Below, one piece after another: positions 1 to 64,000 of a DNA stretch of 64,000 nt. The stretch covers positions 64,001 through 128,000 of the forward strand of contig JAVZLS010000002.1 of assembly GCA_038883715.1 (NCBI GenBank), given 5' to 3'. The stretch is from Candidatus Bathyarchaeia archaeon. Lineage in GTDB: Archaea > Thermoproteota > Bathyarchaeia > Bathyarchaeales > Bathycorpusculaceae. The translations under genes were made by a program, and so were the position numbers. Position 1 is the stretch's first letter. Each line of letters opens with the position of its first letter. The notes under the pieces are model-generated. The model saw only the letters and a program-made list of their open reading frames with translations, was not told where the DNA came from and made no database searches.

Positions 1-595
1 CCATGTTTAGGGCGTCTTCGTATTGTTTTTTGTCCATGAGTTGCATGACACGGTTTTGGGTTTCCTCTCCGAGTCCTTCGCGGCTTAATATGCCTCTTAA
101 AACGCCGACGTGTCCAACTTTGAAGGTGTAGTTTTTTAATCCTACAGACCTCATTAAAGTGTTTGTTAGCAGTAGCACTTCGGCGTCGGCTTCTGGTTTT
201 TCAGAGCCTATAAGCTCAAAGTTTGACTGCCAAAACTCTCTGAAGCGTCCCTTTTGTGGTTCATCATATCTGTAGAGACTTCCGATACAGAATAGCCTCA
301 ATGGTTTGGGCTCGTTCCGCATTGTTGTCGCCACAAGCCTTGCAACAGAAGCCGTGAACTCCGGTCTTAAGGCAACTTTTCTTCCACCCAAATCTTCAAA
401 GGCGTACATTCTTGCGCGGACTTCTTCGCCTGCCTTTGCCGCCACCAACTCATAGGACTCTACGACTGGTGTTATTATTTCCCTATATCCGTATAGTTTG
501 GCTGTTTTTCTGGCTTTTTCCTCTATGAAGCGCATTATTTTTGCCTCTTCTGGTAGGAAGTCCCTCATTCCCCGGACTGTTTTGTAGGCGCTCAT
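1..595 (-). CDS. hisS: Histidyl-tRNA synthetase (5' part; runs off window start)
   Basis: Not in ORF track. Manual translation from ATG at 595: MSAYKTVRGMRDFLPEE...LRPEFTASVAR...YRYDEPQKGRFREFWQSNFELIG, class II HisRS motifs. Confidence 0.95.
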   Translation of the reverse strand, partial: MSAYKTVRGMRDFLPEEAKIMRFIEEKARKTAKLYGYREIITPVVESYELVAAKAGEEVRARMYAFEDLGGRKVALRPEFTASVARLVATTMRNEPKPLRLFCIGSLYRYDEPQKGRFREFWQSNFELIGSEKPEADAEVLLLTNTLMRSVGLKNYTFKVGHVGVLRGILSREGLGEETQNRVMQLMDKKQYEDALNM

Positions 596-625
596 AACAG
601 TTCACGTTTTGGGCTTCTACCTCTT

Positions 626-1186
626 TTATGGTAGGGTTAATTGTGAGACGGAATAGTAAACTATTTCGCCTCTTCGGCTCATAACAGCCAAAATAAGCTC
701 CTTTTTTAGGCTTTGACACTGCCTCATTATTTGGGTTAACTCCTCCATTGTTATTGGTTTTCCCTCTTGAAGGTTTAGGATTAGATATTTGGCTGTGTCC
801 TTTCCATACTCGCCTCTTTCGTAGACTCTGAAGTCTACGCCCATGCCGAAGCCTTCGCGGACAACGTATCCGCGGCTTCTAAGGTCTCTGTAAACCATGT
901 ATTTAGCCCAAGCGTTCTCGTCTGTTTTTTCAGCGGCTTGCAGAAGTTGTTGAAAGTCTATTTCCCAGCCCTTCTCGTCTTTAACTAAAATTAAGCCCTT
1001 ATCTAGGAGGTGGAGTGCCTCGTAAAAGTTTAGGAGAAGCCCGCCGTTTTCTTCTATGCCGTAGCCCTTTGCTTTAAGCTCCTCTGCTCTCTGTTTGTTG
1101 GCTATTTTCACTCCCTTTTCGGTTAATGTTCCCTCAATTTTTGTTTCTTGACGTAGCGGCTGCGGCGGCTCCTTACTTTTGCTCAT
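626..1186 (-). CDS. endA: tRNA-splicing endonuclease subunit (probably the non-catalytic/structural subunit)
   Basis: LNFYEALHL, YMVYRDLRSRGYVVREG, DFRVYERG, IVYYSV motifs; expected catalytic His position reads KDTAKY. Confidence 0.85.
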   Translation of the reverse strand: MSKSKEPPQPLRQETKIEGTLTEKGVKIANKQRAEELKAKGYGIEENGGLLLNFYEALHLLDKGLILVKDEKGWEIDFQQLLQAAEKTDENAWAKYMVYRDLRSRGYVVREGFGMGVDFRVYERGEYGKDTAKYLILNLQEGKPITMEELTQIMRQCQSLKKELILAVMSRRGEIVYYSVSQLTLP

Positions 1187-1190
1187 AGGC

Positions 1191-2216
1191 TTAACCGTGC
1201 TGGCTTATTTTTGCCAAATCGTCCTTATATAGGATGCCTTCTTCGCAAATAATTGCGGTCACATATTTTATGGGCGTGATGTCAAAAGCTGGATTTAGGG
1301 CTGGAACGCCTTCTGGAGCTATCCGCTCAGAGCCTATACATGTCACCTCTTCTTGGCTTCGCTCTTCTATTGTTATATCTGCTGCTGTATGGGCTAAGTC
1401 AAAGGTGGATTTTGGAGCCGCCACGTAAAATGGTATGCCGTGTTCTTTAGCTAGGACTGCTATCTGGTAGGTTCCAATCTTGTTGATTACAGCATCCCGC
1501 ACTATACGGTCGGCTCCAACAATAACCTTGTCAACCATGCGTTTATACATGACGTATCCCACCATGGTGTCGCTTATCAAGGTGACTGGTATTCCGTCCC
1601 GTTTAAGCTCGTAGGCTGTTAGGCGGGCGCCCTGCAGCTTTGGTCTGGTTTCAGTGGCAATAACCCTAACCCTTTTACCTTGTTCCACAGCTGCCCTAAT
1701 AACGCCTAGGGCTGTTCCATAGTCCACTGTGGCTAGTGCCCCAGCGTTGCAATGTGTCAACAATGTGTCCCCATCATTGATTAGTGTGGCTCCATGCTTT
1801 CCCATTGAGCGGTTTGCCGCAACGTCCTCTTCAGCTATCCTATTTGCCTCTTCAACGACGAAGACGGCTAATTCCTCAGCGTTTCCTTGGAAAGCCCTAG
1901 CCTTGTTTAAAATCCTGTCAACCGCCCAGAAGAGGTTAACCCCTGTAGGTCTGGTCTTCCGTAATGTGTTTGCCGCCTCTTCTAATTCACGGATAAGCTC
2001 TTCTTTCCGCCGTGCCTTTGAATGGTAAGCTGTCAGCGCCAAGGCGTAGGCTGCGGCAACCCCTATTAGTGGAGCACCCCTAATCTTCATGGTTTTTATG
2101 GCTTCAGCCACTTCGCCGCTGCTTCGCATTTTGAGAGTGACGGTTTCTCTTGGAAGCCTTGTCTGGTCTATGGTTGTTACGACCCCGTTTTGCCATTTAA
2201 TCGTCCGCGTTTTCAT
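1191..2216 (-). CDS. mtnA: S-methyl-5-thioribose-1-phosphate isomerase (eIF-2B alpha/beta/delta family)
   Basis: DQTRLP, IRGAPLIG, TRPTGVNL, LTHCNAGALAT, ETRPKLQGARLT, NKIGTY, NPAFDITP. Confidence 0.92.
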   Translation of the reverse strand: MKTRTIKWQNGVVTTIDQTRLPRETVTLKMRSSGEVAEAIKTMKIRGAPLIGVAAAYALALTAYHSKARRKEELIRELEEAANTLRKTRPTGVNLFWAVDRILNKARAFQGNAEELAVFVVEEANRIAEEDVAANRSMGKHGATLINDGDTLLTHCNAGALATVDYGTALGVIRAAVEQGKRVRVIATETRPKLQGARLTAYELKRDGIPVTLISDTMVGYVMYKRMVDKVIVGADRIVRDAVINKIGTYQIAVLAKEHGIPFYVAAPKSTFDLAHTAADITIEERSQEEVTCIGSERIAPEGVPALNPAFDITPIKYVTAIICEEGILYKDDLAKISQHG

Positions 2217-2309
2217 AGCGACAAGCTCAGCAAATCGTTTATGTAATGGAAAATATAAAAGCTGCTAGGAAAGTTAAGGATTGAAGCTAATTACCAAAAC
2301 TATTAAATC

Positions 2310-2759
2310 ATGAGAACAGAATTTTATTTGTGGTCTAAATTGGTTAAAGTCGTAACACGTTATTGGAGGATAGTTGCTGGGCATCCTAAACAAAAGGAAG
2401 ATAGAATTGAGCCGAAGTCGATCATTTTAGGAGACTGGCTTCGTAATGATTATGTATCAATTGGTTGGGAAGATCCTAAACAAATATCCCGAAGACGTTT
2501 TGACGAAATGAAGATTGGTGATAAAATCGTCGTAACAACGGACAAGCACATTTGGGCTATAGGTGAGATTGCAGGAAATTTATATGAAAAAGAAGAAGGA
2601 GAACTTTACCCTTATAGAAAGGATGTGATTTGGTACAAAATAACTAGGCTCAGTTACGATAATTTTCCAGCTTCTCTTAGAAACAAACTTAGAAATCCTC
2701 ATACCGTTATGGAATTAGATAAAAATGATTGGGAGACTATTCTAGCGTATCTTACGTAG
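2310..2759 (+). CDS. Hypothetical protein, EVE/PUA-like (resembles N-terminal DNA-reader domains of McrB/Mrr-type restriction proteins)
   Basis: YWRIVAG...YVSIGW...MKIGDKIVV...IGEI...YPYRKDVIW pattern; visibly AT-richer than neighbours; true start may be TTG at 2340. Confidence 0.5.
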   Translation: MRTEFYLWSKLVKVVTRYWRIVAGHPKQKEDRIEPKSIILGDWLRNDYVSIGWEDPKQISRRRFDEMKIGDKIVVTTDKHIWAIGEIAGNLYEKEEGELYPYRKDVIWYKITRLSYDNFPASLRNKLRNPHTVMELDKNDWETILAYLT

Positions 2760-2770
2760 TGAGATACATA

Positions 2771-3481
2771 ATGAAAAAGGAAGATCTAAAAGTTTTCGTT
2801 GAAGGTTTTGGGCATAGATACTCTGGAATTTTGGGCATAGACCTAAAAAGCCGAAGGGAAGAGGAGATTTTCAAGTGGTTTTTGACTTCCGTACTTTTCG
2901 GCGCGCCTATAACTGAAACTTCCGTCATAAAAACTTACAAGTGCTTCGAAAAGCGCGGCGTCTTAACTCCTCAAAAGATTTTGGAAACCGGTTGGGACGG
3001 CTTAGTGCAAATTCTCGACGAAGGCAGCTACACACGTTACGACTTCAAAACGGCTGACAAACTTCTCGAAGTAATGCGAAACTTAATAGAAAAGTATGAC
3101 GGAAAATTAACTACCATTTATGAAGAAGCCCATGACCACGCAGATTTGGAAGAGAAGCTTAAAAGTTTAGGAAAGGGCGTCGGCGACGTAACGGTGGGCA
3201 TATTCCTACGGGAGCTGCGCGACGTTTGGGAAAAAGCCAAACCAAAACCAACAAGCCTCGTTGTAATGGCAGCCAAAAACCTTGGAATAATTGATGAGAA
3301 ATCTCCAAAGGATGTTTTGCGGCAGCTTGAAGATTTTTGGGCTGAAAATGCTGTGACTGGCAAGTCCTTCACAAACTTTGAAACTGCATTGCTTCGTCTA
3401 GGCAAAAACTACTGTAGAAAGGATAGGTGCGCCGTTTGCCCCGTTAAGGCGGATTGTAAACGCCACGCTACGGGGGCTTAA
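2771..3481 (+). CDS. HhH-GPD superfamily DNA glycosylase-like protein with C-terminal 4Fe-4S motif
   Basis: HhH LKSLGKGVGDVTVGIFLREL; C-terminal CRKDRCAVCPVKADC (EndoIII-type FCL); ATG 2771 preferred over 2729. Confidence 0.75.
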   Translation: MKKEDLKVFVEGFGHRYSGILGIDLKSRREEEIFKWFLTSVLFGAPITETSVIKTYKCFEKRGVLTPQKILETGWDGLVQILDEGSYTRYDFKTADKLLEVMRNLIEKYDGKLTTIYEEAHDHADLEEKLKSLGKGVGDVTVGIFLRELRDVWEKAKPKPTSLVVMAAKNLGIIDEKSPKDVLRQLEDFWAENAVTGKSFTNFETALLRLGKNYCRKDRCAVCPVKADCKRHATGA

Positions 3482-4202
3482 TGTAAGTTACAACCTCTAT
3501 TGGGCATTCTTCCGGAAGTTTTAGTCGCTTCCGCCACTCGTCGCCTATGGCTATGAGGGAGAAAATCCCTGAAATTTCAGCCTTCGCTTTACGCACAAGA
3601 TTGACGAGCGCTGCTTGTGTCTCACCAGTCTTAATCATGTCATCCACTATTAGGACGCTGTCCCGCTTTTTGATGGCTTCCTTTGGAACATAAAGCGTAA
3701 TTGTTACGCCGGAATCCCTAAGCACAAATGTTTCCTCAAGAAACTCTTTAACGCCAACCTCCTTGCTTCTCTTGGCTATAACAAGGTTTACGCCTAGAGC
3801 GTTTGCCACCATAGTTGCCAATGGGATTCCGTCAACCGCCGCAGTAAACACTTTTGTAACTCGTTTTCCAGCAAAATTTGCAAGAGCATGATTAGCCGCC
3901 TGCTGGAGAATGTTAAAATCTCCAATAATCTCGGTATTATCAAAATAACCATCCTCGTTAAACTTTATTCTGTTCCGGAGCTCGTTTTCCAAACCAACAA
4001 ATTTTGATAAGACTTTCCAGAGCTGTTTTGCTCTGGCAGTGTTTGGCAAAACGTGTCCTTTGGCGTATCTGCTTAGAACTGTTACTGGCAAGCCTGTTTT
4101 TGCTGACAACTCGCGGTATGTGATGTTCCGCTTGTATTTGGCTGTTCGAAGAAGTTCAATAGTCATTAAACGCAGTTTCAACTCTTCTGCGTGTGTGCTC
4201 AT
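3468..4202 (-). CDS. HTH + phosphoribosyltransferase domain protein (PurR-like archaeal regulator / APRT family)
   Basis: N-terminal HTH TYRELSAKTGLPVTVLSRY; PRPP-binding VLIVDDMIKTGET. Confidence 0.85.
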   Translation of the reverse strand: MSTHAEELKLRLMTIELLRTAKYKRNITYRELSAKTGLPVTVLSRYAKGHVLPNTARAKQLWKVLSKFVGLENELRNRIKFNEDGYFDNTEIIGDFNILQQAANHALANFAGKRVTKVFTAAVDGIPLATMVANALGVNLVIAKRSKEVGVKEFLEETFVLRDSGVTITLYVPKEAIKKRDSVLIVDDMIKTGETQAALVNLVRKAKAEISGIFSLIAIGDEWRKRLKLPEECPIEVVTYIKPP

Positions 4203-4314
4203 CAGCCTCCCCCATACACAAGGACCAGTTAAATTCTGAAGCGTTTACATCTTATTATTACCTTCCCAATTTATAATTTCCGCTCGAAAACCGAACAGCA
4301 CGCAAACAAACGTT

Positions 4315-5262
4315 TTAGGGCGCCTTAGCTAAAATCACTTCGAAGGAGTACTCAAAACCATCCCGGTAAACCGTCAAGCGGACTTTTTCGCCAGCCCTTT
4401 TCTTATGAATTTCGCCTAAGAGCTTCTCTATCCGTGTTACGGGGACGTCATCCAAAGCCAATATTATGTCGCCAGCCGCTATGCCAGCCTCATGCGCTGG
4501 GCTTCCCTCAACAACCCTAGTGACTAAAACGCCTTCATCTAATGGTATTCCATAATAGCGGGAAATCTCCTTTGTGAGGCTTAATCCCATTATCCCAAGC
4601 CATGGTCGTGTGTGCACCCCTTTAGATATGATTTCTGCTGCGCACTTTTTGGCTGAGTTTATGGGGATGGCGAACCCGATTCCATGGGCATAGGGAATAA
4701 TAGCGGTGCTTATGGCAACAACCTTGCCATTAACATCCACTAGGGGTCCGCCGCTGTTTCCCGGGTTTATGGCTGCATCTGTCTGGACAAGATTTTCCAG
4801 AAGCTCATTTTTGGATTCTATGGTGCGGTTTAAGGCGCTTACAACGCCGGAAGTTATTGTTGGTCCACCAGCCAAGCCGAAGGGGTTACCGATGGCGTAG
4901 ACGCGCTGTCCAATCCTCAACTTATCAGAGTCTCCAAGCTCAGCATAGGGCAAGCCTTTCCTGTCAACTTTGACTACGGCTATGTCGTGGATTGTGCATG
5001 TTCCAAGCAAGCGTCCGTTTAAAACTTCGCCGTTCCAGAGGGTGACGGCTATGCGTTCAGCGCCTTGAACAACATGGTTATTCGTTAATACGTGGCCTTC
5101 GCTGTCTATTATTGTTCCGGAACCCATGCCCTTGACTGGGAAGACTTGGTAGAATATGTCTTGAATCAGCCTAATCGTGCTGATGTTGACAACGCTCCTG
5201 CTGACTTTTTCTAGAACATCCAAAACCTTAGACTCGTCATTAAATGCCAATCTAACCGCCAC
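4315..5262 (-). CDS. HtrA/DegP-family serine protease with PDZ domain
   Basis: GSGTII, TNNHVV, DIAVVK, QTDAAINPGNSGGPL; C-terminal PDZ (GSPAHEAGI..GDII). Confidence 0.93.
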   Translation of the reverse strand: MAVRLAFNDESKVLDVLEKVSRSVVNISTIRLIQDIFYQVFPVKGMGSGTIIDSEGHVLTNNHVVQGAERIAVTLWNGEVLNGRLLGTCTIHDIAVVKVDRKGLPYAELGDSDKLRIGQRVYAIGNPFGLAGGPTITSGVVSALNRTIESKNELLENLVQTDAAINPGNSGGPLVDVNGKVVAISTAIIPYAHGIGFAIPINSAKKCAAEIISKGVHTRPWLGIMGLSLTKEISRYYGIPLDEGVLVTRVVEGSPAHEAGIAAGDIILALDDVPVTRIEKLLGEIHKKRAGEKVRLTVYRDGFEYSFEVILAKAP

Positions 5263-5301
5263 TGTAAAATCTCTTTAAAGGCTTTAAACCCTTTTCTCTC
5301 T

Positions 5302-6495
5302 TCACGTTTTGGTTTTTGAGTAGGCGTTAATGAGTAGAACCACCGCGGCGGCTTGTGTCAAAAGAACATATATTATCACGGCTAAATATGGAATTTTCAA
5401 TTCTGCCATCAAGCCATATACTGCCCCGCCAGCTAACATGCCAACACCATAAGCCGTGTTAAATATGCCATAGGCTGTTCCCCGCAAAGAAATTGGGGCA
5501 AAACCCGAAACAGCTGCGCGGTAAATGGACTCCTGCATTCCCAAAACTAAACCGAAAAAGGCTGCAGCCACAACAAGCATTGTTAAGTCTGCATTAGCCA
5601 TGGCAAAAAATGTTGGAAAAACCGACAGAATGAACGGCAGCACCAAAACTCTAATCTTGAACCTGTCGTAGGCGAATCCCGCAAAAAGTGCTGTTGGCGC
5701 GTCCACCCCCTGTATCAGCATGTAGATTAGGGGGACAATCCACAACTGGTTCGTCGGCTTTAGAATTTCTGTCGCCTTGAGAAGTATAAGCTCGAAGGGT
5801 ATAAGCCCAACAGTGTTCAGTAAAACAGCCGAAGTGTAAACGTAAAAATCTCTTCCAAGTTTTTCTTCACCCTTTTCTATTCTAGCCTCTGCTGGTTCTG
5901 CGGTTTTTCTCCAACCGACTTTCCTAAACGTGTAGGCTAGGAATGCCATAAGCATGATGAAGGGCAACGCTAGAAGACTGAAGGTTAAATTGTAATTGTT
6001 GCTGGTGTAGAACATTAAGCCAGCCACAATGAGGGGACCCAAAATGGCGCCAATTTGGTCTAATAGTTCATGGATTCCGAAGGCTTTTCCAGCGCCAACC
6101 CCTCGGCTTACAATTGATAGCACGGCGTCTCTCGCCGGCGACCTAATGGCTTTTCCAATTCTTTCAAGAAGCACCAAGATTATTGCTATTTCCCAAATTC
6201 TTGTCACTCCCAAAAGCGGTATTGATACAATAAGCCCGTATCCCAAAAATATGAAAAGCCAGTAAGCCCTCGTGGTGTCTGCGAGGCTCCCGCTTACAAG
6301 CCTTAAGGCGTATCCCAAAAACTCCCCAAATCTGCCGAAAAAGGCTATGGCAAAGGCGGAGGCTCCAAGAAATTCTAGGTATGGTGTAACAATCCCCCTT
6401 GAACCCTCATAGACAACGTCTCCCATGAGGCTCACTATTCCGAGAAGGAGAATAGCCACGTAGGCTTTTTTCGCATTCACTAAGCCATTTTTCAT
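5302..6495 (-). CDS. MFS transporter
   Basis: ~12 hydrophobic segments; ERIGKAIRSPARDA and RGTAYGIF motifs. Confidence 0.88.
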   Translation of the reverse strand: MKNGLVNAKKAYVAILLLGIVSLMGDVVYEGSRGIVTPYLEFLGASAFAIAFFGRFGEFLGYALRLVSGSLADTTRAYWLFIFLGYGLIVSIPLLGVTRIWEIAIILVLLERIGKAIRSPARDAVLSIVSRGVGAGKAFGIHELLDQIGAILGPLIVAGLMFYTSNNYNLTFSLLALPFIMLMAFLAYTFRKVGWRKTAEPAEARIEKGEEKLGRDFYVYTSAVLLNTVGLIPFELILLKATEILKPTNQLWIVPLIYMLIQGVDAPTALFAGFAYDRFKIRVLVLPFILSVFPTFFAMANADLTMLVVAAAFFGLVLGMQESIYRAAVSGFAPISLRGTAYGIFNTAYGVGMLAGGAVYGLMAELKIPYLAVIIYVLLTQAAAVVLLINAYSKTKT

Positions 6496-6526
6496 TATGT
6501 TTTCCTGCTAAGAGTAGCCCTTTAAT

Positions 6527-6994
6527 CTAGGCTGAAGTTAAGAGTTTCGCTATCCTCTCAAGCCACTCCTTATCTTTCTCGTCAAAACTGCCATATTCCT
6601 CGCTGTCAACATCAAGAACAGCCACAACATCGCCCTTCTCGCCGAATACTGGCACGGCAATTTCAGACTTTGAACGGGGGTCACATGCGATATGTCCTGG
6701 AAACTCGTGAACATTTGGCACAATAATGGTTTTCCCGCTTTTGGCGCATTTCCCGCAAACACCAGTGTAGGCTATTCTTGCGCATGCTGGCGGTCCCTTT
6801 GATGGACCAAGCTCCAACCAATCCTTCTTGGGAATATAAAATCCAACCCAAAAATAGTATGGGATTTTCTCCTTCAAAACGCTGCATACAAGTGCCATTC
6901 TTTCTTCAAAGGATTTTCCCCTAACTCCTTTCTTTATAGCTTCGAAGCATTCGCTGTAAGTTTTCTCTTTTGCATTATGTTCCATCATGTTCAC
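6527..6994 (-). CDS. GAF-domain protein, free methionine-(R)-sulfoxide reductase (MsrC/fRMsr)-like
   Basis: WVGFY, GPPACARI, GVCG, FPGHIACD..SKSEIAVP, VLDVDS. Confidence 0.85.
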   Translation of the reverse strand: MNMMEHNAKEKTYSECFEAIKKGVRGKSFEERMALVCSVLKEKIPYYFWVGFYIPKKDWLELGPSKGPPACARIAYTGVCGKCAKSGKTIIVPNVHEFPGHIACDPRSKSEIAVPVFGEKGDVVAVLDVDSEEYGSFDEKDKEWLERIAKLLTSA

Positions 6995-7096
6995 TCAACT
7001 TTTAGGTTGGCGAATTTAAAACATGTTTTGATTGGATAAAGCTTTTATTGATGCTCCTGGTTTAGTTTGGCAAATGCCCATAAAAGATGATGTGAA

Positions 7097-7798
7097 ATGG
7101 CTTTGCAGAAAGGCGACTTCATACTGTTAGATTACGTGGCAAAGGTAAAAGAGACAGGAGAAGTCTTCGACACCACAATTGAGGAGGTAGCCAAAAAAGA
7201 ACGCCTCTACAAAGAGGGCGAAATCTACGAGCCAAAACTCGTTGTTATAGGCGAGGGCTGGGTCCTAAAGGCTTTGGATGAAAGCCTAACAAACATGGAA
7301 GTTGGAAAAACTGAAACTGTGGAGATACCGCCAGAAAAAGCCTTTGGAGCAAGAGACCCAGAAAAAGTTAAGCGAGTTCCTCTTAGGCACTTGACGGCTA
7401 AGGGCATAACCCCAACCCTTGGAATGCGCCTCGAATACGACGGTAAAATGGCAACTGTTAGGGCTATTGGCGCTGGTCGCGTCCTTTTAGACTTTAATCC
7501 TCCATTGGCTGGAAAGACCCTTGTTTACGAGGTTACGGTCAAGAAGAAGCTTGAAACGCCAGAAGAGAAGATAGCCGCCCTAATTCACCGTAGAATACCA
7601 ACAGTTGAGGCTGAAAAGTTCAAGTTCACCATTAAAGCGAAAAACGTTGGCATAGAAATGCCTGAAGAAGCCTTCTACTTAGAAGGAATTCAAGTTGCAA
7701 AGCGTGGCATAGCCCTAGACATACAGAAGTTCTTCCCGGAAATAACAGCCGTAAAATTCACGGAAACCTTCAAGGCGGAACCAAAGGCAAAAGCCTAA
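7097..7798 (+). CDS. slyD: Long-type archaeal FKBP peptidyl-prolyl isomerase (SlyD family)
   Basis: GEVFDTT, IPPEKAFG, DFNPPLAGKTLVY plus archaeal C-terminal domain. Confidence 0.9.
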   Translation: MALQKGDFILLDYVAKVKETGEVFDTTIEEVAKKERLYKEGEIYEPKLVVIGEGWVLKALDESLTNMEVGKTETVEIPPEKAFGARDPEKVKRVPLRHLTAKGITPTLGMRLEYDGKMATVRAIGAGRVLLDFNPPLAGKTLVYEVTVKKKLETPEEKIAALIHRRIPTVEAEKFKFTIKAKNVGIEMPEEAFYLEGIQVAKRGIALDIQKFFPEITAVKFTETFKAEPKAKA

Positions 7799-8859
7799 AC
7801 AACCCCGGTTATTTTCGCAATTCTTTCGCATTCTTCAAGGCTTAGGTCTAACTTGTTAAGGATTGTGTAGCGTTCAGGTCTTATTGATGATGCCATAAAC
7901 AAGGCTTTAACCGCATCGTCTTTCGCCAAACCAAGTTCGTAGGCGTTGGTTGGCGCTCCAACTGTTTTTAGGGTTTCCCTTATGCGCTTCCAGTCTGTGC
8001 CATGCAGATAAGCCATAATAATTGTTCCTATACCGCACTGCTCGCCGTGAAGGGCGTTGTTAGGCTTTATGAGGTCTAGGGCGTGGCTGAACAAGTGTTC
8101 TGCACCGCTGCATGGGCGGCTGCTCCCAGCAATGCTCATGGCTACTCCACAGCTTATTAGGGCTTCGAGAAGCACGCGCAAGCCTTCCTCGTTTTCTGGT
8201 TTTATAAGGCTGGCGTTTCGCATCACGAGCCTCGCGCTCATTAGGGCTAGGCTTGCGGCGTACTCCCCATAATACTCGTTCTTATCCATGCTTGCAAGCT
8301 TCCAGTCTCTCACAGCTGTGAACTTTGCAATGACGTCTCCGCAACCACTTGCAATAAAACGGTGAGGCGTCTGTGCAATTATTTTTGTGTCAGCTATTAT
8401 GGCTACCGGGGCTTGAGCCATTACCGAAAAAGGTTTTTCAAGACCTTTAACAGACGACAATGGGCTTGCAATCCCATCATGAGAGGCTGTTGTTGGAACA
8501 CTTATGAAGGGCACCTTTTGCCGGGCAGAGCTTAACTTTGCAATGTCGATTTTTGTTCCACCGCCCACGCCAAAAACCACCTGAGGTTTTAAGGCTCTAA
8601 TTTCTTCTTCAACAGCTTCCACATCTTTTATGGTGGCTGACTCCACAATGAGCGTTTTGGCTTGTACTCCCTCTTTTTCAAGAATTTCCTCAACAATTTT
8701 CCCGGCAATGTTGTGGGTTTTCCTCCCAGTAATTACTAGGGCGGATTCCGTGAAACCCAGCCTTCTGGATATTTCTGCAGTTTGTTCTATTACGCCTTCT
8801 CCGACAATAACCTCCCTTGGAAGCTGCATCCAGTGGCGTTTTAAAGGCAAACCAATCAC
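7795..8859 (-). CDS. egsA: sn-glycerol-1-phosphate dehydrogenase
   Basis: GVGGGTKIDIAK, PTTASHDGIASP, SSRPCSGAEHLFSHALD, HGEQCG. Confidence 0.95.
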   Translation of the reverse strand: MIGLPLKRHWMQLPREVIVGEGVIEQTAEISRRLGFTESALVITGRKTHNIAGKIVEEILEKEGVQAKTLIVESATIKDVEAVEEEIRALKPQVVFGVGGGTKIDIAKLSSARQKVPFISVPTTASHDGIASPLSSVKGLEKPFSVMAQAPVAIIADTKIIAQTPHRFIASGCGDVIAKFTAVRDWKLASMDKNEYYGEYAASLALMSARLVMRNASLIKPENEEGLRVLLEALISCGVAMSIAGSSRPCSGAEHLFSHALDLIKPNNALHGEQCGIGTIIMAYLHGTDWKRIRETLKTVGAPTNAYELGLAKDDAVKALFMASSIRPERYTILNKLDLSLEECERIAKITGVV

Positions 8860-8997
8860 TTGCTGAGACTTTTCCTCTCAAATGATATGATTGTGGCTCT
8901 TAAAACCCTTTTTCAAAGCAACGCTTCAGCCTGGTATTTTAACTATGAATTTTAGTTTCATAACCGATAAGAATCCAGAATTTAAAACCCTATCATC

Positions 8998-9159
8998 ATG
9001 TCTGATAGGGCGACGATTGAGAAGGGAAAATGTAAACATTGCTGTATGAGGTGCGGCAAGGAAATATCAAAGGATGAGTATGAAGAGTTCGATGGTTTCT
9101 GCGAAGAGTGCTATTGGGCGGAGGAAGACGAGCTAACAGAAGAAGAGGACATAATCTAG
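8998..9159 (+). CDS. Small acidic zinc-ribbon protein (53 aa; below the ORF-track cutoff)
   Basis: Manual translation MSDRATIEKGKCKHCCMRCGKEISKDEYEEFDGFCEECYWAEEDELTEEEDII*; CxxCG...CxxC. Confidence 0.6.
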   Translation: MSDRATIEKGKCKHCCMRCGKEISKDEYEEFDGFCEECYWAEEDELTEEEDII

Positions 9160-9276
9160 AGGCTTTAAAACGTTTATAGATGAATTGCATTTTCGAAGCG
9201 TAATATTAATAAGCTTCATGGCGTGATTAAATGATGCTACTTCCTAGCGAAGTAAATTTGGCGATGTGTTTAGGTT

Positions 9277-9936
9277 TTGGGAGAAATGCGTAAAATGTTA
9301 AACAGCAACGTAGTTGATAAGTTGACGTTGAAGGGAACGACAACCATAGGGGTTGTCTGCAAAGATGGAGTAATCCTAGCCTCGGACACCCGTGTAACCA
9401 TGGGATTCTATGTAGCCCACAAACATGGGAAGAAAATATACAAGATAGACGACCACATGGCGATGACCATTGCTGGAACAGTCGCTGACGCCCAAAGAAC
9501 AGTGGACATTTTAACGGCTAACGCCCAACTTTACAAGATAAACATGGGAAGACCAATGCCCATAAGCTCAGCGGCAAGGCTAATGGCAAACCTCCTATTC
9601 TCAACCCGGTACATACCACTAGCAACCCAAGTCCTAATAGGCGGCGTCGACGACACTGGACCTCATGTCTTCTCCATAGACCCCTTCGGAAGCCTAACTG
9701 AGGAGAAATGCGTTGCCACCGGTTCCGGCTCTCCAATAGCCTACGGCGTTTTGGAGGACAAGTTCCGAGAGGGCATGTCAGTGGCTGAAGCTTTACCAAT
9801 AATTATTAGGGCCGTTGACTCAGCCATGAAAAGGGACTCAGCTAGCGGAGACAGCTTTAACGTGGCAGTTGTAGACGCTAACGGTTATAGAGAATTAACA
9901 GAAGAGGAGAAGAGGAAACTTTTAGCTGCAAACTAG
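9277..9936 (+). CDS. psmB: Proteasome subunit beta
   Basis: Propeptide then G|TTTIGVVCKDGVILASDTR; GSGSPIAYG; RDSASG. Confidence 0.96.
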   Translation: MGEMRKMLNSNVVDKLTLKGTTTIGVVCKDGVILASDTRVTMGFYVAHKHGKKIYKIDDHMAMTIAGTVADAQRTVDILTANAQLYKINMGRPMPISSAARLMANLLFSTRYIPLATQVLIGGVDDTGPHVFSIDPFGSLTEEKCVATGSGSPIAYGVLEDKFREGMSVAEALPIIIRAVDSAMKRDSASGDSFNVAVVDANGYRELTEEEKRKLLAAN

Positions 9937-9954
9937 AAAAGGGAAGTCTAAAAG

Positions 9955-11874
9955 TTGGCGCCCAACACTGAAAGGGAGAAAATCGAAATAAGTAAATACA
10001 TACTTGAGCATGTCCCAAAAGAGGCTGAAGTCACAAGGGTAGAATATGAAGGCCCAATGCTGGCGGTCTACGCAAAAAGACCGGAAATCCTCGTGGAGCA
10101 GAGCAGCCTAATCGCAGACATAGTAAACGTCATCAGAAAAAGAATAGTCGTCCGCTCAGACCCATCTGTAAGGCTTCCAGAGAAAGAAGCAGAGAAAATA
10201 GCTCGAGAAATAATTCCGCCAGAGGCTGAAGTCACAGACGTGTACTTTGATCCAAGTCTTGGCGAAATAATCATTGAGGCTAAAAAGCCGGGGCTAGTCA
10301 TTGGAAAAAATGGGGCTGTCTTGCAGGAAATTATAAAGAGGACAAAGTGGCGCCCCCATGTTTTGAGAAGCCCACCGCTTCGCTCTAAGATTATTGCGCA
10401 CATGCGTCACTATCTCCATTCTGAGAGCAAGGAAAGGGAGCGGAACCTCCGCACATTTGGCGAAAGAATCTTCAGACCAAAAGTCTTCGAGGTCGGAGAT
10501 GTTCGAATCACGCCCTTAGGCGGCGTTCAAGAGGTTGGACGCTCGGCTTTTCTTGTGCAGACAAGAGAAAGCAACATCCTCTTGGACTGCGGCATAAATC
10601 CGGGCTCGTCGAAGCCTTTTGAGGCTTTTCCAAGGTTTGACCATCCAGCTTTCGAGATAGACTCGCTGGACGCTGTTGTTATAAGCCACGCCCACCTCGA
10701 CCACTGCGGCTTAGTGCCATTCCTATACAAGTATGGCTACGAAGGCCCCGTTTACTGTTCCGCTCCAACATCCAACCTCATGACCCTGCTTCAGCTTGAC
10801 TATTTAGATGTGGCTAGCAAGCAGGGTATAATCCCGCCCTATGACCAAAAGGATGTTCGAGAATGCGTCCTTCACACGATTCCGCTTCGTTACGGCGTTG
10901 TAACGGATATTGCCCCAGACGTGCGGCTGACACTGCATAATGCCGGGCACATTTTAGGCTCTTCAATAGTGCATTTGCACATTGGCGAAGGCTTGCACAA
11001 CATTGTTTATACTGGTGACTACAAGTATGCGCGAACCATGCTTCTAGAGGCGGCAACAGCCGAATTTCCAAGAGTTGAAACTGTCATAACTGAAAGCACT
11101 TATGGCGGTTCGGAGGACATAATGCCTTCAAGGGTTGAGGCTGAAGAACGTCTAACAAAAATAGTAAATGAAACCCTAGAGAAAAGAGGCAAGGTCTTAA
11201 TTCCAGTTCCAGCTGTTGGCAGAGCGCAAGAAATAATGCTTGTTTTGGACGGCTACATGAAGCGTGGGCTGATGAAGGAGGCTCCAGTCTTCATTGAAGG
11301 TATGATTTCTGAAGCTACGGCAATCCACACGGCTTATCCAGAATACTTGGGCAGGGAAGTCAGAAACAGCATCCTCCACGATGGGGTGAACCCCTTCGAG
11401 TCGGACTACTTCACAGTTGTTGAGCATCCAAGCGTTAGACAAAGCGTGATTGACGGAGAGCCGTGCATAATCATGGCTACTTCAGGCATGCTTGAGGGCG
11501 GACCAGTAATAGAATACTTCAAAAGCCTAGCAGAAAATGAGATAAACACTATAGTCTTTGTAAGCTACCAGATTGAGGGCACTTTAGGTAGACGTGTTCA
11601 AAAGGGCATAAACGAGGTGGCAATGATTGACAGCGAGGGCAAAATGAGTGTTGTAAAAGTGAGGATGCGTGTAGAATCCATAGAAGGCTTTTCGGGGCAC
11701 TCTGATAGGCGGCAGATAATAAACTACATAACACATCTGAAGCCTAGGCCAGAACGGGTAATAGTTTGCCACGGTGAGCGGGCAAAAATAGCCAGCATAT
11801 CCAATTTCATAGAGAAAAAGTGTGGAATCCAGAGCTTTGCGCCCGCGGTTATGGAAACAATTAGGCTGCTGTAG
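9955..11874 (+). CDS. fttA: KH-domain beta-CASP ribonuclease aCPSF1 (FttA transcription termination factor)
   Basis: KH domains (KPGLVIGKNG), HAHLDH, NAGHILGS, GFSGHSD; conserved psmB-aCPSF1 adjacency. Confidence 0.95.
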   Translation: MAPNTEREKIEISKYILEHVPKEAEVTRVEYEGPMLAVYAKRPEILVEQSSLIADIVNVIRKRIVVRSDPSVRLPEKEAEKIAREIIPPEAEVTDVYFDPSLGEIIIEAKKPGLVIGKNGAVLQEIIKRTKWRPHVLRSPPLRSKIIAHMRHYLHSESKERERNLRTFGERIFRPKVFEVGDVRITPLGGVQEVGRSAFLVQTRESNILLDCGINPGSSKPFEAFPRFDHPAFEIDSLDAVVISHAHLDHCGLVPFLYKYGYEGPVYCSAPTSNLMTLLQLDYLDVASKQGIIPPYDQKDVRECVLHTIPLRYGVVTDIAPDVRLTLHNAGHILGSSIVHLHIGEGLHNIVYTGDYKYARTMLLEAATAEFPRVETVITESTYGGSEDIMPSRVEAEERLTKIVNETLEKRGKVLIPVPAVGRAQEIMLVLDGYMKRGLMKEAPVFIEGMISEATAIHTAYPEYLGREVRNSILHDGVNPFESDYFTVVEHPSVRQSVIDGEPCIIMATSGMLEGGPVIEYFKSLAENEINTIVFVSYQIEGTLGRRVQKGINEVAMIDSEGKMSVVKVRMRVESIEGFSGHSDRRQIINYITHLKPRPERVIVCHGERAKIASISNFIEKKCGIQSFAPAVMETIRLL

Positions 11875-12232
11875 CTATAGGCTCGCTTGCCACCGGCGTT
11901 TTCTCTCTCCAAATTCTCACGTTAGGCGGACAAATAACCACACGTTCCTCGCCTAGGCGGGCTATGTCTCCGCCGACAGACTCAACAAACTCGCATAACT
12001 CGTTAACAGCCTTCTTAACATCGTCCACGCTCTTATTTGCGAGAGGAGTTATCCTAAGAATTAGTATGTTTCCGGAGCGCACCTCCTTCTTAACAACGTC
12101 CAAGTCGGATAAGTCTCGAAGGGGCATAGCCTTCAAGAAGGTTTTGCCGGGCTTCTCCTTGGCTTCCGTTTTCGGCGTTTCCGCCTTTCCCTCTTTCTTG
12201 TATTTGCGGAAGAGTTCACCTAAACCCGGCAA
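11861..12232 (-). CDS. sepF: Cell division protein SepF (archaeal)
   Basis: EVRSGNILILRITPL...GGDIARLGEERVVICPPNVRI. Confidence 0.85.
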   Translation of the reverse strand: MPGLGELFRKYKKEGKAETPKTEAKEKPGKTFLKAMPLRDLSDLDVVKKEVRSGNILILRITPLANKSVDDVKKAVNELCEFVESVGGDIARLGEERVVICPPNVRIWREKTPVASEPIATAA

Positions 12233-12379
12233 ACTTCTCCTCTCTACTAAGCCCTTTATAACCTATTTACCCCTTTTAAGAGTTTAAGCGTTTCCTTATC
12301 GAATGGTGCTCTGAACCTAAAATACAGATTAGTGTTAATAGGTTTATGAATCTAAAATGTGGATTTGAACTTACTTTTG

Positions 12380-12886
12380 CTATGCACTTGCCAACTCCTT
12401 TATAGTTTTCCAGACTTTATCGCCAACGTAGTGGACGTTTTTGACCACAACGCCATGCTTAACTCCAGCAGCCTCCCCTGAGTTGTAAAGGATTTCGCCT
12501 ACAGCAATAGGCTTGCCATGTTTCTCATCCACAACCAAAGCCACGTCGCCTCTCAAAAATTCTCTTTCAAAGCGTAGAATTCCAGGAGCCATCACATCTG
12601 CGCCATTACAAATGTGAGGGACAGCCCCCATGTCCACGACAACCCTTGGCAAAAAACCGAAAACTTCTTTGAAAAGGAGGGTTGGGTAAACGTTTTCTCC
12701 GCTTTTGAAAAGTGCTGGTTCTCCATTTATGAGGTAAATCTCGCCAAAATCTGCTTCAACAACCTCCACTTTTGGAGTACTTGCAAAGCACTTTTTCAAA
12801 GCTATTTTCAGCCTTTTTGAGGCTTTTTCCAAAAGATTCCTAGCCTCTTTATCCTTTAGGAAATGCCTTTTAAACCTTTTAGACAT
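12380..12886 (-). CDS. PUA-domain RNA-binding protein (DUF1947 + PUA, Tma20/MCT-1-like)
   Basis: VVVDMGAVPHICNGADVMAPGI, HYVGD. Confidence 0.9.
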   Translation of the reverse strand: MSKRFKRHFLKDKEARNLLEKASKRLKIALKKCFASTPKVEVVEADFGEIYLINGEPALFKSGENVYPTLLFKEVFGFLPRVVVDMGAVPHICNGADVMAPGILRFEREFLRGDVALVVDEKHGKPIAVGEILYNSGEAAGVKHGVVVKNVHYVGDKVWKTIKELASA

Positions 12887-12967
12887 AGTTTTCCGCTTCT
12901 CGCTTAGATAGGTTTAAATGGTATAATTTAAGTATAAAAAGGGTAAATGTCTAATTGAGGTCTGCGA

Positions 12968-13195
12968 ATGAGCGAGATGACTACCGAAATCCTTGAGCAG
13001 AACCTTGGAAAAATAGTGCTTGTAAGGTTGAAGGGTGGAAAAAGCCTCAGGGGAAGATTGAAGGGCTTTGACCAACACTTAAACCTTGTTCTTGAGGATA
13101 CGGAAGACACGACGGATGCTGAAAACACTAAGAAGCTCGGCTTAATAATTGTCCGCGGAGACAACGTCGTTCTAATATCGCCGCCGCCTAGGTGA
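12968..13195 (+). CDS. Lsm/Sm-like RNA-binding protein (SmAP1)
   Basis: [27 protein letters not shown]; upstream of rpl37e. Confidence 0.95.
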
Positions 13196-13200
13196 AAATT

Positions 13201-13389
13201 TTGGGAAAGGGAACACCTTCCTTTGGGAAACGTGCTGGCAAAACGCTTCACATACGCTGTAGGCGTTGTGGAAGGAGAGCCTACAACGTTTCTAAAAAGC
13301 GGTGTGCTGCATGCGGCTATGGGGCGTCAACAACTATTAGGCGCTATTCTTGGCAGACTAAAAACCTTAACAGGGAAAGAATCCGCTAA
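13201..13389 (+). CDS. rpl37e: 50S ribosomal protein L37e
   Basis: [11 protein letters not shown]...[12 protein letters not shown]...CAACGYG; TTG at 13201 preferred over 13192. Confidence 0.95.
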
Positions 13390-14000
13390 AACTCGTTGTT
13401 GTTATAGTAGCCCTTATCAATTCTGACGAATATGAGCGGTCCTTTGCTTCTTGTTAGTTCCCTAGCCTTGCGCAAAGTGTTGTTTACGACGTTTAGCACT
13501 TGTTCTTGATCGCTTGCGTACTTCCTCTTGTTTTCGCCTAACTCCATTTTTAGGAGGTTTTCAGCCAAAATTGCTGTTCCGCAGATTTCGCCGTTCTTGA
13601 TAAGGGTTGATATGACGACTTCTTGCATTTCTCTGCGGTTGGTAAGCCTCCTCCATATGGGTTCTGCATTGTTTAGGATTTTTGTCACTTTGTTCCACTT
13701 TTGGGCTTCCTCGTTGCCTATTAGAAGTTTTACCCTCTCCCCCCACTTTTTCAACCATATGCCAGTCCACAAGTCTATGAACTCTTCAAGCTCTTTAGGC
13801 TCTTTCTGATAGAACTCTTCAAGCTTGTCAGCGAGTTCAAACTCGTTCGCCTCCTTGCCCACAAGGTTCCAGTAAACCTTCAAATAGTTGGTGAAGTCTT
13901 GGCATGCTATCTGCAAAACCTTCCGGTCAGCGCCGAAAATATCCAGCATTGGATTTTTGCTCTTCAACTTCTCAGACAACAGTACCTCGATGAAATTCAT
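13386..14000 (-). CDS. Hypothetical protein (soluble, helical)
   Basis: 204-aa ORF with native composition; no motif recognised. Confidence 0.7.
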
Positions 14001-14121
14001 TGTTTTCGAAGCCCTCTCCGCTCTAATACTAAGATTAAAGTTTTAATTAAGCTTTATTTATGGTTGCTTCTATAACATTCTTAAGTAATTTTCAACCATA
14101 TTGCATGTTCCGTAATATTCC

Positions 14122-14772
14122 CTAACAAAGAAATTTTGGGAGCTCGCTGAAGTCCCTAATGATTAGGTCAGGCTTTTCATTTTCTAATTCTTCCCTCGTG
14201 AATATTCCGGACAAGACGGCGACCGTTTTCGCACCAGCATTTTTTCCAGCCTTAATATCTGCGACGGAATCGCCTACGATAGCACATTCGCCTACTTTAA
14301 CGCCTATCCGCTCAGCGCAGTCAACCAGCGCCTTAGGAGAAGGCTTCGGAAATCTCGTGTTCAATGCTGTCACAACACATTGGAAATATTTGGCTAAGCC
14401 CACCTTCTCCAGCCACTTTCCAATATTTTCGCATGGGACATAACGCATTGTTAATAGTGCAAGCCTAGCCTTTCTTGAAAGCATCTCAAGAGTTTTCTGC
14501 GTGTTTGGCAATAGTTTTGCCTTGTCTTCAGCAATCCTATAATAAGCCTCAAGATAGGCTTCTAGAAATTTTTCAATGTTTATTTTTGGCAATAAATCCT
14601 TTATTGGTAGGTTCTGCTCTAGTCTTCTCGGAATCTCTAAAATCAAGCTGGGGTTAAACTCTTTTACGCCAAGCTTTTCTAGGGCTTTTGCTAGGGCTTC
14701 GTGGTAGGCTTCTCTTGAATCTACAAGTGTGCCGTCCAAGTCTATGATTATCCCTTTAACTTTCAGCTTCAT
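14122..14772 (-). CDS. HAD-superfamily hydrolase (phosphoglycolate phosphatase-like)
   Basis: DLDGTLVDS, KPSP, VGDSVADIKAGKNAG. Confidence 0.92.
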   Translation of the reverse strand: MKLKVKGIIIDLDGTLVDSREAYHEALAKALEKLGVKEFNPSLILEIPRRLEQNLPIKDLLPKINIEKFLEAYLEAYYRIAEDKAKLLPNTQKTLEMLSRKARLALLTMRYVPCENIGKWLEKVGLAKYFQCVVTALNTRFPKPSPKALVDCAERIGVKVGECAIVGDSVADIKAGKNAGAKTVAVLSGIFTREELENEKPDLIIRDFSELPKFLC

Positions 14773-14893
14773 TCCTCTGCCTCTTTTGCCAGTTTACGCG
14801 CCTCTTGTTTCGATAAGTTTTTATCTATGGTTTATTGTCTAAAAGGATACCCGCTAAAAAGTATAAAAGGTTGAAGGTTTGGAGTATTAGGCT

Positions 14894-15202
14894 ATGGTTA
14901 GGAAGGCGCGGATACGCTTAACAAGCACAGACTACAAGAAGCTTGAGGAAGTGTGCCAAGAGCTTAAGGCAATAGCTGAAAAGACAGGGGTGAAAATGGT
15001 TGGGCCTATCCCATTGCCAACCAAGAGGCTTAAGGTTCCAGTTTTGAAGTCTCCATGCGGCGAAGGAACATCCACATGGGACAAGTGGGAGCTGCGCATC
15101 CACAAACGCTTGGTGGACATTGACGCTGAAGAACGTGCCATGAGAAGGATTATGCGTATCCGTGTCCCGGAGGAAGTGCACGTAACAATAGAGCTTCTCT
15201 AG
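14894..15202 (+). CDS. rpsJ: 30S ribosomal protein S10 (uS10)
   Basis: [40 protein letters not shown]. Confidence 0.96.
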
Positions 15203-15220
15203 TTTTATGTTTCGTGCCTT

Positions 15221-16030
15221 TTACAAGAGTATGAAGGATATTATTGTTAAGATTAGGCTTATGATAAAGGCCAAAGCCCAAACAGCCTTGTTCCAGAAGA
15301 AGATTTTAAAGCCGTCGAGCATTCCGAAGGGTATGAGATTGAGAAAGGCTATCCAAGCGTTTATCGCGAAACCTAGAAGGAACAGATATGTAAGGTTGCC
15401 GGTTGGTGCAAAATGCGTCGCTAGAAGAAACCCTAAGGATAATATGATGTTTGTTAATGGTCCAGCTATGGAGATTTTCCCGAGGTTTCTTTTGCTGGTT
15501 AACCCTGATACGACCACCGCTCCGGGCGATATAATCTTGAAGAGGGGCGAAACGATGGATATAGCTGTTAATATTAGGCCGAAAAGCATTATTCTGAATT
15601 CCGCCCATAAACCGCTTTTTTGAGCTGTGAATTTGTGGGATAGTTCGTGGATTAGGAAGGATGCCGTAACTATAACTCCAAACGCGAATAGCATGGGGAT
15701 GCCTCCAATATTTTGGATCATGGTTGGCGACATTCCTAGGGATAGTCCTATGCCCAAAACAAGTAGTGCTGCCACCGCTAGGTGTGTGACCTCTTTAGCG
15801 CTGAATCGAATCTGCCTTCTAGTTTCTATTGGAATGTATGTGATTGTGTACTCGATTGGCTTCCATGCTTGAGGGAATAGTGTCCGCTCTTCTTTTGCTG
15901 GGGCTCTTGCCGACTCGATTTTTGGGCATTCATGGTTTTCCGGTAAGCGGTGCTCAGTGCAGAAGTATCCTCCACAGTAGGGACACCTAAACGGCAGAAA
16001 GGTTTCTGTTCCACATTTTTGACACTTCAT
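15221..16030 (-). CDS. AN1-type zinc finger fused to M50 (site-2) intramembrane metalloprotease
   Basis: CQKC...CPYCGGYFCTEHRLPENHEC; HELSH; ISIAGP; NLIPFGMLDG. Confidence 0.88.
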   Translation of the reverse strand: MKCQKCGTETFLPFRCPYCGGYFCTEHRLPENHECPKIESARAPAKEERTLFPQAWKPIEYTITYIPIETRRQIRFSAKEVTHLAVAALLVLGIGLSLGMSPTMIQNIGGIPMLFAFGVIVTASFLIHELSHKFTAQKSGLWAEFRIMLFGLILTAISIVSPLFKIISPGAVVVSGLTSKRNLGKISIAGPLTNIILSLGFLLATHFAPTGNLTYLFLLGFAINAWIAFLNLIPFGMLDGFKIFFWNKAVWALAFIISLILTIISFILL

Positions 16031-16148
16031 TTTTGTGGCGCCCTTTAACCGCTTAAAATGGCTTTTTACTCTTTATATGTTTCTATCGGCGATGGGTTAA
16101 ACGTTAATAAGGGTATGCGTCCAGTTAATTTGGAAGGGTGGAGAAAGC

Positions 16149-17351
16149 GTGAAGGCTTTCAGTTTCGTTCATGCGGCAGACTTACATTTGGGCTATTCAC
16201 AGTATGGTTTAGAAGTGAGACGTGAAGACTTTGACAAGGCATTTAAGGAGCTTGTTGACAAAACCCTTGAGCTAAAACCCGCATTCCTCATAATTGCCGG
16301 AGACCTTTTTCACAATGCCAGGCCATCCAACGTCACATTGGAGAACGCCATAAAAAACTTTAGCAGGCTGCGGGAGGCTGGCATTCCAGTGCTGGTTGTT
16401 GACGGTTCCCATGACTCGGCGCCAAACGTTGTCACAAGCACTATCCTTAACCCGTTGGACAGTGCTGGGCTTATCTATTATCTGCCACGGCATGAGGGGG
16501 CTTGTTGGCGGAAACCTGAATGCTGCTACGTTTACGGAGTGCCCAACTATCGGACTAGGCGTAAAACCGAAGAGATGCTTCCAGCCTTTATGGAGCAGAA
16601 CAAGCCAACGCCAGACCCTTCGCTTTTTAACATTTTCGTCTTCCACATGGCACTTGACCTTCCAGAGGTTAACCCGCCATACATAGAGGCTGAAGCTCCC
16701 GTTGAGCTTATACCCGAAGGCTTCAATTATTATGCCGGCGGGCACGTTCACAAACCTTACATGGGAAAGCTCAAAACTGGATTGTTGGTTTATCCCGGAA
16801 GCACTGAGACAATAAATTATGACGAGGCTGGGAACGAGAAGGGCTTTTACTACGTGGAAGTGAACGAGAAGGGGGAGGCTAACTCACAGTTCATAAAATT
16901 GGAGTCTCCCCGCAAGTTTGTTGTTTTAGAGCAAGATTTTACTGGCGTTACAGCATCGAAAATCACCGAGCTTGCTGTCCAACTTGTGAAGGGCGCTGAT
17001 GTGGAGGGCGCTGTGCTTATTCCAGTTTTGCGTGGTGTCTTGCCAGTTGAGGCTAGCCGTGCAGAAGTTGACGTCGCCCAAATTCGGGGCGCCGCCGAGA
17101 AAGCTTTACTTGTCCATCCAGTGGTTTTGCTGCGGGAAAGCGAGGTTCCAGAGACCGTTGTTCGCTCCATATTCGAAAGCGAAATTAAGGATTTGAAAAC
17201 GAAAAGCTTCGAATATTTCTTGCAAATTTTCTCTGAACGCTACAGTCGGGAAGAAGCCGAAAAAATCGCCAAGGCTGCTGTTAACTTGATTGAGCCGCTT
17301 TCCAAAAAGCAGGACGAGAAGGTTAAGCAGATTTTGGAGGAGCTTATCTAA
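16149..17351 (+). CDS. mre11: DNA double-strand break repair nuclease Mre11
   Basis: HAADLHLG, IAGDLFH, GSHD, GHVH, YPGSTE; coupled to rad50. Confidence 0.93.
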   Translation: MKAFSFVHAADLHLGYSQYGLEVRREDFDKAFKELVDKTLELKPAFLIIAGDLFHNARPSNVTLENAIKNFSRLREAGIPVLVVDGSHDSAPNVVTSTILNPLDSAGLIYYLPRHEGACWRKPECCYVYGVPNYRTRRKTEEMLPAFMEQNKPTPDPSLFNIFVFHMALDLPEVNPPYIEAEAPVELIPEGFNYYAGGHVHKPYMGKLKTGLLVYPGSTETINYDEAGNEKGFYYVEVNEKGEANSQFIKLESPRKFVVLEQDFTGVTASKITELAVQLVKGADVEGAVLIPVLRGVLPVEASRAEVDVAQIRGAAEKALLVHPVVLLRESEVPETVVRSIFESEIKDLKTKSFEYFLQIFSERYSREEAEKIAKAAVNLIEPLSKKQDEKVKQILEELI

Positions 17352-19438
17352 TGAAAATCGAAGTTGTCCAATTGGAAAACATCCGCTCCCACGTGAAGTC
17401 TACAGTTCCATTTGCCAGAGGCTTCAATTGCCTCGTTGGCGGCTTGGGCTGCGGTAAATCCAGCATACTTTACGCCATAGACTTCGCCCTCTTCGGAGAC
17501 CCTTTAGGAAGGAGCTACGACTACCTTCTGCGGGATGGCGCCGAAACCGGAAGAGTTGTTGTCCAGTTCACCCACAACGGCAAGAGCTATAAAATATCGA
17601 GGGGCTTGAAGAGGCGTGGGAAGGGCATAAGCCAAGACTTTGACGAGCTTAAACTTTTTGAAGGCGAAACCATAATCGCAAGCGTGAAAAGCGACGCTGT
17701 CGCAGAACAGTTGAAGGCTATCACTGGCTTGGAGAAGGAGCTTTTCCGCGAAATTGTTTGGGTCCGCCAAGAACACCTAAAAGAACTTTTAGACGCCCCG
17801 CCCAGGGAGCGGCAAAAACGCCTAGACGAACTTTTTGGCTTGTCGGAATACGAAACAGCATGGAGCAACCTGGCTGGCTACCAAAAGGAATACGAAGGTG
17901 AAAAAAGAGTATACGAAAGAGACCCAGACGTCGCTGGAATTAAAAAGCTGAATGAGGAGTACAACAGCCTAGCCAGAGAATTCGCCCTATTAGAGATTGA
18001 CCTCCAAGAAACCACAAGAAAGCTCAACGAAGCCAAAAAAGCTTTGGAGGAGGCAGACCTCAAACTCAAAAAACTTGAGGAGCTTAAAACATCCGTAGAA
18101 AGCCTCAAACGCAAGGAAGCCCAAATACAAGCCAGCCTAACAAGCCTTGAAGATTCTTTGGCATCACTTGCTGAAAAAGTTGAAGGAAAAAAGGCAATAA
18201 TTGACAATCTGAAACAGCGCCTCAACACTATGGAATCACAAGCAAACGCCCACAAGGAAACGCTCAAAGAAATTGGGGTTCCGGCAGACCAGCCCGTTGA
18301 AAATTTGAGACAGCATCTTTCAGCCTTTGACGAGCAAATTGCAAGCCTAAAAGCTGAACAAGAGGCTATTCTTCGAAACCTCCAAGCAGACCAGCGGAGG
18401 CTTGCGTCTCTTTCAGCTGAAAACCGATGTCCGCTATGCCTCCAACCATTAAACGCTGATTATAAGACCAGCCTAATGGAGCGTATACAAAAAGAAAACG
18501 TGGAACGGCAAAAAACCATAAACCAGCTTCAAAAGGACATTGAGGAACTTCAGCAAATAAGGGAGAAAGCCAACTCCGCCATCTCCAACCTCCAGGCTCT
18601 TCTGCCCAGAATCGAAGACTTGAGAGCCCGCCTAAACGAGGAGTCTAGAGCTTTAGCCGAGCTTTCAAAGGAGTTTGAAGAGAAGCAGGAAATGGAGAAT
18701 ACGCTGAGAAACCAGCTGGAAGGCATACGCGCGGAAATAGGCAGATTTGACGTTTTCCAGCTTGAAACCGCCAGAAAGCTAAGAGAACAAGTTTTCCGGC
18801 AATATTATATGCTTGAATCTGAGCTGCGGACCAAGGAAAGCCGGAAAGAGGACATGATGCGGCGTCTAGACGAAATTAAGGATCGCATAGACCGAGCCCA
18901 GAAAAAGATTGAGGAGATGGAGAAACTTGACAAGATTTTGGGCGTTATTGGCGGTATCCGCGACGCCTATAGGAGCATTCAACCAAAATTGCGGAGCGAA
19001 TTTGTAAAAGTCTTGAAGAATTTTGTTCAGCAAATCCTAGACAGCCTAGTGGGCGAGGAAGGCGCACCAATAAATATCACAATAGATGAGACTTATACGC
19101 CGTATGTGATAAGCGAGACGGGCGTCGAAAGGGAGGTTTCAAACCTTTCTGGTGGGGAGCGAACCCTAATAGCTTTTGCATATCGCCTCGGGCTTGGTCA
19201 GTTGATAATGCAGTCGCGGACTGGTCACGGCTTAAGCCTCCTACTGCTTGACGAGCCGACAGAAAGCCTTGGAAGGGAGGATGGCTCAATAGACCGCTTG
19301 GCAGAAGCCATCTCAAGGTTTAAAGCTGTAGAACAGATAATCGCCGTAACCCATAGCGAGGCTTTCGCTGAAAAAGCCGAACACGTTATAAGGGTGGAGA
19401 AAGAGGCTGGGGAAAGCAAAATATCGGTCGAAAAATAA
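17351..19438 (+). CDS. rad50: DNA double-strand break repair ATPase Rad50
   Basis: Walker A GGLGCGKSS, coiled coils with zinc hook CPLC, LSGGE, LLLDEPT, VTH. Confidence 0.93.
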   Translation: MKIEVVQLENIRSHVKSTVPFARGFNCLVGGLGCGKSSILYAIDFALFGDPLGRSYDYLLRDGAETGRVVVQFTHNGKSYKISRGLKRRGKGISQDFDELKLFEGETIIASVKSDAVAEQLKAITGLEKELFREIVWVRQEHLKELLDAPPRERQKRLDELFGLSEYETAWSNLAGYQKEYEGEKRVYERDPDVAGIKKLNEEYNSLAREFALLEIDLQETTRKLNEAKKALEEADLKLKKLEELKTSVESLKRKEAQIQASLTSLEDSLASLAEKVEGKKAIIDNLKQRLNTMESQANAHKETLKEIGVPADQPVENLRQHLSAFDEQIASLKAEQEAILRNLQADQRRLASLSAENRCPLCLQPLNADYKTSLMERIQKENVERQKTINQLQKDIEELQQIREKANSAISNLQALLPRIEDLRARLNEESRALAELSKEFEEKQEMENTLRNQLEGIRAEIGRFDVFQLETARKLREQVFRQYYMLESELRTKESRKEDMMRRLDEIKDRIDRAQKKIEEMEKLDKILGVIGGIRDAYRSIQPKLRSEFVKVLKNFVQQILDSLVGEEGAPINITIDETYTPYVISETGVEREVSNLSGGERTLIAFAYRLGLGQLIMQSRTGHGLSLLLLDEPTESLGREDGSIDRLAEAISRFKAVEQIIAVTHSEAFAEKAEHVIRVEKEAGESKISVEK

Positions 19439-19445
19439 CTTGAAA

Positions 19446-20348
19446 CTAGTCCTCTTCAATAACTCTGTTTTCTAAAACGCCTATTCCTTCAATTTCTATT
19501 CTTACGGTGCTTCCGGGCTTCAGAAATTTTGGCTTCGGCTTCATGGCAAAGCCGACACCAGCCGGTGTCCCTGTGGCGATTATGTCGCATGGCTCTAATG
19601 TCATGACTTTGCTTAAGTGGTGAACTATTTCGTAAACGTTAAAAACCATATTTTTCGTTGTTGAGTCTTGGCGAAGTTCCTTGTCCACCCATGTTCTAAT
19701 GCGAAGGTTGGATGTGTCTGGCAGCTGGTTTTCCGTTGTTATGCATGGTCCGATAGGCGCAAAAGTGTCGAAACTTTTGCCTCTGGTCCATTGTCTATCC
19801 TTAAACTGAATGTCCCGCGCTGAAACATCATTTAAAATTGTGTATCCGAAAATATGTTTCCTCGCCTCTGAAACCGGCACATTTTTACCTTTTCGCCCTA
19901 TCACAATGGCTAACTCTGCCTCATAGTCGAGTTCCTTAACAAATCTTGGCTTAACAATATTCTCGTTTGGTCCAATTATGGTTGTGTGGGGCTTAAGAAA
20001 GATTATGGGTTCGTCTGGTATCTGTGTGTTTTGCTCCGCGGCATGGTCCCTATAATTCAGTCCTAAGCAGATGATTTTTGGCGGGTGAGCTATTGGCGCA
20101 AGAAGTCTTATCCCATTAACTGGCACAGAGTTTTTCTCGATGACATGTTCTGGAGCTTCCTCAAGAAGTCTTTCTACAGTTTTAATGGCTCTTTCCCCGC
20201 TTGTCACAAAGGTTTCTATCTTGCTTGGAAGCCGTCTGTGCACTGTTTTGGCGAGGCTTGGCAAGCAGACCACCCTTTTCTCATCGCTGGATAAAACACC
20301 GTAACTTTCCCTTTCTCCGTCCAAGTAGCGGACAAGCTTCATTGTCAT
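19446..20348 (-). CDS. Fumarylacetoacetate hydrolase family protein
   Basis: KIICLGLNYRDH, DYEAEL, NDVSARD, GKSFDTFAPIGP, TGTPAGVG. Confidence 0.93.
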   Translation of the reverse strand: MTMKLVRYLDGERESYGVLSSDEKRVVCLPSLAKTVHRRLPSKIETFVTSGERAIKTVERLLEEAPEHVIEKNSVPVNGIRLLAPIAHPPKIICLGLNYRDHAAEQNTQIPDEPIIFLKPHTTIIGPNENIVKPRFVKELDYEAELAIVIGRKGKNVPVSEARKHIFGYTILNDVSARDIQFKDRQWTRGKSFDTFAPIGPCITTENQLPDTSNLRIRTWVDKELRQDSTTKNMVFNVYEIVHHLSKVMTLEPCDIIATGTPAGVGFAMKPKPKFLKPGSTVRIEIEGIGVLENRVIEED

Positions 20349-20410
20349 ACCTTCTTTTGGCTATGATAACGCTCAATAATTTTCACTTTTAGGATTGAAA
20401 ATGTATAAAT

Positions 20411-21337
20411 GTGATTTGGAGAAGAGCATACGTTATGTATGTTAAAACAAGAAAATTAGCTCTTATAGAGGGCATAACTGCTGGCATCCTCTTTGGGACC
20501 TCAGCTATCTTCATAAGGTATCTCCAAAATTTTGATGCCTTTTCCATAGCCTTCTGGCGATTAATCATCGCTTGCATCGTGCTGGCTGTAGGGCTCTTTG
20601 TGCCTAGAAAAGCTTTCAGCTTTAGCCTTGTTAGGAAAAATTTGGGAAATTTTTTCGTTCTCAGTCTTTTTCTAGGTTTGCACTTCATATTTTTCATATC
20701 CGCTGTTAAGGATACAACGATTTTAAATGCAACAGTTTTGGTTAACACAACCCCAATTTTTTCCCTAATTTTCTCAAGCCTATTCTATAAAGCTAAACCT
20801 TCAAGCCTCGCTGTTTTTGGCATAGCCTTATCTTTTGTTGGCGCGTGCATTATTGCCTCCGCTGAAACCCAAATGGCTGGTGCTTCACTAAATAGCTTCT
20901 CTCCAAGACTAAAGGGGGATTTAGAAGCCACATTAGCTGCTATACTTGAAGCCTGCTTCCTTACTTATGGAAGAAAGATAAGGGGGTGCATGGACATAAT
21001 CTCCATTATGCTTCCCATCTATTTTCTAACAGCGCTAATCGTAGGCGTGTTAGGATTGGCTGTCGCAAATAAAACTTTAGAGTCGCCGACAACGATAGAA
21101 AGTCTCCTTCCACTGGTTGGCTTAGGTGTCTTGCCAACGGCGGTAGCCCGCACTTTAGCTTTTTCTTCTCTCTCGGATCTAAAATCTTTTGAAACTGCAA
21201 CCATGGCTTTGCTGGAACCATTAGGGGCAACATCCCTAGGCATAGTTCTATTTGGCGAGTGGCCTCTCCCAATTTTTGCGGTGGGAACGGCATTGATTTT
21301 GGCTGGAATAGTCTTCGTTTCCAGAGGGGAAGGCTGA
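20411..21337 (+). CDS. DMT/EamA family transporter
   Basis: 10 TM segments, IAFWRL, NTTPIF, LLEPLGA; likely start ATG 20435. Confidence 0.88.
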   Translation: MIWRRAYVMYVKTRKLALIEGITAGILFGTSAIFIRYLQNFDAFSIAFWRLIIACIVLAVGLFVPRKAFSFSLVRKNLGNFFVLSLFLGLHFIFFISAVKDTTILNATVLVNTTPIFSLIFSSLFYKAKPSSLAVFGIALSFVGACIIASAETQMAGASLNSFSPRLKGDLEATLAAILEACFLTYGRKIRGCMDIISIMLPIYFLTALIVGVLGLAVANKTLESPTTIESLLPLVGLGVLPTAVARTLAFSSLSDLKSFETATMALLEPLGATSLGIVLFGEWPLPIFAVGTALILAGIVFVSRGEG

Positions 21338-21400
21338 AAGCTTTTACGAAACAGATAAAAGGCTTCACAATATATTGTGCAGAAAGCGGGTTGAAACCCA

Positions 21401-21796
21401 ATGGCGGCAAACGACAAGATATTGAAGGCTTTGGAATCCGCAACCAGCTACTTGGAAAAATCGGCTTCCGCGCTGAGCAGCGGAGACGAAAACTCCTTTA
21501 CAAAGCATTTTTGGCATGTTGCCGCAGAACTGGAATACGCCCTTTTCCTGTTCTCCCTAATTTTCCAAGAAGAGAATGTTGACAAGTCAAAGTGGAAGCC
21601 CAACCCAGACATGAAAAAGGATAATATCAATGGCGTTTTAGCCGAAGTTCGCAGCTTACTGGAAAACGCTAAAAAGTTTTTAACCAGCGGCAAGCTTTTA
21701 GACGCCTATAAGGGCATTTATGTGGCAAGACACTGTGTTTTCGCCGTTGAGGAGAATCTAGCCAAGAAAAAGCGTGAAAGCTCGAAAAATAAATAG
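21401..21796 (+). CDS. Hypothetical protein (helical)
   Basis: 131-aa ORF with ATG start; no recognised motif. Confidence 0.65.
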   Translation: MAANDKILKALESATSYLEKSASALSSGDENSFTKHFWHVAAELEYALFLFSLIFQEENVDKSKWKPNPDMKKDNINGVLAEVRSLLENAKKFLTSGKLLDAYKGIYVARHCVFAVEENLAKKKRESSKNK

Positions 21797-21800
21797 GCTA

Positions 21801-22094
21801 TTATTCTGGCAGCTTTCGCCCCTTAATCTTTAAGGCGCCTTCTTCCTCGCTTATAACCCTATAATATTCCTTAAGCTCGCTTTTATGTAGAAACTTTTTC
21901 AGAAGCACCCTCACGTACTGTTTTGGAAGGCTTTTCTCTTCGCTCTTCACTACAATATCATTTGTTAGGGTTTTAACTTCGGCGTTTGTCTTTTCTTTTA
22001 AGAATTCTGCCAGCTCTTTTACGATATCTCCGCCTTCAGCCTTAAGCTCAGACACATCAATTTTTATCTCAATCATTCCATCCCCCGCCTTCAT
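21801..22094 (-). CDS. rpl22e: Ribosomal protein eL22 (L22e)-like
   Basis: IKIDVS...LAEFLKEK...VVKSEEKSLPKQYVRVLLKKFLHKSELKEYYRVIS aligns by eye with the eukaryotic eL22 core (..[33 protein letters not shown]). Confidence 0.7.
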   Translation of the reverse strand: MKAGDGMIEIKIDVSELKAEGGDIVKELAEFLKEKTNAEVKTLTNDIVVKSEEKSLPKQYVRVLLKKFLHKSELKEYYRVISEEEGALKIKGRKLPE

Positions 22095-22100
22095 TCTGGT

Positions 22101-22760
22101 TTACTTTCTAACCATTATAACCCTAACTTGGTCACATGCATCCTCGCATGCGTCTGCAATCATTTCTAAGGCTTCAAAAAGTTGACCAACTAAAACGGCG
22201 ACTCCAGCCTTTTGGAGGTTCTCTTTTCCCAATAATGTTCTTGCCGTCTCGTGTAAGTCGTCAACTTTCTCCTCCTCCCTTTCCACGGCGTCTGCCGCTT
22301 GAAGGGCTTCTTCCGGCTTTGTTATTATCTTGTTTATGCACCTTTGGAGCATTATGGCACATTCCCTCACGCCTTTAGCCATCTCCACAAACTCTTTTTT
22401 GATAGAGGCTGGCACATGCTCCATGGGCGTGGCCATTAAAACCCTTGTTGATTCTCTGCTCCAGTCTGCGACCATGTCCACCCTCTTGACAAGGTGCATT
22501 ATGTCTTCTCTGGCTGTTGGCGGTAACTCACCTTTCGACACTTCATCCATAACTTTTCTGCGTAGGCTGTCCGCCTCTCTTTCGCCGCTGGCAATTCTCT
22601 CTACACAGTTTCTTAGGGTTTTTGGGTCGCCGTCCACTGCCGCCTTAACGGCTTTTTCCAAGTCCTCAACTATGCTTGTTGTTATGGCGAGGTGTTGCTG
22701 TATCATTGTTAGGGCTTTCGTCTCCCTGCGCTTTTCAAACCATTTTATTAGTTCACTCAA
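22101..22760 (-). CDS. DUF47 / PhoU-like phosphate transport regulator
   Basis: EREADSLRRKV...REDIMHLVKRVDMVAD; EEEKVDDL; ADACEDACD. Confidence 0.88.
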   Translation of the reverse strand: MSELIKWFEKRRETKALTMIQQHLAITTSIVEDLEKAVKAAVDGDPKTLRNCVERIASGEREADSLRRKVMDEVSKGELPPTAREDIMHLVKRVDMVADWSRESTRVLMATPMEHVPASIKKEFVEMAKGVRECAIMLQRCINKIITKPEEALQAADAVEREEEKVDDLHETARTLLGKENLQKAGVAVLVGQLFEALEMIADACEDACDQVRVIMVRK

Positions 22761-23856
22761 CAGCCAACTCCTCCCTTAAGCCTAACTCCGGATAAGCGAA
22801 CAAGTGGGCGCTTTCCGGTTGGAAACTTAAGGTAACCTTTTCCCCTATATTAAGCCATTCACAAGCCATGGAAGGCGTAACGACAACTACTAAATCTTGA
22901 TTTTCAAGCCTAACCTCGTACCTTACATTTGTTCCTTCAAAGGCAAACCTTTCAACAACACCCAACATGGCATTTTCATCCGCGTCCTTCCCCCGCTTAA
23001 TGGTAAAAGTTTCTGGTCTGACGGCTAAAACCACTCTTTCACCCTTACTCATGCCTTTATTGACCGCTTGAACTTTTATGCCTCCTCGAAGCTCAATAAC
23101 AGCCATCCGCCCCCTCGTTTCCGCTATGAAGCCTTCCAAAAAGTTTGAACCTCCAATGAAATTTGCCACAAAAATGCTCTGGGGGTTCATGTAAAGCTCT
23201 CGAGGCGTCCCCACTTGTAGGACCTTTCCCTTCTTCATAACGGCTATTCTGTCTGATATTGCCATAGCCTCCGACTGGTCATGGGTTACATGTATGGCGG
23301 TTAACTCCAAATCCTTAGTCATGCGTCTAATCTCATATCTAAGCTCATTTCTAACCTTAGCGTCCAAATGCCCTAAAGGCTCGTCTAAAAGTAGCAGTTT
23401 TGCACCAGCAGCAAGTGCCCTTGCAACGGCCACCCTCTGCATCATTCCGCCACTTAACTCGCTTGGAAAAGCATCTAACCGCTCATGGAGTCTAACCATT
23501 TCCAAAACTTCATGTCCTATCCTTTCGGCTTTCTGCATGTCAAAACCCTTAACCCTTGGACCATAAGTGACGTTTTCCCAAGCGTTCATGTGGGGAAACA
23601 GCGCAAAAGTCTGAAAGACAAAGCCCACATCGCGGTCTTCAGGCGGGACATCATTCACAAGCCTATCGCCAATGTATATTTCGCCTTCGTCAGGCTCTAT
23701 CAATCCAGCAATAAGCCTAAGTAAAGTGGTCTTTCCACAACCGCTCGGTCCAAGAATTGAGAAATACTCCTTATCCTTTATGTGGAGGCTGACGTTGTCG
23801 ACAGCCACAATTTTTCCAAACTTTTTCGTGACATTAACCAAGCGCACGTCTGGCAT
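22753..23856 (-). CDS. ABC transporter ATP-binding subunit (PotA/FbpC/CysA class, TOBE domain)
   Basis: GPSGCGKTT, LSGGMMQRVA, LLLDEP, HVTHDQSEA. Confidence 0.93.
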   Translation of the reverse strand: MPDVRLVNVTKKFGKIVAVDNVSLHIKDKEYFSILGPSGCGKTTLLRLIAGLIEPDEGEIYIGDRLVNDVPPEDRDVGFVFQTFALFPHMNAWENVTYGPRVKGFDMQKAERIGHEVLEMVRLHERLDAFPSELSGGMMQRVAVARALAAGAKLLLLDEPLGHLDAKVRNELRYEIRRMTKDLELTAIHVTHDQSEAMAISDRIAVMKKGKVLQVGTPRELYMNPQSIFVANFIGGSNFLEGFIAETRGRMAVIELRGGIKVQAVNKGMSKGERVVLAVRPETFTIKRGKDADENAMLGVVERFAFEGTNVRYEVRLENQDLVVVVTPSMACEWLNIGEKVTLSFQPESAHLFAYPELGLREELAVE

Positions 23857-23858
23857 GC

Positions 23859-25550
23859 CTAGTACCTTCCCTTACCCTTAACGATAAGCCTTAAGGCTAA
23901 TAGGATTATGAAGGAGATTAATATTAAGAAACCGCAACCCAAACCAATCTCCAAAAATTTATCATAACTTTTAGTTTTCATCCATTCCCTAACCCATTCT
24001 ACAAGAAATACGGGGGCGGTCTGAAGCTGTCGGGTGACGGCCAGTGTGGCACCAGTTTCACTTACGCTTCTTGTGAAGACCATTATAGCACCAGAAAGCA
24101 TTGAATATTTAGTCAAGGGGAATATTATTGTTCTGAACACGCTTAAGGGTTTAGCCCCCAAGGTTCTTGACGCTTCCTCCAGCTCTATGCTTATCCTCTC
24201 GATGGCTGCTGACATAGATCTTACAAAATATGGGTAGGTTATGGCCAAATGTGCGAAAATGAGAAGCAAAATGTCCGGTATGAAAGCCAAAGTCCCCCAG
24301 AAAAATCCAAGAGAAACGCCTAAAGCCGCTGATGGGATAATTATTGGGATGTCGATAAGCACGTTTAAGGCTGATGAAGTTTTTCCAAGACGTTTTCGTG
24401 CGACAATTATTGCCATTGGCAAGCCTATAAGGACATTTAAGACTGTTACGACGGCCCCAAGGGAATATGAAAGAACGAGGCTTTGCCAATACCTTCCCCA
24501 AGAATTAACCCCTGAAAGAGCGGTACATATTAAACCTGCTGACGCAGCTTTGAAAGCCGGTAGAGCTGCAAAAAGTGATGGAATTAGCACGATGATAAAG
24601 AAGATAAAGAGCGTGATGCCATTTCTTATTAGAACCGCAGAGGAATAGCTTATTTTCCTCTCAACTGTTGGCCAAGCCCTTTTGAATGGCAGTTTCAGTT
24701 TACCTCCAAGAACGCGTACTGCAGCAAAAATTAGGCATGAAATAACAATAAGAATAAGGCTCACAAAAACTGTTGCACCGACATAAACATCTTTCGTGTT
24801 CTGGATAAATATAGGGCCGTTTTCAAATAGTATTTGACCAGTTTCAATGGACGTGGCAACCATCATGGTTGCCCCTGTTTCCGAAATGGACCTTGCAAAA
24901 GCCAAAATAAAAGCCGCAATCAAGGAAGGGTTTATAATTCCGAAAGTAACCGTTCTGGCAGTTGTGAAGGGTGGCGCGCCTAAGGTTCTCGATGCTTGTT
25001 CATATTCGATCTTATAATCCAGCAAAGCGCCAACAATCACCCTCACAACGACCGGATACGAGAATGTGAAATGCAGTAATGCAACAAGAAGCCAGCCTGG
25101 CGAAACAAGAGAGCCGCCAAAAAGTGCTGAGATTCCTTCGGGCTTGTACCAGAACAAAAGAAGCGAATAGCCGAGCACGGCTGTCGGCACGATAAAAGGG
25201 ACGTCTGCAAGCGTGTCGAGAACGTTTATCCATTTGGATTTGCTTCGGGCTATGAGCCAAGCCATTGGAATGCCGGCAGCTACATCCAAAATCGAAACCA
25301 AAACAGCCATGACAAAGGAATTTTTCACAGCGTCTAATGCCCGATTCATAAGTTGGCTGTCGCCAAAAATTTCCTGCATCGAGCCCCACTTAATTACTAT
25401 ACCTAAAATTGGCGGAATCAAAATTAGGGCGAAAAAGAGTATTACCGCGACTAAATAAACTCCATATTTGACAGTTGGCTTTGAGGAAAGCCTATCAAGC
25501 TTCTCCGTGAATTTTTTGGGCAAACTTACCAGCCTAAATCCGCTCGGCAA
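23859..25550 (-). CDS. ABC transporter permease with two fused BPD_transp_1 domains (FbpB/ThiP class)
   Basis: Two EAA loops (EQASRTLGA, EEASRTLGA) and two RS(I/V)SETGAT motifs. Confidence 0.9.
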   Translation of the reverse strand: MPSGFRLVSLPKKFTEKLDRLSSKPTVKYGVYLVAVILFFALILIPPILGIVIKWGSMQEIFGDSQLMNRALDAVKNSFVMAVLVSILDVAAGIPMAWLIARSKSKWINVLDTLADVPFIVPTAVLGYSLLLFWYKPEGISALFGGSLVSPGWLLVALLHFTFSYPVVVRVIVGALLDYKIEYEQASRTLGAPPFTTARTVTFGIINPSLIAAFILAFARSISETGATMMVATSIETGQILFENGPIFIQNTKDVYVGATVFVSLILIVISCLIFAAVRVLGGKLKLPFKRAWPTVERKISYSSAVLIRNGITLFIFFIIVLIPSLFAALPAFKAASAGLICTALSGVNSWGRYWQSLVLSYSLGAVVTVLNVLIGLPMAIIVARKRLGKTSSALNVLIDIPIIIPSAALGVSLGFFWGTLAFIPDILLLIFAHLAITYPYFVRSMSAAIERISIELEEASRTLGAKPLSVFRTIIFPLTKYSMLSGAIMVFTRSVSETGATLAVTRQLQTAPVFLVEWVREWMKTKSYDKFLEIGLGCGFLILISFIILLALRLIVKGKGRY

Positions 25551-25687
25551 ACTAACATGCTTCTTTTTTCATTTGCAAAATTTGCTGATAAGCTTTCCGT
25601 ATAAGGGCAAATGTTTCATCTTGTTCAATTATGAAAATTATGAAAATAAGGAAAAAATTATAAAAATTGGGAGATGTTGCCCTTAAT

Positions 25688-26368
25688 TTAACCATTTTTG
25701 GATTTGCGTTTAGTGTAGATTATGGCTGTTGATACTATGGCTATTGCCACGGCTGTTGAGATGCATATAGACATGATTTCTATTGGCAGGTTTGGCGGTG
25801 ATAGCGGGTTTGATGATGACGTTCCTTGCCAAATGTTTGTGCTGGTTGCTTTAAAAGTAGCTGACATGGAGCCTTGAGTTAAAGTTACTTCCACAATGAT
25901 TCCTGTTTCCTTGTCCCAGCAGTAGCTGAACTGCATGTCTCCTTGTGTTAGGCTTGCGTAGACAACGGTTCTGCTTGCTCCGGCATAAGTTCCTGTTTTT
26001 TCACCAGCAATGGTTACGCTGCTTCCTTCTACCGCTGGAATGATATCTCCGGTCCTTAAGTTTGCTGGTATAAGTGCTTGGAAAGTCGCGTTTCCAGTGC
26101 CGCTTGCAACGTCCCACGTCATGATTTCAGTCTGTTCTGCTCCATTGCTGAAGTGTGTTGTCACGCGTAACGTTGCAACTGTTCCCGCTGCTGATAGGCA
26201 TTCCACTTTAACCCATTGGATAAACTCGCTTGGCAAATTGTTGCCCGAAACATATTCGCATTTTATCCAGTCATCTGCTTTAACGCCTAACTGCGCGGTA
26301 GCGTAAACTGAACCTAAACAGAGTAGAAAAAGGATGATGATTGTTCCCAGAGCAACTGCCTTACTCAT
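25688..26368 (-). CDS. Secreted protein with C-terminal membrane anchor
   Basis: Signal peptide, beta-rich body (GVKADDWIKCEY...WDKETGII), C-terminal TM + KRKSK. Confidence 0.75.
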   Translation of the reverse strand: MSKAVALGTIIILFLLCLGSVYATAQLGVKADDWIKCEYVSGNNLPSEFIQWVKVECLSAAGTVATLRVTTHFSNGAEQTEIMTWDVASGTGNATFQALIPANLRTGDIIPAVEGSSVTIAGEKTGTYAGASRTVVYASLTQGDMQFSYCWDKETGIIVEVTLTQGSMSATFKATSTNIWQGTSSSNPLSPPNLPIEIMSICISTAVAIAIVSTAIIYTKRKSKNG

Positions 26369-26384
26369 AGCGTTGACCCTCCCA

Positions 26385-28199
26385 TCATCCTCGTTTCACG
26401 ATCATTGCGGCTATCACAGATGCAACCGCTACGATGGCAACCGACAATATCAGCCACCAGTAGCTTAATATGCCCGTAAAGTCAAAGCCGCCACCACCGG
26501 CTGCGCCACCGCCGCCGCTTAAATGCGCTGCTAACTGGTGGTAGCTGTGGTGGTATTGCACGTAGATTTGAGCGTATCCGCCAGCCTGACTTATCTGAAA
26601 GTCTATGGGCTGATCGTCTAATGTCACTTTTACGGCTGAAAGCGAACTAATCATTTCAACTGGTATGGTGATGTTGGCTATTCCCGTTGTTCCGTCTGGA
26701 CCGCCAACGTTTACGCTTAAAGTCATGCTTGTAGAGTTGAAGACCACGCCAAGCACAGAAGAGTTTGTTGAAACGTACATTCTCTTGTTTCGCCACTCTA
26801 GCTGCATGCGAATCCAACCTTCCGGCAAAACGGAGATGAAAGCGTTCAAACCAGTCGCTGCAGCCTCATGACCATCATCTATGCCGTCACCATCCGTATC
26901 CCTTCTTATGGGGTCTGTCCGGAAAACTTTGATTTCAACACCGTCGCTGAGTCCATCCCCATCAGTATCTGGATTTAATAGATTTAACGGGTAAGTTCCA
27001 ACACCAGCCCGCTTTATGTTAAACTCATGCTCTTCCAAGTTGGTCAACCCGTCATTGTCATAGTCTTTGTAGATGTCTGTTGGATCCAGTGGGTTAAAGT
27101 ATCCACAGAAAATTTCTTCGCGGTCAGATAGGCCGTCTCCGTCGCTGTCCGGGTTGGAGGATATTGGAAGGCTTAAGTCTATAAGATATGGAACGTCTCT
27201 TATTGTTTTAATGAAGGCGGCTATGGAATCGTTGAGGGGCGACCATGTCCAACATTTGGCGCCATAAAAAATCGTGTGTTTGTTGCTTCCATCAACATTT
27301 ATAGCTGTGATGTTACTACTATCCCACCAAATATTATATGGATGGTAATCATATCTTCCTCCATAATTAACTTCCGTGTATGTTAGCATTGTTCCATTCG
27401 GCGCCCAATTTAAATGCATTGCAATGTTGTTTTCTGAGATATCAGCAATCTTGGTTAGGTTGGTTCCATCGGAGTTAATTATCCAAACGCCAGTGTACGT
27501 TGTGAAGGCTATCTTGTCGTTTGATGGAGAAAACCTAACGCTAAACATCTGGTTATCTGTCCCCTCAAGTTCCAGAACCAGTGATCTCTCGCTTGTTTCG
27601 AGGTTGACTTTCCAAATGCGACTGAAATGGGTGTAGGGATATGTAGAATGGTTCTCTGCAAATTCTGTGTAAAGTAATGTTGTGCCATCCCTTGATAAGT
27701 CAAAGAATGTGGGTACGCATGAGGAGCAACTATTAACGTAGGTTATGAAAGTTGGATTGGTACCATCCAAGTTCTTTGAATATATTGCGGAAGAAGGAGC
27801 AAATACATAGCTGGCGTTGATGTAGAATATTTTTGAATCGTCTGGCGAAATAACAAAATTATCAAACACGCCTTGACCGCTATAGCCCCACAGATTACAA
27901 GAGTCACTAATCGGCGACCAAGTGCTTGCGTTAATTACCACAAAACGGTCAGAACCAGCTATTAATAGTATCTCTCCAGAAGGGGACCATGCGATGCTTG
28001 TTGCGATCATGCCTCCAGAATTCCACATGATATGTCCATCTTCTGTTTGCCATACTTGAGGCGCAGGCCAATAAATGATCCTTGGATTGGCATTAACGGT
28101 AGATTCAGCTGCGTTTGAAAGAGGGATTCTGCAAAGTCCAAACATTGTTGAAGCAAGGATAAAGGTTATTGCGGCGATAGACAATGATCTTTTTAACAT
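26385..28199 (-). CDS. Surface protein: TolB/WD40-like beta-propeller + TSP3-like Ca-binding repeats + C-terminal domain + TM anchor
   Basis: WSPSG/ISPDD/FSPSN/WAPNG repeats; DSDGDGLSD, DYDNDGLTN, DTDGDGLSD, DTDGDGIDD; Gly linker and TM. Confidence 0.82.
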   Translation of the reverse strand: MLKRSLSIAAITFILASTMFGLCRIPLSNAAESTVNANPRIIYWPAPQVWQTEDGHIMWNSGGMIATSIAWSPSGEILLIAGSDRFVVINASTWSPISDSCNLWGYSGQGVFDNFVISPDDSKIFYINASYVFAPSSAIYSKNLDGTNPTFITYVNSCSSCVPTFFDLSRDGTTLLYTEFAENHSTYPYTHFSRIWKVNLETSERSLVLELEGTDNQMFSVRFSPSNDKIAFTTYTGVWIINSDGTNLTKIADISENNIAMHLNWAPNGTMLTYTEVNYGGRYDYHPYNIWWDSSNITAINVDGSNKHTIFYGAKCWTWSPLNDSIAAFIKTIRDVPYLIDLSLPISSNPDSDGDGLSDREEIFCGYFNPLDPTDIYKDYDNDGLTNLEEHEFNIKRAGVGTYPLNLLNPDTDGDGLSDGVEIKVFRTDPIRRDTDGDGIDDGHEAAATGLNAFISVLPEGWIRMQLEWRNKRMYVSTNSSVLGVVFNSTSMTLSVNVGGPDGTTGIANITIPVEMISSLSAVKVTLDDQPIDFQISQAGGYAQIYVQYHHSYHQLAAHLSGGGGAAGGGGFDFTGILSYWWLILSVAIVAVASVIAAMIVKRG

Positions 28200-28459
28200 G
28201 ATGTTTCCCTCATACTTTTAGTGTTTATTACGAAAGCATACTCTAAAAGACTTACGCACAACAAATTCTAAAAATTCATCAAAATTTCAACTAAACTTCA
28301 TGCAACATTCTGAACATATTGCAAAGATCCGACGTCACACAACAAATTTTTATGTGTCAGTTCGCCCGTCGAGTCATATCACAGCTTATGCCAAAGCTCT
28401 ATTGACTCTCCAGCTCATCATCCAAAATTAAAATGTAAATAATCCAATTTAAGGCTTAT

Positions 28460-28849
28460 TTAGGTATCCTTTTTCTTTCGCCTTCTTAATAAATCCAAAT
28501 ATTCTTTCATTGATTTTTCAATATCCCATCTAAATCCAAGCTCTCCAAAGGTTGCATTCCACCAGCTTATAAATCTCTTTAAAGAAATCTTCACAAAAAG
28601 CATGAAAGTGGCCGTCGGAATAATTAATACCAATAAAATGTTCAGTGGAAACCTAAAAGTCGCGATAAAATATAAGCTTAGCAAAAACTCCCCTACCAAA
28701 AATATTGGCACTAAAATTCCCCAGAAAATGCCACCAGCCCCCTCAAGGAAGTCTGTTCCCGGAATTTTCAAAATTAACCTATAAAACCATGGCAAGTCTT
28801 TCTCTTCAATACGCCTCAATTCGTCTTCCTTTTCTTTCATGGAAACCAT
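28460..28849 (-). CDS. Small 2-TM membrane protein
   Basis: Two hydrophobic helices, basic C-terminus; resembles 48871..49275. Confidence 0.7.
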   Translation of the reverse strand: MVSMKEKEDELRRIEEKDLPWFYRLILKIPGTDFLEGAGGIFWGILVPIFLVGEFLLSLYFIATFRFPLNILLVLIIPTATFMLFVKISLKRFISWWNATFGELGFRWDIEKSMKEYLDLLRRRKKKDT

Positions 28850-28924
28850 ACACTTTAACGATTTTGTAAGACTTAAGCTTTACATTGAAAATATGCTGGA
28901 ATGGGACACTGCTTTTACCCCGGG

Positions 28925-29740
28925 CTAGCCTTCCACAACTCCAATCTTAGTTACTGACAGTCCCCTTCTTTCCAATTCATGGATAAAAGGGTTTATCCCC
29001 AGCGAGTCGCTAGCAATATGCCCGGTCACTATCAAGTTGCCTTTACCCTCCGCCTTCAGTTTTTCCAGGTCCGATGGGCTTATGTGAATGTAAATTAGCG
29101 TGTTGACACCGTGCTCAAAGTACGTTTTAGCAATTTCATACCCTCCGTTAGTGGCTGCCGCATGGGAAACAACAACTTTTCCAGCCTTGTTTTCAACTTT
29201 TCCAAGGCAAACACTGACTTTTGTAAGGGAGTTTCTGAATTCCGGAAGCCCCATCAAGGCGGAAACCACATCTCCAACCGTAGAGTCTTCTCCCACTTTT
29301 TTGTTGATCTGCTCAACCATCCGTTTTCTCCCAATCTCGTCTAAAGGCATATGTATATTCATAAAGGGTATCTTCAAAAGCCTTGCAAAATCCACGGCAT
29401 GAGCATAATTTCGAGCATGTGCTTCTACACTCAATTGTTCAAATTTCCTTTTTACAGCCATTTCAGCCTTTTCCAGTGGAACACCAGCGTCCACCATCTG
29501 CTGAACATGCCTCATAAAAACCCTTGGAAAGCCAAGAATAGCTGATCCGCCAGCCGGGTGATGAGCTATGACGACGTCGTAGCCTAGCTGCTTGGCAAGT
29601 AGAAGCTCTACTGGTCCAGCATCTATGCAGAACAAGACTCGCCGGATGTTTTCGCCTTCAATGTAGATGGTGCTGTCCTCTGGGATTTCAGTTAAACCAG
29701 CAAGCTTTAGGGCTAACTCCATAATCTCTTCAGCGTTCAA
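28925..29740 (-). CDS. NIF3-like dinuclear metal-centre protein
   Basis: VLFCID, VIAHHP, NIHMPLD, GHIASDSLG. Confidence 0.8.
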   Translation of the reverse strand: MNAEEIMELALKLAGLTEIPEDSTIYIEGENIRRVLFCIDAGPVELLLAKQLGYDVVIAHHPAGGSAILGFPRVFMRHVQQMVDAGVPLEKAEMAVKRKFEQLSVEAHARNYAHAVDFARLLKIPFMNIHMPLDEIGRKRMVEQINKKVGEDSTVGDVVSALMGLPEFRNSLTKVSVCLGKVENKAGKVVVSHAAATNGGYEIAKTYFEHGVNTLIYIHISPSDLEKLKAEGKGNLIVTGHIASDSLGINPFIHELERRGLSVTKIGVVEG

Positions 29741-29851
29741 GGACTCACTCTCCTTTAGGAACCAGATAATTTTTCTAGCTATCTATTTATGAGTTCTGCA
29801 AAATTTTATCAATCTACAGCCCAAAATAATCAGTTGTGGACGCGTGACGTT

Positions 29852-30373
29852 ATGGACGTTTTCGAAGCCATAAAAGGAAGACGCAGCATAAGAGCCTTCA
29901 AAGATGCTGACATTTCAACTGAAACCGTTGAGAAACTCATTGACGCCGCTAGATGGGCTCCCTCCGCTGGGAATATCCAGCCATGGGAGTTCATAGTTGT
30001 CCGTAACCCAGAAACTAAAAAGCGGCTGGCTGAAGCTGCGTTAGGGCAATCCTTCATCGAGGAGGCGCCAGTCGTAATTGTTGTATGCGCAGATGAGGAG
30101 CGTTCTGCAAGAGGCTATGGCGCACGTGGAAGAACCCTTTACTGCATACAGGACACGGCTGCAGCCATACAAAACATTCATTTGGCAGCCTACGCAATAG
30201 GTTTGGGCACGTGCTGGATTGGAGCCTTCAGAGAAGAGGAAGCAAGAAAAATCCTGCAAGTTCCAGAAGGCGTAAGACCAGTAGCCATGATACCAGTTGG
30301 CTACCCGGCTGAGTCTCCACCGCTGAGGAGTAGGCGACCCTTAAAGCAGATAATCCATTATGAAAAGTTTTAG
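29852..30373 (+). CDS. Nitroreductase family protein
   Basis: MDVFEAIKGRRSIRAF, APSAGNIQPWEF, GLGTCWIG; ATG 29852 preferred over 29789. Confidence 0.93.
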   Translation: MDVFEAIKGRRSIRAFKDADISTETVEKLIDAARWAPSAGNIQPWEFIVVRNPETKKRLAEAALGQSFIEEAPVVIVVCADEERSARGYGARGRTLYCIQDTAAAIQNIHLAAYAIGLGTCWIGAFREEEARKILQVPEGVRPVAMIPVGYPAESPPLRSRRPLKQIIHYEKF

Positions 30374-31151
30374 GAGAGCGCCAACTTTGAAAATGCGAAG
30401 CTACTATTTGGGCGAACTAACATGGGTTGATGTAGAAGAGTTCCTGAAAGTACATAAAACCGTGGTTGTGCCTGTCGGAAGCTGTGAGCAGCATGGTCCT
30501 CATTTGCCACTAGACACGGACGCTTATGACGCCTTTTGGCTTTCCATGAAGGCTGCTGAAAAAGCAGAATGCGCCCTTGTGGCTCCACCCATATATTATG
30601 GCGTTTCGCTACACCACATGGGCTTTCCGGGAACAATAACACTGAATCCGCAAACTTTTGAGCAAATGGCCTATGAAGTGGGCGCGTGCCTAACAAAGCA
30701 TGGATTCACAAAAATACTTTTTGAAAACGGCCACGGCGGAAACACCCCAGCCCTAGAGGCCGCAGCCCAGAGAATTAAGGCTGAAACCGGCGCTTTCGTA
30801 GCCATAGACACAGTCAGCCTCATACCAGACTTCATAGAACAGTTCATAGAAACATTCTATGATGCGCATGCCGGAGAGTTCGAAACATCCACAACGCTGG
30901 CCAACCGCGAAAACGCTGTTGCCAAGGAAAGAATTACAAAGCCGAGGCTAAACCTTCCAAAGTCGAAGTACACAAAAATTGGACTGAAGGAGGTTGGGCC
31001 AAAAGTTTCATGGGCTTTCGGAACAAGAGAGATTAGCAACACTGGCGTAATAGGCGACCCAACAAAAGCTTCAAAGGAGAAAGGCGAAAAGGCTTGGCGG
31101 CTTGCCATAGAGCGGTTGGCGGAACTTTTAAAAGAACTGGACAACATGTAA
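30360..31151 (+). CDS. Creatininase / creatinine amidohydrolase family protein
   Basis: PVGSCEQHGPHLPLDTD, HHMGFPGTI, NGHGGN, HAGEFETS, GVIGDP; likely start ~30393. Confidence 0.92.
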   Translation: MKSFRRAPTLKMRSYYLGELTWVDVEEFLKVHKTVVVPVGSCEQHGPHLPLDTDAYDAFWLSMKAAEKAECALVAPPIYYGVSLHHMGFPGTITLNPQTFEQMAYEVGACLTKHGFTKILFENGHGGNTPALEAAAQRIKAETGAFVAIDTVSLIPDFIEQFIETFYDAHAGEFETSTTLANRENAVAKERITKPRLNLPKSKYTKIGLKEVGPKVSWAFGTREISNTGVIGDPTKASKEKGEKAWRLAIERLAELLKELDNM

Positions 31152-31176
31152 ACACAAACAACCACAGTGTGGTTTT

Positions 31177-31578
31177 ATGAGCAATTTGGAAGAAGGTTTA
31201 AGATGGCTAGACCAGGCAGAAGCCGATTTCAAAACAGCCAAAGACTGCTTGGAAGATGGAAACTATTATGCGTGTGCCTTTTTCGCCCAGCAGTCGGCTG
31301 AAAAAGCGTTGAAAGGTTTCCTATATTCAAAGGGCTACAGAGCCCTTATAACGCATTCCGTCACCGAGCTTCTTGAGGAAGCCTCAAGGGTCGAGGGAAA
31401 CTTTGGAAGGTTTGGTGATTATGGAAGAGAGCTTGATAGACATTACATTGGTTCCAGATACCCCAACTTTTATCCAAAAGGACCCGCATACAAGTATTAT
31501 ACGGAGGAAATAGCCCGAAGATGCTTAAATTACGCAGAGTTAATATTGAAAGAAGTGAAGAGGTTTTTGAGAAAATAA
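31177..31578 (+). CDS. HEPN domain protein (HEPN-MNT module)
   Basis: WLDQAEADF, ACAFFAQQSAEKALKG, THSV..L, ELDRHYIGSRYP. Confidence 0.9.
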   Translation: MSNLEEGLRWLDQAEADFKTAKDCLEDGNYYACAFFAQQSAEKALKGFLYSKGYRALITHSVTELLEEASRVEGNFGRFGDYGRELDRHYIGSRYPNFYPKGPAYKYYTEEIARRCLNYAELILKEVKRFLRK

Positions 31579-31868
31579 GGGCTTATGTAAACGAGGTTGT
31601 CAACCGTCTTAACCCACAGCTAGTCATTCTTTTCGGCTCCTTTGCCACCGGCGACATAAATGAAGGCTCGGATGTTGATATACTCGTTGTTGCGGATTTT
31701 AAGGAAGGCTTTCTTGAACGTATAGGAACGCTGATGAAATTGAATACTTTTGGCATACCAGTAGAGCCTTTAGGCTACACGCCCGAGGAGTTTGAAGATA
31801 TGAAAAGGCGGAAAACCCCATTCATTTTAGAAGTTTTGGAGAAGGGCAGGATCCTTTACAAGTCGTAA
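31521..31868 (+). CDS. Minimal nucleotidyltransferase (MNT)
   Basis: ILFGSFATGD...SDVDILVV, YTPEEF; overlaps the HEPN gene. Confidence 0.9.
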   Translation: MLKLRRVNIERSEEVFEKIRAYVNEVVNRLNPQLVILFGSFATGDINEGSDVDILVVADFKEGFLERIGTLMKLNTFGIPVEPLGYTPEEFEDMKRRKTPFILEVLEKGRILYKS

Positions 31869-31928
31869 GTATGCGGTTGCGTCAAACTTAATATATTTGG
31901 CTTGTTCCTATCAACGTGAGGGTCAATT

Positions 31929-33692
31929 TTGTTTTACTCTGAAATTGCTGACGCCTACGAAAAAATTGAAGCCACAACCAAAAGGCTTGAAATGACAGAT
32001 CTGCTAGTAGACCTCCTAAAAAGGACGCCTAAAGAAATAATTGACAAAGTTGTTTACCTAACGCAAGGCAAAATTTATCCAGACTTTGTTAAGCTCGAAA
32101 TTGGTGTGGCTGAAAGACTTGCCATAAAGGCCCTCGCCCACGCTTCTGGGCGTCGGGAAAGCGAAATTGAAGAGGACATGAAAAAAAGTGGAGACATCGG
32201 CGAGACCGCCCAGAAGTTCATAGCTCAAAAACGGCAGCTAACCTTCTTCCAGAAACCATTAACCGTCCAAAGAGTCTACGAAACCCTTGACAAAATGGCG
32301 CGGTCTTCAGGGTCTGGGGCTGTTGACACAAAGATTACGCTTCTGGCCGGGCTCTTGGCTGACGCCACACCAAAAGAGGCCAAATACATTATGCGGACGG
32401 TTACTGGAAACCTCCGCTTGGGCATTGCAGACATGACGGTGCTTGATGCTTTAGCAGTAGCCTACGGCGGCGGAAAGGAAACCCGCGAACTAGTGGAACG
32501 CGCCTACAACATATCATCAGACCTCGGAAGAGTGGCTAAAGTGCTCGCCGAAGAAGGTCTAGAAGGCATAAAAAAGTTTAAGGTTGTTGTAGGCGAGCCC
32601 ATAAGGCCCATGCTCGCTGAAAGGCTCTCATCGCCTGAAGAAATCCTTGAAAAATTGGGCGGCAAATGCATAGCCGAATACAAGTACGACGGCGAAAGAA
32701 TCCAAGCCCACAAGAAAGGCGACGATATAACGCTTTTTTCAAGGCGCCTAGAAGACATTTCAGACCAATATCCGGACGCCATCGAACTTTTAAAACGGCA
32801 TGTTCTAGCCAAAGAGGCCATAGTGGAGGCTGAATGCGTAGCCATAGACCCCGACACTGGCGAGATGCGACCCTTCCAAGAGCTTATGCACCGCAGGCGC
32901 AAATACGGCATAGAAAAGGCCATGGAAGAATACCCAGTATCACTTTTCATGTTCGACGCCTTATACGTTGACGGAAAAGACTTGACGCTTAAACCATACC
33001 CCGTTCGGCGAAAAACCTTGGAGAGCATAATCAAAGAAAGCGAAAGGGTGAAAATAGCTAAATCCATAATTACAGGCGACATTAAAGACCTTGAAAACTT
33101 CTTCCTAGAAGCCATAGAAGATGGATGCGAAGGCCTAGTATGCAAATCAATAAACGAAGACTCGATTTATCAAGCAGGCGCAAGAGGCTGGCTATGGATA
33201 AAATATAAGCGGGACTACAAAAGCGAAATGACAGACACCGTAGACCTAGTCGTGGTCGGCGCCTTCTATGGACGAGGAAAACGGGCAGGAACATACGGCG
33301 CCCTATTATTGGCTGCTTACAACCCAGAAAACGACACCTTCGAAACAGTAACAAAATGCGGGACGGGCTTTACGGACGAGGACTTGGCAAAACTCCCCCA
33401 AATGATGAAAAAACACGTCATACCACATAAACATCCAAGAGTAAACTCGCTTATTGAAGCGGATGTTTGGTTCGAACCAAAAGTAGTCATAGAAGTGTTA
33501 GGAGCAGAAATAACCCTAAGCCCCATCCACACATGCGCCATAAACACCATACGCCAAGGAAGCGGCCTAGCCATACGCTTTCCGCGTTTTACAGGCAATT
33601 ACAGAATAGACAAGGCAGCAGAAGACGCAACAACCACCAGCGAAATAGTTGAAATGTACCAGAAGCAATTAAAGAAAATTGCTGAAAGTTAA
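31929..33692 (+). CDS. lig: ATP-dependent DNA ligase
   Basis: Motif I EYKYDGER, EGLVCK, WIKYKRDY, DLVVVGA, IRFPRF. Confidence 0.97.
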   Translation: MFYSEIADAYEKIEATTKRLEMTDLLVDLLKRTPKEIIDKVVYLTQGKIYPDFVKLEIGVAERLAIKALAHASGRRESEIEEDMKKSGDIGETAQKFIAQKRQLTFFQKPLTVQRVYETLDKMARSSGSGAVDTKITLLAGLLADATPKEAKYIMRTVTGNLRLGIADMTVLDALAVAYGGGKETRELVERAYNISSDLGRVAKVLAEEGLEGIKKFKVVVGEPIRPMLAERLSSPEEILEKLGGKCIAEYKYDGERIQAHKKGDDITLFSRRLEDISDQYPDAIELLKRHVLAKEAIVEAECVAIDPDTGEMRPFQELMHRRRKYGIEKAMEEYPVSLFMFDALYVDGKDLTLKPYPVRRKTLESIIKESERVKIAKSIITGDIKDLENFFLEAIEDGCEGLVCKSINEDSIYQAGARGWLWIKYKRDYKSEMTDTVDLVVVGAFYGRGKRAGTYGALLLAAYNPENDTFETVTKCGTGFTDEDLAKLPQMMKKHVIPHKHPRVNSLIEADVWFEPKVVIEVLGAEITLSPIHTCAINTIRQGSGLAIRFPRFTGNYRIDKAAEDATTTSEIVEMYQKQLKKIAES

Positions 33693-33777
33693 GTAAACTT
33701 GCTCTGCTGCATAACGTTCAAAGCATAGTTAAACTAATAAATTGCTTAGATGAATAATTTTGTGAGGGGGAGATAAG

Positions 33778-36663
33778 TTGAAAAATATTTGCACATCCCT
33801 CCTTATAGCAACACTTACCTTGGCAGGCACGTTGCAGCTGTTCATAACTAGGGTTTCCAACGCAAATCCAGAAACGATATTATATGTCTCTCCGTCTGCA
33901 ACAAGAGTCCATGTCAGTGAAATATTCTCCGTAAACATTTCTATCCAAAACGTCATCGACCTATATGCATTCCACTTATTCTTAAAATATAACACAACAT
34001 TTCTGGATGCGCTAGGCGTCTACGTTTATCCACCTTTCAATACAGGCCCGATACTTCCCCCGGTAATAAGTGAGCCCAACGGCTGCATCGAGGTTTCTGG
34101 CGTTATAGGTTTTCCAGGTCAAGGCTTCTGGGGAAGTTTCCCCCTAGTAAATATAACCTTTAAAGCGACATCTTTTGGATATAGCTACTTGCGTCTCTGC
34201 GATACTGAATTATGGAACTCCATGTCGAGTCCGATAACTCATGTAACAGCGGATGGAGCAGTCGAAATTTATATTTGGACCGGAACTGTTCATATCCGGG
34301 GCGATGGAGGCATCGATCCGCCAGATGCGCCCATAATAACATATGATAATATAACTTACGCTTTTGTAGGCGATATTAATGGTTCAATAGTGATTGAGAG
34401 AAGTTACATAACTCTAGATGGTGCTGGATACACTCTACAAGGAGTAGGCGCTGAGTTTGGAATACAATCTGTTAGCGCCGTTAATGTAACTGTTCAAAAC
34501 ATTAAAATCACCGGTTTCCAAATAGCCCTAGACATTTGTCAGGCAAGATACTGGGTTATAACCAACAACAGCATAACGAATAACGGTGTGGGAATACGCG
34601 TCTACTACCTCTCCAGTAATAACACCGTAATTGAAAACCATATCGTAAACAACGGTAACGGAATCAAGATTTCAGCATACGCAAAGTCTAACAATATTGT
34701 AAACAATACAATTGTTGACTGTGATATTGGAGTAGTCATCACGTCTTTTTATTCTGAAGATGGTTACAACAATGTTATGGGAAACTGGTTCATAAATAAC
34801 GATTGTGGCGTTTTCATAGATAAGCCAGAACACAACACATTCTACCATAACAACTTCGTTTCAAACGCTTACCAAGTTTACATTTATGGTGAAACGGAAA
34901 ACATATGGGATAATGGAAGCGAAGGCAACTACTGGAGCGACTACAATGGAACAGATGCAAACGGCGACGGCATAGGCGACACACCATACATCATCAACCA
35001 AAACAATATGGACAACTATCCATTGATGCAACCCTGGGCCCCTCCATGGGGCGACTGGAAACACTACCACAGCTACAATGAAATCGTAAGCACACTACTT
35101 TTCCTAAACAGCAGCTTCCCAAAAATCGTTGAAGTCTTTTCAATCGGAAAAAGCCACCAAGGAAGAGAAATCTACTGCATAAGACTGACAAACGAAACAA
35201 ATGCTTTTCTCAAACCCGAAGTGTTATTTGTTGGATACCACCATGCACGTGAGCCTATAAGTGCAGAATTGCCCTTGTACTTCGCTCTATCCGCTGCGGT
35301 CGGTTATGGAGCAAATCAAACTATAACTTACCTAATAAACAATTGCGAAATTTACATTGTAGTGGCCTTAAACGTTGATGGTTTCGACTTGTTCAATGCT
35401 AACGACTGGCAAAGAAAAAATGCTTGTCCTGTTGATGAAGATGACGATGGCCTTTTTGATGAGGATCCCCCCGAAGATGAGGATGGAGACGGGTTTATCG
35501 AGCAACTTATTAACTACACTGATCCGGAGAATCCTGTTTTAATTGGTTGGGAGGGAATCGACAACGACGGTGATGGCCTTTCTGGAGAAGACTGGATAGG
35601 AGGAGTTGATCTGAATCGAAACTACAATTATGCTTGGGAACAAGGGACTTCAAACAAGCGGTCTGAATTGTATAAAGGTTCTAAACCATTCTCAGAACCT
35701 GAGACGCAAGCAATAAGAGATTTAGTTCAACAGCACAATTTCATGTATGCAATTAGTTTCCATTCCGGAATGGAAATGATACTGTATCCATGGGGATGCA
35801 CTCGTAACCCACCTCCCGACGAAGCCAGATATAAAGAAATTGCCAATGAACTTTCGCTGGCCAGTGGTGGAACACCGTATATGCAGTCTTCTTTCGGTGC
35901 AGGACTTGTTTATGGCATTTGGGATGATTGGATGTACGGGACGAAAGGCGTCTTTGCACTTACATGCGAAATTTTCTACAACGAAACCTGGGAAGGAATA
36001 AGCGAACCAGGACCCTACCCAAACACAAGGTGGGAAGGTGGAATAAAATACTGGTTTAATCCATTCCCCAATGGGATAGAAGCCACCATACAGCGTTGGC
36101 TGCCAGTTTTTACCTGCATAACAAATAGAACAATAAGCGAGTTTCAATATCGCAATATTGCAGTGACCGGCGTAACAGTTCTTAAATCAATAGTTGGACA
36201 AGGCTTCGCCATGAACATAAGCGTCAAAATCGCCAACTATGGTGAGTTTATGGTAACCTTCAACGTTACAGCCTTTGCTAACGAAACATCGATAGGAACA
36301 AAAGAAGTCACACTTGAAGGCAATTCATCTTTAAGCCTTACCTTCACATGGAACACAACGAGCTATGCGAAAGGCAACTATACGCTTTGGGCTTATGCAT
36401 GGCCAGTACAAGGCGAAACAGACATAGAGGACAACATTTTAGCAGCGCCCTTCATGGTTAGTATTGTTATACCCGGAGATGGCAACCTCAACGGCAGAAT
36501 CGAGATACTTGATGTTGTCTTAGTTACAAGCCGATACGGCGCAAAAAAAGGCGATACCAATTACGATCCAAACGTTGACTGGAACAGCGACGGAAAAATC
36601 GACATACTAGACGTCGTAATAGTAACAAGCCGATACGGCCACGCTGAACCATACTTTTTCTGA
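33778..36663 (+). CDS. Secreted multidomain M14 zinc carboxypeptidase: cohesin - NosD-like beta-helix - M14 - CARDB-like Ig - dockerin
   Basis: Signal peptide; cohesin (FSVNISIQNVIDLYAFHLFLKYN...LVNITFKA); GNYWSDYNGTDANGDGIGDTPY; M14 residues HHARE, RKN, GVDLNRNY, ISFHSG, TCEI; terminal dockerin GDGNLNGRIEILD...DWNSDGKIDILD. Confidence 0.88.
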   Translation: MKNICTSLLIATLTLAGTLQLFITRVSNANPETILYVSPSATRVHVSEIFSVNISIQNVIDLYAFHLFLKYNTTFLDALGVYVYPPFNTGPILPPVISEPNGCIEVSGVIGFPGQGFWGSFPLVNITFKATSFGYSYLRLCDTELWNSMSSPITHVTADGAVEIYIWTGTVHIRGDGGIDPPDAPIITYDNITYAFVGDINGSIVIERSYITLDGAGYTLQGVGAEFGIQSVSAVNVTVQNIKITGFQIALDICQARYWVITNNSITNNGVGIRVYYLSSNNTVIENHIVNNGNGIKISAYAKSNNIVNNTIVDCDIGVVITSFYSEDGYNNVMGNWFINNDCGVFIDKPEHNTFYHNNFVSNAYQVYIYGETENIWDNGSEGNYWSDYNGTDANGDGIGDTPYIINQNNMDNYPLMQPWAPPWGDWKHYHSYNEIVSTLLFLNSSFPKIVEVFSIGKSHQGREIYCIRLTNETNAFLKPEVLFVGYHHAREPISAELPLYFALSAAVGYGANQTITYLINNCEIYIVVALNVDGFDLFNANDWQRKNACPVDEDDDGLFDEDPPEDEDGDGFIEQLINYTDPENPVLIGWEGIDNDGDGLSGEDWIGGVDLNRNYNYAWEQGTSNKRSELYKGSKPFSEPETQAIRDLVQQHNFMYAISFHSGMEMILYPWGCTRNPPPDEARYKEIANELSLASGGTPYMQSSFGAGLVYGIWDDWMYGTKGVFALTCEIFYNETWEGISEPGPYPNTRWEGGIKYWFNPFPNGIEATIQRWLPVFTCITNRTISEFQYRNIAVTGVTVLKSIVGQGFAMNISVKIANYGEFMVTFNVTAFANETSIGTKEVTLEGNSSLSLTFTWNTTSYAKGNYTLWAYAWPVQGETDIEDNILAAPFMVSIVIPGDGNLNGRIEILDVVLVTSRYGAKKGDTNYDPNVDWNSDGKIDILDVVIVTSRYGHAEPYFF

Positions 36664-36816
36664 TTGCGACTATATGGGAGATTGCGGGCGCTTGTTATAA
36701 AGATGGAATGGGAGAAATCGAGTAACAATACTAGACCTTGTCTCAATTACAAGGGTGTATGGCGCTATGCCAAGGCTTAAATAGCATTTTCAACCAAATT
36801 AACTTGGTGGTCGTGG

Positions 36817-37041
36817 TTGTTAAAAACTAAGAATCACCTTGCGTTAACCTTTATGGCTGTTCTATTGATTATGCCGTTGTTTCAAATGGTGTCTGCAACT
36901 ATTATGAATACGAAGCCACCAGACGTTAACAGTGGCGGCTATTTCCATGAACGTGATGAGCTTAGAACCGCCAGAAACATTAAATGGCTTGAATGGTGGG
37001 TAACAGTAACCCTCAGACTTTTCGGAATCGAGCCGCGATAA
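36817..37041 (+). CDS. Small secreted hypothetical protein (possible remnant)
   Basis: Signal-peptide-like N-terminus, TATA-like aggcttaaat at 36773-36782, T-tract after the stop. Confidence 0.45.
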   Translation: MLKTKNHLALTFMAVLLIMPLFQMVSATIMNTKPPDVNSGGYFHERDELRTARNIKWLEWWVTVTLRLFGIEPR

Positions 37042-37185
37042 ACAAACATCCTTTTTCTCTATCGATTTTTAAAGGATGAAAAGTCTCTAACCATTCGAGT
37101 TGTTCTCTAGAGGATTATTCCATAATTTTTAAAAAACCGTTTGTGCATTTATTTCCTAGCCACAAGGAGGAAGGAGAGCACTCAA

Positions 37186-37458
37186 ATGGAAAGTAAACTG
37201 TTATTATCGGCGCTTGCTCTGGTTATAATAATGCTGCTGACGCCCCAGCAGACCAGTGCACAAATCAGGGGTGACATAGACGGCGACGGCGACGTAGACA
37301 TAATCGATATAACACTTGCAGCAAGCCAATATGCAAAAAAGCCTGAAGACCAAGATTACAACAGTACCATTGTTGAAAAGGCCGATTTGGCTCCACCATT
37401 CAACGGCATCATAAACATATTAGACATGGTTACTTTGGCAAGCTGTTATTCTGGTTAA
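37186..37458 (+). CDS. Secreted dockerin-only microprotein
   Basis: GGAGG SD, signal peptide, then only GDIDGDGDVDIIDITL...ADLAPPFNGIINILDMVTL. Confidence 0.8.
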   Translation: MESKLLLSALALVIIMLLTPQQTSAQIRGDIDGDGDVDIIDITLAASQYAKKPEDQDYNSTIVEKADLAPPFNGIINILDMVTLASCYSG

Positions 37459-37496
37459 AACCAACACCGCCTTTTTTTCTTTTTTGTCGAGAAGTA

Positions 37497-37507
37497 AAAG
37501 CTTAAAT
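37497..37507 (+). promoter_or_regulatory. BRE/TATA element AAAGCTTAAAT
   Basis: 38 bp before ATG 37545; same 11-mer at 38079, 52260 and 55639. Confidence 0.7.
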
Positions 37508-37544
37508 TTTTTTTAAACTAAATTTCAAAGGGTTAACGTTTATA

Positions 37545-38045
37545 ATGGCCGGCTTCAAAAAAATTGTTAAGACAATTGCTGAAAATAAATTTGATATTGC
37601 AGTGGTTATTTTGTGCTCCTTTGTAGTGTCTTGCCTTGTCATAAAAGTTTATTGGATGGCATATAACACGAGGCCTCGTTTGCAAAATGAGAAGCCCCTC
37701 CGACCGTCATACGATCTTAGCAGCTTTGAGTCCGTCGACTTATTAATTATCATTCTTGCTGGAATAATTTTGGGTGTTTCCATAACAGACGTTAAGAAAA
37801 TGCTTTATGGTTATGCTGGAGCAATGTTTCTAGCCTATTTTATCAGTGTTGCATTCTTCTTCTGTCACACGTGGTTTTTGAAGGGTTTCCAATATGGTTT
37901 AAGTTCTATCCCATACGGTTGGGAGTGGGCACTTCTTGCCGCAGTACTTGACGCGTTCGTTTTAATGGTGCCTTGGGCTGTGTGTTTATGTTTGGTTGGG
38001 ATGATCGTAGGCGCCTTTGTTAGAGTGTGGGTCTCACCATTCTGA
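37545..38045 (+). CDS. 4-TM membrane protein
   Basis: Four hydrophobic segments; own BRE/TATA. Confidence 0.75.
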   Translation: MAGFKKIVKTIAENKFDIAVVILCSFVVSCLVIKVYWMAYNTRPRLQNEKPLRPSYDLSSFESVDLLIIILAGIILGVSITDVKKMLYGYAGAMFLAYFISVAFFFCHTWFLKGFQYGLSSIPYGWEWALLAAVLDAFVLMVPWAVCLCLVGMIVGAFVRVWVSPF

Positions 38046-38078
38046 CTTTTTCATTTACTCAGAGACTCTTCCACAGAA

Positions 38079-38089
38079 AAAGCTTAAAT
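38079..38089 (+). promoter_or_regulatory. BRE/TATA element AAAGCTTAAAT
   Basis: 38 bp before ATG 38127. Confidence 0.7.
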
Positions 38090-38126
38090 TAGCGATGGCG
38101 AAAGTTTACTTCAATCTGGTGATAAG

Positions 38127-40286
38127 ATGAAAAAAATCGAGAAAAAATCTATCATAGTAAGTTTTCTAACATTAATTGCAACTGTTTCAATGGTCAGCTT
38201 CAACGGTATTGTGATGCGTGCAAATTCGTTGGAACTCCCGACACAATATCCGCTTGTTTATGTATATCCGGAGAATATTACGGTCGGAGTTGGCGACTAT
38301 TTTACAATAAGCGTTGTAGTGTATAACCTAACTAATATAAAAGTGCAAGATCCTGAGAACCCCACACAATGGATTCCATTGGGCAACTTATATGGATTTG
38401 ACATACAGTTCAGTTGGGATCCAACAATTATAAAATATGTTAACTATACTGTAACAGTGCCTGTCAATAATTATTCAAATCCTGTTCCCCCAAGCCCCTA
38501 CCCAGGAATTCTCTACAATCCCTACGTGGAGGTAAAAAATTTAGTTGACGAGGCTGGAAATATTCCAGGTGCTGCTGATCCGCGGGTAAGAGCATGGTTC
38601 TCTTACGCCTCGATGGCTCCAGCTCCAGCCTTCAATGGAAACGGAACAATATTCACAATGACTTTTCAAGCCATCAAAAGAGGATCAAGTCTCCTAGAAA
38701 TAGTGGACTGCACCCTAGCCGATAGTTTCGGAGATGCAATTGCAAAACACAAATGCACTCAGTACGGCGGCCAGTGGCTTATCCCCCCAAGAAATGGAGA
38801 AGTTGATGTAGGTGCTCCTCCAAAAGCGGATTTCACTTTCTGGCCAGACATTGGCGTAGTAAACTTACCAATAACCTTCACAGCCATAGTAATTGGAAAC
38901 ACAAGCAACATTCAAGAATACATTTGGGATTTCGGCGACGGGACACAAGAAACCGTTCCACAACCAATAATACTACACACATACACCACTCCTTCATTTG
39001 AGTATGGTGTGTCTCTAAAAGTTAGGGATGCTGAAGGTGTTGAGAGCCGCCCTGTAACTCGTAAAATAACAGTTGTGCAGTCTCGAGACTTAAAAGCCAC
39101 CGCCATTACATTGTCCCAGAAGGCTGTAAAACCAAATAGTCTATTCAGCATAACTGCTGCAATAGAAAATATGGGGACGGCTCCTTTTACTTTCGTTGAA
39201 AATTGCACATTAGAAATTTATCGTAATAATACATTTGTGGATCCCAATAACCCTGCCGATTTAGACCCCTTAAACTCAAAATGGACAATAATAAAATCAA
39301 AATGGACGCTGTTAACAGCACCTTACCCACCTCCACAACATCCTTCACCAACAACTATAACCATATCCCTTAATAGCACAACAGCATTCGGCGAATACAC
39401 AACTGAAACTTTCTACTACTTCCTGTTGCGTTTAGTAGGAGTACCTGAAGGATACGAAGCTGATCAAACAAATAACATCGCTGTATCCGATTATATAATG
39501 TACACAATTCACGACATTGTAATACTCAAAATAGCAAGCGTAGACTATGGATATGAAATAGGTAGGACATATAAAAGGCCCTTAATCGAAGGCGAAAATG
39601 CGACATTTAAATGTACAATTATAAATCAAGGAGTTATAACAGCCAACTTTACGGTTATTCTTCGCCTAAATGACACTATTGTAGGGACAATTGAAATTTT
39701 CAATCTTGAATCGGGAACCAGTTCGACGAGTAGTTTTAGGCGCAAAATTGAGTCCAGAGGTAACTATAACGTTTCAATAAATATTGCTAGTGAAAACGAA
39801 GGCATTATAGCTGATATGTGGCAAGGATGGCTCATAGTGATTAAACCACCAATAATAAATGTTACTGTCAGCAATCAAAATCCCACTGTAGGCCAAACAG
39901 TAACTTTCGAAGCTTCAGTAAATGTTCAAGAGCCTAACACCAATATCACACTTTACGGGTGGAAAGTTTACAAGCCCGACGTAGACCCCGAATCAGGGAG
40001 TGCATTTAAAACTTTTTGGGGGAATACAACGCTGAGTTTCTCTTTCGATGAGCCTGGCAAATGGACTGTTACCTTCGAAGTCTCTGATAGCCTAGGATTA
40101 AAATATGATCCCAGACGACCGGCGACAAAGGCTTACAGAGTTCTTCTTAGTATATCTGTAGGAGGCGGAGGCTTTCCAGTCGAATGGATTTTGGCCATCA
40201 TGTTAGTTATAATTATAGCCGTTGCTTTAATTGTTTACAAGCGAAGAAAGAAAAAAGTTTTTCCAATATCAGAGGAAGAGGAATAA
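38127..40286 (+). CDS. Membrane-anchored cohesin protein: cohesin - PKD - CARDB-like x2 - PKD-like - TM
   Basis: LYGFDIQFSWDPTIIKY...FNGNGTIFTMTF; PKD YIWDFGDG; GGGG linker, TM, KRRKKK. Confidence 0.82.
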   Translation: MKKIEKKSIIVSFLTLIATVSMVSFNGIVMRANSLELPTQYPLVYVYPENITVGVGDYFTISVVVYNLTNIKVQDPENPTQWIPLGNLYGFDIQFSWDPTIIKYVNYTVTVPVNNYSNPVPPSPYPGILYNPYVEVKNLVDEAGNIPGAADPRVRAWFSYASMAPAPAFNGNGTIFTMTFQAIKRGSSLLEIVDCTLADSFGDAIAKHKCTQYGGQWLIPPRNGEVDVGAPPKADFTFWPDIGVVNLPITFTAIVIGNTSNIQEYIWDFGDGTQETVPQPIILHTYTTPSFEYGVSLKVRDAEGVESRPVTRKITVVQSRDLKATAITLSQKAVKPNSLFSITAAIENMGTAPFTFVENCTLEIYRNNTFVDPNNPADLDPLNSKWTIIKSKWTLLTAPYPPPQHPSPTTITISLNSTTAFGEYTTETFYYFLLRLVGVPEGYEADQTNNIAVSDYIMYTIHDIVILKIASVDYGYEIGRTYKRPLIEGENATFKCTIINQGVITANFTVILRLNDTIVGTIEIFNLESGTSSTSSFRRKIESRGNYNVSINIASENEGIIADMWQGWLIVIKPPIINVTVSNQNPTVGQTVTFEASVNVQEPNTNITLYGWKVYKPDVDPESGSAFKTFWGNTTLSFSFDEPGKWTVTFEVSDSLGLKYDPRRPATKAYRVLLSISVGGGGFPVEWILAIMLVIIIAVALIVYKRRKKKVFPISEEEE

Positions 40287-40320
40287 TCACCTCTCTTTTT
40301 TATTATAAAAAAAGTGAGGG
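40287..40320. terminator. Bidirectional oligo-T terminator between convergent cohesin genes
   Basis: cctctcttttttattataaaaaaagtgagg: C-rich + T6 on plus strand, C-rich + T7 on minus strand. Confidence 0.7.
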
Positions 40321-41808
40321 TTACTTTGAATGTTTTTTCATGCGCATTGCTATCGTTATCGTTATCATTAATGCTGTTATAGCGGTCAAAAACCATTGTA
40401 ATGACGTGGCGGATTCTGGGATGACATTTGAGGTAATTAAAGCTACACTATGTAAACCTCCTGGGAGTTCAAAGTAAATGTAAGTGTTCTGTCCATTTTC
40501 TGTTATTGTTGGGGTCGCTCTCCATCCGTCTATTAGTAGTATCCATCCGTCTGTTGACCACATGAAATCTTTTGGAATTGTTATATTACAGTAGCCAACG
40601 TATCCTTCAGCGCCTGTTGCATCAAATAGTAACAATGGTACTCTTGGAGTGAATTCAATAGATGAAATTGAGGAATTACTTTCAATAGTCACCACATATC
40701 CTGGTAGTGGTTCGTATTCTGTTATTCCTATAATGTTGGCGAAACCGTTAACGACCGTGAATGGTATAGGGACGGAGCAATCTGAATTATTGAAAGGTGG
40801 TTCTGGGCGTTCTGGATGCGGGAATGCAGCGAGGCTGAAGAGGTCTGCCAACTTTTCGATAGGGGCGCTTGCGTTGGCTTTAAAGGTGATTGTGCATAGG
40901 GTGGCGTCGCCGTAAGGTTCTACGTGAGTGCCGTTTTCATAGGGTATACCTAAAACTGCTAACCAAACTATTCCATCAGCATTGTTTGTTTCATTCTTTA
41001 TTATCATTATATCGCTCCAGAAGCTAGCAAACCAGCCATCAGGGTCGGCTATCACTTTTGTGGCTTCAAGTAATTTAGGGTCGTATTTTATTTTTATGTC
41101 AAAACCACCTAAATCCCAGTATGGGTCTAAGTTACGTATTGAGACATTTATGTCAAAGATGTGAGGTACTGGTCCCTTGTAGTTTATTGAAGAAATTTCT
41201 AGTGTTGGCCCTTGCGGTTGCGGGATCCCATGAAGTATTATATGTAGGTTAACAATTTCATGTTCTATAGGTTCACCGTAAAAATTAGCTAGGGTGCTAC
41301 CTGTCACATTCACGTATATATGCGAATCGTAAATCATTGGATGCTTCTTTACACGGAACGTCATTTCAAAAGCTACGCCTGTCCCATTGAATTTTGCCGC
41401 TGGTGCCATTGAGGCTTCTGCGAGCCAGTACATGGTTCCTGGCTCTGCTCCTGGCATACTGGCTGATTCGTCCACATCGTCCTTAACAGGAACCGTGGGC
41501 GGATATAATATGCCGTCAGGCCACTGTCCAGACCCAGTTCCTTTTGGTATGTGTTTTTGGTGGCTTACATATTCTATGTATTCTGTTGTCCATCCAACTT
41601 GAATATCTACGCCATAGAGCAGTGAAACATTTTCAATTACGCAGCGAACTGTAAAAGTTTGTCCAGTCGCATTTGCTGGTCCCAATTCAGAAACATCTGA
41701 TACTATTTTTAGTTTGGTTGTTGCTTGTGCTTTTAAAATTTTAATGTTTGTAGTAAGCATTGCAACTGTTAGCAGAAAAGCTATTGTCGCGGCAATTTTC
41801 CTTTTCAT
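40321..41808 (-). CDS. Membrane-anchored two-cohesin protein with a PEF-CTERM-like sorting signal
   Basis: Cohesin 1 LYGVDIQVGW...GVAFEMTF; cohesin 2 LGGFDIKIKYDPKLL...LCTITF; C-terminal domain, then VIPES-TM-RMKKHSK. Confidence 0.8.
   Translation of the reverse strand: MKRKIAATIAFLLTVAMLTTNIKILKAQATTKLKIVSDVSELGPANATGQTFTVRCVIENVSLLYGVDIQVGWTTEYIEYVSHQKHIPKGTGSGQWPDGILYPPTVPVKDDVDESASMPGAEPGTMYWLAEASMAPAAKFNGTGVAFEMTFRVKKHPMIYDSHIYVNVTGSTLANFYGEPIEHEIVNLHIILHGIPQPQGPTLEISSINYKGPVPHIFDINVSIRNLDPYWDLGGFDIKIKYDPKLLEATKVIADPDGWFASFWSDIMIIKNETNNADGIVWLAVLGIPYENGTHVEPYGDATLCTITFKANASAPIEKLADLFSLAAFPHPERPEPPFNNSDCSVPIPFTVVNGFANIIGITEYEPLPGYVVTIESNSSISSIEFTPRVPLLLFDATGAEGYVGYCNITIPKDFMWSTDGWILLIDGWRATPTITENGQNTYIYFELPGGLHSVALITSNVIPESATSLQWFLTAITALMITITIAMRMKKHSK
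41408..41571. repeat. Dispersed ~164-bp repeat copy A (cohesin core)
   Basis: Shares exact 23/32/26-bp blocks with copy B and 29/23-bp blocks with copy C. Confidence 0.9.
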
Positions 41809-41880
41809 TTCATCACCTTAGCCATTATTTGGTTCTGATGAGTATAAGAATTTTACTGATTTTAAATTCAGAAAACCTGT

Positions 41881-41901
41881 TTCCAAAAAAAGGAGGGGTT
41901 G
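41881..41901 (-). terminator. C-rich + oligo-T terminator after the 3-cohesin adaptor gene
   Basis: Minus strand reads caacccctcctttttttggaa. Confidence 0.6.
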
Positions 41902-43821
41902 TTAACAGCGCTGTCCATATTTTGATGAACACGTTACAAGGTCTAAAATGTTAATGAAGCCCCATGGTGGGGCTATGTCTGCATCTGGGTTCCAGTTAGG
42001 GTCTCCTTCATGTGTGCTGTAAGATATTGTAATGGCTACTATGTCGAGAATGTCTATTACTCCGTCACCGTTAACATCGCCTATCATTTTTATTTTCACC
42101 CATCCGTCATGGTAAATGTTGTTTTCCAAGTTTATCTCGTAGGGTACTGGTGAGGCTTCCGCCCATGCTGTAAGGTTGCTACATGGCGTTAAACCAGAAG
42201 TGTTCCAGTTGAACGTCAGTGTTGTGTTTGTCCAAGGAGCTAATGTCACTGTTTGAACACCCACTTTTATTGTGCCAGCGTACAGCGTTACGTTAAAGGT
42301 CTCAGTTGTCATGTTTCCTCTGTTCATCGCCACAACTTCAATCGTGACAATTCTACCTGGATAGACCTTGTTGGAAGACGTAACAGTTACGGAAATAATT
42401 GCTACATCTCTGAGAAGTGTTGCAAAGAAGCCATCCTCTGTTTCATGCCGCATTGAGTTTCCAGTTTGGTCACTTATTCTCGTGTCAAAAAGATCCAGTA
42501 CTGTCTGTCCGTAGTCTTGAACCATGAAGAAAATATGTGTTACAGTTTTTGCTTCATAAATTGAGAATGGTTCTGCAGGCTGGTAGTACTGTACGTAAAC
42601 GCGTATCAGCCCGGCGATGTCATTAATGTTCATTTCTACTGTGAAGTGTGTATCGTTGTTTGGCGGAACTATTATTGCTCCTAGGCATGTTAGAACGTTT
42701 GTGTCGTATGCGAGTTTAAATTCGTAGTCATACATGTCAATAGCGTTTTCGATCATTATATCTATTGAAAATGTGTCGCCAGGTTTCATCGTTGGATCTA
42801 TGAGCTCTGGTGGATAAACAAACATTCTGGTTATTAGCATGTTGTTGAAGTATCCATCATTTGGCTCGTAAATCTCTATTTTGCCTCCTTCGCTGTTCAG
42901 TAATGTCACGTCATGCAAGTCAAGGACGGTTTCTCCTTTATCTAGTATGTGGAATGTTATGTTAGCTAAGTACAAGTCGCCGCTAACTGAAATCTGTGGA
43001 GGTGAAAGCGAAGAAGATACTTCTATTTGGCCTTCCTCCTTTGTTATTATTGGCGGCTGGAATATCGGATTAACACCAACTGTGGATACTTCCAACAAAG
43101 TGCCATTGTATCCAAGCCAGAAGTCAAATGCGTGTAAATCTTGAACATCCTCAACTTTTATTGAAACCGTGAAGTATTGACATGGGTTCAATGTAGAGTC
43201 AACAATCCTTCTGGGATCTACGGATACATAGGCCGGCGGAGGCGGTGGTGGTACATAATTAATAAATAGTCCATCAATTAGAGTGACTGGAATTGGATCT
43301 CCATTCTTGTCTGCGAGGGTGCAGGCGGTGAAATGGAGAGGCGACTTACCTAAGCCGACAACCGTGAATTTCATTTCAAAGATTACTCCACTTCCGTTGA
43401 AAGGTTTAGCTGGTAGTATTGAGGCTTCTGCGAGCCAGTATCTTGTTCCTGGTTCTGCTCCTGGCATACTGGCTGATTCGTCCACGTCATCCTTAACGGG
43501 GATTGTTGGTGGATTGAGTACGCCGTCAGGCCACTGTCCTGCGCTCGTCCCCTTAGGTATGTGTTTTTGGTGGCTTACATACTTTATTATTGTTGGGTTC
43601 CATGTGAATTGAAGGTCTATACCATACAAGTTTGTGACGTTTGCTATTTTGACTTTTATTGTGAAGTTGGCTGGCGGCATTAAATCTTTAATTTCAGGCG
43701 GGTCAACATAAACTACCGCTTGCTCTTGTCCTCCGGAGCTTGATGCTCTGGGTAGGAAAAGGATGGCACTTAGCACTAGAAAAGCTATCAACATGACTAT
43801 TTTCATTCTTTTTAGTTTCAT
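41902..43821 (-). CDS. Scaffoldin-like adaptor: 3 cohesins - CARDB-like Ig - dockerin
   Basis: LYGIDLQFTWNP, LHAFDFWLGYNGTLL, MYDYEFKLAYDTNVL cohesin starts; terminal GDVNGDGVIDILD...ADIAPPWGFINILD; no TM; ATG 43821 after purine-rich SD. Confidence 0.85.
   Translation of the reverse strand: MKLKRMKIVMLIAFLVLSAILFLPRASSSGGQEQAVVYVDPPEIKDLMPPANFTIKVKIANVTNLYGIDLQFTWNPTIIKYVSHQKHIPKGTSAGQWPDGVLNPPTIPVKDDVDESASMPGAEPGTRYWLAEASILPAKPFNGSGVIFEMKFTVVGLGKSPLHFTACTLADKNGDPIPVTLIDGLFINYVPPPPPPAYVSVDPRRIVDSTLNPCQYFTVSIKVEDVQDLHAFDFWLGYNGTLLEVSTVGVNPIFQPPIITKEEGQIEVSSSLSPPQISVSGDLYLANITFHILDKGETVLDLHDVTLLNSEGGKIEIYEPNDGYFNNMLITRMFVYPPELIDPTMKPGDTFSIDIMIENAIDMYDYEFKLAYDTNVLTCLGAIIVPPNNDTHFTVEMNINDIAGLIRVYVQYYQPAEPFSIYEAKTVTHIFFMVQDYGQTVLDLFDTRISDQTGNSMRHETEDGFFATLLRDVAIISVTVTSSNKVYPGRIVTIEVVAMNRGNMTTETFNVTLYAGTIKVGVQTVTLAPWTNTTLTFNWNTSGLTPCSNLTAWAEASPVPYEINLENNIYHDGWVKIKMIGDVNGDGVIDILDIVAITISYSTHEGDPNWNPDADIAPPWGFINILDLVTCSSKYGQRC
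43418..43581. repeat. Dispersed ~164-bp repeat copy B (cohesin core)
   Basis: attgaggcttctgcgagccagta...ggtatgtgtttttggtggcttacata, colinear with copy A at offset 2010. Confidence 0.9.
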
Positions 43822-43915
43822 TTTCCCTTCTCCTCTGCCTATTTTTTGTTGCAAGAAAAACTTAAAGGTTATGGAAGATAGTTCTGGCAAGTCTTTGCAT
43901 GTTCTATTACTGGTA

Positions 43916-45697
43916 TTATTTTCTTTTAAATTTAAGCGCTATTACAATCGCCAAGACGGTCAGCACAAGTATAATTAAAATAGTGTAATAAGGTGTGTAG
44001 CCTTCCGGCTTTGAACTTTGTTCAACCTCAAAGGTTTTTGTTTCACTCTCGGCTGGCATAACATATTCGTTACCTTGCCAGCTTACCTTTACAGTATAGT
44101 TTCCAATGTTTGGGGGCGTCCAAATGCATGTATAGTTTCCAAAGGCATCTGTTTGAGCTGTTAAATTCCAAGTATTTGGACCGTCTGAGATCGTGATGTT
44201 AACGTAAACAGGATTTTCTTGTAGGGGTGTCACGTTCCCCTTTATTGTTATGTTTTGCCCTAAAGTTAGTTTTTCTGGTTCCACTTTTATTGTTATTATG
44301 CTTTTTAGTTTTTCTACGGTTATTAAGCCTGTATTATTGCTTGAACCATATGTTGTGTCGTCGCCAGGCCAGCTTGCCGCGAGTATGTACATTGCTGGTT
44401 TCTCTGGTTTCCAGCTGTGAAAGTAATATCCAGTGCTGTTGGTTTTAACAGTTGTAAGGTTAAGCCATGTTGTGAATTGCAGCGGCTGATAAACCCTCAT
44501 ATATCTTATTGTTATAGTTTGGTTTTCTTTTTCCGGTGTTAACTTGCCTATTATTGTTATTTCTTGACCCCATTTAATTGTTTTTGGGGTGGCTGAAATT
44601 GTTATTGTGCTTTTTAACTTGTCAATCTGTATTTGAATGGTGGTTGAGTCTTTTAGGCCATGATTATCTGTAACGGTTAGCGTTACATTGAACTTACCAC
44701 ATTTCGAATAATTATGTTTTATAATTGGATTTTCTGTTATTGTAGTGTTTCCATCGCCAAAATTCCAAATATAGCTTATAATATTGCCGTCCAGATCATA
44801 GCTTTCTGTCGCATTGAATGTGACTTCATCGTAAATTTTGGGTTTTGGTGGGCTTATTGAGAATTTTGCTATTGGTGGCAAAAGTGTTGAAGGCTTCATT
44901 AATGGTAAATAATCCGTCGCTCCTCCTGTTGTGTGAGGCGTATCGCCTATACCATCGCCATTGTTATCTACTCCCAAATAGTCGCTCCAGTAGTTTCCGC
45001 CTATCGGATAAGTATTGTTCCACTTAGTGTTTGTCCCACGATTCACGGGGTCAACTTGCTGGTTGTTGTTGACGAAATTATTGTGGTAGAACCAGTTTGC
45101 ATTGCATGATTGCTCTATCCAAACGCCGATCTGATTCTTCATAATATTGTTGCCAACAAAAGTATTATTTTGACTATATGCACGCAAAGTTACTGCATAC
45201 TCGTTTTCACGCAAAGTACAATTAAAAACTCTGGAGTTGTTAACATTGTGGAATATGAGTCCCCGGTAGTTGTATTCTATTACTAAATTACTCAAGTAAA
45301 CATTTTGGGCATTAGAAATTAGTATACCCGTTTGTTCCAGTTCTCTTAGATTTTGGACTGTCAAATTTGCAATAATAACGTTTGATGCGCTTATTTTCAT
45401 GGTGACTGCAAGCATTCCGTCGATGCTGTAAATGATAACGTTTGATGCGCTTTCTCCGACTAATACAAGGGTTTTGTTGACTTCTATTCCATTCGTACTG
45501 TTTATGTAATATATTCCGTTTTTAATGAAAATTATGTCTCCCTCATCTGCATGGTTGATTGCCTCTTGGATTGTTGAATAGTCGTCAGGAACTGTGATTG
45601 TCTTTGATGTTTGCCCTTGATGTATAGGAAAAGCTGATATGAGCGAGTATAACATGACTATAGTCAAGAAAATATTTAAATATCCGCGCTTATCCAT
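43916..45697 (-). CDS. Surface protein: NosD-like parallel beta-helix - PKD - two Ig-like domains - TM
   Basis: VPDDYSTIQEAIN, GNYWSDYLGVDNNGDGIGDTP, YIWNFGDG, C-terminal TM + KFKRK. Confidence 0.85.
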   Translation of the reverse strand: MDKRGYLNIFLTIVMLYSLISAFPIHQGQTSKTITVPDDYSTIQEAINHADEGDIIFIKNGIYYINSTNGIEVNKTLVLVGESASNVIIYSIDGMLAVTMKISASNVIIANLTVQNLRELEQTGILISNAQNVYLSNLVIEYNYRGLIFHNVNNSRVFNCTLRENEYAVTLRAYSQNNTFVGNNIMKNQIGVWIEQSCNANWFYHNNFVNNNQQVDPVNRGTNTKWNNTYPIGGNYWSDYLGVDNNGDGIGDTPHTTGGATDYLPLMKPSTLLPPIAKFSISPPKPKIYDEVTFNATESYDLDGNIISYIWNFGDGNTTITENPIIKHNYSKCGKFNVTLTVTDNHGLKDSTTIQIQIDKLKSTITISATPKTIKWGQEITIIGKLTPEKENQTITIRYMRVYQPLQFTTWLNLTTVKTNSTGYYFHSWKPEKPAMYILAASWPGDDTTYGSSNNTGLITVEKLKSIITIKVEPEKLTLGQNITIKGNVTPLQENPVYVNITISDGPNTWNLTAQTDAFGNYTCIWTPPNIGNYTVKVSWQGNEYVMPAESETKTFEVEQSSKPEGYTPYYTILIILVLTVLAIVIALKFKRK

Positions 45698-45739
45698 TTA
45701 TGGTCGCCTTTTTAGATTAAGAGTCCGAATACATCTCTA

Positions 45740-46762
45740 CTAATATTTCTGTCCATATTTTGATGTTACAACTACTACGTCTGAGATATCTATTTTTCCA
45801 CTTGGTTGGAGGTCCACTTCTGGGGTCCAATTTGGGTCTCCGCTTTTTGAGCCATATTTGGAGGTCACAAGTACTACGTCTATTATGTCGATATTGTGAT
45901 CATAGTTCACGTCGGCTAGTATTTGATGTGCTCTTGTGAAGGTTATTGTTCTGCCACCTGTGTATCCTTGTGAGTTTGCGCGTACATGAACAGTATAGTT
46001 TCCGAAGGGAGCTCCGCTTATTTCATCTGGCGGAAGTCTAAATTTTACATAGTATCCGTTTGATTCTTCCAATTTTCCTTCTGTGCTATTTATGCTTAAA
46101 GTTGCTGCCCCTCCACTGGTGGTTATGAGGAAATTAGCATATTTTTCAACAGTGTATGGGATACCTCCTTTTCTAGGCCAGTCTGAGAAGACGCATGCAT
46201 AGAATTTTGCGTTCCCTGTTGAGATCCATGTGTAAAGGGGAAATTCCGGTTTATATTCAATTGTACTGTTGGGCAATATGTCTGTTTCTAGGAATTTTAC
46301 GGATGGAAGTATTGGTGTTGAGTCGTTGTCATAGGCGACAACCGTTATTATAACATGCCTTTCTGCAAGTAGGTCGTTGCTTTTAATCACCACTTTAACG
46401 TGCGCGCTTTTCCCTCTGATGAATGTGTATTTTGGATTTCCATATATATCGCATGGGGTAACTGAGACTATTTCAATAATGTTGGTTAATGTTGGCGAGC
46501 CGGCGGGCACAGCTCTAGTCACTAATGTTTGATTATTTGGGTTTACTACTTCGACGCCAGCTATGCCGCTTACTGGGTTACCCATTAGCTGTAATTCTCC
46601 ATATATTGTTACAAGATTTCGGTATGTGTAGGATGTTTTATCGGTTCTTGCTATTACATCTAACCATTCAACCGATAGGGCGTGAGGTATGCTTAAATAA
46701 AAAATCGATAATGTTGCGTTTAACAAAATTATTGTGAGAATTGGAATCAAAATTTTCCTCAT
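45740..46762 (-). CDS. Secreted Ig-like domain protein with C-terminal dockerin
   Basis: Signal peptide; TDKTSY MG2-like strand; ADVNYDHNIDIID...VDLQPSGKIDISD. Confidence 0.82.
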   Translation of the reverse strand: MRKILIPILTIILLNATLSIFYLSIPHALSVEWLDVIARTDKTSYTYRNLVTIYGELQLMGNPVSGIAGVEVVNPNNQTLVTRAVPAGSPTLTNIIEIVSVTPCDIYGNPKYTFIRGKSAHVKVVIKSNDLLAERHVIITVVAYDNDSTPILPSVKFLETDILPNSTIEYKPEFPLYTWISTGNAKFYACVFSDWPRKGGIPYTVEKYANFLITTSGGAATLSINSTEGKLEESNGYYVKFRLPPDEISGAPFGNYTVHVRANSQGYTGGRTITFTRAHQILADVNYDHNIDIIDVVLVTSKYGSKSGDPNWTPEVDLQPSGKIDISDVVVVTSKYGQKY

Positions 46763-46838
46763 TCCCTCTCCCCTCTAAAACTTTGAATTTTGTATTTAAT
46801 TAATGTTCTGGATTATTCTTCTATCTTCTATGTTTATT

Positions 46839-46866
46839 AAATAAAAAGGGGGGATGGAGGTGGGTT
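46839..46866 (-). terminator. C-rich + oligo-T terminator after the two-cohesin scaffold gene
   Basis: Minus strand reads acccacctccatcccccctttttattt. Confidence 0.65.
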
Positions 46867-46870
46867 TATT

Positions 46871-48757
46871 TTATGCTGCGTTTATTCCGAAGTGGACTAT
46901 TGTTTCTGGTTCTCTTGTTGGGTAGATGGAGTCTCCGCCTAGTGTTGGCCAGTTGTGGAGGACTTGTACGTATATTGTTCCGACGCCTGCTCTGGCGAAC
47001 TTTGGCACGTGGATTGTTAGGGTTACCGTAGTGTTGGCGTATGTGCACCATTCTGCTCCGCCGACTGGTACCCATGTGTAGTCGAAGCCGAAGGGTACTC
47101 CTGTTTCATCTACGGCTGTGACTGTGATTAGTATGTCGAAGGTTTGCCTTGAAACTGTTCCAAGGTCAATTGTTACAGTTATTGTTTCGCAGTGGTTGTA
47201 GGCGTCTTTGTCGACTGTTGTCTTCCAGACGCGGACGTGGTAGTCGTATTTGAATTCTAATGTGTCGGTTACGACTTTGCATGCAACGTCAACTGTGGCC
47301 ACTATCTTCCATACGCCGAACCAGTATTCTGGGTCATCACATGGCCATGGCAATCTAAAGCGTATTACTGCTACGCCGTTCTGGTCTGTTCTGTTGCATA
47401 TTATGCCCCAAATTTCACCATGGGGGTCGATTATTTGGAAGGCTACATCCTTGTTTTGTTCCGGCCAGAAGTTGTATGTTACATTCGCCTTTACAACAAC
47501 TTCCTTCTGTGGCCAGTACATGTCGCCTGGCTCGTTGGGTCCTACGCCGAATATTGTTCCGTCTGGGTAGACTGTGTAGATGTCTATCCATGCGCCTGGG
47601 GGTTTGAAGTAGGCTTTGTATGTTGCTGGGTTAATGAAGTGGTCTAGTGGTACGGCTGAGTCTGAGCCGCTCCATGGTGGATAGGCTCTTTCTGGGTGTG
47701 GGAAGCCGGCTACTGTTGAGTTTACTATGTTTATTAGGCATGATGGTGGCGGATATGTAGCTGATTCATAAACCGCCCTGAAGGTTACTGAAACTATTCT
47801 TCCTTGTCCGCTTGGTGGCGTGTGGGTTCCATCGTCTCCTGGTATTCCTAGGAAGGCTATCCAAATTGTTCCGGCAACGTTGTCTATTTCTGCTTTCACG
47901 GTGAATATGCCGTTTGGCCAGAAGCTTGCAAACCAGTTGTCTGGATCTATGGTTACGCTATCGGCCACTATGAGGGTTGGGTCGAAGGTTATGTGGAAGT
48001 CGAAGCCTGCCACGTCCCAGAATGGGTCTAAATCTACAACTTGCTGGCTGGTTTCATCCCATGCGTGTAGAAAGACATTCTCAACGAAGGTTTGATCCAT
48101 TTTGATATTTTCAACTTTTGATGGCAGTACGCTCAGCTTTGGTGCTGGCGGATAAATTAGTGGTCTCGCGTGGATTATGACTGTGCCATCAAACACGTCA
48201 CAATCTATTGGGTTGCCTAGGTTGTCTGCAAGTGTTACCGTTGTAATGTTTAGGCAAAGGACTTTGTCTGGCTCTCCAGGCATGGGTTGCTTCTTGATTC
48301 TAAAGGTCATGTCGAAGGCTACACCACTTCCAGTGAATGGTTGTGCCGGAGCCATTGAGGCTTCTGCAAGCCAATAGTCGCTGTTGGGGTCTGCTCCAGG
48401 CATTGGAACGCCTTCTGAAACATCGTCCTTAACAGGAACCGTGGGCGGGTACAGTATGCCGTCAGGCCACTGTCCAGCCCCCGTGCCCCTCGGTATGTGT
48501 TTATGGTGGCTTACATATCCTATCCACTCTTCGTCCCAGCCGAATTGTATGTCGACACCGTAAAGGTTGGTCACATTCCAGACTTCAACGGTTACTGTGA
48601 ACTCTTGGTCAACGCATGGTGTTGGTCCGAACTCCAAAAGCTGTGGCACAACTATTACTTTTGGTTTTGGCTCTGCTTCCGCTCTGGGCATGACGATGGC
48701 TAGGGTGCTTGCTAACATTAATGCTGTCATTAATAAGCCGAAAATCTTCCTGTTCAT
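46871..48757 (-). CDS. Secreted two-cohesin + two Ig-like domain protein (candidate major surface/S-layer scaffold)
   Basis: Cohesins LYGVDIQFGWD and VAGFDFHITFDPTL, paralogous to 40321..41808; no TM or dockerin; strongly biased codons; ATG 48757. Confidence 0.8.
   Translation of the reverse strand: MNRKIFGLLMTALMLASTLAIVMPRAEAEPKPKVIVVPQLLEFGPTPCVDQEFTVTVEVWNVTNLYGVDIQFGWDEEWIGYVSHHKHIPRGTGAGQWPDGILYPPTVPVKDDVSEGVPMPGADPNSDYWLAEASMAPAQPFTGSGVAFDMTFRIKKQPMPGEPDKVLCLNITTVTLADNLGNPIDCDVFDGTVIIHARPLIYPPAPKLSVLPSKVENIKMDQTFVENVFLHAWDETSQQVVDLDPFWDVAGFDFHITFDPTLIVADSVTIDPDNWFASFWPNGIFTVKAEIDNVAGTIWIAFLGIPGDDGTHTPPSGQGRIVSVTFRAVYESATYPPPSCLINIVNSTVAGFPHPERAYPPWSGSDSAVPLDHFINPATYKAYFKPPGAWIDIYTVYPDGTIFGVGPNEPGDMYWPQKEVVVKANVTYNFWPEQNKDVAFQIIDPHGEIWGIICNRTDQNGVAVIRFRLPWPCDDPEYWFGVWKIVATVDVACKVVTDTLEFKYDYHVRVWKTTVDKDAYNHCETITVTIDLGTVSRQTFDILITVTAVDETGVPFGFDYTWVPVGGAEWCTYANTTVTLTIHVPKFARAGVGTIYVQVLHNWPTLGGDSIYPTREPETIVHFGINAA
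48354..48517. repeat. Dispersed ~164-bp repeat copy C (cohesin core)
   Basis: acatcgtccttaacaggaaccgtgggcgg (48420-48448) identical to 41474-41502. Confidence 0.88.
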
Positions 48758-48870
48758 TTCCCTCTTTCCCCTTCTCCTTTCTTTCAGCAAGAAATATTTT
48801 GATGCGTTTCTCTAATTAAAGGTTTCTGGAGAAATCTTCTATGCCAAACCCAAAGCCATAAACTAAAATA

Positions 48871-49275
48871 TTAATTTTTAGCTCCAGCGGGTTTCTCTTC
48901 GGCTTTCCCCTTCTTATCCTTTCTCTTAATCAATTTTTTATATTCTTCTAAAAGCTGGTCAACTTCAGGGACCTTCTGCCTTCTCGGCGGGGTGAAAAGT
49001 GGATCTGAGCTCTTGACAATTTTAACTTCTTTTAAATCATATTGGGCTTTTAGGCGTTTTTCCTCCCAAATTAACGCGTATATAATGATGGCTATCGGCC
49101 CTATCAAAAATAGCAGTGGATTAACGAAAAGAAGGTAAAGTTCTACGTATAGGAATATTGCAAATAGGGTTGGGAGCCAAAACCAGAAGGATGTTAGGCA
49201 AACCTTGATAATTACCAATATCTCTTTAGTAGACTCCTTTAAGCTTTGTTTTTCTTCGTTTTCCTCACTGGACAA
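48871..49275 (-). CDS. Small 2-TM membrane protein
   Basis: Two TM helices, charged tail; resembles 28460..28849. Confidence 0.7.
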   Translation of the reverse strand: MSSEENEEKQSLKESTKEILVIIKVCLTSFWFWLPTLFAIFLYVELYLLFVNPLLFLIGPIAIIIYALIWEEKRLKAQYDLKEVKIVKSSDPLFTPPRRQKVPEVDQLLEEYKKLIKRKDKKGKAEEKPAGAKN

Positions 49276-49454
49276 AACGGCTTCCCCATGGTATAGGAAA
49301 CGCCACGTTTGTATTTAAGTTTTAACGCATAGAACGATGTTTCACCTCCTGTTTATGTGTTCTACTCATATAGAACATTTTTCCAAAAACTTTAATTATT
49401 CGAAGCGCGAAACCATTACTTGCGGAAAATAGAGAGGAAAAGGGGAGAAAAATT

Positions 49455-52184
49455 ATGAAGAAAACAGTTGTTCCAACAGCAGTCCTTGTTGCCGTGTTAC
49501 TGGCTTCAATCTTCATGATGATTCCAGCGGCAACAGCTGAGCGCGGGCCGAGAAGGGACCTAGACATTTACTGGTACACTGATCCTGATGCGGCTTGGAC
49601 GGCTCTAAAGAAAGGCGAAATTGATATGATGCAGTGGTCTCTAAGCGAGGAACAATTGGCTGAAGCTGTTGCAGATCCAAACATTGTTGTCGCAAGCTAT
49701 GTTGAAAACGGTATGATGGAGTTCGACTTTAACAACAACAAAACAATTGCTGATTACCCAACGTCAACAAACCCGATGAGTATCACGGAATTTAGGATAG
49801 CTTTGGCTTACCTGATAGATCCTGACTACGTTGTTAGGGACATATTGCACTATTTCGGTTCAAGAATAGATGCACCAGTATGCTACCCACAGATTGAGGG
49901 TTGGGTTTACCCGCCCGAATCAGGCTTAAGCGTTGTAACCTACGACTGGAACCACAACGGCAAAATAGACCCCGAAGAGGACAACTATCCATACAAATAT
50001 AGCGTGGACAAGGCTGCAGAAACGCTTGCCCAAATGGGCTTCAATGACACCGACGGGAACGGCTACCTAAACTATCCAAACAACCCAGAGGTTTGGGGTG
50101 ACGCAGCAGGAAAAGACACAACTAAGATGCCTCTAAAAATCTGTATAAGGACAGAGGACCAGAGGCGCGACGCTGGCCGCTACCTGTACAGGCAGCTTGA
50201 AGGCGACCCTAATGTGGCGGGAGACAGCGCCCTAGCCCGATCGCCTAAATGGGCGCAATACGGCAAGGTTGGAGGAGACTTTGATACAACGGATGAAACA
50301 TGGGTTCAGCCAAGAAAAGTTCTATCCCCAATAGTCTTCAGAGACCGCAACTACCACATTTACACAGGCGGATGGAGCTTCGGAAGGTTCCCAACATACC
50401 TGTTCTTCCTGTTCCACAGCATGTTCTGGTTCCCATACGGATCAAACTACGTTTCTGACCATGCCCATCCAGACTTAGACCCAATTCTTGAGGACATATA
50501 CTACGCCAACAGCATACCAGACGCCCAAATCGCAGCAAAAAACTACACGCGTGAGCACGTCCTCAGGGTCATTAACAGGCCGTTATGGAGCTACACAAGC
50601 TACTATGCATGGCGCAAGACGCTTGTTGGCGTAGTTAACATGAAAGGCTATGGAGTAGTAAACGACTACACGTTCCTAAACGCCTATAGAGCCGATAGCC
50701 CAACAGGCCCCATAAGAATGGGAGTTGTCAACACATGGGACCGTCTAAACATCCTCTACAGCCAATGGGTCTTCGAATATGCCTTCCTAGACCGCGTCTA
50801 CACTGGCGGAATAGCCGTCAACCCATACGACTTAACAGTTGACATCCCATGGGCCTTCCAAGACTGGGATGTCGGCACATGGGTGGACCCGAGAGACGGC
50901 CATACCAAAACTGTGGTTACATACTGGATTAGGCCAGACGTTGGCTGCGCCGCCCCAGTTAATGGAAACTTCACAGGCTTCTACAATTCGAAAGACTTTG
51001 AATTTACAATATGGTACAACTACGCTTATGACGACAGCTGGCAATGGAGCAGCTTCATGGACATACACCACACAGAAATAATTGACTGCCGCACAATAAG
51101 AGTCTACTTCGACGACCAAAGCTACTGGTTCCAGTACGCGCCAACATACCCGCTCCTAGGACCATCAGAAATCCTAAGCGACCAACTCTGCACAGAAAAG
51201 ACTGCAACCTTCACAGGAGCAGACCTTGTAGAAGTGGCTCCAGGCTACTTTGAATACCAATTCACAACAGACCAGGTTGCAGGCGTAATAAACGCCACAT
51301 GCAACGGCGTCCCCATATATGAAGGCGTAGATTTCTACATAAGGGCAGGCTACGACGTATACTGCCACAACGTCTTCGTAAACCTAACAAGCTTCAAACC
51401 AACCGACATAATAACAATTAGCTACTACAAGCCTATACCTGCTGGCGCAGACGGCACCTTCTTAGGAGGCAACGCAGGATACGACTGGACAGACACAATG
51501 TTCGCTTACGGCCTATACTACCCAGTTGCGCTCACCAGCACAGAAGCAGCCCTAAACAAGAACCCATACTTCTTCCTAGAAACACCAATCCTTGGCGAAA
51601 TCGACTGGCGCTGGAACTGGGTGGCGGGACCAAAGCCGCGCAAAGGCTACTTCAAAATCGACATACTAGACGTAGTAAAATGCACAGGATCCTACTGCCA
51701 CAGAGGAGACGGACCCTTCGACCCAGTCTACATGCCAGGAGCAGACCTAGACAAGAACGACCTAGGCCACGTGGGCATACTAGACCTAGTAACAATAACA
51801 GGAGTATATGCTAGAACCTTTGGAACAGTGCCGGCCAGCACGGTAGGAGTTGTCGGAGGCACAACAGACACCACAGCCAACTACAAAATCCAATGGGAAA
51901 CCGCATACTTCTATTACGTCAAATACAACGTGCCAACCCCAGTTAAGAAAAGCTACCACTCTGTCTACGTTTACGGCCTCGGAAGACCAATAACCGTAAG
52001 AGTCTACCCATACTGTTTCAGCCCAAGAGACGTCCTAATCTGGTGGAAGAAATACGGAGACGGCACAACAACAATAGCTCCAACCTACGTTGAAGTTTCG
52101 ACAACAGCCCCAACCTACGCCATAAACGTCATATGGCACAAGCCAGATTGCACATGGGAAAAACTACTAATCTGGATCGATTAA
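49455..52184 (+). CDS. oppA: Family-5 (OppA/DppA-like) ABC substrate-binding protein, circularly permuted, with dockerin-like module
   Basis: ALKKGEID, FRIALAYLID, YSVDKAAETL, GGW..LFHS precede the normally N-terminal IRMG..LN..VY..P segment; KIDILDVV...ADLDKNDLGHVGILDLV; directly upstream of oppBC. Confidence 0.85.
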   Translation: MKKTVVPTAVLVAVLLASIFMMIPAATAERGPRRDLDIYWYTDPDAAWTALKKGEIDMMQWSLSEEQLAEAVADPNIVVASYVENGMMEFDFNNNKTIADYPTSTNPMSITEFRIALAYLIDPDYVVRDILHYFGSRIDAPVCYPQIEGWVYPPESGLSVVTYDWNHNGKIDPEEDNYPYKYSVDKAAETLAQMGFNDTDGNGYLNYPNNPEVWGDAAGKDTTKMPLKICIRTEDQRRDAGRYLYRQLEGDPNVAGDSALARSPKWAQYGKVGGDFDTTDETWVQPRKVLSPIVFRDRNYHIYTGGWSFGRFPTYLFFLFHSMFWFPYGSNYVSDHAHPDLDPILEDIYYANSIPDAQIAAKNYTREHVLRVINRPLWSYTSYYAWRKTLVGVVNMKGYGVVNDYTFLNAYRADSPTGPIRMGVVNTWDRLNILYSQWVFEYAFLDRVYTGGIAVNPYDLTVDIPWAFQDWDVGTWVDPRDGHTKTVVTYWIRPDVGCAAPVNGNFTGFYNSKDFEFTIWYNYAYDDSWQWSSFMDIHHTEIIDCRTIRVYFDDQSYWFQYAPTYPLLGPSEILSDQLCTEKTATFTGADLVEVAPGYFEYQFTTDQVAGVINATCNGVPIYEGVDFYIRAGYDVYCHNVFVNLTSFKPTDIITISYYKPIPAGADGTFLGGNAGYDWTDTMFAYGLYYPVALTSTEAALNKNPYFFLETPILGEIDWRWNWVAGPKPRKGYFKIDILDVVKCTGSYCHRGDGPFDPVYMPGADLDKNDLGHVGILDLVTITGVYARTFGTVPASTVGVVGGTTDTTANYKIQWETAYFYYVKYNVPTPVKKSYHSVYVYGLGRPITVRVYPYCFSPRDVLIWWKKYGDGTTTIAPTYVEVSTTAPTYAINVIWHKPDCTWEKLLIWID

Positions 52185-52220
52185 AATCCTCTTCCCCAAA
52201 TCCCCCATTTTTTATTTAAA
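52185..52220 (+). terminator. C-rich + oligo-T terminator after the binding-protein gene
   Basis: cttccccaaatcccccattttttattt right after the stop. Confidence 0.65.
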
Positions 52221-52259
52221 AATTTAAGAAGTCACAATTATCATCAAATTTTTCAAGTC

Positions 52260-52270
52260 AAAGCTTAAAT
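52260..52270 (+). promoter_or_regulatory. BRE/TATA element AAAGCTTAAAT (oppB)
   Basis: 37 bp before TTG 52307. Confidence 0.7.
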
Positions 52271-52306
52271 ACAAAATAAAAGACTACACAAAACGGAGGA
52301 GCAATA

Positions 52307-53308
52307 TTGGGATTAAAAGGCTACATAGCAAAAAGGTTAGTTTATACAGCCTTCTTAGTATGGGCAATAATCACAGTTAACTTCCTAATCTTCACAGCCA
52401 TGCCAGGCAGCCCAATAGAAGCCTACATGGGTTCATTAAAAGGAGCCAACCCTGAAGCTTTCAGGCGGCTAGCCGAACACTACGGACTATACAAGCCAAT
52501 GCACGAAAAATACTTTCTAACACTAAAAAACCTATTAACTTTTAACTTTGGCTACTCAGAACGATATCGCGATTCCATCCTCAACCTAATAGTTCGGGAA
52601 CCTCTTCCAAACACGCTGATATTAATGGGCACAGCTGAAGTAATAACAATAATAATCGGGATGCTGATAGGCGTTATCGTGGCATACAAAAGAGGAGGAA
52701 TATTAGACACAACATTGGTAACTGGCTCATTATTAACATATTCTGTTCCAATATTCTTTATCGGATGGCTTTTAATAACCTTCTTCAGCCTTTACCTTCA
52801 CTGGCTACCCACAGGCCGCGCTTACCCCGTAGAATGGATCAGAAATCCACCATCAACTATAATTGAATATGTAACAGGCAGACTATACCACATGATTTTA
52901 CCCACAATCACCCTCGTAATATTTAGTGTCGGCGGATGGATACTCCTAACGAGAGCGTGTATCCTTGAAACAATCACCGAAGACTACGTAGTAACCGCCA
53001 GAGCAAAAGGTCTAAAAGAAAGAACAGTCCTATACAAACACGTACTTAAAAACGCTTCACTCCCACTAATAACAAACATCGCCCTTGCATTCGCCGGAAT
53101 GATCGGAGGGGCAATGATAACAGAAACCCTATTTAATTACAAAGGCATGGGAAGATTAACATACGACGCCATTTTCCTTACAGGTGGAGGTTCAGACATA
53201 CCCCTCCTCCAAGCCATCTTCTACATCCTGGCATTATGTGTTGTCGTAGCTAACTTTCTTGCAGATCTCCTATATGGTGTAATTGACCCTCGCGTAAGAT
53301 ATGGATAA
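52307..53308 (+). CDS. oppB: Oligopeptide ABC permease OppB/DppB
   Basis: MPGSP, FNFGYS, EDYVVTARAKGL, ETLFNYKGMG, DLLYGVIDPRVR. Confidence 0.93.
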   Translation: MGLKGYIAKRLVYTAFLVWAIITVNFLIFTAMPGSPIEAYMGSLKGANPEAFRRLAEHYGLYKPMHEKYFLTLKNLLTFNFGYSERYRDSILNLIVREPLPNTLILMGTAEVITIIIGMLIGVIVAYKRGGILDTTLVTGSLLTYSVPIFFIGWLLITFFSLYLHWLPTGRAYPVEWIRNPPSTIIEYVTGRLYHMILPTITLVIFSVGGWILLTRACILETITEDYVVTARAKGLKERTVLYKHVLKNASLPLITNIALAFAGMIGGAMITETLFNYKGMGRLTYDAIFLTGGGSDIPLLQAIFYILALCVVVANFLADLLYGVIDPRVRYG

Positions 53309-55196
53309 GGGGAGCAAAATGGCAACAAGAGAGCAAAAAATAAAATTCGCAATAAAAAGGTTTAAAGGCTTTTGGAACCAGTTTAAAAGAAGCAAACGCG
53401 GACTTGTAGGGTTATCAATAATAATTTTTTTCTCAATTATAGCGATATTCGCACCATTAATAGCCCCCTATGAACCAATCGAGCCGAAAATATCACGCGA
53501 TGAATACCCTGGCACCCCAGGCGTTAAAATTGCCGTTCAGTTATGCAAACCAGTATGGTACAAATACCTCCCGTGGATAAAAAGAGGCTACACAAACATA
53601 ACTGAAGCTTTCTACTTTTACGGCGAAATACAATTTAAATTCGCTTTCATATACTTCGTCCCCGAAGCCGAACATCCCGCAGAAGGCCTTCAACAGAATT
53701 TCGAAAAAGTCCACAACTTTTCAAATGCGATGATAGCAAGTCACAAGATTTTGGAAGTTAAGGAAATAAAAGCCATTCTATCAAGCGGTGCACATCAATT
53801 CAACCTCTCCGAATGGACTGTAAGAGGCAGCAGAGACGTTCTCCCAATAGAATCAGTCTTGCCCGCTGAAAAATTGCTTCAAATGTGCCCTAACGCCACA
53901 AGGTTTGAGTTGACATACACAACAGGAGTTGACCTTACAGAAAACATGAAGATAGTCAACGATCACAAATTTACCAAAAGCGAAAGCTTCGACGAGTGGA
54001 AATGGGCCTCTGAAAGTAGCGGAATTGGCGTCCAATACGATGAAGAACATGGCTATGTCCTTTACACGACTCAAAAAGAGCGCGGATGCTTGCGTGTAAC
54101 ATATACGGCAGCTGGTCAAGTATCAGAAGGAGATATAACAGTAACAATTTGGAAGGAATTTAATTATCCATACTTTGAACCACCTCGGGACATCTTTATC
54201 CACACATCGATATATAAAACCGGGAACTCATCCATTAAATTACAGTGGGTCTTCATTCGGGAGAACAAAACATTTATTGCCGCTGAAAACACTGTAACTG
54301 AATCTGGGAATTACAAACATCTTTACGCCTCCAGCTTCATGGCAAACACCACATTTATTGACCAAACATTTGCAGCACCAGGCAACTACAAATTTGCATT
54401 AAAACTCATAATTCCATCGCAAAGCAATACAACAATATACTTGGATCATGTTGACTGTTTATTATACGGCAACACCTTCGGGTTATTAGGCACAGATAAC
54501 GCTAAAGTATATCCAAGTGACCTTTTCTCAACCCTAGTTTATGGAACGAGAGTATCATTAATCGTGGGGGTTCTAACAGCTGTCTTCTCAACATTTATCG
54601 GACTCTTCTTAGGGTTGGTTTCCGGCTACGTCGGCGGAATAGTTGACGAAGGAATAATGCGTTTCACAGATCTGTTGATGGTGCTTCCAACATTACCACT
54701 CTTCATAGTGCTGACAGTCTCCCTGCGAGCAGCATCCGGGTTCGTTAGCATGTGGAACCTCATAATAATACTTACACTTTTTGGCTGGATGGGCTTCGCC
54801 AGATCAGTAAGATCGATGGTTCTCAGCTTACGTGAAAGAGCATTTGTAGAGGCGGCAAAGGCGGCTGGAGGAGGAAGATTTCACATAATCAATAGACATA
54901 TATTACCAAATGTCTTCGCCCTGGTATACATTACACTAGCGACGTCCGTTCCATCAGCTATAGTGGTGGAAGCTTCATTGTCATGGCTTGGACTAGGCGA
55001 CCCTAGATTGGCATCATGGGGAAAAATACTCTACGATTTCAACAGTTCAGGTATAGTAACCACAAAAGGGCTATTAGACTATTGGTTCTGGGTCTTCCCC
55101 GCCTGCATCTCGATAGCAATACTTGCAGCTGCATTTGTCCTTGTAGGTTATGCCCTAGACGAAATATTAAACCCAAGACTCAGAGAGAGACGCTAA
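53301..55196 (+). CDS. oppC: Oligopeptide ABC permease OppC/DppC with large extracytoplasmic insertion
   Basis: APLIAPYEP ... ~300-aa soluble insert ... LLGTD, YGTRVSL, FVEAAKAAG, HILPNV, LNPRLR. Confidence 0.9.
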   Translation: MDKGSKMATREQKIKFAIKRFKGFWNQFKRSKRGLVGLSIIIFFSIIAIFAPLIAPYEPIEPKISRDEYPGTPGVKIAVQLCKPVWYKYLPWIKRGYTNITEAFYFYGEIQFKFAFIYFVPEAEHPAEGLQQNFEKVHNFSNAMIASHKILEVKEIKAILSSGAHQFNLSEWTVRGSRDVLPIESVLPAEKLLQMCPNATRFELTYTTGVDLTENMKIVNDHKFTKSESFDEWKWASESSGIGVQYDEEHGYVLYTTQKERGCLRVTYTAAGQVSEGDITVTIWKEFNYPYFEPPRDIFIHTSIYKTGNSSIKLQWVFIRENKTFIAAENTVTESGNYKHLYASSFMANTTFIDQTFAAPGNYKFALKLIIPSQSNTTIYLDHVDCLLYGNTFGLLGTDNAKVYPSDLFSTLVYGTRVSLIVGVLTAVFSTFIGLFLGLVSGYVGGIVDEGIMRFTDLLMVLPTLPLFIVLTVSLRAASGFVSMWNLIIILTLFGWMGFARSVRSMVLSLRERAFVEAAKAAGGGRFHIINRHILPNVFALVYITLATSVPSAIVVEASLSWLGLGDPRLASWGKILYDFNSSGIVTTKGLLDYWFWVFPACISIAILAAAFVLVGYALDEILNPRLRERR

Positions 55197-55209
55197 AACC
55201 ATTTCAACC

Positions 55210-55581
55210 TTATAAACGGACTAATATTTCATCAACAAATCTCCAAAAACGTCTCTCCAACTCATCTATTTTTTCTAAAGATCTTGACCCCTTTAAATAA
55301 AGATGTCCTCCAAGTATTAACGAATAAAATGGTGTAAATAAAGTCAAATGCCGCAAAAGCGGTCCAGGCAAAAACTCAACAGTAAAATCGTCAGGCTTTC
55401 CCTTAATATAGACAAAAATTTTTTCAGATATACCGTGAAAACTTTTGGGAAAGACCGTGATGATGTAAGCTTCCTTCTTCCTCTTTAGAGATACATCAAA
55501 CCCCTCGTTGGTAAAGAATTGGCATATACAATCACTTAGTACTTTTAGATCAATGTTTTTTCCTTTCCACGAATCTTTCAT
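55210..55581 (-). CDS. Hypothetical protein inserted antisense within the opp cluster
   Basis: 123-aa ATG-start ORF filling the oppC-oppD gap. Confidence 0.65.
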   Translation of the reverse strand: MKDSWKGKNIDLKVLSDCICQFFTNEGFDVSLKRKKEAYIITVFPKSFHGISEKIFVYIKGKPDDFTVEFLPGPLLRHLTLFTPFYSLILGGHLYLKGSRSLEKIDELERRFWRFVDEILVRL

Positions 55582-55638
55582 CAGTGCCCCAGAAAACTAA
55601 ATAATCTTAGATAATAAAAACTTACCGTAAAAAGGCTT

Positions 55639-55649
55639 AAAGCTTAAAT
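55639..55649 (+). promoter_or_regulatory. BRE/TATA element AAAGCTTAAAT (oppD)
   Basis: 38 bp before ATG 55687. Confidence 0.7.
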
Positions 55650-55677
55650 AAACGTCAACGTCTATTCAAAACGGCAT

Positions 55678-56646
55678 GTGAATGGTATGCCAATACTAAG
55701 CGTTGAAAACCTAACAACCTATTATCGGACTTTAAGAGGTTATGTTAGAGCTGTTGAAAATGTAAGCTTCAACTTAGAGAAAGGGGAAGCCATGGGGTTA
55801 GCCGGTGAGTCTGGCTGTGGGAAAACAACAGTTGCACTATCAATTCTAAAACTTTTGCCTTTCAATGGAGAAATAGTTAAAGGACATATATTTTTTAAGG
55901 AAAATGATATTGTAAACATGAAAGAAAGCGAGCTACGTGAAAACGTCAGATGGAAAGGCATATCTCTGATTTTCCAAGGAGCAATGAACGCATTAAACCC
56001 TGTCTATAGCGTTGAATATCAAATTATAGAGGCTATTAAATTGCATGAAAAGAATGTGAGCAAAAAAGAAGCTAAAGAGCGGGTGCGGAAACTCTTTGAA
56101 CTCGTCGGCTTAGACCCAAAACGGGCCTCTAACTACCCCCACGAGTTCAGCGGCGGCATGCGGCAACGTGCGATGATTGCCATGGCCCTCGCATGCAACC
56201 CAGACATACTTATTGCCGATGAACCTGGAACTGCATTAGACGTAGTTGTTCAAGCGCAAGTTCTAAAATTAATGAGAAGTCTCAAAGAAAAGCTAAACCT
56301 TGGAGTAATAATTATCACCCATGACCTTTCAATAATCTCTGAAACATGCGAAAAGTTCGCCGTTATGTATGCTGGAAAAATTGTTGAACTTGGAGATGTT
56401 TTAACAGTTTTCAAGGAGCCTCTACACCCTTATACACAAGGTTTGATATCGGCATTTCCAAATATTAAGGAGCCGAAACGCAAAATGGAATCAATACCAG
56501 GATCACCTCCAAACCTTTTAAATCCTCCATCAGGATGTAGGTTTAACCCTCGCTGTAAGTATACAATGGACAAGTGCAAAAAGGATGAGCCTGAAGTGAT
56601 AGAGGTGTCAAAAGGCCATTTTGTAGCATGTCATCTTGTAAGGTGA
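55678..56646 (+). CDS. oppD: Oligopeptide ABC ATPase OppD/DppD
   Basis: [35 protein letters not shown]...VACH; likely start ATG 55687. Confidence 0.95.
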
Positions 56647-57659
56647 TTGATTTTATGTCGGAACATATCATAAAAGTTGAAAAGCTTAGAAAATGGTTCC
56701 CTGTTAGGCTAGGTTTCTTTCGTTCTCTTATCTCAAGGAGACAGCTCTTTGTCCGCGCAGTTGATGGTGTCAGCTTCGAAATTCACAAGGGAGAAATCTT
56801 TGGTCTTGCAGGAGAAAGCGGCAGCGGTAAGACAACAACTGGCCGCATGCTTGTTAAACTCATAGAACCGACGAGTGGAAAAATAATCTTCCGCGGCCAA
56901 GATATCACATTCCTTAAACCAGAAGAAGTAAAGCCTTTACGGAGACATTTCCAAATAGTGTTTCAAGATCCCTACGAATCTTTAAATCCCAGAATGACTG
57001 TTGGCGATATTTTGGCTGAACCATTAAGGCTTTTAAAGGTCGTAGAGTCGGAAGACGAATTGGAAGCAAAGGTTAGGCAAATACTTGAAGATGTTGAACT
57101 AATCCCTCCAGAAGAGTTTATATTCAGATATCCCCACGAGTTAAGTGGAGGACAGAGGCAGCGAGTCGCAACTGCAAGGGCTTTTGTTGTTAATCCAGAC
57201 TTTATAGTGGCAGACGAGCCGGTTTCAATGTTGGATGTTTCAATAAGAGCTGAAATACTTAAGTTAATGCTATCGCTGGTAGATAAGTACAAAACCTCTT
57301 TCTTATACATCACGCACGACCTAGCGTTGTCGAGGCATATGTGTGACCGTATTGGAATAATGTATCTTGGAAAAATAGTGGAAATGGGAACAAGCGACCA
57401 AATAGTCTATGAACCATTACATCCCTATACCAAAGCATTAATAGACGCCGTGCCAGTACCAGACCCCCTTGCAAAAAGAGGCGACGTTGTTATTAAGGGA
57501 GAAATTCCGAGCCCAATCAATCCTCCACCAGGCTGCCGTTTCCACACGCGATGTCCCCAATACATAGGTGACATCTGCCGCACAAAGGCGCCACCATTTA
57601 TGGACATGGGTAAAGGACACTTCGTTGCCTGTCACCTTTACGCAGAAGAGGCAAAGTAA
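56628..57659 (+). CDS. oppF: Oligopeptide ABC ATPase OppF/DppF
   Basis: [52 protein letters not shown]. Confidence 0.95.
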
Positions 57660-57663
57660 ACAG

Positions 57664-58362
57664 CTATTTTTGTTTTTTACTTTTCCGTGGTGTTTTACGC
57701 ATAAATTTTCTATTTATTAAAATGAGAACGACTCCGACGGCGATTATGACGCCTCCTGTTGGAATCAAATAAAAGTAAGGTCTTTCTTCCCGCAACTTTT
57801 GTTCTATCATTGTGAACTTAGCAGGTGGCGAGAGGAAAAATCCTTCATGCTGATTAGTGATAAATGCATGGTAAGTGCCACTATACTTGGTGATTGCGCC
57901 AAATTTATTGTTGTAATTATAGTATTTTGTTTTGTTTACTTCTTGAATTTTGTATTCTTCTTCCATGTATAATCCGCCATCATTTGAATTTACTGTAGCT
58001 CCAAAGAATTTGCCAGAAGGCTCGTGGCCCACCGTTTGCACTTTTGCATAGTACATAGTAATGTTTGTTTTTCCGCCATGGGGGTCTATAATAGTGATCT
58101 CCACTAGCGCAGCATCGGCTTGAAGAGGCCAATTAATCAAGCCGGAAGCTGGCTCAAACCATATCCACCAAAATTGTCCAGGTGCTATATCTAATACTAG
58201 TCTTGAGCCTGCCGAAAATTCTTTAGAGACTTCCCAACTGTTCGTCTCAATACGCTCTGTCTGGGATATCACAATCTTTACTTTATAACTAATTCCTGAA
58301 ATAATTAGAGCGTATCCGATAACAATAAAGATTATGCCTAAAACAATTAAAGAGCGTCCCAT
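57664..58362 (-). CDS. Membrane protein with N- and C-terminal TM helices and an extracellular beta domain
   Basis: Hydrophobic termini, basic tail. Confidence 0.7.
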   Translation of the reverse strand: MGRSLIVLGIIFIVIGYALIISGISYKVKIVISQTERIETNSWEVSKEFSAGSRLVLDIAPGQFWWIWFEPASGLINWPLQADAALVEITIIDPHGGKTNITMYYAKVQTVGHEPSGKFFGATVNSNDGGLYMEEEYKIQEVNKTKYYNYNNKFGAITKYSGTYHAFITNQHEGFFLSPPAKFTMIEQKLREERPYFYLIPTGGVIIAVGVVLILINRKFMRKTPRKSKKQK

Positions 58363-58499
58363 TTAACCCTTCACCAGTCAACATCAAAATGGAAAAGATT
58401 TATTTAAATTTTCTAGCAAACCACACAATATAGAAGATAATTCTAGCAAGGCTTATATGTTTTTGAGGCGTAGTATTTTTTGCCGAAGGGGAGAGGGCT

Positions 58500-61469
58500 T
58501 TGCATTCAAAGTTTAAGCGTTTGTTATTCCTAATATTTTTGCTAAGTTTTCTGACGCTTTCCGCAGTTTTTGTTTACCCCGTTGGTGCTACTCCCTGTGC
58601 CGTTCTCCATGTTTCTTTGCCTGAAGGCACTTATCGTGGTTATAATGTGGATCCTTGGCTTTGTGAGTGTTGGTTTTTGAATTTAACAGGGGCTTCTCAA
58701 ACTTTTCTTGTTCGCATTAATAATACTAGTGGTTCTTTGCGGTCCTATGATACTCGTTTGGTTATTGCGCTTAACGATGTTGGTTATAATAAGCTTGTTT
58801 CTTTGGTTGTTAATGGCACTAGTGTGCCAAAATCAGCCTTTAAGTGGGGTACGCCTAAACCCTATAAGATTTGGACTTGGCCTAGTGGTGATGTTTATCC
58901 AACCTATTTTAACGACACGGTTATTAATGTTGGTTTGATTCCTAAGAAAGGCTACAAAACTTTGGTTGTTTCTGTGGCTTTTTCTGATCCTACTGGTGTG
59001 AGGGTGCATTTTGACGCTTATGGAAAGTCGACTTCTGGAAGTGTATATTTAGATGGTCAAATTGTTCACAACCCGCTTTCAGCAGACTCCACAGTTTTCC
59101 TTCAAGTGGGACCTCCGCCTCCGCAGCCACCCTTCGCGGTATTCACGTATGCTCCAACTTATCCAGAGGTTAATGAGCCTGTTACCTTTGATGCTTCAGG
59201 AAGTTATGACCCAGACGGCTACATTGTAAGCTACACTTGGAATTTTGGCGATGGCAACATTTCAACGACATCAAATCCGGTAATAACCCATAAGTATGTA
59301 GCCTTTGGCGATTATCCTGTAACTTTGACAGTCACAGACAACAGTGGATTAACAGACCAGGAAACAGCGACAATTCATGTTAGCCAACATCCAGTGGCTG
59401 CTTTCACATTTTCGCCGCCAGACCCGCTGGTTCACGAACCTGTTACTTTTGATGCTTCTAGTTCTTCGCCCGATGGCGGAGTAATAGTTAACTATACTTG
59501 GGATTTTGGCGACGGTAACGTTACAACAACAGCCAATCCTGTTATAACTCATGCATATTCAACCTATGGGACCTTTACAGTCACTTTGAATGTTACCGAC
59601 AGTGAAGGGAAATGGGACACCGTATCTAAACAGATAACTATTGAGAAGGCTCCCATAGCAGATTTCTGGTGGGACCCCTTCTATCCGCAGAGGGGAGAAA
59701 CAGTAACTTTTGACGCTTCTGTCTCCACACCCGACGGTGGGACAATAGTAAGTTATGCTTGGGATTTTGGCGATGGCACACCCATAATTGAAACAGACCA
59801 GCCCGTAATAACCCATGTGTACGCGTCAGCTGGCGATTACCCAGTCACTTTAAATGTTACCGACAGCGAGGGCAGATGGGACACGGAAACAAAAATAATT
59901 ACGGTTGTCTTGCGCAGATACTACTTAACAGTTAAGACAGACCCCCTAGGCGTAACAACAATTCCTGGAGAAAACTGGTACAATGAAAGTACAGAAGTTA
60001 CATTATTCGCTCCAGACTATGTTTTAGTTTCGCCTGGGGTGCGCTACAAGTTTAGCTACTGGGATGTTGATGACGTATCCCAAGGAACTGGCGTAAACCC
60101 GATAACGTTTGTTATGGATGCTAACCATACAGCTACCGCCCACTACACCCTAGAATATTACTTGACAGTTACCTCCCCCTTCGGCACGGTGAGCGGTGAA
60201 GGCTGGTATCCAAGCGGAGCAACAGCCTACGCAACACTGATTACAGGCCTAATCGACCATGGAAACGGAACTCGCAGAGTTTTTGTAAGCTGGGGCGGCG
60301 ACGCCTCTGGAACAAACTATGCCCAAAGCAACCCAATAATAATGAACGCGCCAAAAACGGCTGTGGCAAACTGGAAGACCCAGTATGCTGTAACTTTTAC
60401 TCAGACGGGCTCCGGTGTGGCGCCAACAGTCGCCTACACGGCTGACACAGACCCGACAGAAACAGTGCCCTTCACAGTCTGGGTTTTAGCTGGCTCCCAA
60501 ATCACATACGCCTACCAAGACATTGTTCCAGGAGCTGCTCCAGGAATACGCTACATATTGTCAAGCGTTAATCCGCCATCGCCACAAATCGTTAATGCTC
60601 CCTTCACGGTGAGCGCCTCCTATCAAGTCCAATACTATCTAACTGTGCGCACCGACCCGCCCGGAATCGCAACAATCCCGGGAGAGGGCTGGTATAATTC
60701 CGGGCAAAGCGTTCAGCTCACCGCACCAGCTGTGGCGGGTTACACGTTCCAATACTGGGATGTTGACGGCGCATCGCAGGGAAGCGGCGTAAATCCAATA
60801 ACGGTGGTTATGAATGCTCCCCATACAGCTACTGCTCACTACACAGCGGTTGTGCCAACATACAAGCTGAAAATTGAGACAACGGTAGGGGGCACGACAA
60901 ATCCGGCGCCGGGCACATACACCTATGCAGCTGGTTCACTGGTCCAGGTTACTGCAATTCCAAGTAACGGCTATGTTTTTGACCATTGGGAGCTTAACGG
61001 CACGAATGTGGGCACAGCCACAACCTACACGGTCACAATGAACAACAACTATGTATTGAAAGCCTTCTTTAAGACGGCGCCAACGCCGCCAACAGTTTCG
61101 ATAAGCCCCATGACCGCCTCAATACTGGTTGGACAGCAGGTAACCTTCACATCAACCGTCAGCGGAGGAACACCGCCCTACACATATCAATGGTTTGTGA
61201 ACAATAACCCGGTTCCTGGAGCAACATCTAGTAGCTTCACGTTCACGCCAACAGCAACTGGCACATACTATGTGGTGCTGAAGGTTACGGATGCGGCAGG
61301 CAACACAGCCCAGTCAGACCCCGCCAAAGTAATAGTTTCATCCATCCCGGTTGGTGGATACTCGGTAGCCTTAACCAAAAATGCTCCTATAACGCCGACA
61401 ATTGTATACGCAATGCTGATGGCATTGTTCGGCGCGCTTTTAAGTCTAACAAAACGCAAGGGAAAATAA
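58500..61469 (+). CDS. Large surface protein: N-terminal unknown domain - 3 PKD - InlB B-repeat-like repeats - Ig - PVGG/TM anchor
   Basis: YTWNFGDG, YTWDFGDG, YAWDFGDG; YYLTVxTDP..GE.WY repeats; IPVGGYS + TM + KRKGK. Confidence 0.85.
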   Translation: MHSKFKRLLFLIFLLSFLTLSAVFVYPVGATPCAVLHVSLPEGTYRGYNVDPWLCECWFLNLTGASQTFLVRINNTSGSLRSYDTRLVIALNDVGYNKLVSLVVNGTSVPKSAFKWGTPKPYKIWTWPSGDVYPTYFNDTVINVGLIPKKGYKTLVVSVAFSDPTGVRVHFDAYGKSTSGSVYLDGQIVHNPLSADSTVFLQVGPPPPQPPFAVFTYAPTYPEVNEPVTFDASGSYDPDGYIVSYTWNFGDGNISTTSNPVITHKYVAFGDYPVTLTVTDNSGLTDQETATIHVSQHPVAAFTFSPPDPLVHEPVTFDASSSSPDGGVIVNYTWDFGDGNVTTTANPVITHAYSTYGTFTVTLNVTDSEGKWDTVSKQITIEKAPIADFWWDPFYPQRGETVTFDASVSTPDGGTIVSYAWDFGDGTPIIETDQPVITHVYASAGDYPVTLNVTDSEGRWDTETKIITVVLRRYYLTVKTDPLGVTTIPGENWYNESTEVTLFAPDYVLVSPGVRYKFSYWDVDDVSQGTGVNPITFVMDANHTATAHYTLEYYLTVTSPFGTVSGEGWYPSGATAYATLITGLIDHGNGTRRVFVSWGGDASGTNYAQSNPIIMNAPKTAVANWKTQYAVTFTQTGSGVAPTVAYTADTDPTETVPFTVWVLAGSQITYAYQDIVPGAAPGIRYILSSVNPPSPQIVNAPFTVSASYQVQYYLTVRTDPPGIATIPGEGWYNSGQSVQLTAPAVAGYTFQYWDVDGASQGSGVNPITVVMNAPHTATAHYTAVVPTYKLKIETTVGGTTNPAPGTYTYAAGSLVQVTAIPSNGYVFDHWELNGTNVGTATTYTVTMNNNYVLKAFFKTAPTPPTVSISPMTASILVGQQVTFTSTVSGGTPPYTYQWFVNNNPVPGATSSSFTFTPTATGTYYVVLKVTDAAGNTAQSDPAKVIVSSIPVGGYSVALTKNAPITPTIVYAMLMALFGALLSLTKRKGK

Positions 61470-61514
61470 CCCTCAACTTCTCATATTTCTATCTGTAAGA
61501 AACCCTGTTAGAGG

Positions 61515-62435
61515 TTGTCTCAACACATGCCAGAGAAAACTCGGAAAATTAAGAAAGTTCGGGAAAAAGAAGCAAAGAAACCTCTATTAAACAAGAAATT
61601 GCTGGTAATTTCAGTAACCATAGCGGCCGTAATAATTTTAGGCGCTGTGCTGTATCAACTTCTCTGGCGGACTCAAGAAGGCTATGTGGAACTTCCAATT
61701 AAAGCTGCAATAATAGATCAGCTAAGCAGTAGTCAACTATTTAATGTTTCACGATGGGTGAATGAAACTTTTGTTGAAAATGCGAAAATGCTACTACTTC
61801 AACGATTCCCAAGCGTTGACTATTACTCAGACAATGCCACCGTTGAGCAATATAGCAAACTGGCCTCCTTAAATTATAAAATGATAATTTGGAGGGTGCA
61901 TTCAGCATTAGATCCGCAAAAATATATTGCAATATGTTCTTCAGAGAGATATATTCCTGGAAAGTATGAGCAATACTCATTAGAGCAGCTTAAATTATGT
62001 AATATTACGGGTGACCCTTTATTTTATTATGCGATAACGCCAAAATTCATTGAGGAGTGTATGAGTGGAAAATTTAAAGACACCGTCATTATTTTAATGA
62101 GTTGTAATGGTCTCAATTCCGATTATAAACAAACAGCAGAGGCCTTAATAAGAAAAGGTGTTAAAGTTTTCATTAGCTGGAATGGGTGGATCGACAAAAC
62201 CGATAATGATAATGCAATCTCACGCCTGCTTGAGTATTTAATTAAAGAAAATTTTACAATATCTGAAGCTGTAAGCAGGATACCAATTTATGGAATGACT
62301 AAATTAGATTATTACCCACATACCTCTGAAGTTGCAGACTACCATATTCCGAACTACAAACAATCTAATGTTTCAGGTGATATGATATTTCCACCAGCAA
62401 TAATTTCAAGGAAGGTTGAAAGTTTAAAGCTTTAA
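61515..62435 (+). CDS. Membrane-anchored extracellular protein with possible caspase/CHAT/gingipain-like (clan CD) fold
   Basis: N-terminal TM; IIWRVHSA (His) and IILMSCNGL (Cys); AEALIRKGVKVFISW; TISEAV. Confidence 0.55.
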   Translation: MSQHMPEKTRKIKKVREKEAKKPLLNKKLLVISVTIAAVIILGAVLYQLLWRTQEGYVELPIKAAIIDQLSSSQLFNVSRWVNETFVENAKMLLLQRFPSVDYYSDNATVEQYSKLASLNYKMIIWRVHSALDPQKYIAICSSERYIPGKYEQYSLEQLKLCNITGDPLFYYAITPKFIEECMSGKFKDTVIILMSCNGLNSDYKQTAEALIRKGVKVFISWNGWIDKTDNDNAISRLLEYLIKENFTISEAVSRIPIYGMTKLDYYPHTSEVADYHIPNYKQSNVSGDMIFPPAIISRKVESLKL

Positions 62436-62447
62436 GTTTAGATTCGT

Positions 62448-62780
62448 CTAGCTGATATTACTCATCAAATTCTTTATTCTTCTAGAAATTATTTCGTGTA
62501 GTTGATTGCGCAGAACTTCTCCTGTTAAATTGCTTTTTTGAACTTTTCTGAATTCAGCAGCTAATTCTTCATCTTGCAAAACTTCGTTTATCCATTTTTC
62601 GAAGTCTCCGCGGTAGAGATGAAACTCTAAAGATTTTACATTAACTTCGTTTATTTTTTCCATAAACTCTTTAAGGGATGAGGCGCTTTCACCAGTGTAA
62701 TTTCCTATCGATGTGAAGAAGTAGAAGGCTTTCTCTCTTGGAACGGTTTTTAGGGCTTTTATTTCCGTTTCGTTTTTCAC
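62448..62780 (-). CDS. DUF5752 family protein
   Basis: KAFYFFTSIGNYTGESASSLKEF...SLEFHLYRGDFEKWINEVLQDEELA. Confidence 0.8.
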   Translation of the reverse strand: MKNETEIKALKTVPREKAFYFFTSIGNYTGESASSLKEFMEKINEVNVKSLEFHLYRGDFEKWINEVLQDEELAAEFRKVQKSNLTGEVLRNQLHEIISRRIKNLMSNIS

Positions 62781-62796
62781 TTTTGTTTCTTCCTTC

Positions 62797-63318
62797 TTAT
62801 TGCCTATTTTTGTTTTCAGTTGGTGTTAACTTTTTCGGGTCATTTACTATTAAAGGTTGGGTTTCCTTAAACTTTTTTGTAACTATTGATGTTCGGATTC
62901 GCAGAACTCCAGGTAGCGGCGCAACTGTGCTTGCGATGAACTCGTGGAGGCTTTCCTGGTTTTCGGCTATTACTTTTGCTATTATTTGAAGTTCCTCTGA
63001 TAGGGATGTGTAGACCTCTGTGACCTGTGGGACTGTGCAGAGTTTTTCTGCTACTTTCTCGCTTTCTTTTGGGTCTGTGATTATTGTCATTATGGCTGTT
63101 ATGTTTTTGGCTCCAGTCTTTTCGGAGTCTATAAGCGCCGTGTACTTTTTTATTACGCCGTGCTGCTCCATTCGCTTTATTCTGTCGTAGACTGTGGAGT
63201 GGGCTATTCCGAGGCGTTTGCCAATGGTTGTGTAGGTTTGCCTTGCATCTTCCTGTAGCATTTCCAATATTTTAATGTCTGTTGAGTCAAGGCTTAACAT
63301 GTTATTTTTGACGCGCAA
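62797..63318 (-). CDS. Lrp/AsnC family transcriptional regulator
   Basis: LDSTDIKILEMLQEDAR...STVYDRIKRMEQHGVIKKY + RAM domain; likely start ATG 63300. Confidence 0.93.
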   Translation of the reverse strand: MRVKNNMLSLDSTDIKILEMLQEDARQTYTTIGKRLGIAHSTVYDRIKRMEQHGVIKKYTALIDSEKTGAKNITAIMTIITDPKESEKVAEKLCTVPQVTEVYTSLSEELQIIAKVIAENQESLHEFIASTVAPLPGVLRIRTSIVTKKFKETQPLIVNDPKKLTPTENKNRQ

Positions 63319-63376
63319 ACCTCAGCCCTGCTGAGCGTTCCTATCTGAAATACGGCTAGAAATATATTGTTTGTTG

Positions 63377-63530
63377 TCGGAAAAGTGTAGAAAATTTCCA
63401 CCTACAATCGGAAAATGTTCGATTAAATATCACCGGAGAATGCAACGGAACGCTCTGGTAATCCACTAATGTGTCCTTATTCCATAAAATAGCCTCGCAG
63501 TAATCCTTTCATTTTTCGGAAAATTGTCTA
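63377..63530. promoter_or_regulatory. Repeated TCGGAAAA sites upstream of the Lrp/AsnC gene (candidate operators)
   Basis: TCGGAAAAGTGTAGA (63377), TCGGAAAATGTTCGA (63408), TCGGAAAATTGTCTA (63516). Confidence 0.5.
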
Positions 63531-63668
63531 AAAAACAATTTTTAGCCTACAACTTTTCAATTTTGAATTTTTAAACCTACATTTTTGCAGATAAACTGGC
63601 AAATAAGTTTAAATCTGTGGGATAGAATATTCTTCTAGAAGATTCTAACAAGAGGTTAGTGTCGGAAG

Positions 63669-64000
63669 ATGAAAACATCAAGGATTTGGGAAATTCTGAA
63701 AAAGTTTAAGGAGACTTGTAGGTTCCGAGGTTGGAGAACTTCTGAAAGCGAGGATTGGGTTGAGGTTGACCGCAAATATCATAATTTCCTCTTAACTCGA
63801 AATATTCACCCGTCATCCTTCCGTAATATCGCCCAAAACAGAAAGTGTGTTGTTCGTGAAGGCTTATCCTACCGTGTTGTTGAAGCCTCCTATATGGCTT
63901 GGGTTTTTTCCGAAACCCCACCTGAAAGCCTCCTAAACCTTTTCCTTGAGAATCCAAGTTTTTCAAAGAGAGTTGCCCTTTACGATTTGAGCCCCCTCAC
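63669..64000 (+). CDS. Hypothetical protein (5' part; runs off window end)
   Basis: Not in ORF track. Open from ATG 63669: MKTSRIWEILKKFKETCRFRGWRTSESEDWVEVDRKYHNFLL...VALYDLSPL; TTTAAA at ~63608. Confidence 0.7.
   Translation, partial: MKTSRIWEILKKFKETCRFRGWRTSESEDWVEVDRKYHNFLLTRNIHPSSFRNIAQNRKCVVREGLSYRVVEASYMAWVFSETPPESLLNLFLENPSFSKRVALYDLSPL

Follow-up and report, generated by a model that had tools for sequence, protein, structure and literature searches.

A gene cluster of an uncultured hot-spring archaeon of the Bathyarchaeia (genome of 1.33 Mb, 90% complete) probably encodes a cell-surface scaffold for nutrient capture. The cluster spans positions 33778..57659 of the window, the whole stretch of 64,000 nucleotides analysed, and its genes and modules lie where a sequence-only reading had placed them. 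It encodes nine cohesin modules in five proteins and five dockerin modules in five proteins, adjoined by a five-gene Opp-type ABC importer. Sockets and plugs all reside in this one cluster. A carboxypeptidase and the importer's binding protein each bear a plug, and are therefore likely held by a surface scaffold. Searches with locus profiles and Pfam revealed no cohesin elsewhere in the 1.33-Mb genome, and for dockerins only one weak Pfam match (E 0.114); the entire cohesin/dockerin repertoire adjoins the only complete Opp operon seen. We lean, by a modest preference, towards regarding the locus as a complete, self-contained cohesin-dockerin assembly, in which a peptidase and a binding protein are tethered at the cell surface for peptide capture and import.

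The identity of the modules is supported by several lines of evidence. In whole proteins, Pfam detects Cohesin in the products of 40321, 41902 (three stretches) and 46871. Scanned module by module, four of the nine cohesin-like modules pass the Pfam cut-off, and Cohesin is the best match, below cut-off, in another four. The ninth, in protein 38127, has no Pfam match when scanned alone, and shares 45% identity with cohesin 1 of 41902 (BLASTP E 6.7e-26). With a profile of all nine, 16 solved cohesin chains are retrieved at E<1e-3, the best being 3l8q_A (4.5e-12). Cohesin 1 of 41902 is confidently predicted to fold as a cohesin: in its AlphaFold2 model (pLDDT 90.4, pTM 0.86) the Foldseek matches listed are all cohesins, the best 6kgd_A (E 2.4e-8), and include 2xdh of Archaeoglobus fulgidus (E 2.8e-7, TM 0.73). 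The M14 protein alone (23.4 bits) exceeds the Pfam cut-off for Dockerin_1 (22.9 bits); the products of 41902, 45740 and 37141 score below it, and the insert of OppA has no Pfam match. A profile of the five dockerins matches solved dockerins (best 2y3n_B, 1.9e-8). Profiling the other four in a leave-one-out manner retrieved the OppA insert at E 1.7e-7, as the sole further match when the genome's 14,563 six-frame ORFs were searched. The OppA module is kept in 62 of 62 aligned family members; its own profile finds one solved dockerin only, at a non-significant E of 1.4, and the usual Asp/Asn run is absent from the first calcium-loop position. Judged by sequence, the insert is truly homologous to dockerins, though divergent. 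The count of about nine cohesin-like and five dockerin-like modules beside oppA-B-C-D-F, proposed by the sequence-only reading, is thus upheld by Pfam matches, partly sub-threshold, by locus profiles that match solved cohesins and dockerins, and by one fold.

Membrane-anchored cohesin proteins, an adaptor with three cohesins and a dockerin, a dockerin-tagged M14 carboxypeptidase and a dockerin-tagged OppA-type protein, the parts named by that reading, have all been recovered. Pfam, the locus profile and hydrophobic segments mark as a membrane-anchored scaffold protein the 719-aa product of 38127..40286 (plus strand), in which a signal peptide is followed by a cohesin (38241-38810; locus profile, 173.5 bits), PKD and CARDB (both Pfam), a second PKD-like part, a C-terminal transmembrane helix (hydrophobic segment aa 678-696) and a basic tail. 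A second protein of this type (495 aa, 40321..41808, minus strand; Pfam and sequence reading) includes a signal peptide, cohesin 1 (41224-41724), cohesin 2 (40723-41214), a domain of ~130 aa lacking an assigned family, and a hydrophobic C-terminus with basic residues after it. It scores 33.0 bits with Pfam Cohesin (module 2 alone, 24.2 bits), and a search of 1.84 billion representatives yields 1,539 relatives at E<=0.001. The adaptor scaffoldin (41902..43890, minus strand; 662 aa, or 639 aa from the next ATG; Pfam and AlphaFold2) features a signal peptide, three cohesins (43246-43734, 42835-43224, 42406-42834), CARDB and a C-terminal dockerin (41905-42096). Pfam reports Cohesin in three stretches (68.9 bits) and CARDB, each cohesin passes the cut-off alone, and the same architecture recurs in loci of six relatives. 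The 639-aa product of 46871..48790 (minus strand) is a secreted scaffold protein, where dockerin and membrane helix are both absent; it hosts two cohesins (48155-48676 and 47591-48154; Pfam 24.9 bits, locus profile 199 and 136 bits) and a C-terminal part of ~240 aa with no assigned family. Its counterpart in L022 has the same two cohesin subtypes, and is likewise transcribed divergently from OppA at the corresponding position.

Other membrane proteins are interspersed. The 593-aa surface protein at 43916..45697 (minus strand) combines a NosD beta-helix, for which NosD and one uncharacterised protein are the only matches among solved structures, with PKD, two Big_3_5 domains (all by Pfam) and a C-terminal transmembrane helix, and contains neither cohesin nor dockerin; in L028 a similar protein is encoded beside the Opp operon. 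According to a hydrophobicity scan and to sequence reading, C-terminal hydrophobic anchors are shared by the 38127, 40321 and 43916 proteins. A 134-aa protein with two hydrophobic segments, encoded between the cohesin genes and OppA (48871..49275, minus strand), has no Pfam or NCBIfam family; its counterparts in L022 and L028, at the same position, are 53% and 39% identical, respectively. Membership in the system is uncertain for the protein with four hydrophobic segments, a presumed four-helix membrane protein, at 37545..38045 (plus strand), which shows only a weak, sub-cut-off Pfam match to LtrA and has no relative among the fetched loci.

Among the cargo, the recognisable enzyme is a secreted protein of 961 aa (33778..36663, plus strand; Pfam and locus profile), where a signal peptide precedes a cohesin (33862-34287), a NosD-type beta-helix (about 34459-34950; 76 bits), an M14 carboxypeptidase (about 35095-35976; 182.8 bits), an Ig-like spacer and a C-terminal dockerin (36457-36642). 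The cohesin is sub-threshold in Pfam, whereas the locus profile gives it 157 bits. The M14 part is nearest to carboxypeptidase T (3qnv_A, E 6.5e-41), and the two align identically over the stretches which we take to be zinc-binding and catalytic. A small secreted protein of 105 aa (37141..37458, plus strand) consists of a signal peptide, a dockerin (37255-37455) and little else. The dockerin scores 97.6 bits with the locus profile and 15.9 bits, below cut-off, with Pfam Dockerin_1, and is 45% identical to that of the adaptor; dockerin-holding open frames of 83-103 aa recur in relatives. The third cargo protein, non-catalytic and 340 aa long (45740..46762, minus strand), is made of a signal peptide, a beta-sandwich of ~250 aa and a C-terminal dockerin (45743-45934; locus profile 108.4 bits, Pfam Dockerin_1 18.0 bits, sub-cut-off). 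Its beta-sandwich yields only an MG2/Ig-like lead, all atlas look-up leads being <0.9; in L012, Pfam assigns MG2 and Dockerin_1 to the counterpart.

The fourth is the binding protein of the importer (909 aa, 49455..52184, plus strand; Pfam, leave-one-out profile and sequence reading), in which a signal peptide, an SBP_bac_5 core (Pfam, 56.2 bits), the divergent dockerin (51609-51830) and an extension of ~115 aa follow one another. Neither a C-terminal membrane helix nor a cysteine lipobox is found in its sequence; the N-terminus, with its long hydrophobic stretch, might stay uncleaved and serve as an anchor. Downstream on the plus strand lie OppB (52307-53308; BPD_transp_1), OppC (53301-55196; 631 aa, BPD_transp_1 and OppC_N), OppD (55678-56646) and OppF (56628-57659), the last two with Pfam ABC_tran and oligo_HPY. 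OppC has an extracytoplasmic insert of ~335 aa, conserved in related loci as is a small gene on the opposite strand within the operon region (55210-55581, minus strand). None of the NCBIfam models matched by the importer proteins (Opp, Dpp and Nik) reaches its cut-off. Solved SBP_bac_5 relatives, to which matches are weak and mixed, bind peptides, nickel, glutathione/haem, mannosides, chitin oligosaccharides and alpha-galactosides; the ligand here is plausibly a peptide.

Both module types recur in related Bathyarchaeia. Of 41 related genomes, which are non-independent samples, 25 are cohesin-positive, and all the 21 with a match to the dockerin profile, a profile that misses some dockerins, fall within the 25; the remaining four are G001, G015, G026 and G029. 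A miss is exemplified by G008 (same genus, 94% complete), where a binding protein has a Pfam dockerin of 34.7 bits and no cohesin is detectable (best E 0.21): either the dockerin can work in the absence of a cohesin partner, or the partner is missing from the assembly. The physical link to the Opp operon, already pointed out from the sequence, is real and recurrent. Opp genes reside at 7 of 13 loci (L016, L017, L018, L031, L033, L036/37 and L041) picked by cohesin/dockerin matches alone, irrespective of Opp, and also in L011, L012 and L015, which were picked through OppA; in L022 and L028 the gene order of the window is repeated almost gene for gene. A duplicated dockerin-like module forms the end of, or lies within, each of the 11 binding proteins at these Opp-adjoining loci (Dockerin_1 is above the Pfam cut-off in five, the best match but below it in three, absent in three), and the C-termini of these proteins are not hydrophobic, their highest-scoring 19-residue windows being <=1.26. 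Of five binding proteins from three cohesin-negative genomes, three end in a strong membrane helix plus a basic tail (3.16-3.48), and one has an N-terminal helix.

The strongest competing explanation, clearly less probable than peptide capture though deserving attention, is a general scaffold for surface display or adhesion, on which secreted proteins are generically hung, with Opp nearby only for anchoring, and peptidase and binding protein not cooperating. Dockerin cargo in relatives is indeed mostly non-catalytic or of unassigned activity (beta-helix, PKD, CARDB, MG2-like, beta-propeller and one BNR-like protein). Among the best 120 dockerin-profile matches world-wide there are 43 cohesin-bearing adaptors, 14 beta-helix proteins, 17 proteins with only PKD, CARDB or dockerin families, and 25 with no Pfam family. 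Moreover, no Opp gene occurs in the fetched stretch of 6 of the 13 loci, and the three S8 peptidases of this genome are encoded elsewhere and lack a dockerin. Yet the only recognisable enzymes among the cargo in these 120 are peptidases, 13 in number (8 S8, 3 M14, 1 M28, 1 C39-like), and they recur beside dockerin-tagged binding proteins: in L014 the neighbouring S8 peptidase itself bears a dockerin, and S8 peptidases adjoin binding proteins in L015 and L041. Two SBP_bac_5 proteins are among the 120 as well. The position of this genome's whole repertoire next to the one complete Opp operon also speaks against a merely general scaffold. The earlier phrase "built for peptide scavenging" suits the recognisable cargo here, but is too narrow for the family because relatives' cargo is mostly non-catalytic.

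Some archaeal and Thermotoga SBP_bac_5 members bind oligosaccharides. The binding protein might accordingly take up glycans, beta-helix cargo be glycan-active, and the assembly be a true relative of polysaccharide-degrading cellulosomes. The mannoside, chitin-oligosaccharide and alpha-galactoside binders among solved relatives are in line with this, as are the frequent NosD/Beta_helix cargo, the CBM96 protein and pectinesterase-like fragment neighbouring cohesin clusters in L034 and L019, and the BNR-like dockerin protein of L031; in one paper, which cites Orsi et al. 2018, "cellulosomes" in Bathyarchaeota secretomes are taken as a sign of carbohydrate use. We consider a glycan-directed system improbable: as anticipated from the sequence, Pfam finds no glycoside hydrolase family in the locus, in whole proteins or module by module, and none occurs among the best 120 dockerin proteins, where peptidases do, while the solved structures that resemble the beta-helix parts are limited to NosD and one uncharacterised protein. 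That cohesin-like domains are structural Ig-like spacers and dockerin-like repeats calcium-binding stabilisers, with no assembly, could be argued from G008, from the four cohesin-positive genomes with no match to the dockerin profile and from binding being a prediction here, but is very hard to reconcile with the 21 of 21 dockerin-positive genomes having cohesins, the confinement of both modules to one locus, the conserved adaptors joining them, and archaeal cohesin-dockerin pairs reported to bind (cited in Chadwick 2022, PMC9012536).

The supposition that nothing similar had been described in archaea was too strong. Chadwick et al. 2022 (PLoS Biol, PMC9012536) report, from genomes only, ANME proteins with one dockerin and several cohesins, scaffoldin-like as here, and dockerin-bearing OppA/NikA-type binding proteins. 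Bathyarchaeia belong to another phylum, and the present system differs from what is described there in that the set forms one locus joined to an Opp operon, with peptidases in the cargo and scaffold proteins ending in membrane helices. Experimental characterisation of such an archaeal system was not found in the literature searched. A. fulgidus shares the archaeal cohesin fold (2xdh), but its modules, according to Peer et al. 2009 as cited in PMC9012536, are isolated and build no multi-cohesin hierarchy. Clostridial and ruminococcal cellulosomes (CipA-type, anchoring and adaptor scaffoldins), whose modules are the targets of the profile and fold matches, display the same anchor-adaptor-cargo hierarchy; by contrast, Pfam finds here no glycoside hydrolase, scaffoldin carbohydrate-binding module, SLH or sortase anchor, and the cargo includes the binding protein of a transporter. 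Polypeptides are the proposed substrates of dockerin-tagged S8 and C25 peptidases of Ca. Stygibacter (Cloacimonadota), mounted on a cohesin scaffold; in the passages of PMC8542988 consulted, this bacterial complex mixes glycoside hydrolases with peptidases and has one giant scaffoldin with carbohydrate-binding modules, and binding-protein cargo is not reported.

In the assembly that we favour, the 38127 and 40321 proteins would present cohesins at the cell surface by means of their C-terminal membrane helices, and the two-cohesin 46871 protein and the three-cohesin, dockerin-bearing adaptor would extend the scaffold. Five proteins would plug in, in pairings that can only be presumed: the adaptor, the carboxypeptidase T-like enzyme, which carries a cohesin of its own as well, the beta-sandwich protein, the tiny dockerin-only protein and OppA. 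Membrane-anchored substrate-binding proteins of archaea and Gram-positive bacteria have lipid or transmembrane anchors. The need for surface retention is the same here, and cohesin-less relatives use C- or N-terminal helices, whereas in this archaeon the anchor seems to have given way to a non-covalent plug-and-socket tether. The dockerin may thus substitute for the membrane anchor otherwise needed in a cell with no outer membrane, keeping the binding protein at the surface, near the permease and next to the peptidase, so that peptides trimmed on the scaffold would be captured by the binding protein and imported.

The cohesin and dockerin modules described beside an Opp operon by the sequence-only reading are there, in a system that spans positions 33778-57659 and occupies both strands. 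First in order on the plus strand is a secreted protein (33778) in which ORF and Pfam analyses distinguish a cohesin, a beta-helix, an M14 carboxypeptidase domain and a dockerin. It is followed by ORFs for a 105-aa protein made of a signal peptide and a dockerin (37141-37458) and, between the 37141 and 38127 genes, for a membrane protein with four hydrophobic helices; next comes a cohesin-PKD-CARDB protein (38127; Pfam), which ends in a hydrophobic segment read as a membrane helix. On the minus strand Pfam identifies a two-cohesin protein with a hydrophobic C-terminus (40321), an adaptor composed of three cohesins, a CARDB domain and a dockerin (41902), a beta-helix/PKD/Big_3_5 surface protein with a membrane helix seen as a hydrophobic segment (43916), and a secreted two-cohesin protein (46871). 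The same strand hosts the ORF of a 340-aa protein with a dockerin at its C-terminal end (45740) and, between the 46871 gene and OppA, a small membrane protein with two hydrophobic helices. OppA, OppB, OppC, OppD and OppF (Pfam) lie on the plus strand, divergent from the minus-strand cohesin genes.

The DNA of the window is archaeal, and its flanks host genes for a tRNA-intron endonuclease, a proteasome subunit, an FttA-type factor, SepF and an ATP-dependent DNA ligase. Directly upstream of the ligase gene, a HEPN-domain gene and a nucleotidyltransferase gene adjoin (31177-31868), in a toxin-antitoxin-like layout. Directly after the Opp operon (58500-61469) resides a gene for a surface protein of 989 aa, which has four PKD repeats and three of Flg_new_2 type, and in which neither cohesin nor dockerin was found; a PKD protein occupies the equivalent place, after the Opp operon, in the related locus L022. 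A gene for an Lrp/AsnC-type regulator is located ~5 kb downstream of OppF (62800-63318). Near-identical DNA occurs in hot-spring metagenome runs from two other studies, in pieces of up to 3.5 kb at ~92-97% identity. Contigs from two metatranscriptome runs of one study map to 46871, OppA and OppB at 90-99.7% identity, and a 302-base piece over the OppA dockerin shows just one difference. These contigs are not proof of transcription, because DNA carry-over is possible; the runs leave a gap at ~36.4-41 kb, and are uninformative for that stretch.

The count of about nine cohesin-like modules holds. Taken singly, four of the nine pass the Pfam cut-off for Cohesin (PF00963), four have it as best but sub-threshold match, and the one module lacking any Pfam match is 45% identical to a module which passes. 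A profile of all nine retrieved 16 cohesins of solved structure at E<1e-3 (best 4.5e-12). Cohesin 1 of the adaptor, the one module modelled with AlphaFold2, belongs to a subtype with a long conserved insert; it is predicted to be all-beta with a pLDDT of 90.4, and the Foldseek matches listed are all cohesins (best E 2.4e-8, TM 0.72), that of Archaeoglobus fulgidus among them. By sequence, and by the predicted beta-sandwich fold of this one module, the nine can be assigned to the cohesins.

The dockerins are more diverged from the Pfam model. Only the dockerin of the M14 protein passes the Dockerin_1 (PF00404) cut-off (23.4 bits); three of the five modules are sub-threshold, and that of OppA has no match. 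A five-member profile finds solved dockerins (best 1.9e-8), and two tandem repeats of a calcium loop plus a helix are visible in the alignment of all five. There are two departures: the OppA module has no acidic run in its first loop, and in the 41902 and 37141 dockerins the second loop is Pro-rich. That OppA bears a module homologous to the other dockerins was borne out by a profile of those four, which recovered it with an E of 1.7e-7, as sole extra match among the 14,563 six-frame ORFs of the genome. The same type of dockerin is kept in 62 of 62 aligned members of the family. Modelled alone from an 11-sequence alignment, the OppA-type module reached a pLDDT of 49.3, and its own profile matched one solved dockerin at a non-significant E of 1.4. 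Since neither the fold model nor the direct comparison gave confirmation, the putative dockerin status of the OppA module rests on transitive homology and on conservation in the 62 family members. The secreted 37141-37458 protein is little beyond a dockerin, and dockerin-holding frames of 83-103 aa recur in several relatives; it is possibly a cap or a competitor for cohesins.

All five importer genes score above Pfam cut-offs for families of the Opp/Dpp/Nik type, namely SBP_bac_5, two BPD_transp_1 permeases and two ATPases with an oligo_HPY tail, and are predicted to encode an ABC importer of this type. Which ligand is carried is decided neither by the NCBIfam Opp, Dpp and Nik models, which all score below their own cut-offs, nor by the solved relatives of the binding protein, which have mixed ligands in a family that binds peptides, metals or sugars. 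We favour peptides over glycans, because S8 and M14 peptidases repeatedly adjoin these genes and glycoside hydrolases are absent; a glycan role is kept alive by beta-helix, BNR-like and CBM96 neighbours. As read from its sequence, OppA (49455) has a signal peptide, and has neither a lipobox cysteine nor a C-terminal helix. A beta-rich extension of ~115 aa follows its dockerin (aa 796-909, window 51831-52184); it gave no family match and is shared by 4 of 61 aligned relatives, most family members ending a few residues past the dockerin. OppC (53301-55196; 631 aa) carries an extracytoplasmic insert of ~335 aa (aa 60-395), for which neither a family match nor any likeness to cohesins was found. 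Similar inserts are found in L022, L024 and L028 (OppC of 616-643 aa), all loci that share the window's OppA dockerin subtype, and the insert could be a docking platform. OppC and OppD are 480 bp apart, and a 123-aa ORF without a Pfam family lies antisense in the interval (minus strand, 55210-55581). Counterparts occur in nine related Opp/cohesin loci (26-45% identity, E 1e-12 to 4e-37), at the equivalent position in L022, L024 and L028, and the ORF is probably a real gene linked to the system.

Carboxypeptidase T is the closest match to the M14 domain (E 6.5e-41), and the metal-binding and catalytic stretches are identical in the alignment of the two. An Asp/Glu/Gly-rich insert of ~60 aa, which to the eye resembles calcium-binding repeats, separates the two aligned halves of the domain (35400-35590). 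For the unassigned domains of 45740 and 46871 the atlas returned leads, all below 0.9, of MG2/Ig-like type.

Outside the locus, Pfam and the profiles built from the locus modules found no further cohesins in the 1.33-Mb assembly (90% complete), and a single weak dockerin-like Pfam match (E 0.114). The genome-wide census of dockerin-bearing proteins thus comes down to the M14 enzyme, the beta-sandwich protein 45740, the dockerin-only peptide, the adaptor and OppA. The three S8 peptidases of the genome, and a second, truncated SBP_bac_5 gene, reside elsewhere and carry no dockerin. The claim that the locus is free of glycoside hydrolases also stood: Pfam detects no glycoside hydrolase or CBM family in any of its proteins.

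Cargo was surveyed on a wider scale by searching 5.8 billion proteins with the dockerin profile and taking the best 120 matches, three of them the window's own. These 120 comprise 43 cohesin-bearing adaptors, 14 beta-helix proteins, 13 peptidases (8 S8, 3 M14, 1 M28 and 1 C39-like), 2 SBP_bac_5 proteins, 23 proteins with PKD, CARDB, dockerin or miscellaneous families only, 25 with no Pfam family, and no protein with a glycoside hydrolase family. In the loci of three relatives the cargo includes a large PQQ_2-type beta-propeller protein with PKD, CARDB and a C-terminal dockerin (L016:7772-10795, L036:9765-12773, L040:1992-5282). The dockerin-bearing C-terminal region of OppA is common to 67 protein clusters, in one of which an N-terminal cohesin is present as well. 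This natural protein, P0166 (905 aa), consists of a cohesin closest to the subtype of the adaptor and the M14 protein, an SBP_bac_5 core and an OppA-type dockerin. The cohesin-cargo-dockerin order, shared with the M14 protein, suggests daisy-chaining.

Of 41 genomes in the window's order, its own genome included, 25 give a match to the cohesin profile, as do 31 of 151 genomes class-wide, mostly of that order; the dockerin profile matches 21 of the 41, all among the 25 cohesin-positive ones. Relatives of the binding protein are from Bathyarchaeota/Bathyarchaeia in nine of ten loci and from Woesearchaeota in one. Opp genes are present in 7 of 13 loci picked by cohesin/dockerin matches only, and in three further loci picked via OppA. 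In L022 and L028, both from Bathyarchaeia, the gene order is that of the window: a two-cohesin gene, a small membrane gene, and a divergent OppA whose dockerin is of the window's subtype, followed by OppB, a long OppC, the small antisense gene, OppD and OppF.

All 11 binding proteins at Opp-linked cohesin/dockerin loci carry a duplicated dockerin-like module (Pfam Dockerin_1 over cut-off in five, under it in three, absent in three), and none has a hydrophobic C-terminus. Among the five SBP_bac_5 proteins of three cohesin-negative genomes, three end with a linker, Pro/Thr-rich or other, a strong membrane helix and a basic tail, and one has an N-terminal helix. The fifth (G008:C1:259431-261242, locus L046), from the window's genus, bears a Pfam dockerin (34.7 bits), and no cohesin is detectable in its genome (94% complete; best E 0.21). 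This is a genuine exception, a dockerin-tagged binding protein without a detectable cohesin, and it shows that the locus dockerin profile under-counts dockerins. Dockerin tethering of binding proteins appears to be a lineage-wide habit. Pairing by three cohesin and three dockerin subtypes was tried, and the subtypes fail to carry over to most relatives, the binding proteins of which carry dockerins closer to the canonical form.

Of the systems described so far, the nearest is the archaeal cohesin-dockerin set of ANME genomes, to which the Bathyarchaeia locus would belong by its domain content. In ANME genomes, single proteins join a dockerin to as many as five cohesins, and binding proteins of the NikA/OppA and TroA types bear dockerins; all of these were described from genomes and without experiments (Chadwick 2022, PMC9012536). 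Likewise, 41902 combines three cohesins with a dockerin, and 49455 an SBP_bac_5 domain with a dockerin. The earlier suggestion that such systems are uncharacterised in archaea must hence be narrowed: sets of this type had been described, and searches of the literature yielded no experimental work on them. In full-text searches no Bathyarchaeia cohesin-dockerin system was found described, though Orsi et al. 2018 and Peer et al. 2009 may cover related modules; in one Bathyarchaeia genomics paper the words cohesin and dockerin are both absent. Orsi et al. 2018, as cited elsewhere, reported 'cellulosomes' in Bathyarchaeota secretomes, taken as a sign of carbohydrate use. Among bacteria, Cloacimonadota are proposed to have a cellulosome-like complex in which peptidases carry dockerin tags (PMC8542988). 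The locus is not a strict cellulosome, because it lacks the dockerin-bearing glycoside hydrolases and the scaffoldin CBM which define one, as well as SLH or sortase anchoring.

The system is best regarded as a compact, transporter-linked, peptidase-bearing archaeal cohesin-dockerin set, predicted from its genes, and the idea of a surface complex that joins proteolysis to peptide capture is partly supported. In the working proposed, membrane-anchored cohesin proteins would serve as the base, further sockets would come from the adaptor and the secreted two-cohesin protein, and dockerin-bearing cargo would plug into them. The functional logic is clearest for OppA. Its dockerin stands where cohesin-less relatives carry a membrane helix, and the tether would hold OppA at the surface, near the carboxypeptidase on a shared scaffold. 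Tentatively, and with somewhat less than an even chance of being right, importer binding proteins in one Bathyarchaeia order may generally have swapped membrane anchors for dockerins, joining peptidases on transporter-adjacent multi-cohesin scaffolds. A bolder version holds that the divergent OppA-type dockerin, the cohesin subtypes with inserts and the enlarged extracellular domain of OppC evolved together, and that OppA would therefore be docked right at its own permease. All three features are found in company in the window, L022 and L028; the company of insert-bearing cohesins and OppA-type dockerin in L022 and L028 could also be explained by general relatedness.

With nine sockets and five plugs, the locus is a compact and fully enumerable set. 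If the system works in the way outlined, the cellulosome principle, known from polysaccharide breakdown, would also serve nutrient capture, part of a transporter being among the cargo, and orthogonal cohesin-dockerin pairs derived from thermophiles would join the protein-assembly toolbox. Few uncultured archaea of sediments and hot springs are as abundant as the Bathyarchaeia, which have repeatedly been proposed to feed on detrital protein and whose cells have no outer membrane. In the one order, binding proteins and peptidases plugged into such scaffolds would make up a transporter-coupled 'peptidosome', taking detrital protein from hydrolysis straight to uptake.
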